64,000 nt of DNA, from positions 3,082,167 through 3,146,166 of the forward strand of contig BFEA01000010.1 of the NCBI GenBank assembly GCA_003427395.1, in the 5' to 3' direction. Shown piece after piece: positions 1-64,000 of this stretch. Source of the DNA: Chara braunii (lineage: Eukaryota; Plantae; Charophyceae). Every line of letters starts with the position of its first letter. The stretch's first letter is position 1. The position numbers were made by a program, and so were the translations under genes. The notes under the pieces were generated by a model. The model made no database searches and was not told where the DNA came from. It saw nothing but the letters and a program-made list of their open reading frames with translations.

Positions 1-165
1 TATCTTTTTCTTTTTGTCTTCTTTTACCATCAGTTGCTGGTGCGGTCATCTGCAAGTTTCCCGTTTTTTTAGTACTCTCATATTCTGCGACAAGGCCACC
101 ATGGAAAATGCAGATTTTCAAAACAACAAAAAGGATCCTGATTTTAGGACCGTGCACATGGTTCG

Positions 166-345
166 CTTCCGTGGTGACTTTTGCTGGCCAGCACGGGAAA
201 TGCTGTTCCTCAGGAGAATCCAACAAAGCGCAGACACGTGGTTCGGGCACCTAGTTCCGCCACGTGGTTCGGATTCCGTGGGACTTTTGCTGGGCCAGCA
301 CGGGAAATGATGTTCATCAGACGAAGCCACCAAGGCGCACACATG
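166..345. repeat. Short imperfect direct duplication in the L25 intron
   Basis: ttccgtgg(t)gacttttgctgg(g)ccagcacgggaaatg occurs at ~167 and ~274. Confidence 0.6.
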
Positions 346-687
346 TGGTTCCGCCACGTGATTCGGGTACTTGGTTTCGGCGCGCGGTTCGAACACGTCG
401 TTCAGACAGCAGGTTCGGGCATGTGGTCTGGGCACGTGGCCATGGATCGGCTCGGGACAAGCATATCAATACGTCGGTTAGGCGGCAAAAAAAACTCTCT
501 CCGTTTCTCTGTCGAGAGGATGTTCATATTATCAGGAAAACGACGTAACTGGTTACTACCTACTGCATGACCAGGACAACAATCACTGCATTATCAGGAC
601 ACTATAATATACTGGTAATATAATATAACTACTGCATTATTATCAGGACAATTATATCCATATTATCACGAATGGATATGTACGTAC

Positions 688-1605
688 CAGTTTCGGCAGC
701 ACCCTCTCGACAGTGACGGCCGCTGCTTCTGTCTCTGCGGTCTCCGCTGGCAGCGATCCCCCTTCTGCTATCAGAGACATAGAGGGTACAGTTTCCCTGG
801 TAATTCTGAGGTCGTACGTTCTGGACATAAAAAGAGAAAGCCCATGGCGTTTTAATAACCGCTGAATGAGTTTGGTATCCACGGCTATGAGTTCTTTGTT
901 GCCGCCATGCTCGGCTCCTTCCTGCTCAAACACGATGCTTGGGATCAATCCGCGGCGCCGGAGTTTCTTCACAAGGTTCTTCCCCGCTCCCGATCGCAAC
1001 TTGGCATCAATCACGTCGTCCTCCTCCTCCTCCACCTCCTCCTTCTCAGCTTCCTCGTCCTTCTTCCCCCTCTCCTCCTCCTCCTCCTCCTCCGTGGCCA
1101 TCGCCGCCGTCGATGGTAGTGGTAAAAAGCAGGACGCGTTGGTGCCGATGGGCTGCGGCTGCGAAGAAGTCCCCCGCGATGCGTCGCCTTCAGCGGGATG
1201 ACCGCCCGACAAGTCCGCCGACAGATCTTCCGACAGCAAAGGGAATGTGGCCGCAGCCACGGCATCCATCGCCAAGTATCTCCGCATTAGCAATAACAAC
1301 AAAATTGGTCCGCAGCGCCCACCATCCCAGCTCCACATTGCCGACCCGGACTTGGGTGACGGCCCCGCAGCAGCCGCTGCTCGCGCAGATGAAACCGATG
1401 ATGACGTGAGCAAGCCAGAGACTCCTGGACAAAACCAGGTGGAGGAGGAGGGAGAGGAGGAAATCAAGTGATGAAGAGAAGGGGGAAAGCATCGGCGCGC
1501 GAACAAGCTGCTGCTGCCATTAGCCCACGGCGGTTCATTCATTCCTCCTCGACATCTGTGCCATCGCGCGGCGATGGCGGCGGCTTTCCTGGCAAAAGGC
1601 CCCAT
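688..1605 (-). CDS. First coding exon of an organelle-targeted ribosomal protein bL25/TL5 (L25/CTC family); the gene continues left of the window
   Basis: ORF 652..1659(-) contains DAKLRSGAGKNLVKKLRRRGLIPSIVFEQEGAEHGGNKELIAV...FMSRTYDLRI...VERVLPKL, matching the plant L25 N-terminal domain. The first true ATG at 1605 starts an Arg/Ala/Ser-rich transit-peptide-like leader. A GTACGT donor at 687 follows VLPKL. Start codon uncertain (alternative ATGs at 1542, 1338, 1287). Confidence 0.85.
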
Positions 1606-3364
1606 AAAGACTGGCTTACTTATTATTCCCCCCGCTTCCCCCCCACCCTCTCCAACCAATCCGTCACTAAATCAGCCAGTCAGATTCATGGGTCAAACCA
1701 ATATCCCTCTCGATTGTTTACCTACATCCCTGCCGGTAAGCGACAGAGGAGAGCGAAGCCGCGTTTCGACAAAAAAAATAAGCAATTTGCTGACCTGGAC
1801 GCCGTATGCCACCTCTTCCGGATCCTATCCGATGACGATCGGTCCCCCCCGAACCCTCCGTTTCTACAGTTTCCGATCCTTTTCCTCCCCCGATAACAGC
1901 CGCCTCCCTCAAACCCCTACTCTCCCCTCGGTCTGCTTCGTCGACAGTTTGGTAGCCGTTGATAGGTGGGGCCTCGCATTGAACGAAGATGAAGAGTTGG
2001 CGAAAGTTGCCCTGCTTCCCGCCTCCCCTCCCCTTCCTTCCTCTCCTCGCAGCACATGTTGTTCCTAGAGCAATCCCTCTCAAGCCCAATCACTCAATCA
2101 AGATTGATCTTCTCCGCCACCACAACGATCTTCGTCGGCCACGGCACTATGGGACCCATCGCCGCCTCTGCAATATCTCCTCCTTCCCCCCTTAAACTTT
2201 ACTTTTCTCTTGTTGGTAAGCATTCCCGCCTCCCTACCAATCAATGGGTACGCAGCATGAGAAAATCGGTTCGCAGGTACGCGGGAGAGAGTCATTCACC
2301 GCCCCAGTCAAGGGTATTTTTGCATTCACTTCCTTCTAGCTGTACTTCGGTTTTTCTCGACCACGGTTCAAAGCCCGCCGGCCAGAACACCCGCTCAGAC
2401 AAACATCTACCTTGCTCTGCTTCTCTTTTACGCGACATTGATTAGACTACATTACGGAATTACTAACGTAATAATAATCCTCCTTCGCAGAAGGATCAGG
2501 GTGATGGATCTCTACAGCGCCACGTAGGATCCACCCGCATCCACGTAGGATACCCAGGTTTTTCAGCAAAGCCCGACGGTATTTATCACGTCGAAGGGGT
2601 TGATAATACCGATAATAGTCACGTGGATTTGAGCTCAACCCTTCTTTTTGCCCTTTCAGCGCCTCCTTCTCTGCCACCTCTACCTAAGAATCCCTCCCTT
2701 GGGGCGGCGTTTCAAGAGCAGCTATCTCACAGCGAAGGCTGCGGTGTGGTCGGTTGCCTCGTGTGTGTCAGGGGGTCTCGCTCCACTTACGAACGAACGG
2801 AATCTCGAAATTCACATTGAGAGCGCGTTGACAGCTCTCAGAATTCGCTCTCAATTTGAGCCAGCCTGCAAACTCTCAAATCACGTCTGCAATCGACGTA
2901 TTTGAATAAATAGGAAGAGATCTGTTTGTTTTGTGAAGGGTGTCGTATTTGCATAAATAAGGGCATAGGGCATCTTTAGACACTCCTCGGGGACGTGAAA
3001 TCCGCAAGGACGCGCTGGGTCCACCTGTCCTTGGGGACGTAATCGAAAAAGAACTGATAGACAGCGCAGCCAAGGGAACCCCGGGGGCCATATCGCAGTT
3101 GTCGAGGCCAAAGAGGAAGCATGTTGGGGAAAACATGAAACACGAAGGGGGCAAATATGGAAGGCCTCGGAGCAGGGGAAATATGGAATGCCTGCAAGGA
3201 CTGTGGCCAACTGGGACCAAACGGAATTTGGGAAGTGGGACTCAGGACAACAAACAATGTGCTCAGACACAAGCTCACAGCTGTGTTCGCTGAAGTGCCT
3301 ACTTACATTGACCCAGGGGGAGCAAGGGGACTATCTCAACTGGTTCGCACGAAGCATGCCCCAC

Positions 3365-3436
3365 CCGGCCAGCGGGGACTGAACCCACGACCGCCTGAAT
3401 GCCACTTGCATGCGTAACCAGCTGAGCCAGACTGCT
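3365..3436 (-). ncRNA. tRNA-like (SINE-head-like) module, not a functional tRNA
   Basis: Minus strand: A box TGGCTCAGCTGG and B box GGTTCAGTCCC at tRNA spacing; no convincing anticodon arm. Confidence 0.65.
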
Positions 3437-3810
3437 ATGCCCAGTGCTGCCGGAGGGCCAACTGCGATCAAATACATGTACCCATGAACTGTTGANNNNN
3501 NNNNNNNNNNNNNNNNNNNNNNNNNNNNNNNNNNNNNNNNNNNNNNNNNNNNNNNNNNNNNNNNNNNNNNNNNNNNNNNNNNNNNNNNNNNNNNNNNNNN
3601 NNNNNNNNNNNNNNNNNNNNNNNNNNNNNNNNNNNNNNNNNNNNNNNNNNNNNNNNNNNNNNNNNNNNNNNNNNNNNNNNNNNNNNNNNNNNNNNNNNNN
3701 NNNNNNNNNNNNNNNNNNNNNNNNNNNNNNNNNNNNNNNNNNNNNNNNNNNNNNNNNNNNNNNNNNNNNNNNNNNNNNNNNNNNNNNNNNNNNNNNNNNN
3801 NNNNNNNNNN

Positions 3811-3862
<52 letters not shown>

Positions 3863-4496
3863 TCACATACATCAACGGAAGGTATAGTGAGAGGCCTGCT
3901 AGAGCATAGAAATATTTGCCATTGCTGTGTGAGGTCGTACTCAGACTAGGACTTCCCTGTATCCATCTGACCCAGTCATGGCCGGCTTGCTTGCTAGGAG
4001 GACGAATTCCATCGGCAAACAGCTCTCACCGAGTCTCGCTTAGGTGTGTTCTTGAAGTCGTTCTCTGCTGGCCAGGACCGCCGGTTTTTGCGTAAATAAT
4101 ACCGTTTGCCACCATCTTCCCCCGGACAGAATGTAGGGTCATTATCATTATATTTGGAGCGAACAGTGCGCTAAATACAGACATAATTGTCACACGTTGA
4201 ATTCGGGGGAAGGCGACAGGGCTGTCTTTTCTCTCTTTTTCAAATTTTTTGACCGTTTCTCCATTCGTGCGCCGAGCAGGGAAAATATGGAATGCCTGCA
4301 AGGCCGAAGCCTTGGAACTGTGACCAACTGGGACCAAACGGAATTTGGGAACCGGGACTCGGGTTGCTGCAATATCAACATCGAGCCTGAGATCAGACAG
4401 AAGCTCACAACTGTGTTCGCTAAAGTCCCTACTAACATCGACCCAGGGGGAGCAAGCGGACTATCTCAACTGGTTCGCACGAAGCACGCCGAAGCC

Positions 4497-4566
4497 GGCC
4501 AGTGGGGATTGAACCCGCAACCGCGTGAATGCCGCTTGCATGTGTAACCAGCTGAGCCAGACTGCC
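4497..4566 (-). ncRNA. tRNA-like module, second copy
   Basis: Minus strand: A box TGGCTCAGCTGG, B box GGTTCAATCCC. Confidence 0.65.
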
Positions 4567-5223
4567 ATGCCCAGTGCTGCTGGAGGGCCAACCACGATCA
4601 AATACATGTACCCATGAACTGTTCAAATCCAGACCTGAGTCAGAATGCTGCCAATGACTTTTTGGGCCAGCGTCTGCAGGTGGTAACAGTCAGATCTAGC
4701 ACAGTCTCAGGTAAAATGCAGGACAAACAAACAGCAGAGGGTGTCCTAGAGGTACATTCTCTAGTGAAATGTGGAACAAACAAACAAAGTCCCAAAGGTA
4801 CAGTCATTGGGTCACCAAAGGATACGGAGACTGTACCTTTGGGACACCAATCAAAACTGAATGATACTGCGAAGATTAGGAAACAAAAACAGAGAGAAAA
4901 AGAGGAGAAAAAAGAGGAGGAAAAAGAAGCGAGAGAAAAAAGAGGAGGAAAAAGAAGCGAGGTCCCGGGAGGAGAAAAAGATAAGCACATATGCGAGGGA
5001 TGACACCTGCAAAATTAGGAGAAATTTTCGGAAAACAATCTATTGCCCCGCCTGCCACCGCACTCCCACCGATAACTCCCCCTCCACGCCCCCCTTTCTG
5101 AATGAATGAATGACGGCTTGCCCTCCATTCCCATCGCTCCCCGCCACACATGCACAACCGGCCCAACCAGNNNNNNNNNNNNNNNNNNNNNNNNNNNNNN
5201 NNNNNNNNNNCCGGCCCGACCAG

Positions 5224-5285
<62 letters not shown>

Positions 5286-5849
5286 GACACTTAACGTTCC
5301 CTTCACGTTTCCGCGTGCCCATGCATCCAAACACCTTTAGCCGCACCCGTACAACCTACATAACGAATCCCTCGACAGGTGACGAATACCACCGTCTTCC
5401 CCAACCATAACCGCTCCAGGAGGGCAAAAAAAACAAACCCAACCGCTCCCCCTACGAAAAACAAAAACCAAACGACGAAAACGAAAAGAACGGACACCCC
5501 CCTCGCATCCCCTCCCGCCCTGCTATCTCGTCCACCCTTCCTCCCAAAGAGGAAACATTGGACGCGGACTGCAACAGCGCAAGCACGCCCTGCCCAGCCT
5601 GCTGCAGGTCGCCCGCTCTTAAGGCTTATCACCGACTGGTCTTAGACTTGCGGGCGACCAGACCCTTCGACGTAAATTTCTAAAGCCCGTATTCTGCCCA
5701 AAAAGACCCTACCAAAGCTTCATTCCGCCCGACAACATTACCGGAAACGGAAACTTCGCAAAACGATAAAAGACAATGGCAATAGACGCAGCCTTTTGGC
5801 TGCAAAATGTGAAAACGCCAGAAAAATTCTTTCTGGCGTCCTTGTGGCC

Positions 5850-8205
5850 CCAGCCAAAGTTTCCTTATCCAAGGGTTCATATGGAAGGTGGCCTGGGAAA
5901 CTCTCTACCTAGGGATCAAGGGGGTCTGGGAATTTTGGACCCCATGCAACAAAAGTAACCCTTATTGTGCAAATGGGTGGTTGCAGCAACCTTTGGGAAC
6001 CGTTGAAACCTATGGGTAAGACTGGGTGAATACATTTTAGCTAAGGAATGAGATTTATCTAGAGGTTCAGATGTCTGGGTCTGTTTATTCATTCGGTCCT
6101 TCTCAACTCGCAAACCAAAGTCTAGATTATGGCGTAATATTTTATATGCATGGCAAAAGCTCTCCCCCGAGGTCCTTCGGCCGCCGGAGACTAGGGGAGA
6201 AATCCTTAAGCCACCAGTACTTGGCCCAGCTATCGATGCCTAGCCTGGAATGGCCCTGCGCGCCAATTTTCGCCAAAGCGCCAGGGTACCGTTCTGAAAA
6301 TGTTTTGGTTGGCGCTTCCAGCCATTGTGGTCCGGTACCCCGAAGCCCTAAAGGCGCAGCGCGTTAATGGGAAAGCGCCGCGGCCGATAGCTGGGCCAAG
6401 TATTGGTGGTTTAATCATATCATATTTGATAACTCTTCTATAGTCTCTCCTACGGGGTCTTGTTTGTTGGCAGACGGGAGTCCGGGTAGCTTCGAAAAAG
6501 CCTGGGCGGAGAAGGAAATAGTGCAGATCAAAGATTTACGGGACACTAAGATTGATGCATGGCTTTCGGTGGGAGATCTAAGAAAAAGGTTGCTGCGCCT
6601 GAGCAATATTGAACAAAATTATGGGATCCTTAGGAGTTGTATCCCGGATTATTGGCTAGCTTTGTTGCCACAGGAGGTGGAACATAGTCAGGGGACTTGG
6701 GTCCAAGATCCGACTAAGAGCAGTTGTGTTCTGAGGGTGATAGGCCCAGACTTACCACAAGGGTTCAAAGTCCAGGTCTGCGAGAAGAAATCAACAAGTT
6801 GGTCTACACCGACTTCGCTGCTCAACAAGAAAGGAGAAAAAAACATTCACTCAACGATTGCGTTACGAGAGTGCCGAGTGTGGCTTAAGAGAGAAGGTAA
6901 GAAAGAAGAGGCTATGCTGGTGACTGGTGATGCTTTTGAGCTTCAAGTCGAACCAATATGGCTGGAAAAACAAGACAAAGGTAGGTCCTCAGTTTCCAGT
7001 CTGCTTATATAGGACAAAAATAGACGTTCAAATTCTACAAACTGCAGTAAGGAAGCAGTCAGTGGCTACAACAACAGAAAGACTGAACAAAGAACCAGGC
7101 TTTACCCTGACCAATTTGGATCTTTACGGTCTATGGCAGACAACTTATGGTGTCTCAGAAACAAGCCAGCTTAATATGGCTTCAATCGCTTTTGGCGACC
7201 CCCTCGGCCTCATGATTGGCAGCAAAGGGCATGGACTTAAAAGAACAGTGCGCCAGATGTAAGTGGGGATGGGAGAATGCCTCCCACATCTGGCTTTACT
7301 ACTCGTTCTCCCTTCAGTTGTGGGAGTGGTGGAAAGACAGGTGGGGACAAATAGTAGGCTCGGAGTTTATCTGGACCCAAGAGTGGACCCTTCATGGTAT
7401 GACCACCCCCCGATTTGGATTTCTCCAGGGTTGGGCATATGTAGCCCTGGCCTCTCGGGGGATCATCATAGAAACACTCTAGAAAGCACGGAACAAAGTA
7501 ATGTTCCAATAAGAGATGATTACCTTTTAGACTCAAGTGGCGGTGAAGTCTACAATTAGGCAGACAATTAGAGCAGACTGGCAACATCGAGCCCAGACTC
7601 GTAAGAACCGATTTTGGTTCTCCCAGACGTGGGGTAAGTCCAAGGGCTTGGCTGTAACATCAGCGGAAGGAGACCTGAAGTTTGCAAATTGGTTTCTCCA
7701 CGACATCAGTGAGTGAAGACGACACACTCAATAGGAAGCAGATAGGCCACCGAGTTTATTTTTTTGGGCTTAAGCAGCGCTGTTTGCCTTAGCTGCTTTA
7801 GTAGTTATTAAAAGAGAAGAGTAGCAGGTTTAGACATCGTTCCTGTTGATAGGTCGTCTCTAATATAGATTATAGTGACAGAATGGTAGTCTAGGAAGTA
7901 GGACCTTGAATAGGCTTACTTTTGCTTTTCAATTGGGTTCTTGTCATTTGTTAGGTTAGCAGTTTTTTACTTATTCCTCTGGTATATGGATTGGATTGTT
8001 TGTGAATGGTTGGATGCATCGGGTCCCCTGTGGGTCCTATAAAAAATGAAACTGGGTAAGGCTCCCAGAAGAAGTTTAAAAGAAAGCTTGCAGATTTTAA
8101 GAGTCGAGACGAGACAAGCTAAACCGATTGAGGTTGTCGGGATAACTACCAGGTGGAACTGTGGAGTCCTTGACCTCGTTTGTTTTCAGAAATAAAGGTT
8201 CCAAT

Positions 8206-8262
<57 letters not shown>
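5850..8262 (+). mobile_element. 5'-truncated, decayed L1/Tx1-clade LINE (3' part of ORF2, 3' UTR and (TAA)n tail)
   Basis: Frameshifted KVAWETL/LPRDQGGLGILDP post-RT motif at ~5885-5945; zf-RVT-like CARCKWGWENASHIWL..SFSLQLW at ~7245-7325; (TAA)n tail at 8207-8261. Confidence 0.8.
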
Positions 8263-8264
<2 letters not shown>

Positions 8265-8399
8265 TCCTTATCCCCAAAGGACCTCGTGAAGTCCCGTGAA
8301 GCTCAAGGAACTATGGTTCACGGAGTGACAAAGACATGCGTCGACGAAGAGTCTCGGGCCCTGGGTGGTCCAAATGTGGTCCAAATGTGGTCCAACAGC

Positions 8400-9090
8400 G
8401 TTAGCACGAACATCCCCACCCTTCAACATCTGGGTAGTCCCCCAACGGCCTCCAACGGCTACTCTTGGCAGTGGGCCTCCATCGGGTGGCGTTGTCGTTT
8501 TCCGTCATCATCATGCAGTCTCTCCTGCGCTCGAGAAATGTCCGCAACGGTCGGGAATATTTTCCCGGTGGCGCCTTCAGTCCATCCACGGAAGAGGTTT
8601 CTGCATGAGCATCATATTCCCAGGCGTGTCGTCACGTGCTGCACGTCCGACAAGACTTTTGTCTTCTCCGCCGTCGTGTGCTAGATATCCGACAACAAAT
8701 GTGGCATTGTTGCCCTCTTTACCATGCAGTTCACAACCAACCTATACCACAGGCTTCCTTTGCTGTTCCTCGTCGCGATGTTGCTTCTGGTGGTCCCTCT
8801 GCTGTTCCTCAACGCTGTGCTGCTTCTCGTTGAAGAATGTTGCAACCCAATGTGTAGCACAGATCAATGACAGCCTCCGAAGTTGCCACATAGTCGGGGC
8901 CGTCATCCGCAACTTGCATCAACGTCCTTCTTCTACGCGTGTGCAACTGCTCCTTCATTCGTCCCAGCACCTTCGCCTGCTGACAACGAAGAACAACGGT
9001 TGACACGGTCGCCGCCACGGCTACCCGCTCAAGCGGTGTCAGCAACTCACGCCCGTCCTCCCCGCCGCCCTCCATCACCACCACCTCCAC
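8400..9090 (-). pseudogene. Decayed N-terminal part of a PIF/Harbinger transposase, divergent from the copy to its right
   Basis: LLTPLERVAVAATV...ATSEAVIDLC aligns with VLTPMEKTTLTAAV...ATSEVVVQLC of the plus-strand copy. Confidence 0.6.
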
Positions 9091-9679
9091 AGAAATGATG
9101 TCTCTTCACTAACCTCTCGATCCTCGCACCTCAAAGACGTAATCTGCTCACCCCCCGAGGAGAGGTATGAGAAGCTGCCGCCTTTCAGTGGATGTCGTCT
9201 CCTTGGCGGAACTGCGTGTGACGGCACGAACAACGTGGAGCAGAAGCTCGAGGGCGATGGACGCACCCGGTGCACTGACCGGGAGTTAGGCAGAAGGGAC
9301 GGCGCTGCTAAGGCTGATTCCGCCCTGCACAGCATGCGCACCGCAAGCCGAACGTAGTTATCGTCACCACAACAATTCTTCAAATTTGAATATCACAGTG
9401 ACGCTTGCTTGCCCCCTTTATTGACATGCATGATGTGGTGTGAGAGACAATGGTGTGTTGGGGGAAGTGGTCCATCGTCGGCTCGGTTCCTTCAGCAATG
9501 ACTCGTGGCAGCGTGGAGTGCACACTTCAGTAGGCGAAGACCTTCGTTGTGTCATCATATATTCCAGTTGCATGTGGACACACACAGTGCAACCGACGTG
9601 GTGCTTGGGCGTGGAAGCTGATGGCGCACGTACATGAGGAAGACGGGCAGGTTTGCCTGTGAGGACATGTAGTCCCATC

Positions 9680-11620
9680 ATCCCACCAATGGAGCCCAGA
9701 AGGGGAAATGGACGTGCGGTGTTGACACCCATGGAGAAGACAACCCTCACAGCAGCAGTGTTGGCCGTCGTTGTCCTTTGTCAGGGAGAGAGGGCGTTGG
9801 GGGGGGTGAAGGCGAACCCATCAAGGCACAAGCAAAGGCTGTTGATGCGAAGATTGCTCGACGCCATTGATTGTGTGGCAACTTCAGAGGTCGTCGTTCA
9901 ACTGTGCATGCGGTTGGCTCTGGTGTACTCCCTCGAACGACGACAAGATGGTGGATGAAATGGAAAACGGGCAAGACACAGAAAAATCTACGGGTAAGCG
10001 AGGACGTGACGGACAACTACTTCTGAGAAAAGTTGCACATGTCACGGAGAGTGTTCAGAGAGATCATGGAGGCCTGTGCACCTCATCTACAACGCCAAGT
10101 TACATTTTACAGGGAGCCGCTCCAGTCAGAGCAGATCATCGTGTACACGTTGTATCAGTGGGCATCAGACGAAACATACGAGAGCAACACATCCTTTTTC
10201 GGCATCGGTAGAGCTTATGGCCTGGGCGCAGTTCACGATGTCACCGCTGCTTTGTTGAGGGTGTACGCGGACAGGATAGCGTGGCCGACGGGTGTGCGAA
10301 AGTACGCCATCCTCCGTCCTCCATGCATTCACAGAGAAGGGAGTCCCTAACTACTATGGAGCCGTCAATTGCACACACATCTACTTTGACAACAAGGGAA
10401 TGCCCTAAGTGAGAACTACTTCGATCGCAAACATTGCTTCTCTGTCATCTCGCAGGTGGTCGTCAACCTTGTATATGCTGGATATGAACGTGGGATATCC
10501 AGGCAACCGCCACTACATCAGGGTGATCTAGCTGTCGAGTTTGTGGAGGTGCGTGGGAGAGGGGTATAGACGAATAAGTATTTTATAGGTGACAATGGGT
10601 ACAACCTTTCTGAATGGATAGTCATCCCATACGGAGGAATCAATCAGCACCTCAACGAGGACGAGGAGAGGTTCGACACGAAATAGAAGGTTACTAGAGG
10701 GGTTGTGGAAAGGGCGTTTAGCAGGTTGACAGGGATTTGAGGGTTGTTCCAACACACGCACAAGGAGAACCTGGTGACGCCACCGTCGTCTGTATACTCC
10801 ACAATATCCTCATCGACGTTGGCATTGAGCTTGACGAGAACCTGCTTTGGGAGATGGACGAGAACGGAGTGGCACGACGAGTGGACCCCGACATTCATTG
10901 CCCTCTTCATCCAGTGAAATTGACGACTTCGATAGATGAGGCGCACGCCCTGCACGATACTCTGGCGGAGAATGGGCGGGATGTAGAAAGATGTATGGGT
11001 GTTCAACAACGTGACAGACAACTACTTCAAAGAGAAGTTATGTATGCCCCGGAGAGTGTTCAGGGAGATCACAGAGGTCTATGCACCTCATCTGCAATGC
11101 CAAGTTACGTTTTATAGGGAGCCGCTCCAGCCTAAGCAGATCATCGTGTACATGTTGTATTGGTGGGCATTAGACGAAACATACAAGAGCAGCACATCCT
11201 CTTCCGGCATTGAAAGAGTTTCTGGCCTGATCCCGTTTCACGATGTCATTCCCACTCTATTGAGGGAAACGCGGACAGGATAGTGTGCCCGATAGGGGTG
11301 CGAAAGCATATTGTCCTCCGGACGTTCGCGGACAAGGGATTCCCCAACTGTCACGAGGTCGTCAATTGCACACACATCAACGTTGACAAACCGGCAAACG
11401 ACCCGGGCAAGAACTACTTCGATAGCAAGCATCGCTTATCTGTCATCTCGCAGGTGGTTGTCAACCTAGACTTACGTATGGTAGATGTGTAGGTGGGATA
11501 TCCAGGCAACTACCACTACATCAGGGAGATCCAGTTATTGAGTTTGTGGAGGCGCGTGGAATAATGGTCATTGTTCTGTGGGTCACCTATGACGTTGTCG
11601 AGCGGGGTGTAGACGATCGG
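9680..11620 (+). mobile_element. Decayed PIF/Harbinger (HARBI1/DDE_Tnp_4-type) transposase, followed by a partial second copy at ~10990-11620
   Basis: MSRRVFREI..ACAPHLQRQVTFYREPL, GAVNCTHI, YFDRKH.FSVISQVVVNL, VGYPG, RGVVERAF and VCILHNIL motifs, with many stops and frameshifts. Confidence 0.85.
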
Positions 11621-12692
11621 AGAGACAACAGAATGTCATGCGGAGTTTTTATGTTTTTATTGCAATAAATAAATAATTAGTTAAGGCAAATCTCTTCCTA
11701 TTGAGTGCGTCCAGATTCGAGAGAGACCCGTCAATTACGGTCTACGCCGGTCCTTGGTCCTTGGAACCTTCAATTAATTTGGTTCGAACAATAATGATTA
11801 CATGAATAATCAAATCCAAATTAAATACACGTAATGCCTATCTTGATTGCCAATTAAGGAATTTGAGAACCATGATAAGATCAACAAGAAAATATAACAT
11901 CAACAAAGTCAATGAGGACAAGACAAGACTGACTGACTCAGATAAGGACAATATGAATGAGGGAAGGTGAGAGCTCATAATAATCTCAAAAGTACAATAT
12001 AAAATATACGATATGTGCTATAAGTCTTAACTCTCACTCCTCCCTCTCAGTCTCATCCTCGATCTCAGTCTCTCTGAGTTTCGAATATCATGCATTTGTA
12101 TCTATCAAAATTATAGCCTAGGAATGAATTGCCATCAGAGATCATAGGTATATGAGAAAGGTCAGTCGAAAGCAAAGATGTTGATATTTGTCCACGTGCA
12201 ATACTTCACTTATGCAGAAGGAATATAAGGCCGAGAAACTATCCCTCTTTTCAGATTATCGAATGCGGATGACTCAGTCAGTGCCTCAATGTCTATCTCA
12301 TTTGGAGAGATGTACTTCTTTGTCAAGTCCACAAGGTCTCCCAGTAAGACCCATCACAACAACTGAAAGGAATAAGAGGTCTTGGATAATCTTCATACTA
12401 TTTAGGACCGTAGTTGCAAATCAGTTTCTCCTTCTCAGACTCAAGGCTGACTGCTAGTTCATATGAGGAACAGTCTCAATAGTTCCCTAAGAAGCAATAC
12501 AACTTTCCCTCAATATCAGGAAATCAGAAGAGTATTTATGAGATATGTGCAAAGAGCATATGACAAGTTTGTACCATCTCAATCTTTGAGATGTATTTTC
12601 AAAACTTGTACTTCAGAAGTAAGACTGACCGTTTCTGTAATCCGTAGACCTTGAAAGAAAATTTAGAAAGTCAGTTATCAGGCAGTGGATTT

Positions 12693-13651
12693 GAGAGAAG
12701 GTTAACATATGCCTTTATTTTTAGGTTATTTTCAGCTGCTTCAGACGGGTGTGAGGTACTTGGATGACAAAACCTGAAACTGCTTTCATAAGCTTCAGCC
12801 ACTTCAGGTCATTTAAGAGGTTTCAGATTCCCACCTGAAATTCCTATAATGACTTGAAGTGGCTGAAGCTTTTGAAAGCGGTTTCAGGTCCCCCTATCCA
12901 AGCATATTTGGATGGGGGGACCTGAAACCGCTTTCAGAAGCTTCAGTCACTTCATATCATTTCAGAGGTTTCAGGTCTCCCCACCTTAAACTCCTGAAAT
13001 GATCTGAAGCGTCTAAAAATCTGAAAGCGGTTTTAGATGTCCCTATCCAACCATTTGGATGGGGGGACCTGAAACCTCTTTTAGAAGCTTCAGCCACTTC
13101 AGCTCATTTCAGAGGTTTCAGGTCTCTCCATCTGAAACTCTTGAAATAATCTGAAGTGGTTGAAAATCTGAAAGTGGTTTCAAATACCCTCATCCAACCA
13201 TTTGGATGGGGGGACCTGAAACCACTTTCGGAAGCTTCAGCCACTTCACATCATGTCAGAGGTTTCATGTATCCCCATTTGAAACTTATGAAATAATATG
13301 AAGTTGCTGAAAATCTGAAAGCGGTTTGAGATGCATCAATCCAACCATTCGGATGGGGGGGACCTGAAACCGTTTTCAGAAGCTTCAACCACTTCAGGTC
13401 TTTTCAGAGGTTTCAGGCTTCCCCAATTGAAACTCCTGAAATGACTTGAAGTGGCCCACAACAACCTTGAATCAAAACAAAAACAGGCAAAAAAAATAAA
13501 GAGAAAAAAACATAAAATATGACCCCCAAGCCACCTGTAACTCCTAAAATGACATGAAGCGTCTTCAGGTCATTCTAGTGATTTCAGACCTTTCCTAACA
13601 GACTTCAAGATTTTTCATTCTGAAATTTCAGGAGGTCGTTAACCACTTGTG
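12693..13651 (-). mobile_element. Non-autonomous DNA element (KDZ/Zisupton-like termini) built from ~147-bp palindromic tandem units
   Basis: Reverse complement of 58434-59385; ends CACAAGTGGTTAAC and GTTAACCTTCTCTC; flanks gtggattt/gtggactt (7/8 TSD). Confidence 0.8.
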
Positions 13652-14720
13652 GTGGACTTGCTGAGCCAATTCAAGTTTGTATCTGTATTCAAAAAAAATC
13701 AGTAGCCGCGATAAAGAATTGAGAGTAATACCATTGAGCTCTCATAAGAGTACATATAGACTCATGTAAATATTTGATTGCTTGCTCGTGGAGTAGAGCG
13801 TATGCCAAATTTTTTCTTCAACTACCCCGGAGTTTATACAATTTTGCTATAGTAATCAAATCACAAAAAAACGTTTTTCAAAGATATAAATTTTAAAAAG
13901 ATGAGATTATATTTTGCCACAAAGCTTAATCCGTTATTGGCTTTGTCCTCTCATCTGACTTCTTAGCCAATTAGGTAAATGAACACTTCCACAGATGAAT
14001 CCCCATTAATTAAGAACTTAGCAAGTGGATACACAACTTTCTTCAAAATAAATCGTTTCTTGCCCATCGAGCAGAATACGAAAGATGTAAAATTGACAAG
14101 ATTATCTCACGATATATTTTTTTTCCAATCTAAAAGAAACCTCTCCTATAGGACAAAATGATTACGAACTGTTCATTTATGACAAAATAGGCTTGAACTC
14201 AATTGAAAAGTGCAAAGAGTTGTGCATCTATCTTAAGGCCCACCTGATTTGATCAGTCAATAAGTCATTAAGCACACTATTAAGTAGACAAGTCCAAATG
14301 AAAACTCAAATTACCTTCTAAAGTTAATTTTCAACAAAAAATAAATTATGGTTAAAATTCAAGAATTAAAAAAAAAAAACATAATTGTTCTAGGTTAGCA
14401 CCGAAGACTAACTCTCAGGAGAAGGTAATGGTTCATTGTCAGAGGAGACATTGAAAAATTTCATTCATTAGTCACAATGAAAATTGAGTACTGTGAAAAT
14501 GGAGAACCAAAATACAAAGATAATTACCAGATATATGTAATTGTAACCTCATTTAACAATGATATATCGATTAACTCGGAGAATCCCTTGAGGTCAACCA
14601 TTTTCGTACATAAACTCAAGCAGTAATCAGCACCTCCCCCTCTTCCTCAATGGATATTTCTCTAAAAGAGAATAACCTAAGCAGTAGCAAAACACAACCA
14701 TGAAGACGACATGCTTGCTG

Positions 14721-15141
14721 CACCAAATGTTAACAGGGACCCCCATTATTCAGCCCTTAGGTAACAACCCCAACCTTGAAAAGTGCATTGGGGATCATTT
14801 TTTTCTTTTTTTTTTTGATTTTTTTTGCCCTATTTTATTTTTGGTCAAGGTCTGTGTGTGCCAAGTTTGGTGTTTGTTGGGGTCTTGGAGGTCACTATTT
14901 TGGCCAGCCCTGGAAAATCCTGAAAATCCTAAAAACTGAAAAGAGTGAATTTTGCATGAAAATGCACTTTTGCCATGGGGTGTAAGGCCCTTTTGATCAT
15001 ATATATATATATATATTGTTGTTGGTTTATTTAGTGTCCACTCTATGGACTGGTGACAAGTCTGACGTAAAAGGTATGTGACGTTTGTTAGAATGACCCT
15101 GAAAAAATCCTGAAAATTTAGGACTATGTTAACCTCTTCTC
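14721..15141 (+). mobile_element. Short non-autonomous element with the same terminus type
   Basis: Starts CACCAAATGTTAAC, ends GTTAACCTCTTCTC; flanks gcttgctg/acttgctg (7/8 TSD); related sequence at ~50235-50290 (inverted) and 51283-51327. Confidence 0.7.
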
Positions 15142-15254
15142 ACTTGCTGGTATGAATCTCATTACAATAGGAAGAGGTGACATTAATATCTCCAATCTTC
15201 AATCTCTCACAAGCGGTTAATGAAAATAAGAAAACATAAAACGAGAATGAAATT

Positions 15255-15520
15255 ATTTCGTTGGCGAGCAAGTTTTTCCCACAGGAAGATTGATTAAACA
15301 AAAGGTGGGAATACCAATGGGGAAAAGAAGCAGCCCCCCATTGGCATGTATCCTCTGCGCAATGAACGAGTATAACTTCTTGATGAGTTTGGGGCAGGAC
15401 AGGCAGCTAGTGAGAGGAATGAGATTAATTGATGATGTATCCATCTTCATTTGGTGCCCGATGAAGAACGAAGAGGAACGAAGACAAAGGATCATGGAAA
15501 TTTGTGCGACAGCATGCACT
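15255..15520 (+). pseudogene. Penelope-like reverse transcriptase fragment
   Basis: IKQKVGIPMGKRSSPPLACIL...RGMRLIDDVSIF matches the QxxGxPMGxxxSP and (Y)xDD motifs of PLE/TERT-type RTs. Confidence 0.75.
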
Positions 15521-16106
15521 GGCATGGGAAAAATGGGCAGGAAGGTTCGGAAACTGGTGAAGGGAAGTCAAGTAGGAAACAGGTAAGGGAGAGATAGGGA
15601 GAGAGAGAGAAAGAGAGAGAGTGAGAGAGAGAAGGCGAGGCGATGAAGAGAGGGGGAGAGAGGGGGAGAGAGGGGGAGAGAGAGAAGGGGAGGCAATGAA
15701 GGGAAGGGGACTCGGAGGCGATGGGGAAAACCGGGACGTAGGATTGGGAATAGGATTGATGAGGATTAAAATAAAGGTCCTGAATTGGAACCGATGTGGT
15801 ATGCAGGGGTTAACTTGGGGAGTAGTAGGTAAGATGGTACNGTGCGGTTTCGAACCCGCGACCTTTGGAAGTCGAAGGAAAAAGAAAAACCGTACCGCTG
15901 GGTGGTACTTGACAAGAGTGGAACCGGGACGGAAGCCTCTAGACCTCGGGAGTTACGATTACCGGTTACGTATGGATCGGGCCATGGGTACCAGGAAAAA
16001 GGCGGGTAACAATTGGAACAAAGGGGAGGGACCGACAAAGTCGGATACGAATGGGAATCGGCGGCAATATATATACTTTAGAATTAGTTTGTCCGAACAT
16101 CTCGGA

Positions 16107-16153
16107 GCCCCCTGATGAAGCCGCTTCTGGCGAGTGGCCGAAACTAGTAGGGG
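16107..16153 (+). ncRNA. Type I hammerhead ribozyme (minimal, PLE type)
   Basis: cccc-CTGATGA-a-gccgct-loop-agtggc-c-GAAA-ctag-TA-gggg: intact catalytic core, stems I and II, and a short palindromic stem III; TATATATA at ~16068. Confidence 0.85.
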
Positions 16154-16606
16154 ACGCACCAGCCTTCGCGCTCTGCGGAACTTGACTTGGATCTANCGGT
16201 CGGGGCGGGGAGGACTGTTCCATAGCNTTGGCTATGGACCATCTGTTGACTCGGTGCTTCACTCTGTTTTGATTGAGTCTATTTTCGAGATTGTTTATCC
16301 ACATGCTCAGCCGTGGTCAGCGCGGTCATGTGTTGTGTCAGTCTGTTGACGANATCTCTTCTCTTTCATCAAGGAATCGCAGTGGCAACCTGNCGGNGGA
16401 ATCTTACCNGTGCCGGGTGGCCCTGTAGCCGNAGAAGNAGNGCTGGAACTATAGGAGGTACTGGTGTTANGAAGAGTACGGTGAANGAGCNGAGAAGCAA
16501 GGACGTGANGTTTGTGCNATCGACGAGGTATGCTGTGTGTTTGAAGACGACGACGTGGGACGGCGACAGAACGAGAAGAAAAGCATATAGGTAGTACGAA
16601 GTTGGA

Positions 16607-17431
16607 TTGAAGCGGCTGACGAAGACGTCTAGCAACGGAAACCAGACTGGAGGAGGAGGAAATGGTGGAAATGGAGGAGGCAACGGAGGAGGAAACGGAG
16701 GAGGGAACAACGGAGGGGGAAATGGTGATGGGGGCGGGGGATGGAACGAAAACAATGGAGGCGGTGGTGGTAATTGGAACGGAGGAGGAAATTGGAACGG
16801 TAATGGTAACGGAGGTAACGAAAATGGCGGGGGTTGGAATGGAAACGGAGGTGGGAATAGTGGAAATTGGAACAACAATGGCAATTGGAATGGTAATGGT
16901 GGTGGAGGGGGAAACTGGAATAACGGAGGTAACAACTGGAATAGAAATGGGGGTAGAGGAGGTGGGAATAATGATAGGAACTGGGGAGGTGGCGACTGGA
17001 AACGTTCAGCTAAGTGCTATAATTGCAACCAATACGGGCATATCAGCCGGGAGTGTAACGCACCAAGACAGTATGGAGGCAACAGAGGCGGCGGGCGTAA
17101 CAACGATGGAGCCAGTAGCTCAACCGCGGCGAACGAACCAGCCCAAGGAAGTGGATGTGGAATGAGTAAGGACTTGGAGGAAACACTGCGAAGAGTATGT
17201 CTGTATTCGACCAGGCAGATGGAGAGGGAGGAGAGAGAGGAAACTGAAGGTCGGGAAAGAGAAGGAAGACGTAGGCAGGAGGAAGCCGAGAGAGCCGCAC
17301 GTGAGGAGAAGAATAGACTGGAGTTGGAGAAGCAGAAAGCCAAGGAGAAAAAAGAAGTAGAACGGGAATGGAAAGTTCAAATGCGTCTGGCAAAGCAAAA
17401 GGAAACGATGCGAGAAGAGTCAGGGAGGTGA
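16607..17431 (+). CDS. Gag-like ORF of the retroelement (GNW low-complexity repeat, CCHC zinc knuckle, coiled coil); disrupted, continues by frameshift to ~17720
   Basis: CYNCNQYGHISREC knuckle; E/R/K-rich helix; lies downstream of the TATA box and hammerhead. Confidence 0.7.
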   Translation: MKRLTKTSSNGNQTGGGGNGGNGGGNGGGNGGGNNGGGNGDGGGGWNENNGGGGGNWNGGGNWNGNGNGGNENGGGWNGNGGGNSGNWNNNGNWNGNGGGGGNWNNGGNNWNRNGGRGGGNNDRNWGGGDWKRSAKCYNCNQYGHISRECNAPRQYGGNRGGGRNNDGASSSTAANEPAQGSGCGMSKDLEETLRRVCLYSTRQMEREEREETEGREREGRRRQEEAERAAREEKNRLELEKQKAKEKKEVEREWKVQMRLAKQKETMREESGR

Positions 17432-20129
17432 TGTTCGAGAAGAAGTTAAAAAACGTGGTGGTGTCGCGAAGGGCCTTGAAAGGGAAAGCCAGGGAGGTAC
17501 TATCGAGCTCAGAAGATGACGATCAGATCGAAGACAGACTGGAGAAGAGAAAGCGGCAACCGCCCGTGTGTCAAGCTAGCTCACCAGGGGAATCGCCGAC
17601 AAAGGTGGGGAAGGCTTCAACATCGAACCCTGTTGAAGAAGGGGAAGAACTGTCTCCAAGATTGAGGGTACCTCGGCGAAGAAATCGGACAGATGGAGTT
17701 GAGCTGGGCTATCCGTATCAGGACTCACCCCTCTCGGAAGGGGCACCGGTGAAAAATATTTAGAAGTCTGACTTCATATGACTCCTTCTCACGGTAGTAC
17801 TTCGTTCCACACGTCTGTATTCAGTTGTCGACAACAACTCTGGAAAGTGATACAAATCATTTATAGAAGCAACTGATATCAGTGAGCTTGAGCCTGCTCG
17901 AGATCTCTCAAACCGCTCTAGTACACGCCAATAATCGACTCGTGAACAACTATAGAATACAATCAATGGTGTCCATGGACAAACGTAGATGGCAAAGACG
18001 TGCTGCTCCCCACTAATAGATGGAGCCATCCAAAAACAGGGTCTGCTAATGAAAGATGCTCCCATCACCTCCATTAGCAACATCCACGACAAAAGGATGT
18101 TCCCCCCCCCCAAAAAAAAGAAAAAAAACGGCGAAGAAAATATCCCCCGTTATGAGACATGCGTGCTAACAATGACGTCAACCACAAAGTACACACACGT
18201 CTTATGAAGGTCTGACTTATCCCTTTCGTGCGTGCCACCACTACCCAATGCAGATGTTTGCCCATTCTTGCCTCGCCTTCGTCCGTAACCACCTTGCGGT
18301 CAGTTCTATCGTCATGAGTTGGCTTCAGGGCCGTCATCCAGAAAGGCTGGAGGTGGGTGGTCCTTCAACCACTGATCCAGTCCGTACCAGGACTGGGTCG
18401 TCTCGTCACTTTCCGCATTCTCTGCATTTGAGTCGTGATCCAACTGCTATTGTTCAATTTTTGTGGTCCCATTGAAAGTTTCCTCTTCGTGGTAACTTGG
18501 TAAGCAATAATGACCTGCAGTGTCACAGCTATGCCATCCCCAGGTTACGGGCATCAATAATGGATCCTTGTATATTATCATCCCCTCTCATCTCTTGCTC
18601 CTTCCCTATATAAACATTAATTTTCAACTTAGCTAATCTGTCATATTTACTAAAATTTGGGATAGCATCTACTACTACTCCCTCGCCATTTTTAGGCTCA
18701 TACTCCATAAGTACTTTAAGTGTTTGGGCCCATAGCAGTGAAGGCCCTTGCGGTAGGTCATGGTTGCACTCTCCCGTAATAGGCAAAGTCTAATGCAGCC
18801 AACGCTTATCTACACGCTTGCACACACGATGCACACAAGTTGTCAAGCTACTAGGCTCCGACAGCAACGACATGAGCGCCTCACCTCTGACAGCGCAACT
18901 CCTTGTGTGCGCCTACTACCAATAGTGAAGTGATTTTGCAACTACGTTTTCTTTATAAATCTCAAAAACGTTGCGGTTCCGCTAGTGATAGAGATGGAGA
19001 TGGAGGAAGAAGGGGGGAGCAAGATGCACAGCGCAGCTCCGCACGCAAGACTCCAGCGCACGAACTCCAAAATGTGCAAGTGTAGAATGAGTCCGAAAAA
19101 CAGACAATGGTTGGGGTATACCCCAGCGGACTGACGAACTGGACTGGACTGGCTGGTACCGATAGAGGTACCGGCCTGGACTGGACTGGACAGGACTGCC
19201 CCCGAATAGAACACAGGCCTGAGAGAACAGGCCAAGGGGCTGGTCTCACAGGCCAACCGGAGGTCCGTTACAACCAAGGTCTTAGGTTGAGGTGCAGAAG
19301 CAAGGAAGTTGTGTCGTAAACCGACGAATCGGCAACCGACCTGTTATCAGTGATAACAGAAGATAATGCTTGGTAGGATCAGGTTGAACAAGTCAAGCCT
19401 TTAATTGAATTTGCAGCCCTGCATCACAGTACAGGCCAAATAGAACCACTACTACGTTTGAGCCAAAAAGAGAACGTGTTCGATCTCATAGCCTAACTCC
19501 CCTACTAACGTTCACGTTACCTCCCTCAAAGTCATCCATAACTCTGGCATTGTCTTGCCAAAGTTTTCCCTAACAGAAAATAATATAACTCTCCGGATTT
19601 CACAAATTTAGGCAGCGCTCCCCGTAGGAAAAGTGTCTTTCCGGAATTTTCAGGCGTAAAAAAAAAATGACGAACTCCTTCAGATTTGAAACAATTTTGG
19701 CAGCGCTTCCCGTAGGAAAAGGAGACTGCCAAGATTTATACAAAGCTGAAAATGCAAAGACAAAACATAACTATGCTTGAGACAACCTTCTGACACTTAC
19801 CTGATAGTTAAAACCGGAGATAGTCTACATGTTCCCTTCTTGAAGATGGCATCGTGAGCTAACACCTAGTCTACCTAGTAGAGTCAGTCCTATCTTATCC
19901 CAAGTTCCCCATCATCCATCTCGTCTACCTATAGTTCCAGCACTCGGCGAGCATCTAAAGCGACTAAGCTATCAAAAAGGAAATTCCCAGAGATGCCCTA
20001 AAAGAAACATACATAGGCGAGTACAACAACATCTCTCACCAACCCACAGGTTCCTTTCCAGGTCCATAGTTCGTTCAAAAAAGCCTCGTTATTCCCTTTT
20101 TACCCTTCCTTACTTAAGACATAGGATCA

Positions 20130-21365
20130 TGCAACCCAACTTATGGATGTGACTGACCTGCCAACTTATATGGCTAGACCACACCAACTCATGGTGCCCT
20201 AACCTGGTAAAACAAGTATATGTAAGGCATAGGACCAAACCACACCAACTTATGGTGTGACCAGTTTCTGCCTAAACGATTGACATAAGCCGTATGACCG
20301 GGCCACACCAACTTATGGTGAGGCTAGTCAGCCTGAACGCTCAGCATACACAAAGAACTAAACCTCCTCAACTCATGAGGGGCCAACCTTAGCCTGAACA
20401 ACGACAAAAGGCATATGACCAGAACACAACAACTTATGTTGTGTCCAACCAGCCCATACAGTGACAAATAGCATAAAACTAGGCTACTAAACTTATGAGC
20501 AGTCTAGCACTTCCTAAACAACAACAAGCGCGTGTGACTAAACAACCCGCAACTTATGCGTTCGCTCAACCTCCACAACACAACTACATCCAACAAATAG
20601 AGTCACTCTCAATTTCTGTCTTCCGACGAGTGGTCAGGTCACCTCAACTCATGAGACTCCCCATCCAAACATCAGTTTATATTTAGAAAGGGAAATAGTC
20701 AAACTTTATATACCTCTCTGTTTTTGCGTTATCAAGGACATAAGACCAACTACCCAACTTTTGGATGAGTCGGCCTGCCCAAAGTTACCATACAATTTTG
20801 TATTGTTCATCTTCCTTCCCTCTGCTTTGTCTGCTACCGGCTTATATGGCTGGTTGTCCCAACTTATGGCGCCTAGCCTGCCATAAATATACATAATAAA
20901 TAAAGTATCATATTGTATACACCGATTCTTTTTATAATGGCGGCTCATAACTTGACCACACCAACTTATGGTGCGAATAGTCTTGTCTGAACAATAATCA
21001 TAAGGCATAGGACTAATCCACACCAACTTATGATGTGGTCAGTTTCTGCCTAAACAATCGACATAAGGCGTATGACCGGGCCGCACCAACTTATGGTGAG
21101 ACTGGTCAGCCTGAACATTCGACATACACAAAGAAGTGAATCCCCTCAACTTATGAGGAGTCCAGCCTCTGCTTGAACAAACGACGAGAGGCATATGACC
21201 AGAACACAACAACTTATGTTGTGTCCCGGCCAACCTAAACAGTTATACATGGCGTAGAGCCAGACTACCCAACTTATGAGTAGTCTAGCCCAACCTAGAC
21301 ATAACCACATGTGCGAAGAACTGAACAGCCCGTAACTTATGCGTTCGCCCAGCCTTAGCAACATA
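20130..21365. repeat. Array of CCAACTTATG-core units, including a ~400-bp block duplicated at ~780-bp spacing
   Basis: 20223 taaggcataggac.aa.ccacaccaacttatg recurs at 21001; equivalent CCAATCTTATG units at 54050-54740. Confidence 0.75.
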
Positions 21366-23264
21366 AGTCACAATTCTGTGTTGTCTGAATTCACACTGAT
21401 AATATGAATTAAACCAATACATACTTGTCAGTTTTACTTTTCAAAATATGTCATGAAATTAAACAAATAGACAAACAATTATCCTTCCCAGTCATACTTA
21501 CAGTCAGGCAATAGCAAAAGGATAATATAGTTTAGAGATAGGATCACACGCGTAAAACGAGCATTATACCTGAGTATTCCTTGCCTCAAGAACCCCGCCT
21601 AGGCTCCGGCAGAGCTCCCGCAGTCGGTGGGTGGACCTCCCACAATGTCTTGATGCGGACCTACGGGTTGCAATCCCGCCTGTCGCCTTCCTCTCAGCAC
21701 CAATAGATTAGACTTAGACTGAGAAGGGCAGAAGATAGATATGTCAGACTCTCGAGATCCAAGAGAGGGACAAACTCAACTCGCAAGAGAGGGCCTTGAA
21801 ATCTTGAGTCTCCTAAGGGCCCCGCAATGGCAGCCAAATATTGCAGCCAGATGGCCAACTCGAAGCCGAAACTCAGAACAATAATCCCCTGACAACCTCC
21901 AAATTGCAACAGTCGGCCCCTTTTTGTAGAGCCTGATTACTATTCTTAAAATCTCAACACCTCTCTTCCAACCAGAGCGTTCCTACGCAACCTAAGAATG
22001 CTGCGTTCAAACAGAGCACACCCCTGTGCTCAGCTCGAGTACAGGCTATAACAGCCCCTGACAGCAGTACTAACCAGCCGCCCCACTGTAGAAAGGAACT
22101 GTAGCGGTGCACTGCAGCAGCGCACAGCTAGGGGCAGCCCGCCTGAACAGTAAAATGTACAGCAATCTGCACCGCAACGTGCAGGGAGTGTATTGTGAAA
22201 GGCACAACGTCCGCTGTGTAGCGGCTAGTTTCATAGCACGGCAATAGCACAGGGGAAACACTGCAAAGCATACCCTTCAAGCAGCAGCAAAGCCGCCAAA
22301 CTTTGGGCCGAACCGAAGTTGTGGACTTAACGAGAAGTCACTGCCTCCCTGCAACAGTTCACTCTCAAGCCTCTCTCAGCGGACCGTGGCAAGAGGTTTG
22401 CATACCTCCAGGCTCAACAATTCAACCTTTGGTTAGGCACTTGAGTTGCAGCATCCCGCACCCTACCAGCTGCAGTATGTAGTGAAAGCAGTCCAAGGCA
22501 TGGTAATCCACAGTGATGCACTGCGAAACAGAGCGAAGCATAGTAAATCGGAAGACACATACAAAAACGCAGTCAGGACTACAAAGGCCCTGAACGCTGA
22601 AGGAGAGTCAGTCCACAACCCCAGCTGTCAACGGGCGTGAATACTTTGCTTTACCCACCACAACAAACGAATCCCCTCCTCTCAGCAACGCCCAGCGTCC
22701 AGACTGTCAACCACACAGTTATTCGACCGAAAGTGAGCAGCATGGCCGAAGTTCATACAGATATCGAGCACGCAGGCCACCAGCGGTAATAGCTTGGCTC
22801 CACAACCAGCTATCCTTTGTAGCAGCCTGACTCTATGTTAAGAACTATCTATTACGAGGCATAGTAGGTTGACTAGTAATCCCGTGTTGCCGATTGCCAC
22901 AGCCACACCGGCTGCTGAGAAGGCAATCTCTTGTTGTGGAGCAATTGACAATACCTCAATTACCGAAAAACAATTCTTGTCAAATGTGTAAGTAATAACC
23001 TTCCTGTTAATTAGCAATTCCCCGATACTGTTTGAGCTTGGCTATTTTTCCCTTTCTGCGGCTTGGTGCTGTTGGGAACACCGCACCTTGAATCTACCAC
23101 TTGCTACTAGGGAGAAAGTCAACCTTATAGCAGAACTTTGTGTGATCAGCAACAATGTTCGCATAAAACGAGCATCAGCAGCCCGCTGCCAAAAGAACCC
23201 GTAGCCATAGCAGTAATTCAGCGAGCACTGACCTCAATTGTAGCGGACAAACAGTCATGCAGTC

Positions 23265-23465
23265 AACAGACTCCAGGCCTGGGAGTGTTTTTGGTCACAC
23301 AACCCTGCACCACAGACTCAGGCCTCGTTGTGTTTTCGTCACACAGCCCAACTCGACAGACTCAGGCCTTGTTGTGTTTTGGTCACACAGCCCAGCTCGA
23401 CAGACTCAGGCCTGGGCTAGTTTTGGTCACAAAGCCCAACTCGACAGACTCAGGCCTGGGCTTGT
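23265..23465. repeat. ~39-bp tandem repeat (cacacagcccaactcgacagactcaggcct); related array at 25445-25595
   Basis: Directly visible tandem units. Confidence 0.8.
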
Positions 23466-23904
23466 GTGATGAACCCAGTCTGGTGCATGCTCAGAAGTCG
23501 TCAAGCACAAGTAATCCCAATATTTGCAACAAAAGTCTCTAAATCGTGAAGTGATAATTCAATCAGTATCTCATTACCATTAGACGAAGAGAGTGGTGAG
23601 AGATCAGACAAAAAAGAAGGTGGAGAAGAATCAATAATCATCAAGAGAATATTCCGACAATCCCACTCCTTTTCCAGGCTGCTCCCCTCCCTCGCACAAT
23701 CAATCAGTAACCAACAATGATGTTGTTCAATCCTGATCACAATGAAGTGCCACATGGCACAATTCTCATATGAAGGCCGTGAAGACCAACAGCAGCGAAA
23801 CGGTAGCAACATCAAACTCAAGTATGTATCTCGATCCAGACTTAACCAAAGATCCCGATTTTCCTCCCTGTCGTAATCAGACACCTCATGTAAACAGCGT
23901 GCCA

Positions 23905-25035
23905 CTTGCCACATCAGCAGCGTAGACAGGTGGCATACGCCACATCATTAATGAAATTAGGTGGCCACACCACCTCCGAATGAATACATGTGGCAAGCGC
24001 CATATCAGCAATGACGACTCGTGGCCTCACAACATCAACACTGCAGGTAAGTAGCTGCGCCACATCAACGTGACAGACAGGTGACAGCCCACGTCCTCAA
24101 TGCAGGTAAGTTGCTGCGCCACATCAGCGTGACAGACAGGTGGCAGCCCACGTCCTCAATACAAGTAAGTTGTTGCGCCACATCAGCGTGACAGACAGGT
24201 GGCAGCCCACATCATTAAAGAAGACAGATGGCCGCACCACCTCCAAATGAAGACACGTGGCAAGCGCCACATCAGCAATGCCGTGTAGACCATAGGCAGT
24301 GCCACATATACCAGAGGCAGCGCCATATCAGCAGGCCACGTAGACTCTGGGCAGCGCCACATATACCAGAGGCAGCGCCACTTCAGCAGGCCACGTAGAC
24401 CATAGGCAGCGCCACATATAGCAGAGGCAGCGCCACATCAGNNNNNNNNNNNNNNNNNNNNNNNNNNNNNNNNNNNNNNNNNNNNNNNNNNNNNNNNNNN
24501 NNNNNNNNNNNNNNNNNNNNNNNNNNNNNNNNNNNNNNNNNNNNNNNNNNNNNNNNNNNNNNNNNNNNNNNNNNNNNNNNNNNNNNNNNNNNNNNNNNNN
24601 NNNNNNNNNNNNNNNNNNNNNNNNNNNNNNNNNNNNNNNNNNNNNNNNNNNNNNNNNNNNNNNNNNNNNNNNNNNNNNNNNNNNNNNNNNNNNNNNNNNN
24701 NNNNNNNNNNNNNNNNNNNNNNNNNNNNNNNNNNNNNNNNNNNNNNNNNNNNNNNNNNNNNNNNNNNNNNNNNNNNAGGCAGCGCCACATCAGCAGGCTA
24801 CGTAGACCCTGGGCAGCGCCACATATACCAGAGGCAGTGCCACTTCAGCAGGCCACGTAGACCATAGGCAGCGCCACTTCAGCAGGCCACGTAGACCATA
24901 GGCAGCGCCACATATACCAGAGGCAGCACCACATCAGCAGGCCACGTAGACCCTGGGCAGCGCCACATCAGCATGCTACATAGGTGGCCGCGCCATGTCA
25001 GCATGACAGACAGATGGCAGCGCCACATCAGTAAT
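23905..25035. repeat. GC-rich minisatellite with GCAGCGCCACAT core, interrupted by an assembly gap
   Basis: More than 25 core copies on both sides of the N-run 24442-24776. Confidence 0.85.
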
Positions 25036-25642
25036 GTCTGGCGCCTGTAGTAGAGTGTGCCAGCATTCCGCCTCAATGCTGTGTCGTCGCTTGTAGAGCT
25101 TGTGCCCAGCCAGCGTCCAGCCAGCGTCGTGCCAGCATAATGCCGACGTCAAGTCAAAGTCAAGCCAGCGTTGAACCAGCATAGCAAGACTGAATGCTGA
25201 CTACCTAGAAGTCCAACTTTAAGTAGTGTTTGGCGAGGCTCTCTGGCCTCGAGTCTCCTCCCCTCAGTCGTCCAGATTGAGTTACAGCCGAAGGCTTGGA
25301 TTGTACAGTTGCAGAGTTCCCACTTGGACTTGATGTTGTCTGGGTACCTGCATACAAACAAGTGTGTCTGCTTGACCGGCGGCCTAGACTGGGTACCTTT
25401 CACTCTACAGTTGACTGTGACCCTTGAATTTCTTGTATGCAGTGCTTGGTCACACAGCCGAACGCAGCCTACTCAGGCCTGGGCATGTCTTGGTCACACA
25501 GCCAACGCAACATACTCAGGCCTGGGCGTGTCTTGATCACACAGCCTAGCGCAGCATACTCAGGCCTGGGCGTGTCTTGGTCACACAGCCCAGCGCAAAC
25601 CCATTTCAGGTTTGAGTTGCCCGAGGCTGAGTTCTGAGCCCC

Positions 25643-25732
25643 GGGCTACTTCTAAACAGGATTACTATACTTCACACGGGCCATGCTAAACTTCTCTGTA
25701 TCGTTCCACTTTCAGCGGATGTCCCGAAGGAC
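25643..25732 (-). ncRNA. U6 snRNA-derived sequence (5' ~55 nt near canonical, 3' part diverged)
   Basis: GTCCTTCGGGACATCCGCTGAAAGTGGAACGATACAGAGAAGTTTAGCATGGCCC: 5' UUCG stem-loop, intact ACAGAGA box and AGC triad; no adjacent T-run. Confidence 0.85.
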
Positions 25733-25817
25733 TGTGGCCATGTGACGGCCTTGAGATATCATCATTAAGCTGACCGACCGCAGGCAACTCGAAAATAGTT
25801 GGTTTTACTCATCAAGT

Positions 25818-25890
25818 TCCAACATCTGGATTCGAACACAAGACTGTATTTCAACAGTTCATGGGAGTACCCACTGAGCTAGGCTCTTGG
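25818..25890 (-). ncRNA. tRNA-like Pol III module upstream of the U6-like segment
   Basis: A box TAGCTCAGTGG, B box TGTTCGAATCC. Confidence 0.65.
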
Positions 25891-26114
25891 GTTAATGGTC
25901 TATCTTGGTACCAATATCGGACCGCGCCCCAAAATAAAAATAAAAGAAATGGGAATAAAAATAGGAAGAAAGAAATAAGGGACCTACCTGGTACTCCCTC
26001 GGCCCCTGTCGGCCGGGCCATTTGTCGGACTCCCCAGCAAAACTAAGGGAGGTAGTCCCACAAGACCCTCAATCCCTCAGCTTTCCTCCATGGCGCTCCT
26101 TTACTCCTCCCCTG

Positions 26115-26190
26115 CTGACTGCTGGCTTCGATCCTAGGGTCTTCATGGTGTCAGTCCAAAGTCTTAACCTATAAGGCTAAGCCCAAGCTT
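26115..26190 (-). ncRNA. Second tRNA-like module in E1
   Basis: TAGCCTTATAGGTTAAGAC (A box/D-loop-like) and GGATCGAAGCC (B-box-like), the same variant as at 38101-38113. Confidence 0.55.
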
Positions 26191-26849
26191 GAAGATAATA
26201 GGCGCGGACTTGACTATAACGACGTCCGTTATAGGCCTAAGCCTGTTGGGCTGTACAAAAGGCCGTATTTAGGCACACTGGCCATATGTGTCGGCCCTTG
26301 CCGTATGAAGGGGTCAATTTTGTCTGTCGCCGTTGTGCACCCCATCTTTCTCACCAGGTTACCTTCCTGAAAAAACTGCACTTTTACCCCCTATGCGTCG
26401 GAAAAACCCCGGCTTTCATGGTGCCTCCCGTGGCTTCTACCGTTGACCAATATCATAATCGACCTTGGAAGTCCCGTCTTCGCACCTTACTAATCCAGAG
26501 CCGTAGCAAGTGAGTCAAGCGGATCCGATAACCAAAACCTAGCTCCGACCATCACTGCCGGTCTCGAATGGGAATGTGCACCGCGCCCGCTATTGCAGCC
26601 TCTTCCCATTCCCTTTCTAGCTCATGCTACTAGGCGCAAGCGCCGCTCTCCTAACCAAGTGCCTGCCTAAAATACCTTTTGTGCCCTCAAAGTGCACACT
26701 CACGCACTCTCTAATCAGATAAAACAGTGAGTGTCATTCCCAACCTCTGAGAGTTGATTGTGGTTACTCAGAAAAGGGACACTCTCTCGGATACCGTTGA
26801 AAATGCACCTTTTGTGAGATGTAAAAATGTGCCAAAATACCCTTGTAAG

Positions 26850-27594
26850 CAGGGTTACCTGACCGAACGTTCGGGGGCCCCCGGGCTGGCCCCCGAACGT
26901 TCGGGCGTTTGGGGTACCGTTCGGGGGCCGAACACCTCCAGGTTCGGCCCCCGCCAAAAAACATTTCAGGGCCTAAAAATAAGTTTTTTTTTCTGAATTG
27001 TTTTTTATGAGTTCTGTATGATGTTACCTACACGCCTATAAATTTTGAAGTTATTCTGCTAAGCCAATAAAACATTAAAAATCGTCAAAGATGGGGGTGT
27101 GAAAACGTGCTCGCCCACTCACTATTTTGTTTTTTTTTTCACTTTTAACTTTTTGATTTCACTTTATTTCGGGGCCTAAATTTTTTATTTTTTTTTTGAA
27201 AATTGTTTAATAAGTTATTGATTACTTAAAATAAATATCTGTAAATTTTCAGGCCATTTGTCAATGCCAAAAAATAATTAAAAATCGGCAAAGATGGCGG
27301 TGTCGAAAAGGTGCTGGCACACTTACTCATTTTATTTCTCTTTTTATTTTTTCTTACTTTTATCATAGTGTTTATTTTCTGTATTTGATTTTTAATTCAA
27401 ATTTGGTAACAAATTTGGATGTAGTGCCCAGGCAAGTGTTGTTTAGTTAATTTTTCTCCATAACATTTTTTTGTTTCTGGAAATTTTTGATTTTTTTTTT
27501 TTTTTTGTCCGCGTTCGGTTCGAACGGCCGACCGCCTTCCAAAGGGGTCCCGTACGTTCGGGCGTTCGGCCCGTCCCGAACGCCGGAAACCCTG
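26850..27594. mobile_element. Non-autonomous hAT-type element inserted in the E1 terminus
   Basis: TIRs CAGGGTTACC / GGAAACCCTG; flanks cttgtaag/tttgtaaa (6/8); CCGAACG subterminal motifs; the host motif resumes after the element. Confidence 0.75.
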
Positions 27595-27618
27595 TTTGTA
27601 AAGGTATTCGGGCCGGCA

Positions 27619-29225
27619 ACGCTTTCGACGTTTCGGTACCGAAAACGCACTTCGGGGTTTCGGTGTTTCACTTAGTCCATTTTGTACACCTTGAACATTA
27701 CATCCCAATGCGCTTCCAGTATTCCGGTACCGAAAATTCACTTCAGGATCCCAGTGTGTTACTTGGTCTATTTTGTACACCTTAAATATTATATCCCGAT
27801 GCGCTTTCGATGTTTCGGTACCGAAAACGCACTTTGGGATTTTGGTGTTTCACTTAGTTTATTTTCTGCATATAGAACATCATATCCCGATGTGCTTTCG
27901 GTGTTTCGGTACGGAAAAAACACTTCGGGATTTCGGTGTTTTACTTAGTTTATTTTCTAGATATGAAACATTATATCCCGATGCGCTTTCGGTGTTTCGG
28001 TATCGAAAACGCACTTCGGTATTTTGATGTTTTATTTAGTATATTTTCTACATATGGAACATTATATCCCGATGCGCTTTCGGCGTTTTAGTACCGAAAC
28101 GCACTTCGAGATTCGGTGTTTTACTTTGTCCATTTTGTACATGTTGAATATTATATTCCTATCTTCTTTCGGTGTTTCGGTACCGAAAACACACATCGGA
28201 ATTTAAGTGTCTTACTTAGTCCATTTTGTACACGTTGAACATTATATCCCGATGTACTTTCGATGTTTCAGTACTGAAAACACACTTCGGGATTTCAGTG
28301 TTTTACTTAGTTTATTTTTCTACATATGGAACATTATGTCCTGATGAATTTTCAGTGTTTCGGTATCGAAAATACACTTCGGGATTCGGTGTTTTACTTA
28401 GTTTATTTTCTACATATGAAACATTATATCCCGATGTGCTTTCAACGTTTCGGTACGGAAAATGCACTTCTGGATTTCGGTGTTTTACTTAGTTCATTTT
28501 GTACACATTGAACATCTCATCCCGATGCGTTTTTTGTGTTTCGGTCCCGAAAACGCACCTTGGGATTTCTGTGTTTTACTTAGTTTATTTTCTACACATG
28601 AAATATTATATCGCGATGCGCTTTGGTATTTCGGTACCAAAAATGCACTTCTGAATTTCAGTGTTTTACTTAGTTTATTTTCTACATATGGAACATTATA
28701 TCCCAATGCGCTTTCCGGCGTTACGGTACTGAAAACGCACTACTTCATAATTTCAGTGTTTTACCTAGTTTATTTTCTACATATGAAACATTATATCCCA
28801 ATGCGTTTTTCGACGTTTCGGTACCGAAAACGCACTTCGAGAGTTCGATGTCTTACTTAGTTTATTTTCTACATATGGAACATTGTATCCCGATGCGTTT
28901 TCCGTGTTTCGGTACTGAAAATGCAGTTCGGGATTTCGATGTTTTACTTAGTTTATTTTCTATACATGAAATATTATATCTCGATGCGCTTTTCAGCGTT
29001 TCGGTACCGAAAACGCACTTTAGGATTTCGGTGTTTTACTTCGTCCATTTTGTACACCTTGAACATTATATCCCGATGCGTTTTCGGTGTTTTTGTACCA
29101 AAAAGCCACTTCGGGATTTCGGTGTTTTACTTCGTTTATTTTCTACATCTTGAACATTATATCTCGATGCGCTTTAGGTGTTTCGATACCGAAAACGCGT
29201 TTCGGGATCTCATTGTTTTACTTAG
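27619..29225. repeat. ~91-bp satellite array (~17 units) with internal palindrome GTGTTTCGGTACCGAAAACGCAC
   Basis: cattatatcccgatg recurs with a ~91-bp period. Confidence 0.9.
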
Positions 29226-30876
29226 CGCCTCACTGCACTATTGTCCAATGTCTAAATTGGTCAATTAATCCTCGCTACACTTACTGTCCAGTGTCCGTGT
29301 GCGAGATGGCTTGGGCAGTGGTTGAAAACCCCATGGACAATCTACTGTCCATTAATGGATAAGTCCCAACCCGCAAAATATATTTTATGAATGTTTTTTT
29401 TCAAGGAACTCACAGCTCAGTGCTGAATTTGCACAATGTAGCTGGCAGGGAGCCTCTGGCGCCTGTGATATTTTTAAAGTATTTTGTTCTTTTTTTTTTT
29501 TTTCTTTTTCTTTTGCAAACCGATTATATCCTTGCGTTCGAGTGCCAGGCTACGCTGTCAGGCGGGCCGCACGGGTCACCTTTTTAATTCGGGCGAAAGG
29601 ACCCTACCTGGTTGCCTGCGACCTGCGTGCTTCATGGTTTTCTATGTGGTTGGTTCCCTACGTTATTGCATGCCTGCCTGAACTCTTGCTTACCTGCATG
29701 CCCGTCTACTCACCCACCTCTTTGTCTGTCAAACGTTCGCATTGACTCTGTGTCTGCCTGCATGGTTATCTGCGTGTGTACTTAAAAAAAAAAAACGTTG
29801 CCCTTGCTCTATGTCCCTAGCTTGTGCGGATCCCCTACCTGCATGGGCCGTTATTTGTGTGCCCAAACTGCCCCGGGCCCGTGTTTCTGACCTGCCTGGA
29901 GCCTGTGCCCTCGACCTAACCCTGGTCTGTGTCATCGACCTGCCCCAAATCTGTCTGTCTGACCTATGCATGACCTTGGTATGGGTGCAGGGCAGGATTC
30001 GCATTGGCACGTGGGCCTGCATGCCTGTCCCCGACTTCACCCTCCAGCTATGTCCAAGGCCTTTTTCTTCGTCTTGACTGCATGGCTGTCCCAAACCCGT
30101 GTCCGTAACCTACCTTGGACTTGTGGTTTCGACCTGTGCATCTCATTGGGTCTGCCTGCCTGTGTCCCTGCGTGCCTGCCTGTGTCTCTGCGTGCATGCC
30201 TGTGTCCCTGCGTGCTTGTCTGCCTGTACCCGATTGTTAGAGGGACTTTAATTTTTTTTTAATTCATGAAAATTTGTGTTTCAATTTTAAAATTAAGAAG
30301 GAATAAATAATTTGATAATTTTTTTTTTTTTTATTGTTGCAAATTGATAGATTAACAAATTGATAAAGCAAACTCATTTCGTTAGACTGAAATTGTGCAT
30401 CTCATTGCACTTCTAATGTCGATGATCTTGTGTCAATCATCATGGCACAATCTGGTGAATTCAAATGCTGCTTGCAGGCAGTGATTGTGTGCTCTGATGG
30501 ACCTATTTTTATCCGGGTATACAAGGTCTCTGCTGCTAGTGTTTGTTATGCATCACTTGATGGCAGTATGGACCCTTCCCGACAATCTTTTCGAACCCCT
30601 TTCAATAAAATGATCGTTACTTAATTCCAATTATACGCATACATGTAACGATGAGAGAGATCAGGCAAAACTCTAGAAACTTTAAATTACCAACAATAGA
30701 GTCACATTTATAGTCACCAAGCGGCGAGCACATAGCACAAGTCTATAACACAACCTCTGCTCCCACTCCTTTTGTTAATTTTTTTTTTTTTTTTACTAGA
30801 TTGTAAATTTAATATTTTAATTATTGAATAAAAATTAAAAAAAATCGAGCAAAGTTGGGTGAGCTTGTTGTGTTCA

Positions 30877-30927
30877 TGTGTGTGTGTGCGTGCGTGCGTG
30901 TATGTGCGTATATGTGTGTATGTGTTT

Positions 30928-31015
<88 letters not shown>

Positions 31016-31105
31016 NNNNNNNNNNNNNNNNNNNNNNNNNNNNNNNNNNNNNNNNNNNNNNNNNNNNNNNNNNNNNNNNNNNNNNNNNNNNNNNNNNNNN
31101 NNNNN

Positions 31106-31197
<92 letters not shown>
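30877..31197. repeat. (GT)n-(GA)n compound microsatellite with a gap; a similar one at 3811-3860
   Basis: Directly visible. Confidence 0.95.
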
Positions 31198-31199
<2 letters not shown>

Positions 31200-32241
31200 G
31201 ACAAGATATATCATAAGATTTTTAACTCTAAGTCAATAAGAATTTGGAAAAAAAAAAATAGTACTATTAACATTCAGAACAAGAAATTAACTCGAGACGT
31301 TTCGAGCTAGAAAATCAATGGTATGACACTGTTGCCATTAACCGAGGTTATTAGCAAACCGATTATATGTTGCAAGGACAATGATTGAGGCAACATCCAA
31401 AACTTCAAATTGCAATCACAAAAAGATAGCCAAAAGCCTCAAAATGAACCAGTGAGAAAAATTGTACTTGAAATCACTGAAGTACAAGAATGAACAATTT
31501 TGATAATGTAGAGTTTCGCCATCATCCTAAAAAAGTCACAGTTCCAGCTGGTGTTCAACACTCGGTCCTAGATCATGTATAACTAGCTTATCTATTTTGT
31601 CGTCATTCGGTGAGATAAGCTATGGAGTCGAAGTAGATGAAGAATGCCGCACATAGCAAACCTTCAACACATATCCGGTGGACCCCCCATCTCTCACTCT
31701 CTCATCGCTCCTCTTCCCCCGCATGTCCTTATTGCTGAGCGACAACCATATGCACCACTGACAACCAGTCAGGTCGCCTGCCTGTGACGCCTAACTGTCC
31801 TGTCCTAAAAGCAGATTCAGCAGGTGAGCAACTTGCCCTACAGTTTGGCATAAACGCTTTCGAGTTGTGGCCTAGAGCATCATCACAAGCGCGACCTCAT
31901 GAGCATACCACCAAGTGAAAGAGTCAAGCTTTGCCCTTCCGCTTTATTTTATGCAATGAACTTATGGAGAGCTAGTACCCAGCATGCAGGCCCAGTTTCA
32001 AGCTATTTTCAGGGTCTGGTACCGACATTTAGGCCATTCAACTCGGTGATGTGGGCAAGGTTGCATGCATTGTTTGCATGGCTCGACGAGGCCTAACTCA
32101 TATCACACATCATGAACCATTCACTTACGGGGCTTAGGGTGACACAGAGTCAATATTCAGGACCTTATGTTTCGGCTGAGCGTCTTACACCTCACAATAT
32201 GTATCACTCATTATTCGCCCTCTCTCTCACTCATTTTTCGT

Positions 32242-32277
<36 letters not shown>

Positions 32278-35200
32278 CAGTTTTCTTCGCTTGTATTGTA
32301 GAAGTCGACTCCAGAGCTTATCAACATCTGTTGTCGTCTACTTCTCATGATCAATTTCGCAAAAATAATTGATAAGATGAAGTTGAGGCTTATTTTGTTA
32401 ATATACCTGTAGCAAGACCAATTCAAAAAAAAATTAGAAACAAATAGTATAAACATCAACTTAACACACATTAATCATAAAAAAATGGAGTATTCATTCA
32501 CTTGCCATAATTAAATTATGACCCTTTATCGTGCATGCTATCAACAACAGGCTGAGGGTTTAAAATTTTAACGACAAACAACATATGACATACATGCTGG
32601 AAACACACTCTTAAACAACATAGATAACAGACACGTCACCTATGCAATATGCGCTTGTTCCAAACACCTCGGCAAAGCCGCAAACACCCCACAACCCCCC
32701 CACAATCCCCCCCCCCCACTACCCAGGCCCCCTCCCCCCCGAGTTGAATTTTATTGCAGATTCGGGGTCCTCTTGCCGAGCGTAGCAGAACCGCATTTTT
32801 CAATAAATTTTGAAAAAAAAATCTAAGATGTTTCTTGGGCTGCTGGCTCACTCAGTCGGGCCCCCTGTGCCCAACTGATCGGGCCCCGTCCTCAAGCAAC
32901 TAAATTATGCTCTTAGAACTTTGCATTCAATTGTGAGGTCCATACCCTCGATTAATGTTTGTATTGAATTTGATTCATTTTTTTTTATTTTTTTTTTATA
33001 TAATAAATAAAAGCAACTCATTTGCTTACCTGAATGACTTCTTATAACATGCAAACCACTTGAAGAGTTGCTCACAAATCGAAATGTTTGCTGATTTGAG
33101 TTCTTCGTAGACCTCGGGGCTTACATTGTTTTTGCACCAATGTCCTACATGTTTTTTCCGAAAGTGAAAGAAATCAACTACGTCAAAAAATTAAAAAAAC
33201 AACAAAAAACAATGTTATTCAGGTGGTGTTCAAGCGGGGTTTGGAGGGTGTTGGTGGGTTCTGTGCCAAAGATTCAGAGGGTTTCTTATTGTTTAGCAAA
33301 TGTTTTTAGGGTTTAATAACAAAAACCACATAGAGAACAGAGACTTCGAAAAAAAAAAATAAAAAAAAAAATGAAAATGAGACAAACCATCCCATAACTG
33401 TTGACATACAGACCTGAAATCGATTCCTCAACATATATTGGTGGTTCGCTGTTGAGCGCATCCCCCTCCCGGCCATATCACGCAAGAGTTAAAAAAAAAT
33501 AAAACCAAGAGACAACTCAGGAACGATGCAAAATAACTCCGCGAGCCGCTAAGACGGCCGTGGTATCGTCGTTCCTTCGTCGCTCTAGCCGGGTGTGCCA
33601 ATTGTACATCTTGCGGTCCCCTACGATAGGATAGGTTCCCGCGGGGCATAAGCTTTCTCTCCCTAAGAGGTTGTCATCACCCTTAGGGGTGTATCCCTAT
33701 CGAGCTACTTACCCACGTGCGAAAGTTTTTAGATTCAATTGCAGAGGTAGGTCAACCGATGACGTTTGCTCGTTCGCTATAGTATAGATACACTTGGTTA
33801 ACGCCAAGCGAACCCGAACGCCGTCCGTTCCTAAAACGCTGATCTCATAGGTACGAAGCGGATGCCGGTTAACTAGGACAGTCTCAACCAAGTGCGAAAC
33901 CCTCAATTTGATCCTAATCCCTTAGATATACCGTCAAAAAACAATTATAACAACCACACATATGATTACATCAATTGGAATCGACCGTAGACGATAGGAA
34001 CATATATCCAAAAAAATAACTGAAAGAATTTAAATCATCATCTCATATATCCAATAACACAAGATAAAAAAAAAAAAAAAAACGGCCTTCTCAGGTCAAA
34101 CACAAAAAAACAATCATACATCCGCCAACGAGGAGTTGGCTTCAACAATAACCACGATGCAACCGACAAGGTCGTCGGTCTGCCTTAGTTTTAACTTCAT
34201 GAGACGCGTTGTCAACGTTATTCATTCCACCTACCGCCGACTTACAATTAGACACACATATCTGTCTTCATCCGTTTTCAATCTTTTCGGATGATAAACT
34301 ACTTTGCGAATTATTCTTGATCAGGAGGATTGCTTGAAGTGTTGCATGCCTTTCCCTCTAGAAAGTGGTCTGAGGTACTCCTCCTCGCCCGAGCACACAA
34401 CTCGGATTTCAGAAGTCAGGTCGTCTCCACCGAATCGACAAAGTACCCTCCCGTAGAACGGTCCACTCTGGATCGATAACAGGGTCGGTTCCTTAATCAG
34501 CGAAACCCCGCCCAGATGCTTCCTAAAGATAGAAGATGTATCCACTGCAAGTAGCTTTCATATATTTTTCATTTTTCCTAAGTCATGGATAACTTAAACG
34601 AAAATAAATCGAAGGAGCTAGAGAATGAGAAACATTTGGACAGGTATAGGTAGATAGGGTCATTCGGAAAAAAATGGCTCAATCCTCGAGAAAAAAAACA
34701 CATACGTTTGACCTTTTCTGCTTCCTTTCAATCGGATTCGTTTTACGACATGCAATGAATTAATATTTTTCAAAACACAAGTCCTTTTAACAAGCAGGCA
34801 AGCGAAAAGTAGAAAGGGGACAATCTTTTTCTTCATCTTAAACAGGTATAATCAATCCTCCTTTGCAAGCATCCTTCTACCTACATGCACAACATGCAAA
34901 GACAACGAGTTCAAGAGAAAATCGGTGCAATCCCATACTCAAGTCAGACCTTACTATTCACATGCAAACACACATTTTCTTTGCCTTTTCAATGAACATT
35001 CGATTGAAAAGGGTCAAACAAAGTGTGGGTTCACACAGGAGTGAAGGGAAGTCTAAATCATTCAACTGACCTTGAGTGAAGTTTGGTCCGGCTCACTCAA
35101 GAAAGCCAGGTAATATTTCAATCGGAAGAAAATAATCGTCGTATAATATAAAAATATACAGCTCACAGCTTCACAAGTTGTGGTTATTTCACTAAACGAC

Positions 35201-37392
35201 GGTTCGCCGCCTTCTCTAAGCGTCTGATCATACCAAGGTTGGCTCCAGTGAGATGTATGAATGAGATAACCCTCAAAGAGTCTGCTCCCATGATCCAAAC
35301 CCATGTTGTTCCAACACCCCTAACAGTCCCAACAAAGTCCCCACTGCACCTTCAACCCCAAGGATACTCCTCAACCAATTGCAAGTCCACGCCGCCTCCC
35401 ATCACCATGTCTGCTGACAACAGATACACCAACATATCGGTCCTGATCTCAAATCAGTCTCATCTGGTCTCAAAAAGGTCCAGGTGGTCCCACGTTGCCG
35501 TTGTACCACCGGATGGTCTCAAACACTAATACCTCTCGCACTGCACGCCGCAAAAAAAATAAAGGTGGCCCTGGTACAAACTGCATGTGCCGCGAGCCCC
35601 CAAAAAAGCAAAGATGTCCTTCCGGCGCAAACCGCAAGCGCTGCAACTCCAATAGCCAGTGCCTCGTGCACCCATTCCGCGACCTCTTCATGTTGTCGGC
35701 CCATGCAGCACTGTCACACAATCCCAACCGTGCACCAACACTAGCCCAATCTCTACACCATGCTGAAAGCGCTACACACCTCAAAACTTTAACAACAGAA
35801 TTACTGCTCGCCGTTGTTGTTAAAACGGGTACCACAGTCGTCCAATAACACCGCCACATGCTCACACACCACTGCCAGTCCATCGTCCAGGCCATATTGG
35901 AATCCACCATAGCCGCTGCGCAACACAAAAAGAACAACGGAGGACCACTGCTCGCCGCGCCGTCAAAGCCGGTACCACGGCTGCAATGCAACACCACCGC
36001 CTAATCACACACAAAACAAAAACGGCACCACCATGCTGCAAATTTCGGCAGCACTGGCACTGTTGTCGTGCCTCCAAATGGACAACACTTCCCCCTAAAA
36101 AAAATTGCCGCCGAGTCAAAATTTCGGTAGTGTAACCTCACTGCAAATACTGTCTTCGTCGTGCCGCCGAATGGACAACACCTCCCCTGAGGGAGACCTT
36201 GATGCCGCGACGCCATCAGTCCAGCAGCACCTCCCCACACTAAAAAAAAAACATCGGCACCTCCGCTGCAAATCCGACAGCACCTTCCCTTAGGAAGGTC
36301 TTGATGTCGCGGCGACTTTTTGACAGCATAACCCCACTAGAATAGATGCCGCTTGCCGCACCTTCCGGACCCTGACGCGGCCTTACCGCCGCAACACCAA
36401 CAGAAGGGTGGGGCAGAGAGCCTCCAGCCCTCAGCTATGGCTGTTTCCCTTCTCCTCCTCCAACTCTCTGCAGACCGCCACTCCACCAGCAGCACCTCCA
36501 CCGGCAGCACCGCCTCTCTCCAGCAGCATGCAACAGCCAACCAACATTCACACAAGTGAATGCCCCAGCAGCGCTGCCACAATTGTGAGGCTGTTGGGTG
36601 GAGTGTTGGATTTTATAGCCAACTGAAGGCATGTGGGCAACTGCTTTGCCCACAGCCAGACAAAATTTGTGGGTGCTCCTGACCCTCGATCTAAATCGAT
36701 GGCCAGGAGCTAGGAGCCTTGGTTTTCCCCCAAGGGGACCAAGGTCATCAACCCCCATAAGTATCTGATTGTTTTCCCAGGCTGGATACTCCTGTAAATG
36801 ACTGTACTCAGCCATTTACTCCAGCCTGTTCAAAACGAACAGGATACTTTTCTTTTTCTTCTTACCCCTCGTTTTTCCCTGTGAGGGCAGCTTGAACAAC
36901 CAGTCCCTTAGTCACTTCATATAGCCGAACTGGAGTCAAGCTCGGCAGGGTTTTCTTTCCCCTCCTACAGCACACACCGCGCCTGGCCGCCAACAGTGCC
37001 AGGTTCGGGCACTGTTGGTAACTGCAGCCCGTTTCATCAAGTGAACAGGCGCAATTAAACAACAACACGATGACAGAGGGGGAAACCTAAGAAGAAAAAG
37101 AAAAAGAAGAAAAGGAAGAAGCACAAGAAAAAACAAAAACAAAAAAAAACTAAGAGCAACTAACCCTTACCTACAACAAAGGGGTGTGGCAACGCTCGTT
37201 CCCGCAGCTTCAGGGACTACAAGTCCCTAAGGTCGATTTCAAAACCCAACAACCGCTCAGGCCATTCGTGAACGAGAAGGAGGTGGGGGGGAACCACGTG
37301 GTAGTGTATATTTCCATGTCCTAGCGGTAGATTCATTCGATTTTTCTCATCCTCTCGATGGATGTACCATGCGGCCAATCACAAAGTGGGTT

Positions 37393-37443
<51 letters not shown>

Positions 37444-37855
37444 GGGGTGTATATTGCCCGGTTATAGCAGTAGATACACATGGGTTTTCATCATCCCTTA
37501 CACAGAAACTCTCTGCAGCCTGTTTCTCCGAAACGAACGAGCGCAGAGTGAAACCATAGGATCCANAAAAAAAAAAAAAAAAAAAAACAATCTAAAACAA
37601 AATCCAAAAAGAAATCTAAAAGGAAATCTAAAAGAAAATCTAAAAAGAATTATAAAAAAACAGAAAAGAAAAGAAACTTGCCTCTAAAAAACGGTTGCCC
37701 GTTTCCTTTGGGCGTTGTCTCCGCCCTGGGGACTTATANTCCCCAGTCACTTTTGTATGCGTCACGTGGCGCTTTAGTTGTAGGTTTTTTTTTTTTTTTT
37801 TTTTTTTTTNTTACCGTTGGCTTATGCCAACGGTCCCATCATACCGTGGCACACT

Positions 37856-37928
37856 CATAGTCACATCGCCAAGGTGCTGCCAAGATCCGTCGAGATACAG
37901 ACCCAAGTTCGATCCTGACCGGGCTCGT
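37856..37928 (+). ncRNA. tRNA-Gly-like module convergent with the U6 fragment
   Basis: GATACAGACCCAAGTTCGATCCTGACCGG resembles the GGTACAGACCCGGGTTCGATTCCCGGCTGG arm of plant tRNA-Gly; weak A box TAGTCACATCG. Confidence 0.5.
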
Positions 37929-37929
37929 G

Positions 37930-37990
37930 AAAAAAATTGGACCATTTCTCGATTTATGCGTGTCATCCTTGCGCAGGGGCCATGCTAATC
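37930..37990 (-). ncRNA. 3' half of U6 snRNA, canonical sequence with T7 terminator; 5' half absent
   Basis: GATTAGCATGGCCCCTGCGCAAGGATGACACGCATAAATCGAGAAATGGTCCAATTTTTTT. Confidence 0.95.
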
Positions 37991-38071
37991 GGCGCGAGGC
38001 AGATCTCAGCCGCGCGATATTGATGATTGTGCAGACGAAATCGACCACGCCCAACTGCTTGGGCTGCTCCA

Positions 38072-38162
38072 AAAAGAAGGAGCTAGCCCAGCAGGGCCTA
38101 CTGGCTTCGATCCCCGCATCTGCGACCTATCAGGCTGGTACGCTACCTACTGGGCTAGCTCC
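38072..38162 (-). ncRNA. tRNA-like Pol III unit closed by a 13-bp inverted repeat and followed by T5
   Basis: A box TAGCCCAGTAGG, B box GGATCGAAGCC; GGAGCTAGCCCAG (38080-38092) is complementary to CTGGGCTAGCTCC (38150-38162). Confidence 0.65.
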
Positions 38163-39078
38163 TATTTCACATTGATATAAGAGCAGCCCTCGTATATGAA
38201 GGGTTGTAATGCCTAATAGGCAGTCCGCCTGTGGCCTAGCATGCCTTGCCTGTAGGGCCTACTAGTTCCCGGGTCGGTTGTCCGGTCTACAGTCTCGAGT
38301 GGTCTCACCACCCCATCTGGTAGGCCACAATGCCAGCTTCCTTGGACTGTGGCGTGGAAACCCCATGGACCCAAGGAAATAGAAAAAAATAAACGTTCCT
38401 TTTCCACCTTCTCACCTCGATTACACACCCAGCGTGACCATTCATTTTTGTCTACTTAGGCTCTGAGTCGCGCGACTACTATAGGTTTCATTTTAACCTT
38501 CCATGTCCGCGCTCTTCTGCGGCTTCGACAAAACGAAGCACTGTCGGCTACTGTTTTTACTTTCGAACGCCACAAGCGTCCAGGCTAAAGCTTGAAAATT
38601 TTAGTCTCTCGGTCACAGGTCTGGTCTGAATAAACTTTTAGTAACGTTAGTCTCATCAGGTCCCTCAATCCAACGAAAGAGTTGGACAGCGTCCGATGTT
38701 GAAAAAAACTGACAAATACCCTTGTCATAATATTTGCCCCGACACCGCCTCCTCTAGAACATGTATCACGATATTTGGGGTTTTCAGAGAGGTGGGTTAT
38801 ATATGCTACCTCAATATTCTCGTGATTTTCATTGACCAACTTCTGGATTTTCCACAACGTAGGGCCAAGGCCAACTTTGAAGCCCCATCTTGGAGAGAAA
38901 AAAAAGGATGCCCGATACCCCCCCAAACCCCGCCTTACCCTCCCCAACCTTCCCCTGATTCCAAAAAGTTTTTCAGCGGATTTTGGGTGTACCAGCAAGC
39001 GCGGTACAACTCCTTACTCCGATCTGAAAAAAAAGAAAGTGGAAGACTGTTTTTTTTTATTGGTAGGCTACCGCTAAC

Positions 39079-40119
39079 CAGCGTTGTCCAGCCCCAGGCC
39101 CAGGGCCCCTGGGGTCCCCGGACCCTGAGCTCCGGAGGCCTAAAAATAAACTATTCAAAAAAAAAATCGATAAATTAAAAAAATATATATAAAAAAATAT
39201 GGGGGGGTGCGCATGAACAGTCTGCACCTCCTGGGTCAAACTTTGTTTTTGCCCAACATTACCCCCTGGACCCCTCCCCCCCCTCCCTGGGGTTCCCCCC
39301 CCTTTCTCGCGGGGTTGTCCCGGGGGCCCGGGGTGCGGGGTGCCCATAGCTGGGGGTCACCGTCTGGGGCCGGGGGTGCTGCAGGCCTGGGGGTCCCCCC
39401 GCGGGGCCGGGGTCGGGGGTCACCCAGGGCTGGGGTATGAAAAAAAAAAAACTCTCAAAAAAATCCGAAAAAAACATATGTTGTGTAAAAACATTAAAAA
39501 AAAACAACTTTTGCCTCAGCATCATTTTCAAAACGTACAACAAATTTGAATTAAACAAGCAAACCAGTCTCTTTTTTTTTCTTATAAAAAACAAAAAAAA
39601 AAAGTTTGTGTCTCAGAAACGTTAGTTTTTGAAAAATTTTAAATCAATAACGAACTCAAAAAATTAAAAAAAAAACGTTTTAGTCTAGACCTTGAAAAAA
39701 TCTACAACGCCATATTTTTCGTTTTTTGTTTTGAGATCCTTTTGAAGCCTAAAAAAAACATTGAAAGTCTTGATTGCAGCGGGCCCCGGGGTGCGGTGGT
39801 CCCCACCCAGGGGGTCCGCTCCCCGGGGGTCCGCCCCGGAGGTGCCCACCCCGGGGGTCCGCTCCCCGGGGGTCCCGGGGGTCCCCTCCGCCACCCCACG
39901 CGGGGGTGCGGGGGTACCCAACCCGGGGGTCGGGGGTCCTGGGGGTGCAGGGGCCGGGGGTCCCGAGGGTACAGCCCGGGGGTGCCGAGGGGCTCCCCGG
40001 AGCGGGCATGCCCGGGGGTCCTGGGGGTGTGCTAGGGGTCGGGGACCCAGAGGGCAGGGGTCCGGGGGTCATTGCCCCACCCCGGCTCCTGCCCCGGAGG
40101 TCCTCGGGTGATAACCCTG
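39079..40119. mobile_element. Non-autonomous hAT-type element with GC-rich subterminal repeats
   Basis: TIRs CAGCGTTGTC / GATAACCCTG; 8-bp TSD ccgctaac/ccggtaac. Confidence 0.8.
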
Positions 40120-41241
40120 CCGGTAACCAAATGGCCTGAGTGGCCAGCTGCGCACAGGTCAGTAGTCAGCGGCAGCGGACAGTGGGGGTGCAACCGTACC
40201 CTTCACCAAAAATAAATTATGACTCTATAGTCTCAACAAATGACCTGCTGATTGGCAGGAAGAGCGAATAATGTAAGTTGTTCGGTGACCTACGGATTGA
40301 TGGGTAACTACTTAAGGTATAATTGTAGTGGTTGTAATAATATTTGCATTGCTCACCGACATGATGAATGTTCTGTGTGTTCGTGAACTCTTTTGTCTTT
40401 GCGTTCACATTCTTCCGGTTCGCATTGAGAGTGAATCGTAGCAAATGACACATGTCATCATATCGAAAGAACTACAGGAATGGGTGGTTCGCAAAGAGAG
40501 TCAACTAATAATGATATACCTGCACGCAAAAACACACGATTTTTTATATTTTTGTTTTAAGAAAATCAAAATGTGCTTAGAATATTGCAAACTGAAGTTT
40601 CTCAATAGATTTGGACTATATTCAGCAACAATAGTACAACCCCCAACTCTGATTTGAAAAAAAATAAGCGAATGACTGTTTGTTGACTGGTCGGCAAACC
40701 GCCGACCGTCCCCACAAGACGGTCCTTAGTTGGGGTCATTGGTCGGCGGTCTGACAACTCAGACTTGCATACATTAAAGAGGAAGAGAGATAGTCATGGA
40801 AGATTGTCTTGACTTACCTGCGTACAAGACTCTGTAGGAACGATTTCCATTGGCGGAAACATGAAACCACAAGACCAAAAGTAATGAAGAATTCCACGAG
40901 TATCTGAAGTTCTCTGAAGTTTGGCTGCTTTGATTTGTTTTTCCTCGAGTTCAAAGGCGATCTTCCGAAAGTTGTTATCCTTGATAAAAGTCAATCGCTA
41001 ATTGTTTGTCAAGGAACTCCTTCAAAACTGTTTGTCCTTACTTTCCACGACACTCGTTGTGATGACACCAAATTGATTTCGTGTAGGGTTCATTTTTTTA
41101 TTTCACAGGGTAGAACCACTCCTGCAATCAATCGTTTGACAAAAAAAGATATGTTAATTATGTTATTTGAAGTTATTACCTTGGCTAGCAGCCGGGTCGC
41201 CCGGGTCCACGTTCTTTGCCCGAGTGGAAGGTCCCAAAAAA

Positions 41242-41296
<55 letters not shown>

Positions 41297-43799
41297 TTTT
41301 TCTAAAAAATAATAAAAAAGAAAACTATGTTGTGCAGAAAATATAAATTGAACAACTTAATACAACCCATAAGCAACACAGTGAGGCCAATGCTCACCGA
41401 TTGCCCTGTTACACCGTCGACCATCCCAACAGCTTGCTCTACATCAGACCACATTCAGAACAGTCAGCTGGAGCGCAGATTGGACATAGCTCTAAAAACC
41501 CAAAACACACAGGGTATTGTCAAGTGTTCGAGAACCTAACCAGGTACCCTACAAGAACTGGCTACCTCCAAGACTCACTCTGAAGAACTGGCTACCTCCA
41601 CCAACAACCCCCCAGCCACGACCATTAACCACACAAACTAACACTACGACGCCCACAAACCACTAACCCAACACACAGCACCCACACAACCACAAACCTC
41701 TCCCCTGACCACTCCTCCCAGTGCACGAACCCACCTCAGAATATCTGCCAAACATATCCCCCTCACTACCCCATCAGCACAGAACACACGCAGGAAGCCA
41801 ACACAAAGGAGATGGCCTAGTATGCTCGGTACTAAACAAGAGACGCTCGATCAAGAACTAACTCTCACTAACCCCTGAGACAAAAGAGCACACCAAATTC
41901 CTCAACAACCAACCTAGCGTTCCAACCACCCCACAGTTCCCCAGTACATCTCATTAAATCCCACACAGCAGCTTCCCGACAGGACAATCGCACCAACCTA
42001 ACACCTCAATTGACCTGTGCTCAACCACCTTCAATCAAACCCCCCAATAACACAACTAAACACAGTCCAATCTAACCCTTCCCAACACACAAACACAACC
42101 CTCACACCCCCTTACCAGAGCCAAGCATCAGGAGGAAGCCAAGGAAAGAGAGCTCAACAACCTCGGAGGAGCATCCCAAAAGAGAAGGGAAGCAGGCACC
42201 CTACAGGCTATACAAGAGGGAACGATAGATGGATGAAAGGTGGACTAACAGTAGAAGATGTACAAAGCCAGAAGGGACAAAGAAACCGGAAGAGGAACGG
42301 GCCCGCTGAAGAAGACGGACGTCTACAGGGCCAGAGTACAACTCACAAGAAGGAGGAACTTCTGCAACGGACACGATATTCCAACCTCAACATAAAAGAG
42401 AGAAATGTCTTAAGATAGAAAGTTAGAGAAACAAGGACAACACTATGCCCAAACCCAGATCTGGAATAGGAAAATATTACATGCAATCTATTAGAGTCTG
42501 GAAGCAGCTTCAAACTGGGCCTGAAACTCAAACTAGGGGAGGTTAGACAAAACCTCCAGGGTTTAGGGTTTAAGCAAAACAAATTTAGAAGAGGGGTGAT
42601 GGGCCCACAACCTAGTTTTCCTAGTTTTAAAGGAGAGATCATACGGATCCCCACAGGGTCTCCGAGAGGGAACAAGGTAAAGGCAGAGCACCATGAGACA
42701 AACAACAACGAGAGCGGTACGTAGAAGGAAAGAGAGAGAGAAAGTAGTAAAAAGGTGGGTCTACGACCCAGTCGTTCCATTCATTTCTAGCTAACCACAG
42801 ACGGATTCGACAGAAACTTAACGGTCGAGAGGAAATGGATACAACTGACCTTCAAGATATCAGGGAGATAATATGACACAAACTTGGGTGAAACTTGAGA
42901 GTACTCCGAGAGGATGATGTGAGGCTTAGATCAGAGTTAGGAGGGTTATTAAATAGGCGGAGCGTGGAAGGTAAGCTGGCTGATGTTGTCACATACACCC
43001 GACTAGAATTGTGAGGTCCCCGACCTTTTTTTCATAAGTTTTAATACAAGCTCCTCTAGCAGCCAGGGTTTCTTGTTTTTTTTAGTGTTGGTTGTCAATG
43101 GGGGTATAAAATGGTTTTAAAGGGGCTAAAGGGGTTTAAAGGGTGGTGACTTACTATAATTTTAATTTTTTATTATTATTATTATTATTATTGTTATTAT
43201 TATTATTATTATTTATAATTGTTTTTTTACGTGAGGAATTTTGATGTGACCCTCCACGAAAAGTTGTTTGGATTGCAATTCCACACAACATATATTTTTT
43301 GACTATTTTTTTTAATAATTTTGACAATTTTATTAAAAGAAAATTATGCGTTGATTCTGTTCGCAACCATGCTCGGGGGTCGTGACAAACCGGGCGCCCG
43401 GGCGCCATCCGGGTGCGACTTTGGGATCCGGACGCCCAGGAAATCCCCCAAGCCCTTTTGCGCAAACATTGTTTTTGCTATAATTAAAAACTATTGTGAT
43501 AATGTTTTGACAAGGTAGGAAAATTTATTAACAACCAGACCACCGACCGATGGCCCCGACCGCCGACCGACTTGCGGGACAATCGGTGGTCTATCGACCA
43601 GTCAGAAAACAGTCATCCACTTATGTTTTTCCAGATCTGAGCTGGAGTTTGTACTGCGCTTGATGAGTACAACCCAAATCCGTGAGAAGGTTAAGGTTCG
43701 ATTTTTTTTTATTTGGGGGGGTGGGGGATGTGTCGTTGGGAGGTAGGTGGGGGTTGGGGGAGGGTTCTTCAAGGGCGTGTTTAGGGACTGTTCTCAGAT

Positions 43800-44630
43800 A
43801 CTTGCAGGGGGTCTTAATGTGGTGCGTGCAGTGCGGTTGAGAGGGAGTGTAGGGGTATCCTGGACGTACTTACAGGGGGTCCGCAGGGGGGGTCCTGAAG
43901 GACTGTGACGGAACACCTGTCGGCAGTACTACAAATGAAAACACAGTCTTGAATGGTCTTTTGGAGGACTGCTCTAGGGTACTCTGGGTGGTTGTTTGCG
44001 GGGCCATTAAGGGGTTTGCAGGGGGTATAGGGTTTAGCGTTTAGGGTTTAGGGCTTAGGGTTTACGTGGTGCATGGTTCAAAGGGGTTGGGGGGAAGGTT
44101 GATGGGTGAGGGGTTCTCAGGGTTTTTTTCAGAGACTCGTAGAGGGTACTTAGAGGGAGCTTTGAGAGGGTATCTGGTGTGTGGTTTAAAGCGAGTGGAT
44201 GGGTTTTGCAGGGGGTACTTGCAGGGGGTCTGTAGGGGGGGATCCCGAAGGACTGTGACAGGGTACTGCAGATGAAAACATAGACTTGAATGGACTTTTG
44301 GGGGACTGCTCGAGGGTACTCTGGGTGGTTGTTTGCGGGGCCATTTAGGGGTTTTGCAATGGGTACGTGGTGCATGGTTCAAAGGGGGTGGGGGGAAGGT
44401 TGTTGGGTGAGGGGTTCTAAGGCTTTTTTTCAGGGACCGATAGAGGGTACTCACAAAGGGCCTTGAGAGGGTACCTGCTGTGTGGTTTAGAGGGAGTCGA
44501 GGAGGTTTTTAGGGGGTACTTGCAGGAAGTCTGTTGCGGGGTCTCGATGGACTGTTTGAGGGGACTTCAGGGGGTACTTGCAGGGGCTCTGCAGGGGGGA
44601 TGTTGAGGTCTCCAAGGGTCGCTTCGTTGG
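43800..44630. repeat. G-rich imperfect tandem duplication (~300-350-bp period) containing a short TTTAGGG tract at ~44030-44065
   Basis: gggtactctgggtggttgtttgcggggccatt at ~43977 and ~44314; gtggtgcatggttcaaagggg at ~44066 and ~44367. Confidence 0.7.
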
Positions 44631-44634
44631 GTAT

Positions 44635-44681
<47 letters not shown>

Positions 44682-46692
44682 GCACGGGGCTGACCACTGG
44701 TTAGGGGTAATATTGTGCATTGACCTTAGCGCTTAAATATCGCACGAAGTTCAAAAGAAGCACGCTGAAGAAATTTGGTCCATAGTTTCAATGAATCTTG
44801 GTCCTCCGAATTCTCACACTAAGGAATAATCCAAGATTCGGGGCAATCAACAGGAAACCAAAGTTGTAATTCAATTGTCATGACGTTGAATATTTGGAAT
44901 CGTTGATTACAACGAGTAGGATTCTCAGAGGCTATATGCCCAGCAACCATTCTATTGATCGACATTGTAAGAGGTCGCTTTATCTTCAAAATAGTCCAAA
45001 AAGCTATGCAAGTCATACTGGAGATGATCTACGAAGAGAAATTTATTGATTGCGGTCATGCGTCGTTGTCACTAGTCTATTAACAACACTTTTTGCATAT
45101 TCTGAAAATTGTTCATGTTATAGGCTTTGTTTCGTGTTTTTTTTTTTTTTTCTTATTTTTTTTTTCAAACAATAGAACCTTGGGTTTCTGGCTCATTGTC
45201 CATTCCGGGGAGCGTCAACCCGGTCCCTATTCAACCGGTAAGTCACAAAATTTACATGTATTATACTTACTCACGCTCCTCCCCCTTCTGGTGTGGAGGC
45301 ATTGAAGCCGACATTGATTACTTCTCGTGGAAGGATGTACCAAACTTCACCCCTGCCTAAGTTAGCCTTCCCTACGCTCTCTCCCAACCTTATCTCTTCC
45401 TGCTTGCCGAACACTTTACCACTTGTTTCGTCGCCTTCTGAATCGACCTGTTATCGCTTGAACTTACTTTTGAATCTGGGGATTCCAGAATGCGGTTTGG
45501 ATTCTCCTGCTCTGGTGCATTTCCGCTTAAGCCCTAAACCCTAAACCCTGATACTCCTAATTAGGCTTTCTCTTCGATTTTGGGGTTCGCCTTCCTCTCC
45601 CGTTTTTTAAAGTGTGTTGCAGCCCTGTGCCTCTTTCCTCCTTCGCTTCCCCTTTCTAGTACCTTACCTTGCTTATCTTTTGCTTGTTGTCCCCTTCATT
45701 GCTCGGTTCCTTTCCTCCCTCGTTGCTTGCTTTTCTGTTGACATGTTGCCTTACCTTCTCATTCATACACCCTACACCCTCTGCACCTTTCTGCATTGTT
45801 ATTTTTCTCTCATTCAAAAAGAAATTAGAAGTTTGTAGCGGGGTAGGCGGCGGATATAAGGGTGTTCGTAGTGGTAGTGTGGTGCGCGCTGTTGGGGAGG
45901 AGTATAGGGGTGTTGGGGGGGAGGTTATGAGAGTGTTGATGGGATTATTGAGGGCTCTCGGACTTAAAGTTAAAAAAAAACTTTAAGAAAAAAATGCAGG
46001 GTCTGGTAGGTGCCGACTAGCCAGTGGTTGGCTGCTCTGCCCCGGACCAATCTAGGGCTACCAACTCCCAGCATGAGTACTCTGCTGTTGGGTTGCTAGA
46101 GTGACTCCGAACCAGTTGCATGCAACATAATTGAATATATGTTAGCGGACTATCCTATGAACACTTTTTATGGCATAATGTACTTTATGCAAAATCCTTT
46201 TTTTTTGCATAACATGTTCCCCAAGTATTCCTTGTCGAGGTTTTTTCAAACAACCAAGGTGTTTCGGGGAGGCTGATTGGTGACACAAAAAAAATGGCTA
46301 TGAAGCTCAGGCTATAACATAGCAGTTATTAAAGTTTATTCACTTTTTATTTCTTTTATGAATTATGTTGTTTTTTATTTTTGCCTTAAAAATGACGTTT
46401 TTTATTTTTGTTGCCTGATTTTACACTCAAATTTTATAGTGAGGTTGACTTATCATATTGGTGTTTGCTACTTATATTTTGCTCAATGTGTGAGCACTGG
46501 ACACAAATTTGTCAACAGATAGAGAGCAACACTACAAAATTTCAAGCACATCGAGATCTTCTTGCTCAAACGAAGAACGACACAAAATTGTTTGTTGATC
46601 TTTCAATCTACAAAAGGAAGCAGTTGATGAGGCTACCATTTTCAACAAAGGAAGGATTTTTTTCACACTTGCTGCTAACGAGGCGTTTTGGG

Positions 46693-48995
46693 CAAGTTAG
46701 GTGCGCATGTTCACTAGGAGCTATGGTACAAAGTCTACTGCCTTATATATCTATCGATCAAAAAGTCATTTGCTTTGTAATTCTATAAAGTGCAATTTCT
46801 ATTTTTTTTTGAAATTTTAGATTTTTTTTATTCTGTTATGCGTGCCTTAATATAGCCTACTTGGACTTGACCACATACATGCAGGCAGACTTTGGGCAGT
46901 CACACAAGGGAGGTAGGCATGCACACAAGTCGCCACGCAAGTAAACAAGTGGACAGGTGGGCAGGCAAAGAGGCAGGCAAGCAAGTATGCAGACAAACAA
47001 CCAGGTACGTGGATTGACAAAAAGGTAGTGAGGCAGGCCAGTAGGAAGGCAGACATACAGTACAATGACAAACATGCAGTTGGTCGACAAATATGTAGGC
47101 TGCTAGACAGCCAACCTTTATGCAGGTTGGCAAGCCAGGTATGCAGGTAAATTGGCAGCTATAGTAGTCACCTGGTATGTCTATCAGTCAAAAAATCGTT
47201 TGCATTATGAAGTGTTACTTTTTTTCGAATTTATATGTGCCTAAACGTAGTCTGCCTGGACATGAAAACATATGTGTCTAGCTGGCAGGCAAGCGCACAA
47301 GCAGGCTTTGGGGAGTCAGGCAAAGCAGGTGGGCAGGCATGTTGATTGTTATGCACACAAGTATCCACGCAGGCAGACAAGTGGACAGGTGGGCAGACAA
47401 ACAAGCAAGTAAGCAGCCAGGTGGACCATCAGAAGGCAGGCAAGCAAATGACTGATTGTGATTGAAACAAATCAATGAACTGTTGAAATTTAGACCGAAG
47501 TTAAACTCTGCATGACTGATTCTCATGGAACCAACTCAATGAAGCAATATTTTAAATTACATGGGGCCGATCAGCTCAGTGATAATATCTCAAGGCAGTA
47601 ACCCTTTCGAAAGAAATAGGTAAATAAAGGGTGGCGGACATATGAATCAATCATTTTCTTTGTTTGTAAAATTAATAAAAAAATATTAAAAAAATATAGA
47701 AAAAAATTGATTTAACGTTCTATAATTTTGTCAGTACTTACAAAAAATAGAATTTTAAATGAATGAATAACAGTAAAAAGTACCAATAAAAAATAGCAAT
47801 AAAACATAGCAGTAAATAGAAACTAGATGAAAGAACAATTACATGCTTGGAACCTTCATTTGAAACACGTCCGGCGTAAGCTGTAATGAACACGTTTTTC
47901 ATTTGATCGATATCATCAATCTGTAGATCATAAAGAAAAGTAACGAAAAACCACTGTTAAATTTATAATATACAGCCAGACCACCAGAGTAGCCCTGGCC
48001 ACTTGCCCGACCGGACCAATAAAAGAATATATAAAAAAACTACAAAATATTTCATTTTATATTTTAAATTAGGCAAAGAATTTTGAATTTTTGATGTAAC
48101 CCCGAGGTAAAAGTTATTCACTTTATTTTTTTGTCCAACGTAGTTCTTTTTTATTTTTTTAGAAATTTTTAATTTTTTTTTTTGCTGGGACCGTACGCCC
48201 GGACAAATAAGGTGGACCTGGGCAGTCCGGCTGGTAGCCTAGATATCCAGACAAAAATATTAAAAATAAACGTGCAACATTAATTTAAATACGAAAGGAA
48301 AAAACTTCAAAAGAAGCGTTTATAAAATAAAACATACCGCAATCTGAGACATATAGGACACATATGTTTTCATGTCCAGACAAACTATGTTTAGGCACAT
48401 ATAAATTCAGAAAAAAGTAACACTTCATAATGCAAACGAGTTTTTGACTGATAGAGATACCAGGTGACTACTATAGTTGCCAACGTACCTGCATACCTGG
48501 CTTTTCAACCTGCATAAAGGCTGACTGTCTAACAGCCTACATATTTGTCGACCTGATGCATGTTTGCCATTGTATTGCATGTCTGCATTCCTGCTGGCCT
48601 GCCTCACTACCTTTCTGTCAATCCACGTACCTGGTTGTTTGTCTGCATATTTGCTTGCCTGCCTGTTTGCCTGCTCACCTGTCCACTTGTTTACTTGCGT
48701 GGCGACTTGTGTGCATAGCTACGAACATGCATGCCTACCTCCCTTGTGTGACTGCCCAAAGTCTGCTTGCATGTGTGACTATTTGTCCACTTGCCTGCGA
48801 CGTGGACACATATGTGGTCAAGTTCAAGTAGGCTATGTTTAGGCACGCATAACAGAATTAAAAAAAATCTAAAATTTCAAAAAAAATAGAAATTGCACTT
48901 TATAGAATCACAAAGCAAACGACTTTTTGATCGATAGATATATAAGGAAGTAGACTTTGTACCATAGCTCCTAGTCAACATGCGTACCTAACTTG
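46693..48995. repeat. Long inverted repeat: arms 46693-47278 and 48357-48995, ~1.08-kb AT-rich spacer
   Basis: caagttaggtgcgcatgtt..actaggagctatggtacaaagtctac is mirrored at 48950-48995; the inner ends catatgtgtc/gacacatatg match. Confidence 0.9.
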
Positions 48996-49888
48996 TCGCC
49001 CTTCAAATAGGTTGACCACACTGCCTGAAGGTTGGCTGTATAGATCATCACAAGGTATGGTAGGAATGACACAAGGAAACATCAGAAGAGGCAGGCAAAC
49101 GGGAAGAGGGAACAAAAGGAGCAAGAGCCAATGACAAAACAGGATGGGAAGAGCAGGGAGCAAAGAATAAAGATGGGTTTGTTGTGTATGTGACATCACC
49201 AAGTTCAGATTACGGAGAAGGAACATAATTTTTTGCTTGTCTGTATTTTCTTTGTCTATTGACTCTATTCTTTGTTCCCTCTAGCCAATCAAGGATCATA
49301 CTAAATGTATATTCCTGAGCAAAACTTGCGAGCAAAGTTCCTCTGCAGCAGATTCCAAAGATATTATAGACTGACCCCCCTCCCCGGTAATTGTTTGATT
49401 TATAAATTGAATACAGCGAAGTTCAGACCAAATTTTAAGTTATGTGGGGAATTAATCGAAGACACGGACCATCAAACACGTTTTCAATGATTACTCAGCA
49501 AGAAGTGTGTCGATAAAGATGACAACATTGCCATTCCCGCACCTCGACGAGTTCATTCCGAAACTTGCAAATCAACACCCACTTCCTGATGAAAAATGTA
49601 AGTTTTTGTTTTCTCTTTTTGTAGCTATACGAACCTATACTCCTTGTCGAAGATTATCAATTAATTATGGCTGTTGGCAAACTCTCCAAGTGATGTTTTT
49701 TTAATTAAATTTTAAAATTTTGATATAGGTACAACTAATTTGAAAATTTAAAACAGATCCTTATGGTCCACCGTTGTAAGATGTCTAGGGGGCTCTCCAA
49801 CTAATTTCAATCTTTGTGTTTTTAAAATTGAAACATGTACAATAAGAAATGTGAGTCTTTATGCAAGTGAGCACAATATTCTTTATAA

Positions 49889-50113
49889 CATACTTGCAAG
49901 CGGACGTCATCGGGGAGGTTCCACACGTGCGACAGACCGCCGGACCGGACCCGCGAATGTGCGCCTGACGATCAGTTACGCCCCGCCCCCCCCAATAAAA
50001 AAAAATGACCCCGTCCGGTCCGGTCCGGGTCCGTCTAGTCCGAGGGGAGGGTGCCGCGCGCGGCAAAGCGGGCCGGACCGGACGCTCGTCCGGTCCGTCT
50101 GCTTGCAAGTATG
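49889..50113. mobile_element. hAT-like MITE
   Basis: TIRs CATACTTGCAAGC / GCTTGCAAGTATG; flanks ctttataa/gtttatag (6/8). Confidence 0.75.
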
Positions 50114-50618
50114 GTTTATAGCATACAGGGAACGAGATATTGCAACCTTGTTCAACGTCAACGCTCTAAGAATAACGGTGAGTTGATTTTTTTAAAAAAA
50201 AATTGTTAGAATTAATTATTAATTCTAACAAACACTCATTTCCAAGACCCCAACAAACACCAAACTTGGCACATACAGACCTTGACCACGAAGTACAACA
50301 GCGGAGGATTTTAAAAATTAAATTCTAAAAAATTGATCAAAAATGCACATTTTAGTGTCGAGGAGGTTAAACCACATGTTCCTTTCATGATGTCTTGCCC
50401 GGGCCTCGTAAGCCCCTAGGGCGACCAGTATCCCGAGCCATGACGAGGCTGGCAGTACCGGATGCTCCCTTGCCTACACCGCCCACGAGAATAACACGGA
50501 AGGGGAAAAAAAATACTAATAAAAAATATATAAAACTAGGAATAAAAAAAAAAACAATGCATGTGCGTGGGAGAGAGAGAGAGAGTCCATAACGAGAGAG
50601 AGAGAGAAAAACCATAAC

Positions 50619-50680
<62 letters not shown>

Positions 50681-53600
50681 GACGGGAGGGGGGAAAAAAA
50701 AAAACATGTGAATGCATTTTCACTGTCAATTTTTCTTTTTTTTAGGTATTGTTTGTCCATGCCCAGGTACCCCAGGCGTTAGACCCCCCCGGGCGTCATG
50801 ACCGAATGACTGACAACTTGTGACAATCTTCCTAGCTTTTCAGTGGCATGCTATGTCTCTCTCTCTCTATCTATGTATCTATACATCTACGTATCTATTT
50901 ACATATCTATCTACCTATCTATCCACCTATCTATCTTTGCGGCAAATATCAACCATTAAAATCAAAGATGCATCTTTGTTGATAGCTTCTTGTTTTAAAT
51001 TATCTTTGTTTTGTGTGTGTACGCCCATCTATAGGGGTCTCCTTTCCAACAGTGATGTATATCGAGAACTGCAACGCAAGAACTTGTCACACAAAATGTC
51101 ACGACTTCTCGTGCAAAGGTGAACTCTTTTCTGCCCTGCTCTTCTGTACCATGTTAGAAATCAATCATTTTATTGCACTTAGTTGCTTTGGTCAATATCA
51201 AAACCTCTTGTTTTTTTTTTTTGTGTGTGATTACAGACTGGCATCCAGACCATCGTCCGCTTGTGGCTTGTGAGCCCGCACCAACCCTGAAAATCCTAAA
51301 AATTCAGGGCTCTGTTAACCGTCTCTCAGGTGAGGGCTCGCAAAAAAGAAAAATTATAATTTTAACAATCCTTAAAATTTACTAAAAAACTTTGTTATGG
51401 AAAGTTTTTGTTATTGGGCTTGTCTAGTAGCTTTACGCTATCGAGCGCATCGGTCCGGCACGGCACGAGCGGGGCGGGACCCTCCCGACCACGTCACGCA
51501 GGTGTTGGTTTGATCCTCGTCGAGAATACATCTGGAGCTTCTGCACGTCGCTCCGGTCGAGTGCGCCGGCCATATCTCTCGCGAGCCCCTACGACAGGAT
51601 ACGGCTTATGCAAGGCACGACTTACCTCCACCTTACGGGAGCTGTGACCTCCCTTTGGTGGGCGTATCCCCGCCGAGCTACGAGTCCACAGTACGAAAGT
51701 TAATCAGTTGCATCGTAGAGGTAGACCTGCCAAAGGCGTTTTTCGTTCGATGTAGCATAGGGGGTACGCGTGGTTTTACGCCTCTATCGGACCCGCACGT
51801 GAACCGACGCTTTGGGGGCTGAGGTCCCACTCACGACTCGTCGTCGGTCGACTAGGACGAATCCCACACACCACGCGTACACCTCTAAAAACATAAATTT
51901 TAGAAGACACACACACATACATAACGGCACAAACAAACAACTGACACAAATCCTTGTCCCTTCAATAACCTTCCCATAACTTCCCGATGCGGAAGTCAGA
52001 TGGGCGACGCGCGCGAGACTTTGTATAAAACCCCGCGGACGCATAGTCTTCCCATATCGACTAGCAATGTATGAATATGCATGGAGTCGCGATGATGGCG
52101 TGCTATGTAGTGCCTATAATCAAGCGGTCCTTCGTGGATCCGAGTACCACTTATGACACTTAGGTGTCAAACTCAAAGTATAGTGAAAGTTTACCCCTTC
52201 ACGATATTGCACGGCCGAAGGAACAGTCGTGCACCCCCCTCGGCACCTTCGGCCTTTAGGCTGAGTGTCTCGGTCGGCAGGGCAAATAGGCTCTGCGCGG
52301 CGGGTGATGCCTTCCATGAAGAGTCTAGGACTTGGGATGTCCTGGACAAGGACCTGAAATCCAAGGTCAGGACTAACGTCCGACTAAGAAATCTCTTTAA
52401 GAAGCATACAACAAATAGAGGGGGGTTTCCTTCCTTTCTCAATCTCAACCCCAATTAAACCCTTAAGCATAGGTCTTTTGGCTACGATAACATCCAACCA
52501 TAGGTAAATACGTATATATATATGTATGTATATAGTGGAGAATATATACGTGACGATCACTTCTCACAATCATAGTGAGACTCCTCACAAACATATATAT
52601 GTATGTGATCGCAAACAATCAAATCCAAAGTCCGAACCACAGAATATACTTGCAATCACATCAAAGAGTCAACCAAAAGTCCACACACTACACAGAGTCA
52701 ACTTTCACCATTCTCTATACTCATACCCCCTCACTTTAGTTATTTACGTCCCAGCCTTCGTCCAATCTTCCATAATTAAATACTCAGTACCTTTGTTAAA
52801 TGGTCATTCAATAAAAGTCAGGGTGAAAACCTTAATAAAATAATAAAACTCACGAGGGCTGAAGCCTTTTAGGTTGAGTATTGAGGACAAATTGGAGTTG
52901 AGTCGCGGACCGACGAATCGGCAACCGACTTGTTATCAGTGATAATAAAAGATGATCCTCGTGGGATTAAGCTGAATATTTTCCAGATCCTGAATCAGAT
53001 GATCAAGAGGACCTGTAACACAGGACAGACCAATACTCAAACTAAGTTCATAAGTATATGGAGAATAAAACTTCATAACATATTCTCACTCAAGGTCCTT
53101 CTACTAGCTAAGCCTAGGCGTACCTCTAAGTCAGTACCCAACGCAAGGTAAACCTATAGTAGCATCTCTCCTACCCAGGGTGGATTGCCATAATTGTCAC
53201 CTGTCAAAATATAGTCCAACTCCTTTTAAAAAAAATAAAATCGGCAGCGCTTCCTGTAGGAAAAATATTTTTCCAAAATTTATGATAACTAAAACATGAA
53301 AACAAAACTAATCTTTAATTCTGGAAAGTCCAATTTTGTCTAACTCCCTGAATTAGTAAAAATTTTAGCAGCGCTCCCTTTAGAAAAGAAGCCTTTCCAG
53401 ATTTTTACTAAGTCGGATATGAACTCAGAAGCAAGACATGAGTTCAACAACTAAGACAAAATCAAACTAACTTCTTAGATTTGTATAAATTTCGGCATCA
53501 CTCCCTTTGAAAAAGTGTTAAACCAAAATTTATACAAAGTTAAGTTCAGAATCTAAAGTAACTTTGACGTCTCAAGGTCCAATTTTTTGTTTAACTCCCT

Positions 53601-56600
53601 GAAGTAACAAAAATTTGAGTAGCACTCTCTTTGGAAAATAAGGCTTTCCAAATTTTTACTAAGCCGAAAAGTCAGAAAAACTGAACCTTGAAAAAACAAA
53701 ATTTGACTAACTCCTAGGTTTTGTAAAAAAATTGGCAGCGCTTCCCGCTGAAAAAGTGGTTTACCAAGATTTATACAATACCAAGTATAATAAAAAATCA
53801 CAGAAAATGCAGGAATTGACCTAAGTAAAATAAACTTAGCTAAAAAAATGCGGAAATTAAAACTAACTCCTATGACTCTAGCACGTGGCGAACATCTAAA
53901 GCAACTACCTATCAACTGAAACTCATACTAAGCAGTGATCTCACTCAGCCACATGCAAGTCAAACCACAAAGGTAAATACTCTCATCAGCCCAAAGTCAA
54001 CCTTATCAAACAATAGTTCATGATCTTTAAATAATTTATCCCTTTATACCCAACTTACATAAGGCATAAAGCTAGACCACCCAATTTTATGGGAACCTAT
54101 CTAGCTCAGGGCACTACAATTTTTCTCTTCTCTAGGCACACGACTAGGTTAGCCAGCCTAAGTATCCACGTTATATATAATTGTTTGCACTTTGTCTTTT
54201 AAGGCAACATATGACTGAACCGGTCATCTTATATTAAGATTCAGCCTGTCCATTCTTACCACAATTTTCATTCTTAATTCATAGTCTTTTCAGTTTGTGG
54301 TAAGCTATAGTTAGACCATCCAATCTTATGAAAAAATGTCTGACTAGCTTGTTCATAAGTAAATAGTATAAGATATAAACAAATTTAACCTTTTGGTTCC
54401 AGCATGTGCGCGGTTCCAGACCAGACCACCCAATCTTATGGGAACCATCCCTGTCTTTTGCCTGAATTTTCCCCTTAAAAATAAAACAAGAGAGAGTATG
54501 AGTTATCCAATCTTATGGAACATGCCCAGCTCTCCTTCAGAACTAATCAAACATACGAAAACCCAAAGAAGCAAGGCAACCAAGCCATCCAATCTTATGA
54601 AAAAATGCTTGGTTCCTAAAAGTCAAACAAATGCAGCCCTCGCAAGTCAAAGCAACCAGACCACCCAATCTTATGGAAACTTGTCTGGTTCTTCAGGCAA
54701 TCGAAAATAAGCACAACACTGGACCCCCCAATCTTATGAAGACTCTCCCAACCTTTGGTTGACCCAGTCAGAGACAAGCAATACAACCTTCCTCCCACCT
54801 TTCCCCCCAGATGTAACTCCACAATCTTCTTTCAGTCAGCTAAACAAAACTGAAGCTGCAACTTGCACACTCACTCCTTTAATTAAGTCTGATTTATCCT
54901 GAAAGTCAAACATAAAGTCAAAGTAGGGATGCAAACAATATACTCAGTCAACATAGCAAGAAGTACAAATATGGGTTATAGCTGGGTTTATAGAGGGAAA
55001 ACAAATGGTTACCTCTCAATTCCCTGTCACTAGAACTCCTCCTGAGTTCTGGTAGAGCTCTCTCAATCGGTGCGCTGACTCCCCATAAATTCTTGCTGCG
55101 GCCCTACGGGTTGCAATCCCGTCTGCCGCCTTCCTCTCAGAACAGGACTAGACTTAGATTAAGAAGGGCAGAAGATAAGGGGTTTCAGACTCTCGAGATA
55201 TAGGAGAGGGACAGACTCAACTCTCTATAGAGGGACTTGTTATCTTCCAGCGCCTGAGGGCCTCACAATGGCGGCTAGAATACAGTAACAGCTTGGTCAA
55301 AACCAAAGTCAAACCAGCGGGCTTTGTCCTCCTCCGAGATTACAGCGTTGTACCCACTCACCAGATGGGCCGCTGGCCTGCCAAGGTGGGCGACGTTCAA
55401 AATAGAGTCTGCCCCTTCCAAAGAACGCCGCAAACTTCACAAAGACACCACACGCGAAGCAACCATACGGAGCAGCAAGGCACCGTGGGGCACAACAACT
55501 ACCAGTATGAGCAACAATGAATGAAGATGACACAACAACAAGCTCAACATAATAGTGAGCAGGAGTAGTGCAGTTAGAAACAAATTTTGTAGTAGCCTGT
55601 AGCCGACTGAGCCAATCGAAGTATGTAACGGAGTTGGTCACGACACCGCAGCTCAAGCTTCGGTCGGCCGCTACTTCAGCCAGCAGGCAAGCATGCCATC
55701 TATGACCCGCCTCTCGCTGCCTTCCCTGCAGACGAATGGAACAGAACTGTCTCAATAGTCGGGTGGGGCAAGGCCGACCCGCTCTCCTGAAGATATGCGT
55801 CAGCCAACAAGTACGACTCTGACCCCGCTGCTGGTCTGCCTCTACTTCGACTGATTACGAAGAATCAAGTTAGACTGTATCTTCCGCTAAAATGCGGAAA
55901 GATACATTCGTATACCAATCACTCGCTATGCCGCCGTCGCGACCAGACCTTCACTATGCCAGGTATGACCACTCCTCCTTCCTCTATTTAGCATGCACCT
56001 GTCCACCGGTAAGTCCTCGACCCCATAAATGTCTGACCCCGCTGTTAGCCTCACACTACTTCTGATGACAAAAAGAGCGAAACGGAATGATCCTCCTGAT
56101 AGGACCGACCAGATACATGCACGCAAAGAGATAGAGAGGTTCTTCTTCCATCGCAAGGAGCAGCGCACCGGCCAACAAATGAGTATCCTACCCTCGCGGC
56201 TTATTCCCCTCCGTTCCCTCCCCATCATCAGCCTGAGTAGAAGCTAGATGAACCTTACGCCAAGACCGAGAAGATGCAACCGCCCGTCTGCTCACCTTTT
56301 CATCGCGCGACCTTTTTTTTTTTTTTTACTATCTTCATTTTTACTATCATTCGTGCTGGTCTAACTCGAAATTTGGGTTCGCCTTACCACAAAACCTCTG
56401 CCTCGTTTGTCTCTTCACTTGAACCTATCAGTAATCACGTGCGCTACCCCTTTTTCCCACTTTGCCCCGTTCATGCTTCCCACTATATCCGTTTCATAAC
56501 GCCTTCACGCGACTCTATCTCTACTAACTCAGATTCTACTAACGAACCATAAAAGTTAACTTTACCAATGAAATCAACGCGGCCTAATACCATAGCTTCG

Positions 56601-56992
56601 GCTCTCCTCGTATCGAAATCTATGGGGAGGCGCATGAGCTATGTGTTTCCCGCTCTCCCTCCTTCTCCACGCACAACTTTCCTTTCCTAAATCACAACTC
56701 ACTAACTACCTGCTCAAGCTAACGGCAGATTCGCGTTCACCGACCCAAAGAACCTCGTCGTAGACTCCTCCCTTGTCTGATTCCATTGGTAATCACACGC
56801 GCTACTCCCCTTACTCCACTATGCTCTACAAAACCCTTCACCATCGTTATTCTCCCCTTTACATCTTCTCCCTCGTACGTACTTAGTGCAACCCGCGTCC
56901 GAGTCCACTCGCCTCAGCTCTGTTGACATCGGCTTGTCTTATAGCATCGTTCCTCGTCGGCCTGACCGAAGAGTATATATGAAATCATAAGG

Positions 56993-57101
56993 AAAAAAAA
57001 GTCGCTTTGGCCCTCCCCTGGTTTGTACGCGTTACTCTTGCACAGACGTCAGGCTAATCTCTTTTGTATCGTTCCAATTTTCAACGGATGTCCCGAAGGA
57101 A
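56993..57101 (-). ncRNA. Full-length diverged U6 snRNA-like sequence with T8 terminator
   Basis: TCCTTCGGGACATCCGTTGAAAATTGGAACGATACAAAAGAGATTAGCCTGACGTCTGTGCAAGAGTAACGCGTACAAACCAGGGGAGGGCCAAAG..TTTTTTTT is colinear with U6; the ACAGAGA box is altered to ACAAAAG. Confidence 0.8.
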
Positions 57102-57166
57102 TGGACCTGTGGGTTTGCTTCCACAACCCCCTCTCCCCTTTGGTGCGCTCTGCTTAGGCAGGGCCA
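57102..57166 (-). ncRNA. Degenerate tRNA-like module abutting the 5' end of the U6-like sequence
   Basis: Closing stem TGGCCCTG/CAGGTCCA (7/8); T-arm-like TGTGG-AAGCAAAC-CCACA; poor A and B boxes. Confidence 0.35.
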
Positions 57167-58433
57167 TTTTTCAAACCCTCAATGGGCGAACCCGCACACA
57201 GACTCCTCACGACAGATCACTGTCAGCGATCACGCGGCCACAGAGGCACACACCGCCCGGGCAGTCCCACCTTTGGGGGCTGAGTACTTGTCAAACCGCA
57301 TACGCATTGACCGCGATTGGTCCCGCTATTGCGCTCAATAAAGATAACACACAAAGGTAACAATAGTAATAATAATCCTAATTAAACAGGTACTTGCGTG
57401 ACGTGCTAACTTTACTGAAATGCTTTGAAGTCACATTGTTGTTGATGTCGTTCTTCGTACGTACGCACAGGTCAACAGCAAGTACGCCTCTCCCCCCAAA
57501 AAAAAAAAAAAAAAAAAATCTTAATTCAATCGGAAATAAAAGTCTGGTTGGTTACCAGCACCGATTTTCACAATCATCAAATGAAAAAGAGATCACACGG
57601 GTCTTAAGTCTGAGAGCCCACACACTCTCTTTTTCTACTGAACCATTTAGTCAACGTAAATTACGGGCACAGACGTGCCTCGCGCGGTATACTTAAACTT
57701 TAAACCAACCTATTTTTTGTCATCTGCAAAAACCCGGGCGGATACCCTTGTAATGGTATTCACACTGACAGATTACCAGACCATATTAAGTGATGTCCAC
57801 AGCGCTTCGCAGAATTGAAAAGCTATAAATTCATCCTTAACTCCAAATGCTGACGAGAAAGGAACCAATCCGATTAGCGGACAGACTCAGGTTCGAGGCC
57901 TCCAACAATCCATGTCCATTCAACTATATGCTGTCAGGATTCTAACCTGGGTCTCCATTGTCCTGACACTAGGACATCGGTGTACTGGACATACGTACTA
58001 CAACATAAGTTTCAGTGACCTCTCAACTTTCCTCCCCCATTTGTCCTAGACAAACGTTGGCTTCTCGATAGGTGTCCCTAGTCTCTACCCTGCTAGTAGG
58101 GCCATAACTAGGGATGCGGGTCCTAACCGAGACCTTCGAAGGCACTCTCACTTCCCTCCCAACAATCTTCACAATTAAACATATATATATATATATAAAA
58201 TCTTATTTTGGACTCTTCTTGCAGTCTAGTACAGGAACGTCAGGTCTCCATCCTGGCCCACAATAGTCTGGGTGATCGTGCCAGATCTACGGTCCACCTC
58301 ATTGCTACTTTAGCGGTAGTGCCCTCGCAGGTTGCGCCACGATAGGTTTTCTCCTGATAAGTATTCAATCAGGGCTAAAAAAGACTCGACTCTTATCCCA
58401 CGCCATCCCACAGGAGTAAAACCCTGAAATGTG

Positions 58434-59385
58434 CACAAGTGGTTAACGACCTCCTGAAATTTCAGAATGAAAGATCCTGAAGTTTGTTAGGAGAGGTCTG
58501 AAATCACTGGAATAACCTGAAGACACTTCATGCCATTTCAGGAGTTACAGGTGGTTTGGGAGTCATATTTTATGTTTTTTTTTTTTTTTTTGCCTGTTTT
58601 TGTTTTGATTCAACGTTGTTGTGGGTCACTTCAAGTCATTTCAGGAGTTTCAGGTGGGCAGGCCTAAAACCTCTGAGAAAACCTGAAGTGGATGAAGCTT
58701 CTGAAAGCGGTTTCAGGTCCCCCCATCCAAATGGTTGGATTGATGCATCTCAAATCGTTTTCAGATTTTCAGCAACTTCATATTATTTCAGAAGGTTCAG
58801 ATAGGGAGACCTGAAACCTCTGACATGATCTGAAGTGGTTGAAGTTTCTAAAAGTGGTTTCAGGTCTCCCCATCCAAATGGTTGGATGGGGGAATCCGAA
58901 ACCGCTTTCAAATTTTCAGCCACTTCGGATTATTTCAGGAGTTTCAGATGGAGAGACCTGAAACCTCTGAAATGATATGAAGTAACTGAAGCTTCTGAAA
59001 GAGGTTTCAGGTCCCTCCATCCAAATGGCTGGATGGGAACCTCTAAAACCGCTTTCAGATTTTCAGCCACTTCAGATATTTTCAGGAGTTTCAGGTGGGG
59101 AGACCTTAAACCTCTGAAATGATATGAAGCGGCTGAAGCTTTATGAAAGAGGTTTCAGGTCCCCCCATCCAAATGCTTGGATGGGGCCACCAGAAACCAC
59201 TTTCAAAAGCTTCAACCACTTCAAGTCATTACAACAGTTTCAGTTGGGAATCTGAAACCTCTAAAATGACCTGAAGTGGTTGAAGATTCTGAAAGTAGTT
59301 TCAGGTTTTTCCATCCAAGTACCTCACACTTGTCTAAAGCAGCTGAAAATAACCTGAAAATAGAGACATATGTTAACCTTCTCTC
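58434..59385 (+). mobile_element. Non-autonomous KDZ/Zisupton-like element with ~147-bp palindromic units
   Basis: CACAAGTGGTTAAC...GTTAACCTTCTCTC; flanks gaaatgtg/cctatgtg (5/8); atccaaatg at 58725, 58872, 59019 and 59167. Confidence 0.8.
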
Positions 59386-60782
59386 CCTATGTGGCTACAC
59401 CCCTTTAAGTCCTTACTCCTTTGGCAAGATGCAAACCCTCTGTTCAGGTTACGTCGATCAACATCCGACACTAGGGGTTGCGCCCTAGGGATGCTAAACT
59501 TTACCGTTAGCTTGGTATTCTCATAAATGCCCTAAGATTAGCACAACTGGTTGGACGAAGTGTCGCAACAATACAAGTTTACTGCGGGACTTCATAAAGG
59601 TTTGTCACATAAAAGGTATTTACCAGTCCTCTGTGGGACAACACAGAGAAACACGGCAACCTCTCCACATTCACAAAAACAGAATCACCGCCAGATTCAC
59701 AAGGTCGTGACCTCCCTACTTGATCAGAGCAAGAAAGTCACGCCTCAGTGACATCTCCCAAATAAATCACTCTTGCGACCTCCAAAATTTCACCAATGGC
59801 CAAACACAAACTTAGTCTTTCTCGTCAGTCTTTATAATTGAAAAATCAGTTTTTCATGTCATTAAATTTATCAACCACCTTTCATATGAAGGAGTTCTCA
59901 CTCAATAGGTTCTCCAGTCATCCCTTTTTTTTTAGGATGAACTCTCATGCGGCATTTCATAAAACGTCTTCCCTCTCTGAAGCTGAATCTTCAAATAAAT
60001 AAAAGACTACCTTCCCTCGCGAAGGTGGCTCAACCATAAAACAACTCAAACTGAGAGACCAACTTATGGGTCCTTATCGGCATGGTGAAGAGTTCGAGTC
60101 TCAAAGACTCGTAAATCCCTTAGGATTCTCACACTCTTTCACAAAAAGAGACAGCGCTCCCTCTCCTTATACCCGGCCCTACCATACACTCATAGGCAGA
60201 TTGCACGAGTATACCGAAGAATAGACAATTCACATTCATTCACATTCATTCACATTTTCAAAATACATAACACACAAGATGCCTCTCATACACCTCTCAC
60301 ACAAAACCACCATACATCAGGATAAAATCACACATGTGAGAGTGATTGTGATCGTCATATACAAGGGAATAGTCTCTGATAAATCTCAACTCAAAGTCAA
60401 CTCAGAGATGAAATATCTCATCCAAACACTAAAGTAATAATCCAGATCCGCAACTCACTCAAACCAAACAAAATCCTCCTAAATATGATAAAAGACTGAC
60501 CGTAAAATAAAAAATATCTTGAAACAAAAACCAAATCCCCCTTTCAATGAATCAAAGAAAAAGTATCCGCAACATATACATCGGATCTCCCTAAATCCTA
60601 ACCCTCATGTCACTAATAAGAGCCTCAATAGCAACAATACACTGTATTCCCCTATATGTACAACGAATAGCGTAGGTACCCAAGCTTCTATCAGGACGAA
60701 CAAAAACAAATATGAAACTAGCATCTGACCCAGAATGCACACTCCACTCAATCTCGCTATGTCATAGTGGCTATCGATACAT

Positions 60783-61781
60783 CACTCGCGGTTAACGACC
60801 ACTTGAAATTTCGGAATGAAAGATTATGAAAAGTGGTCTGAAACCGCTGAAATGGTATGAAGGCACTTCAAGTCATTTCAAAAGTTTCAGATGGTTTGTA
60901 GGACAAATTTCATGTTTTTTTTTTTTTTTTTCTGCCTGTTTTTTCAGCCACTTCAGATCATTTCAGGAATTTCAGATGGGGACCTGAAACCACTGAAGTG
61001 GCTAAAACTTATGAATGGGGTTTCAGGTACCCGCATCCAAATGGTTGGATAAGGATATCTGAAACCCCTTTCAGAAGCTTCAACCACTTCAGGTCATTTC
61101 ATGAATTTCAGGTGGGGACATGAAACCGCTGAAGTGGTTGAAGCTTCTGAAAGGGGTTTCATGTACCCCCATCCAAATGGTTGGATGAAAATACTTGAAA
61201 CCCCTTTCAGAAGTTTCAGCCACTTCAGGTCATTTCAGAAATTTAGGTGGGGAACTGAAACCGCTGAAGTGGCTAAAACTTTTGAAAGGGGTTTCCGGTA
61301 ACCCCATCCAACCATTTGGATGGGGGGTACCTGCAATTCCTTTCAAAAGCTTCAACCACTTCAAGTCATTTCAGGAATTCAGGTGGGGACCTGAAACCGC
61401 TAAAGTGGCTGAAGCTTCTGAAAGGGGTTTCAGGTACCCCAATGGGCCCAATCCAAATGGTTGGATGTAGTTACCTGAAACCCCTTCAGAAGCTTCAGCC
61501 ACTTCATGTCATTTCAGGAATTTCAGGTGGGGACCTGAAACTGCTGAAGTGGCTGAGGCTTCTGAAAGGGGTTTCAGGTACCCCCATCCCTCCATTTGCA
61601 ATGGATCTGTAGGCAATCTGAAAGTGGTGTATCAACCTGAAGTGGCTAAACTGCGTGAAGGCGGTTTCGGACAACCCCATGTATAGATCCACACATAATC
61701 TGAAAGTGGTGTAGTAACCTAAAGTGGTCAAACTGCCTGGAAAGGAGACCTGAAAATATATTCACCCGTTAACCATCTCTC
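60783..61781 (+). mobile_element. Related non-autonomous element with ~136-bp units
   Basis: CACTCGCGGTTAAC...GTTAACCATCTCTC; flanks cgatacat/ggatacat (7/8). Confidence 0.8.
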
Positions 61782-61811
61782 GGATACATAGGCGAACCAG
61801 TCCCTACTCAC

Positions 61812-63933
61812 TCATCTCCTCCTGGTTCTGCCTGTATAACTGAGCTGACCCCCATCGGCAGTCCGCTCCACCACTCCACCCTGTTTGTCAAACAACTTCT
61901 CACCACTTTCAGTAACCTTCCTTGCTGCCTTGTCCTTCAGAAACTTGGGACACTTCAATGCCCTATGCTCCCCATCCTTGCAGAAAAAGCAGGATAAGTC
62001 TCTCGATTTTCGGTCCCTCTTCTTCTTCTTTTGAGATATCGACGATGAGGGTGCCTCACTAGCCTCCCTGGCCACCTCATGGTATTGGGGCATACTCATA
62101 GGCTCCTCAGGTCTCGTCTCCAACTCCTGAGTACTTGGGTTGTACTCGTATTCCAACTCCCTCATGCCTGTACTTAGGTATATCTAACCTTTGTGGCCTG
62201 CCCTCGATGACATCCTCCATCGCAACCACCGTCTCTCCCTCATGAGGCTCCTCCACCCTCTGCTCTGACGAAAACAGGCTTGCCTCTTCCTGCATGGTGC
62301 CGACTGCCTCAAGGAGTACATTCATGGACCCCTCGTCAGATCCAAGTGTAGGCTCGCGGACAGCTGTCCGCGGCCTATCCCCTGGTTGTACTGGCACAGA
62401 CTCTGCCGCTAGCCCAGAAGAAGCTATAGGTTGGGTGGCAAGATCTGTAGGTGTCTGAAACTCAAAGGCCTCCTTTTCTGCCTCCCTCTTCGCCTTTGCC
62501 TCCTCTGGCTCCAGGATGATGACCCTTCCAATGGATGGCTCATGCGATGGACCTGTTATAGATGGTTGCCCAAATAAACCCTGCATTGCCTCACTGGATG
62601 TCATAGTGTCTACTTTCAGTCCAGTCCCCCACTCTGGTAGACGCTTTCCTCTCCATCTTGGTCGCCATATCCTGAGGCTGCTGCCCCAAGTCCTGGATAA
62701 TGACAGATTGACTAGCCACTAATGCCCTGAGCTTTCGGGCCTCCGCCTCAAGTGCCTCCAAACACACTCCATAACTCACTTCCTTCATTTTTTTTCCGGC
62801 CAGATCATCTTCCAACTTCAGATACCTATTGAAAAAAGTCTTAGCCAGGAAGTGGATCTTACGGTCCAGACACTCATCAGCCGTCCTCGATGTCCCGAGT
62901 CCTGCTCTCTCTGGAGCCGCCAACCCCTCGCCATACTGGCCCCAAGCCTCATCCCACATTTCCTTGACCCCACATGGTCTTAGGGGGCGCGCCAGGTGGC
63001 TGATCTGGGAGTGCTCCTGTCGCCTCTAGTCTCTGCCTCTCTTCCCAAATCTCCTCCACGTGTTTCCCGACCCTGACCCGTCTTTCTTCGGCTGTCTCTC
63101 CTGTCGGCGCTCTCCCTCTGGTGCGATGGTCCCCTCTCTCTAGAATCTCGGCCTGGTGCAGCTCCCGTGGTTGCTCCATAGGCACTGGCCTTTCGATATC
63201 ATGGTGCTTCTGGGCATGCGCAACCAGATACCTATCGATCGTAGAAAGAGCCTCTCTCCTCCAGCCAGTCCTCTCTCGCTCTGAGTCGCTCCATCTCTAT
63301 CCTCGCCCCTCGCGAAAGAGTCGTATCTGGGGGAGGTAGTGGAATCTCTCCCTTTTGAAGCTCCTCCCCTACTCCCTTAGCGACATCTGACACTACCTCA
63401 GATCCGGTTTCCGGAACAGACATCTGAGGCGGAGTATTTTCTCCCACCTCAATCACTTCCTCCATCACTCTTTCACTCCAAGCACCTCGTTCCTCCTCTT
63501 GCCCTGGCTCAGGGACCTCCTCTCGTGTCATACCTCCAACCGACTCATTGCGCCTCTCGTCAGCCTGAGGCACCCTCCATCGTGATATGTCCAGGTGCGC
63601 CTCCAACTCCTACAATGGCCCTCCGGATGGTGGCACCTCCTCCCGCGCGTGCTGCGGGGATCCTCTCAATCCCTCTCCAGTAAACCGCTGAAAAACCACC
63701 GCGCCAAGTCCGCACTCAAGATATGTTTTTCGCCCCTCAGCCTCAGGTACTGACTCCTCTTCCTGCCTGGCGAGTGCCTTCCGTCCTCCTCGAGATGGCA
63801 CGGCCTTTTTGGGCTTAGGGTCCCTCTGCCTATGTATCCCCCCGGCGGCGGACCGGCACGGCCAAGTCCGCGGCCGCGGCCAGTCCGTGAAGCCCGCGGA
63901 CGTGTTCGCGCGGACGCGCGGATTCGCGGACAC
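61812..63933 (-). mobile_element. Decayed gag-like coding region, probably Ty3/Gypsy
   Basis: Chain of frameshifted E/R-rich ORFs with the CCHC knuckle CFFCKDGEHRALKC; no RT or integrase seen in the window. Confidence 0.55.
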
Positions 63934-64000
63934 GTGGCGGCCGCAAGGGAGGGGGTTTCACAAATCTGGCGGCGCCACGCGGCGGCGCATCCCCTGCCCC

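Follow-up and report, generated by a model that had tools for sequence, protein, structure and literature searches.

The 64-kb window of Chara braunii DNA (the whole stretch that was analyzed) contains three long non-coding units of 4.4–8 kb, E1, E3 and E2, which have one end in common. The 10-mer ATACCCTTGT matches exactly at three sites in the window, all on the plus strand (26837, 38716 and 57742), and lies in a conserved ~49-nt block found in all three units (38696–38744 in E3 and 57722–57770 in E2, both on the minus strand). The block forms one end of each unit and reads 5′-TG from its start on the minus strand. Homology ends at 27619 in E1, 38744 in E3 and 57770 in E2; these are the element ends of the preliminary description, whose claim of a shared terminal motif is confirmed. 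The terminal block is kept in five units on three scaffolds (E1, E2, E3 and the copies L002 and L004), with similarity breaking at the same base. Four of the five have the 5′-TG start, but no 3′ end could be located. The E1 terminus carries a hAT-type MITE at 26851–27595, with terminal inverted repeats and an 8-bp duplication (CTTGTAAG/TTTGTAAA), and further copies of it occur in L004 and in another locus, L009, so the hAT insertion proposed earlier is genuine.

E1 covers 19280–27619 on the minus strand, its left edge being the onset of homology with E2. Besides the MITE it contains an assembly gap (24442–24776), and its length is therefore uncertain; the gap sits within one tandem array (24315–24415 and 24777–24877 match at 96%). 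A second gap (31016–31105) falls within a stretch of (TG)n in the E1–E3 interval, and neither gap overlaps a U6 piece or a terminus. E3 covers 34355–38744 on the minus strand, an extent collinear with L002 1481–6832. For E2, the part homologous to E1 is 52867–57770 on the minus strand, and the candidate whole insertion is 51235–57770, with GATTAC on either side. This 6-bp candidate target duplication is weak (chance of ~0.05 close to where the edge is expected) and is the sole one found, with none at the unit edges of E1 or E3; compared with the right flank, the left flank of E2 is 11 bases longer between GATTAC and CAGACCAT. A purine-rich, polypurine tract (PPT)-like run, AGAGGAGGCGG, lies just outside the E3 terminus at 38745–38758.

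The units had been described as three diverged elements of one family, and patchy homology does connect them: E1 19280–21863 matches E2 52867–55305, and E3 33350–33937 matches E2 51342–51930 (0.6 kb at ~65%). On the other hand, the 2–3 kb that hold U6 are unalignable between any two units, apart from the terminus and the U6 piece. The left module of E2 (51342–52265, no strand assigned) is common to E3 (33350–33943), L004 and L002 (980–77, inverted); judged by this inversion, it is a separable repeat unit. Mismatches in the 2.5-kb homology between E1 and E2 are distributed 168/172/161 by codon phase, which rules out coding constraint there.

Each unit contains a minus-strand U6 snRNA segment, as proposed before, and the three Rfam matches lie within a few bases of where the segments had been placed. 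The E1 piece (25673–25732; 46.8 bits, E = 1.5e-10) covers U6 nt 1–65, the 5′ half, and begins exactly at nt 1. The E3 piece (37931–37991; 56.7 bits) covers nt 47–105 and a T-run, and its 61 nt match every conserved position of the Rfam consensus with no departure. The E2 piece (56993–57106; 35.6 bits, E = 3e-7) is full length, from nt 1 to a T8 tail, and decayed. The pieces thus carry RNA-end signatures: U6 nt 1 starts those of E1 and E2, and the U-tail closes those of E2 and E3. The distance from the U6 5′ end to the element end is 664 nt in E2, 753 nt in E3 and ~1134 nt in E1 (insertion removed), and in all four carriers (E1, E2, E3 and L002) U6 has the sense of the TG end and lies 0.66–1.13 kb inside. 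The 5′ stem GTCC..TTCG..GGAC, the consensus-matching 3′ part and the T-run resemble a functional plant-type U6 gene. However, two of the three pieces cover only half of U6, the ACAGAGA box of the full-length piece is mutated, and reading the sequence at the expected distance upstream gives no TATA or USE-like promoter for any of them; with coverage of 1–65, 47–105 and a decayed 1–105, a functional U6 gene is ruled out. No hammerhead or other Rfam family is found near the cassettes. Target duplications belonging to the U6 pieces themselves, a point raised in the preliminary description, are absent in E1 and E3, where U6 has no flanking repeat, while the U6 of E2 may be flanked by a 10-nt repeat, AAAGGGGAGA (p ~0.02).

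A tRNA-like module had been placed upstream of every U6 piece. A search of the window for A-box and B-box pairs (at most one mismatch each, 30–60 nt apart) gives only two, at 25828–25881 and 38103–38157, both on the minus strand, where 0.04 are expected by chance. Both lie 95–111 nt 5′ of a U6 piece, in E1 and E3, so the claim holds for these two units but not for E2, which has no pair. Outside these two, no pair occurs in 256 kb. ARAGORN finds no tRNA at these sites even at relaxed settings, and the Rfam tRNA model (RF00005) has no match at E ≤ 10 in the 600-nt stretches around the U6 pieces; with no cloverleaf from either program, neither module is a tRNA gene by these models. The fold of the E3 module is a rod-like hairpin. 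The E1 pair, apparently tRNA-derived, is followed by a T4 run and then U6. In E3 the pair is held in an 85-nt hairpin (38078–38162, minus strand) with a stem of 13–18 bp, followed by T5. Its fold has a z of −5.3, and the stem is kept in L002 through a one-sided change. Since each module ends in its own T4–T5 run before U6, module and U6 would not be one Pol III unit. At 37785–37923 (minus strand) an antisense tRNA T-arm-like piece joins the T-run of the E3 U6 tail-to-tail and is followed by a small hairpin and by A25, the latter 118 nt past U6. This A-run fits LINE-type retroposition as well as in-particle capture. The folding covered sequence beside 37954–37991.

L002, an E3-like copy, and L004, an E2-like copy, lie on other scaffolds of GCA_003427395.1. 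U6 in the comparison loci was located by local blastn and MAFFT with the window's own U6 pieces. L002 is 61% identical to E3 overall and has the 85-nt hairpin, the tail-to-tail antisense tRNA-like piece, the small hairpin behind it, the A-run and the terminus in common with it; its U6, at 5991–6055, has the same breakpoint, and the homology continues on both sides of the cassette. Because the same cassette recurs with the same breakpoints, the U6 piece of the E3 lineage is, on this alignment, element-borne and inherited. The alignment is best kept at the U6 part (81% vs 61% overall; 0.82–0.84 for the U6 part and junction in 50-column windows vs 0.61), while the A and B boxes are decayed in L002 and the hairpin interior is 52% identical to E3. 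That the U6 of E3 is unmutated and forms the best-kept stretch is unexpected for a purely passive passenger. The last 2.2 kb of L004 contain no U6 and no Rfam family. The preliminary description had proposed an element-borne cassette at a conserved position. Inheritance in the E3 lineage and the location of U6 in the end-proximal, U3-like kilobase agree with it; the differing U6 extents, the non-homologous flanks and the U6-less L004 do not, and point to recurrent cargo rather than an ancestral fixed module.

U6 is also found elsewhere in the Chara braunii genome, which is roughly 2 Gb in size. Other Chara DNA, 270 kb in all, has about one U6 fragment per 27 kb. Locus L010 contains a full U6 (27988–28091) flanked by 14-nt target duplications, and locus L005 a U6 3′ end with A22 (7668–7694) next to an antisense tRNA piece. 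U6 has demonstrably been retroposed in this genome, and such frequent fragments matter for its snRNA gene annotation. At this density, three independent coincidences in the same zone and orientation are very unlikely.

The units are likely LTRs; as LTRs would, they have dispersed copies on other scaffolds (L002 and L004). The arrangement that the preliminary description expected for LTRs, with paired copies around gag-pol together with a primer-binding site, PPT and target duplication, is not seen: the window has no paired like units around an internal region, no gag-pol and no convincing primer-binding site, the PPT-like run is seen beside E3 only and GATTAC at E2 only. Pfam domains are absent from 27 ORFs of the units and the intervals separating them, a set of ORFs lying clear of 37954–37991, and no retroelement or transposase protein is found among them between E3 and E2. 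E2 and E3 flank 12.5 kb yet are unlike each other; with only the 0.6-kb left module in common at ~65%, they are ruled out as an LTR pair belonging to a single element. The lack of paired LTRs here could reflect solo LTRs.

The explanation that we favor, and consider probable, is that the units belong, in decayed form, to a superfamily of long non-coding repeats, and that the U6 and tRNA scraps are Pol III RNAs which reverse transcriptase captured into a U3-like end. E1, E2 and E3 would most likely be solo or orphaned LTRs of giant Chara braunii retrotransposons, united by a conserved integration-type end (5′-TG and ~47 nt on the minus strand). The U3-like first kilobase behind this end would repeatedly take up cDNA of abundant Pol III transcripts, the cargo being sense U6 snRNA bounded by natural RNA ends and tRNA-derived scraps. 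The differing U6 extents, the non-homologous flanks and the U6-less L004 together suggest repeated capture. Most likely the reverse transcriptase switches templates to co-packaged host RNAs; alternatively, a LINE-type chimeric retrocopy may land in an active copy. The captured cargo would afterwards be copied along with the element. LTR identity, the capture mechanism and a mostly passive cargo are what we infer from these features. If correct, the units are a natural record of host RNAs entering the particles of plant-lineage retroelements. Either Chara particles co-package and recombine with U6 and tRNA precursors at high frequency, or part of U6 helps the element.

U6 and pre-tRNAs are selectively packaged by retroviral particles (PMC4378196), and MLV and HIV package U6, 7SL and pre-tRNAs (PMC4378196, PMC4997597). 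These are the same RNA classes, and packaging offers a plausible route into element cDNA. However, the packaging data come from animal retroviruses rather than Chara elements, and stable incorporation of U6 into LTRs does not appear in the retroviral packaging literature as far as searched. LTRs with 5S rRNA or tRNA sequence are already known. The TRIMp3 elements comprise Cassandra (5S rRNA), Helenus (tRNA) and Ajax (5S rRNA); their small-RNA sequence was probably gained by retro-insertion into the LTR and then propagated with the element, and the whole element is 0.3–1.3 kb, with the LTR built around the Pol III promoter (Kojima 2024, PMC10886601). Two of the three units here have similar box A/B-type motifs. 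They differ in size (4.4–8 kb, not <1.3 kb), in a cargo, U6, whose promoter is external and absent, in cargo that varies from unit to unit and in boxes that the copies do not all keep (E1 and E3 have them, E2 lacks them and in L002 they are decayed); membership in TRIMp3 is ruled out by size and boxes. Kojima 2024 reports no U6-bearing LTR (PMC10886601), and no published description of a U6-bearing LTR family was found in the literature searched. As U6 has no internal promoter, its recurrence in the same zone of related repeats poses a question unlike that of Cassandra or Helenus.

An alternative is that the U6 pieces are independent LINE-mediated retrocopies or chimeras in old repeats, with their nearness to the terminus reflecting an insertion-tolerant or AT-rich target zone. 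The classical retrocopies in the genome (the 14-nt duplication in L010 and the poly(A) in L005) fit this, as do the small hairpin and A25 that close the E3 cassette like a LINE or SINE tail and the possible flanking repeat in E2. U6/LINE-1 retrocopies are a known class of template-switch chimeras (PMC11838501), and Magnaporthe has tripartite ones (PMC2104539). Like these, the units have U6 that was copied from the mature RNA as far as nt 1 and is joined to further pieces of RNA origin, with an A-run in the E3 cassette; unlike them, their U6 pieces have no convincing target duplications, and the mosaic recurs at one place in a family of repeats and is inherited with it. The E3 cassette and its A-run are older than the E3/L002 split, with homology on both sides, and have since been copied within the unit. 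Together with the bare U6 flanks in E1 and E3 and the improbability of three independent matches in one 0.5-kb zone and orientation at one fragment per 27 kb, this makes independent retrocopies unlikely.

We consider it less likely again that the cassettes are selected working modules, in which the U6 3′ half, the U-tail and the tRNA-type boxes recruit La/Lsm, TFIIIC/Pol III or U6 pairing partners. They could thereby help the element's RNA or DNA to be packaged, handled in the nucleus or kept from silencing. The conservation of the U6 part and junction between E3 and L002, the consensus-perfect 61 nt of E3, the retained hairpin stem, A/B-box pairs that are otherwise absent from 256 kb and same-orientation U6 in the same zone of three unalignable units all speak for selection. 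Against this, L004 has no U6, E1 and E2 retain different, decayed parts of it, and the boxes of L002 are decayed; moreover, the comparison consists of two copies, and E3 may be so well conserved because it was active recently or because recombination with genuine U6 RNA renewed its sequence. The specific proposal that giant Chara LTRs keep under selection a U3 module of captured Pol III RNAs (U6 3′ half with U-tail, and box A/B hairpin), which would bring RNA-binding proteins or Pol III/TFIIIC of the host to the RNA or DNA of the element, for instance to aid packaging or nuclear handling or to shield it from silencing, appears more doubtful still; if true, Cassandra-type LTRs would have their first counterpart based on U6.

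That the units are not LTRs, but other mobile or segmentally duplicated non-coding DNA such as large DNA transposon ends or satellite-associated repeats sharing a recombination site, is also quite improbable: the window lacks paired LTRs, a primer-binding site and retrotransposon protein, the terminus includes an 18-nt near-palindrome, E1 adjoins a 91-nt satellite and the L004 terminus adjoins the repeat of a different retroelement, but the 5′-TG start, the conserved end with a variable interior, the direct rather than inverted arrangement and the PPT-like run at E3 argue for LTRs.

Between E3 and E2, a KDZ/PrimPol reading has no Pfam support at ORF level. A 175-aa ORF in E3 has neither a database record nor a homologue. 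The CCHC ORF at 16595–17428 is ruled out as the gag of the E units; it belongs to unrelated small elements of 6.5–7 kb, whose direct repeats are ~1 kb long and whose second ORF is RT-like.

Three exact copies of the 10-mer ATACCCTTGT are present in the window, all on the plus strand (26837, 38716 and 57742), at the ends of three long non-coding minus-strand repeat units, E1 (19280-27619), E3 (34355-38744) and E2 (52867-57770). We aligned these ends with two loci from other Chara braunii scaffolds, L002 (6784-6832) and L004 (9203-9251); all comparison loci come from assembly GCA_003427395.1. The 10-mer lies inside a conserved terminal block of about 49 nt, and similarity ends at the same base in all five aligned ends. 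The preliminary description of a shared terminal motif is borne out, as is its hAT insertion in E1, where a 745-bp hAT-type MITE (26851-27595) with terminal inverted repeats and an 8-bp duplication separates the 10-mer from the last 24 bases of the end. On the minus strand, the block opens with 5'-TG in four of the five ends, and a purine-rich run precedes it beside E3, which argues that this strand is sense for an LTR-like unit and that the block forms its 5' (U3) end.

Away from this end the units are much less alike. By blastn and nhmmer, E1 19280-21863 aligns collinearly with E2 52867-55305, with mismatches even across the three codon phases as in non-coding DNA, and E2 51342-51930 is matched by E3 33350-33937. 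The latter match belongs to a left module that reaches 52265 and is a separable unit, since its copy in L002 is inverted. The U6-bearing 2-3 kb next to the conserved end do not align in any pair of units, except for U6 and the terminus. The earlier reading of three diverged elements of one family thus holds for the common end and the partial homologies but not for this region. Rather than three copies of a single element, the units are best described as a superfamily whose members share a conserved end and vary inside. They are probable LTRs. The TG start, the conserved end with variable interior, the dispersed copies and the PPT-like run beside E3 are LTR-type traits, and E2 has a candidate 6-bp duplication, GATTAC, around 51235-57770. 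To the right of E2 (57771-57783) GATTAC is directly followed by CAGACCAT, while at the left edge (51229-51258) 11 extra bases lie between them. The search within the window for paired copies around gag-pol with a primer-binding site gave none: the units have no paired copies here, 27 ORFs in and between them contain no Pfam domain, no primer-binding site was found beside them, and no 3' end could be placed. Scanned unspliced ORFs of >=85 aa in 38745-51234 have no Pfam match at E<=0.05.

Rfam confirms three minus-strand U6-derived segments in the window, as first described. The E1 piece (25673-25732) covers U6 positions 1-65 (46.8 bits on a short stretch). The E3 piece (37931-37991) covers positions 47-105 plus the U-tail, exceeds the gathering score (56.7 bits) and equals the consensus at all conserved positions. 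The E2 piece (56993-57106) spans the whole of U6 but has decayed (35.6 bits), and its ACAGAGA box is mutated. The U6 5' stem is of plant type. All three lie in sense, 664 (E2), 753 (E3) and about 1134 nt (E1, MITE excluded) inside the terminus. The E1 and E2 pieces start exactly at U6 nt 1, and the natural U-tail closes those of E2 and E3. U6 has no internal promoter, and inspection of the upstream sequence revealed no TATA or USE-type promoter in any of the three. These natural RNA ends and the missing promoter indicate that the pieces derive from the RNA and not from the gene. No target duplications were found around them, apart from a marginal 10-mer in E2.

A tRNA-like module upstream of each U6 had also been proposed; this stands in part. 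A-box/B-box pairs (<=1 mismatch per box, 30-60 nt apart) occur exactly twice in the 64 kb, at 25828-25881 and 38103-38157, against 0.04 expected, and both are on the minus strand a short distance upstream of a U6 piece, in E1 and E3. A further 192 kb of Chara DNA contains none. However, E2 has no such module, and no tRNA is recognized at the module sites by ARAGORN; Rfam likewise gives none when 600-nt stretches are scanned at a permissive E<=10. The E3 module folds into a rod-like hairpin (z = -5.3), whose interior, boxes included, is 52% conserved versus L002. Each module is separated from U6 by its own T4-T5 run, so module and U6 would not form one Pol III transcript.

The proposed element-borne cassette, that is, the U6 piece with its neighboring RNA-derived scraps, holds for the E3 type. 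Window 37596-38744 is homologous to L002 5666-6832 (61% identity), and the entire E3 cassette is present there in unchanged order. In both, a long hairpin is closed by GGAGCTAGCC/GGCTAGCTCC, the U6 piece begins at the identical U6 position, its T-run meets an antisense tRNA T-arm-like piece tail-to-tail, and next come a small hairpin, an A-rich run and further homologous sequence. The cassette, A-run included, is therefore older than the split of the two copies. On this alignment, one case of inheritance is proven, with the E3-type cassette copied as part of the unit. Contigs of four sequencing runs (about 1.1-1.3 Gbase each) contain 44-66% of the words sampled from 36800-38800, which hints at several near-identical copies of this region. 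A single conserved module does not hold: L004, E2-like farther in and with a perfect terminus, lacks U6 and every other Rfam family in its last 2.2 kb. Together with the differing U6 extents and unrelated flanks in E1, E2 and E3, this points to U6 having been gained repeatedly, not inherited as one ancestral module.

The location of U6 may be set by either a capture mechanism or selection. U6 and pre-tRNAs are selectively packaged by retroviral particles (PMC4378196). We prefer, by inference, template switching to such packaged host RNAs; if the switch took place while the minus strand was being made, the inserts would lie in sense in the element, matching the observed orientation. For the E3 type, the A-run of the cassette makes a LINE-type chimeric retrocopy that landed in an active copy the main alternative. 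LINE-type U6 retroposition occurs in Chara, as shown by a near-intact full U6 between 14-nt direct repeats AAAATATGCTGATT at L010 27988-28091 (minus), a classical target-primed retrocopy. Coincidence is very unlikely, since U6 density is low enough (about 10 fragments counted in 270 kb of fetched Chara DNA) to disfavor chance placement of three independent fragments in one 0.5-kb zone, in the same orientation, behind the same terminus. Other loci carry an antisense tRNA T-arm piece with the last 27 nt of U6 and A22 (L005 7650-7770, minus), likewise of classical retrocopy type, a nearly complete but decayed U6 just 5' of a 393-aa ORF without Pfam match (L005 6140-6245, minus) and tandem partial U6 5' duplicates beside an assembly gap (L009 9451-9581).

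No result points to a function of the cassettes, one conservation hint apart. When E3 and L002 are aligned, conservation is highest in the U6 part and its junction (0.82-0.84 in windows of 50 columns versus 0.61 for the whole), which are unmutated in E3. Possible reasons are selection in active lineages, recent activity, and recombination with genuine U6 RNA that refreshed the sequence. Among described systems, the TRIMp3 elements Cassandra, Helenus and Ajax come closest; they are miniature LTR elements organized around a Pol III promoter of 5S or tRNA origin (PMC10886601). The E units are far longer, and their cargo is U6 and, unlike that of TRIMp3, differs from unit to unit. No U6-bearing LTR family was described in the literature searched. 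The window contributes a common 49-nt terminus across unalignable units, one proven inheritance, one U6-less member and the A/B-box statistic.

The two assembly gaps each fall within a tandem array, with repeat units on both flanks, and touch no U6 piece or terminus. A 91-nt satellite (17.6 units, 27620-29225) directly adjoins the E1 terminus. A 147/136-nt satellite family forms three arrays (12693-13651, 58434-59385 and 60790-61598), the first two mutually inverted with 89% identity. The MITE in E1 belongs to a family (about 745 bp, CAGGGTT-type inverted ends, 8-bp target duplication) with copies 70-89% identical at L004 15301-16179 and 18869-19649 and L009 6801-7832. Small retroelements of 6.5-7 kb with ~1-kb direct repeats (88-96% identical) are represented at window 15285-17750, L001 12109-18580, L005 8829-15742, L004 9251-15162, where the repeat begins exactly at the E-type terminus, and L003 9263-17082. 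They contain a G/N-rich CCHC-knuckle ORF, which in the window (16595-17428) has close relatives only in Chara braunii, and a second ORF of 495-556 aa without Pfam match. Chara relatives of the latter are named reverse-transcriptase-domain proteins, one GIY-YIG-domain, which suggests Penelope-like elements. In E3, a 60-90 nt segment of 37292-37385 has counterparts of either orientation at four places in L005 and also in L010, with 74-90% identity, and may be a very short interspersed repeat. A ribosomal L25p-family domain (655-1671, minus, E 6e-6) and an eIF3g-like knuckle (61815-62183, minus, E 1e-3, below cut-off) mark probable host-gene exons.

Follow-up and report, generated by a model that had tools for sequence, protein, structure and literature searches.

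The 64-kb stretch of Chara braunii DNA analyzed here (hereafter, the window) is a dead patchwork that hints at a transposon that carried a primase. On its plus strand, 4 colinear PrimPol exons, corresponding to motif III, a linker and the 2 halves of the zinc finger, are followed by an orphan terminus of a transposon family with 8-bp target duplications, and an exon resembling KDZ transposases lies on the minus strand. The reading that we prefer, with a confidence somewhat short of even, is that these features are left over from a large transposon of the Zisupton/KDZ type that had captured a copy of the host PrimPol.

The host enzyme is a DNA-directed primase/polymerase of plants and animals, which combines an AEP fold with a UL52-type zinc finger (Pfam PF03121). 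All 4 recognizable parts of the window copy (motif III, linker motif, both halves of the zinc finger) align with it. The following exons were recognized with a profile of 36 land-plant PrimPols, each searched singly rather than as part of a spliced model:

46501-46707, plus strand: PrimPol motif III exon (plant PrimPol profile positions 287-354, E=8.7e-9)
49489-49575, plus strand: probable PrimPol linker exon preceding the zinc finger, with the P-F-P-x-L-D-x-F motif (profile positions 405-433, E=0.68; regular-expression match)
50108-50177, plus strand: PrimPol UL52-type zinc-finger exon a (profile positions 452-473, E=0.012)
51050-51121, plus strand: PrimPol zinc-finger exon b (profile positions 473-496, E=0.19)

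The motif III exon matches the Chara protein CBR_g81559 (P0001; E=1e-6, phmmer against 1.84 billion representatives), with 45% identity to this protein and 52% to the Sphagnum PrimPol (tblastn), and retains the catalytic Asp of AEP motif III along with the conserved Arg and Lys columns. P0001, in turn, matches the human PrimPol 5L2X (E=1.6e-12). The linker exon, taken alone, is a weak profile match, but its strand and order are correct. Zinc-finger exons a and b match positions 20498-20572 (56%) and 20734-20811 (54%), respectively, of our comparison locus L001, one other PrimPol-like locus of Chara spanning 28.6 kb (tblastx). The donor site of exon a has the same position and phase as in L001 and Sphagnum, and exon b retains both Cys ligands as well as a conserved acceptor and donor. 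Thus, the decayed, intron-split PrimPol-like gene announced for the plus strand by an earlier, sequence-only reading of this DNA is borne out as a fragment. A PDB sequence search with the single exons produced no match, no relative of the PrimPol exon was found in viral contigs, and a word search with P0001, confined by a length window, returned only P0001 itself.

No enzyme can come from this fragment: it has no exon for motifs I and II, one of its splice acceptors is destroyed and the His that should bind zinc is gone. No match to profile positions 1-286, and hence to AEP motifs I (D-x-E/D) and II (S-x-H), was obtained anywhere in the window, and tblastn with P0001 and with the Sphagnum PrimPol likewise yielded no motif I/II exon across the window. 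L001 contains both motifs (E=1e-24) in an exon located just 130 bp upstream of its motif III exon, and the site in the window expected from this spacing displays no homology. The acceptor of the motif III exon has changed from AG to AA. The C-H-C-C zinc ligand set is incomplete: Cys1, the first Cys in exon a, is kept, as are Cys3 and Cys4, whereas the His position is occupied by Gln/Arg, in contrast to His in L001 and plant proteins. Compared with the host PrimPol, the window copy therefore lacks motifs I and II and one zinc ligand. Zinc-finger exon b ends at a conserved donor site, so that more exons would be expected, and none was found 3' of it in the window. Furthermore, a rearrangement that displays no target duplication sets in just before the motif III exon ends:

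46693-48995, no strand: inverted duplication with arms 46693-47278 and 48357-48995 (91-92% complementary)

The missing catalytic half contradicts, for this locus, the proposal of the sequence-only reading that the window contains an autonomous KDZ element with its own primase-polymerase. The same defects (no motif I/II exon, the AG to AA acceptor, the lost zinc-binding His and an inverted duplication starting inside the motif III exon) make the chance that this is the host's own functional PrimPol gene, in its syntenic place and with long introns, next to negligible, even though the intron positions are those of the host gene. None of the 4 exons contains a stop codon despite approximately 50% protein divergence from L001, suggesting that most of this divergence arose in working genes.

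The gene structure points to the source of the PrimPol copy. At 3 junctions, the window, L001 of Chara and locus L004 of the moss Sphagnum agree fully in intron position and phase, which corresponds to the gene structure of the streptophyte host. Since the intron positions are those of an ordinary plant PrimPol, the window copy descends from the host gene, neither from a virus nor from a processed mRNA, and arose by DNA-level duplication or capture; if it was cargo, it would have been captured from the host genome. In the phylogenetic tree, the window and L001 copies group together with support of 100/99, forming a diverged Chara-specific PrimPol clade; they are 52% identical, as against 32-38% identity to land-plant PrimPols. 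The 2 copies have derived residues of motif III in common, with the R-N-R-x-F-R-L...S-S-K-A-G-K string, strongly conserved elsewhere, being altered in both. In agreement with the sequence-only reading, the locus is not that of the functional host PrimPol. The homology between the window and L001 starts exactly at an exon boundary, and outside repeats the 2 loci have no DNA-level homology. Unlike a single housekeeping host gene, PrimPol-like sequence in Chara appears to be multi-copy and repeat-embedded.

Downstream of the PrimPol exons lies the following feature:

51283-51327, plus strand: orphan right terminus (terminal inverted repeat) of the element family with 8-bp duplications, with an exact 14-mer at 51314-51327

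The motif at 51314-51327 is the true 36-45 bp terminus of a transposon family with 8-bp duplications. The last 36 bp up to 51327 score 38.7 bits on a 36-bp terminus matrix trained on the 8 ends of the 4 complete short elements of the window, a set to which this site does not belong. All 4 short elements are flanked by 8-bp target duplications (7 of 8 positions matching in 3 of them), which confirms the earlier identification of the motif with their right end. The terminus, into which the sequence-only reading had the last PrimPol-like exon run, is real and lies some 160-200 bp beyond the last recognizable PrimPol exon. Over 48 bp, 51283-51327 is approximately 83% identical to the right end of element d, and the homology does not extend further in. 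No partner end scoring at least 8 bits was found in the 51 kb upstream, and the only other sites in the window at this threshold are the 8 ends of the 4 complete elements; nor does any target duplication in the window pair convincingly with the flank of 51327. With regard to the possibility, raised previously, that 51283-51327 is merely a truncated MITE, the terminal repeat is present and the body and partner end are absent; only the last 45-48 bp are common to the short elements, a pattern that suits a stump and the end of a long element equally well.

L001 contains a single terminus-like site (18.2 bits, exact 14-mer), again past the PrimPol gene and in the same orientation as it; neither a short-element body nor a left end was found there. 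Thus, each of the partnerless termini that we have seen, one in the window and one in L001, follows a PrimPol-like gene and shares its strand. Family termini are, however, frequent (the 92.6 kb inspected, made up of the window and L001, contain approximately 1 in every 10 kb), so that the coincidence in L001 alone has a probability of roughly 0.15-0.25.

The proximity of the terminus, 200 bp from the fragment, is also what would be expected if a non-autonomous member of the 8-bp-duplication family had acquired an inner segment of the host PrimPol, exons and introns included, in the manner of Pack-MULEs, with the KDZ relic not being part of the same copy. Consistent with such a capture, only internal exons are recognizable, without a 5' catalytic exon or a tail exon past the conserved donor, and the homology to L001 begins right at an exon boundary. 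By contrast, the 5' catalytic exons are present in L001, which is likewise followed by an orphan terminus of this kind, indicating that the family is not only a fragment. In addition, the low conservation of PrimPol tail exons could by itself have made them undetectable. We regard this origin as distinctly unlikely.

Signs of a transposase come from 2 places on the minus strand:

33029-33190, minus strand: lone exon similar to the C-terminal catalytic portion of DDE transposases of the KDZ/Zisupton type (H-x4-H...C...E pattern)
40220-40997, minus strand: 2 open frames with candidate transposase D1-like (40797-40997, D-N-N-F) and D2-like (40220-40471, Y-D-D-M-C) strings, seen in translation

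The H-x4-H...C...E motif of the first of these is unique in the window, as judged by eye and by regular expression, and in a language-model look-alike search the top ESM Atlas cluster was PF18758 KDZ (score 0.94, 175 shared features). Profile searches did not add to this: PF18758 had no Pfam match among approximately 20 candidate frames at E values up to 1-10, Pfam yielded nothing relevant for approximately 30 open frames of the window, and a word search with the exon returned no candidate. The putative KDZ identity, which draws on one 54-residue exon without HMMER support, is weak. As for the DDE triad, the candidate Glu would lie in 33029-33190, and the D1-like and D2-like strings in 40797-40997 and 40220-40471 are known from translation; these 2 frames have no Pfam match, and the Atlas provided no usable match for the D2-like frame. 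Regular-expression searches of the window for helicase/Walker A, chromodomain, D1 and D2 motifs returned nothing credible. Of the intron-split, minus-strand KDZ transposase described by the sequence-only reading, 1 exon is thus partly confirmed, by its motif and Atlas match, with Pfam and the word search negative, and its distance from PrimPol of about 5 kb holds only if the candidate D1-like and D2-like frames are counted, the verified exons alone being 13.3 kb apart.

The linkage of the 2 genes within one element remains a hypothesis. The sequence-only reading had found neither a left terminus nor a target duplication, and the terminus matrix and flank searches of the window likewise revealed no pair of termini with a target duplication enclosing both genes. 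Three candidates for larger boundaries were rejected. A giant element of 46.7 kb between inverted 950-bp copies (12693-13651 and 58434-59385) was dismissed because the copies each possess a separate inner end and 8-bp duplication, and their outer flanks mismatch. A 14-mer at 15208 resembles a left end at 12 of its 14 positions, but its terminus-matrix score is -1.3 bits and it lacks a flank that matches. Finally, at 32381-32402 on the plus strand, an 8-mer differing at 1 position from the sequence that flanks 51327 on the right precedes a GTTAA with the offset typical of the family, a coincidence reached in 5 of 300 shuffles; the corresponding left boundary, at 32389, scores -33 bits on the terminus matrix and was not accepted, remaining a weak lead. 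No KDZ-like exon is present within 10 kb of the PrimPol gene of L001 on either side. The expectation of repeated linkage between PrimPol and KDZ therefore fails in the one other locus read, which combines PrimPol with a family terminus.

These results lend weight to the possibility that the components are chance neighbors in a repeat graveyard, namely, a PrimPol pseudogene fragment that an ordinary segmental duplication involving the host gene left behind, a transposase relic with no connection to it and the stump of a short non-autonomous element that inserted beside the PrimPol fragment or was truncated there. The host-type introns and the restriction of the homology between 51283-51327 and the short elements to the last 45-48 bp agree with this, and the window, with its 4 short family elements and many other repeats, is so full of unrelated repeats that a chance juxtaposition is plausible. 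Against it stands the position of both partnerless termini, each past a PrimPol-like gene and on its strand. We consider chance a real, if minority, possibility.

Under the preferred reading, the PrimPol fragment, the terminus at 51327 and the KDZ-like exon would be the remains of one large Zisupton/KDZ-type DNA transposon, which would have picked up a host PrimPol copy near its own right end and spread that copy through the genome; later deletions, the inverted duplication and nested repeats would then have broken the window copy. What PrimPol might do for such an element is purely conjectural, the nearest analogy being the bacterial IEE. In a stronger form, the element would be an autonomous KDZ transposon in which PrimPol is a selected, working part of transposition, through gap filling or replication, with the window locus being an old copy. 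The openness of the PrimPol exons despite deep divergence is in line with this, and IEE is a PrimPol-type enzyme able to serve transposon excision (PMC9943667). Conversely, neither the window nor L001 offers a sign of function or an intact copy, no helicase was found in the window and no published description was found in the literature searched, so that we hold this form to be very unlikely. The general proposition that large Zisupton/KDZ-type cut-and-paste transposons of charophytes captured the host PrimPol with its introns, maintained it by selection and employ it to propagate themselves (perhaps in filling or repriming excision gaps, or in copying the element) also seems unlikely to us; if it held, they would be eukaryotic DDE transposons equipped with a primase-polymerase of their own.

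If PrimPol does travel inside KDZ-type transposons, these would represent rare eukaryotic cut-and-paste elements with a DNA-synthesis enzyme, blurring the line between cut-and-paste and self-synthesizing elements. The window copy, dead and fragmentary, is one more weakly linked instance rather than proof. Nevertheless, the intron evidence narrows the question, as any cargo would have come from the host genome and not from a virus, which makes the hypothesis testable by dating and counting captures of the host gene.

Transposons are known to capture pieces of host genes by Pack-MULE-type transduplication, and the window likewise contains a piece of a host gene with introns beside a terminal inverted repeat; by contrast, L001 also has the catalytic exons, and the divergence of the Chara copies greatly exceeds that of typical captured fragments. 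Fungal KDZ (Kyakuja-Dileera-Zisupton) DNA transposons carry passenger genes such as TET/JBP, and Zisupton and Dileera elements generate 8-bp target duplications (PMC12730594). The short family of the window has target duplications of the same length, the transposase-like exon has KDZ as its nearest language-model look-alikes, and a host-type enzyme gene adjoins a transposon terminus. Unlike in the elements with TET/JBP, the passenger would be a primase-polymerase, for which we found no description as KDZ cargo in the literature searched, PF18758 is not matched and no complete element is defined in the window. The IS-excision enhancer of Escherichia coli O157, IEE, is a PrimPol-type polymerase with end-joining activity that promotes excision of IS629 (PMC9943667; bioRxiv 10.1101/2023.06.07.543989). 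Although IEE is bacterial, is not carried inside the insertion sequence that it helps and is likened to the window PrimPol by the description of its function rather than by sequence, it is a precedent for the cooperation of a PrimPol-family enzyme with mobile elements of the DDE type, in which polymerase and end-joining activities act at excision.

The window is eukaryotic in character, with many microsatellites and N gaps, and carries a tandem array of at least 15 copies of ~91-bp units at 27561-29266. In all searches the exons were queried singly by reference, unjoined, and never as a spliced model. Among 1.84 billion representative proteins, the plus-strand frame 46396-46785 matched 2, and its top relative was the C. 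braunii protein GBG67135.1 (CBR_g81559, from BFEA01000083.1; E = 1e-6, 45% identity, 65 residues), which contains AEP motifs I to III and aligns with human PrimPol 5L2X (E = 1.6e-12). Comparison of the window with the genomic locus of this protein, L001, by tblastx yielded 3 colinear matches:

Colinear tblastx matches between the window and L001
window 46504-46755, L001 16148-16399
window 50108-50182, L001 20498-20572, half of a UL52-type zinc finger
window 51049-51126, L001 20734-20811, half of a UL52-type zinc finger

A metagenome scan recovered Sphagnum-type host PrimPol loci, one cDNA-like and full length (L003) and 5 genomic (L004-L007 and L010), of which L006 adjoins an ordinary PRA1 gene. 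Land-plant PrimPols were gathered with L003, and a profile built from 36 sequences was run against the 3253 open frames that the window and L001 contain between them. The 4 best window matches all lie on the plus strand, in the order of the profile:

Best window matches to the land-plant PrimPol profile
46396-46785, plus strand, profile 287-354, E = 8.7e-9
49456-49701, plus strand, profile 405-433, E = 0.68
50039-50206, plus strand, profile 452-473, E = 0.012
50986-51270, plus strand, profile 473-496, E = 0.19

Thus, the PrimPol-like gene proposed in the sequence-only reading is borne out by the database match and by these 4 colinear matches. Judged from its sequence, it is a fragment, because profile positions 1-286 have no match in any open frame of the window and no homology to the L001 motif I/II exon was found at the equivalent position; in L001, that exon matches the profile at 1e-24, and just 130 bp separate it from the motif III exon that follows.

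The window has the same exon junctions as L001 and the genomic Sphagnum locus L004:

Common exon junctions
first zinc-finger exon: donor at its end, phase 1, following N-N-G
second zinc-finger exon: acceptor
second zinc-finger exon: donor
motif III exon: start, with the acceptor AG changed to AA in the window

From these matching junctions, we infer that the Chara PrimPol-like copies descend from the host gene and kept its ancestral introns, being neither viral acquisitions nor retrocopies. Across the motif III exon, identity is 52% between the window and L001 and 32-44% between these copies and land plants, and the 2 copies form a clade (100/99 support) on a long branch. All 4 window exons are free of stop codons despite this divergence, which suggests that most of it arose in working genes. 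That the window still holds a working host PrimPol gene is extremely improbable; a zinc-binding His is replaced in this copy. In L001, a conserved Tyr codon of the second zinc-finger exon reads TAG; this locus, too, may be a pseudogene, or its assembly may be in error. The annotated CBR_g81559 model (280 aa) leaves out both zinc-finger exons (L001 20441-20566 and 20737-20811), which lie downstream of it. An inverted duplication of 600 bp (46693-47278 and 48357-48995; 91-92% complementary, 1.1-kb spacer), flanked by no target duplication, represents either palindromic rearrangement or an artefact of the assembly; it starts within the end of the motif III exon, which adds to the signs of rearrangement.

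The window contains 4 complete short elements of a single family, with terminal repeats of ~36 bp:

Complete short elements
12693-13651, minus strand, element a
58434-59385, plus strand, element b
60783-61781, plus strand, element c
14721-15141, plus strand, element d

Their ends read CAC...GGTTAAC on one side and GTTAACC.TCTCTC on the other, and their 8-bp target duplications match at 7 of 8 positions in 3 elements and at 5 of 8 in element b. The 3 long elements have internal tandem repeats of ~136-147 bp dense in CTGAAA/TTTCAG motifs, which may be transposase binding sites. A 48-bp piece of the body of element d (14842-14889) recurs in opposite orientation, at 98% identity, in the PrimPol zinc-finger intron (50241-50288). 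Just past a left-end-like 14-mer at 15208, by 43 bp, a plus-strand open frame (15251-15583) includes a reverse-transcriptase-like string (I-D-D motif) by eye and has no Pfam match.

A 36-bp matrix was trained on the 8 ends of these elements, the end at 51327 being outside the training set. This end scores 38.7 bits and includes an exact 14-mer of the right-end motif (51314-51327), upholding the earlier claim that the 4 elements with ~8-bp duplications share it. Since no window site besides this one and the 8 training ends reaches 8 bits, 51327 is a genuine, partnerless terminus. Its likeness to the short elements is confined to the last 45-48 bp. In L001, one site alone exceeds the threshold (18.2 bits; an exact 14-mer, 26336-26349). 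It is likewise downstream of PrimPol and on the same strand, 5.5 kb beyond the final zinc-finger exon, and neither a short-element body nor a left end accompanies it. Family termini are frequent (9 in the window and 1 in L001 over the 92.6 kb inspected, ~1 per 10 kb), so p for this coincidence is only about 0.15-0.25.

The case for the KDZ half of the observation is weak. An H-x4-H, Cys, and Glu pattern occurs in a single minus-strand exon (33029-33190) and nowhere else in the window or in L001. In the ESM Atlas, this exon lies nearest to a family of fungal fragments (score 0.94, 175 shared features), 60% of which have the PF18758 KDZ domain. This much of the transposase claim stands; Pfam and a word search with the exon returned nothing, and strings that could be the first 2 catalytic Asp motifs (40797-40997 and 40220-40471) lack support. 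The window showed neither a chromodomain nor a helicase motif. A unit of ~400 bp, possibly SINE-like and without an Rfam match, occurs in the same (plus) orientation just inside this exon (33470-33880) and just outside the 51327 terminus (51410-51860), with 66% identity over 216 bp (blastn) and 73% column identity in a wider MAFFT alignment. Between the 2 candidate genes, the minus strand at 37931-37991 matches part of U6 snRNA at 56.7 bits, which exceeds the gathering score of Rfam RF00026, and probably represents a U6 pseudogene or a repeat derived from U6.

The proposal that KDZ and PrimPol belong to one element was not supported: neither a terminus pair nor a target duplication was found around both genes, and L001 has no KDZ-like exon within 10 kb on either side of its PrimPol gene. 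The 8-mer at 32381-32388 differs at one position from the flank beyond 51327, and GTTAA follows it at the family offset, a coincidence that just 5 of 300 shuffles reach; as a left boundary it is rejected by the matrix (−33 bits). Three unrelated relics lying side by side by chance are a doubtful but real prospect. A non-autonomous element with a captured gene fragment is unlikely. We tentatively prefer, at a little under an even chance, a relic of a large Zisupton/KDZ-type transposon that had captured a copy of the host PrimPol close to its right end. Its overlapping strong version, in which PrimPol would be a selected working part of transposition, is quite improbable. A literature search found no published account of PrimPol in a KDZ element or in any other eukaryotic DDE transposon; the nearest functional precedent for the strong version is the bacterial IEE (PMC9943667). 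The 8-bp duplications of the short-element family are of the length made by Zisupton and Dileera elements (PMC12730594).
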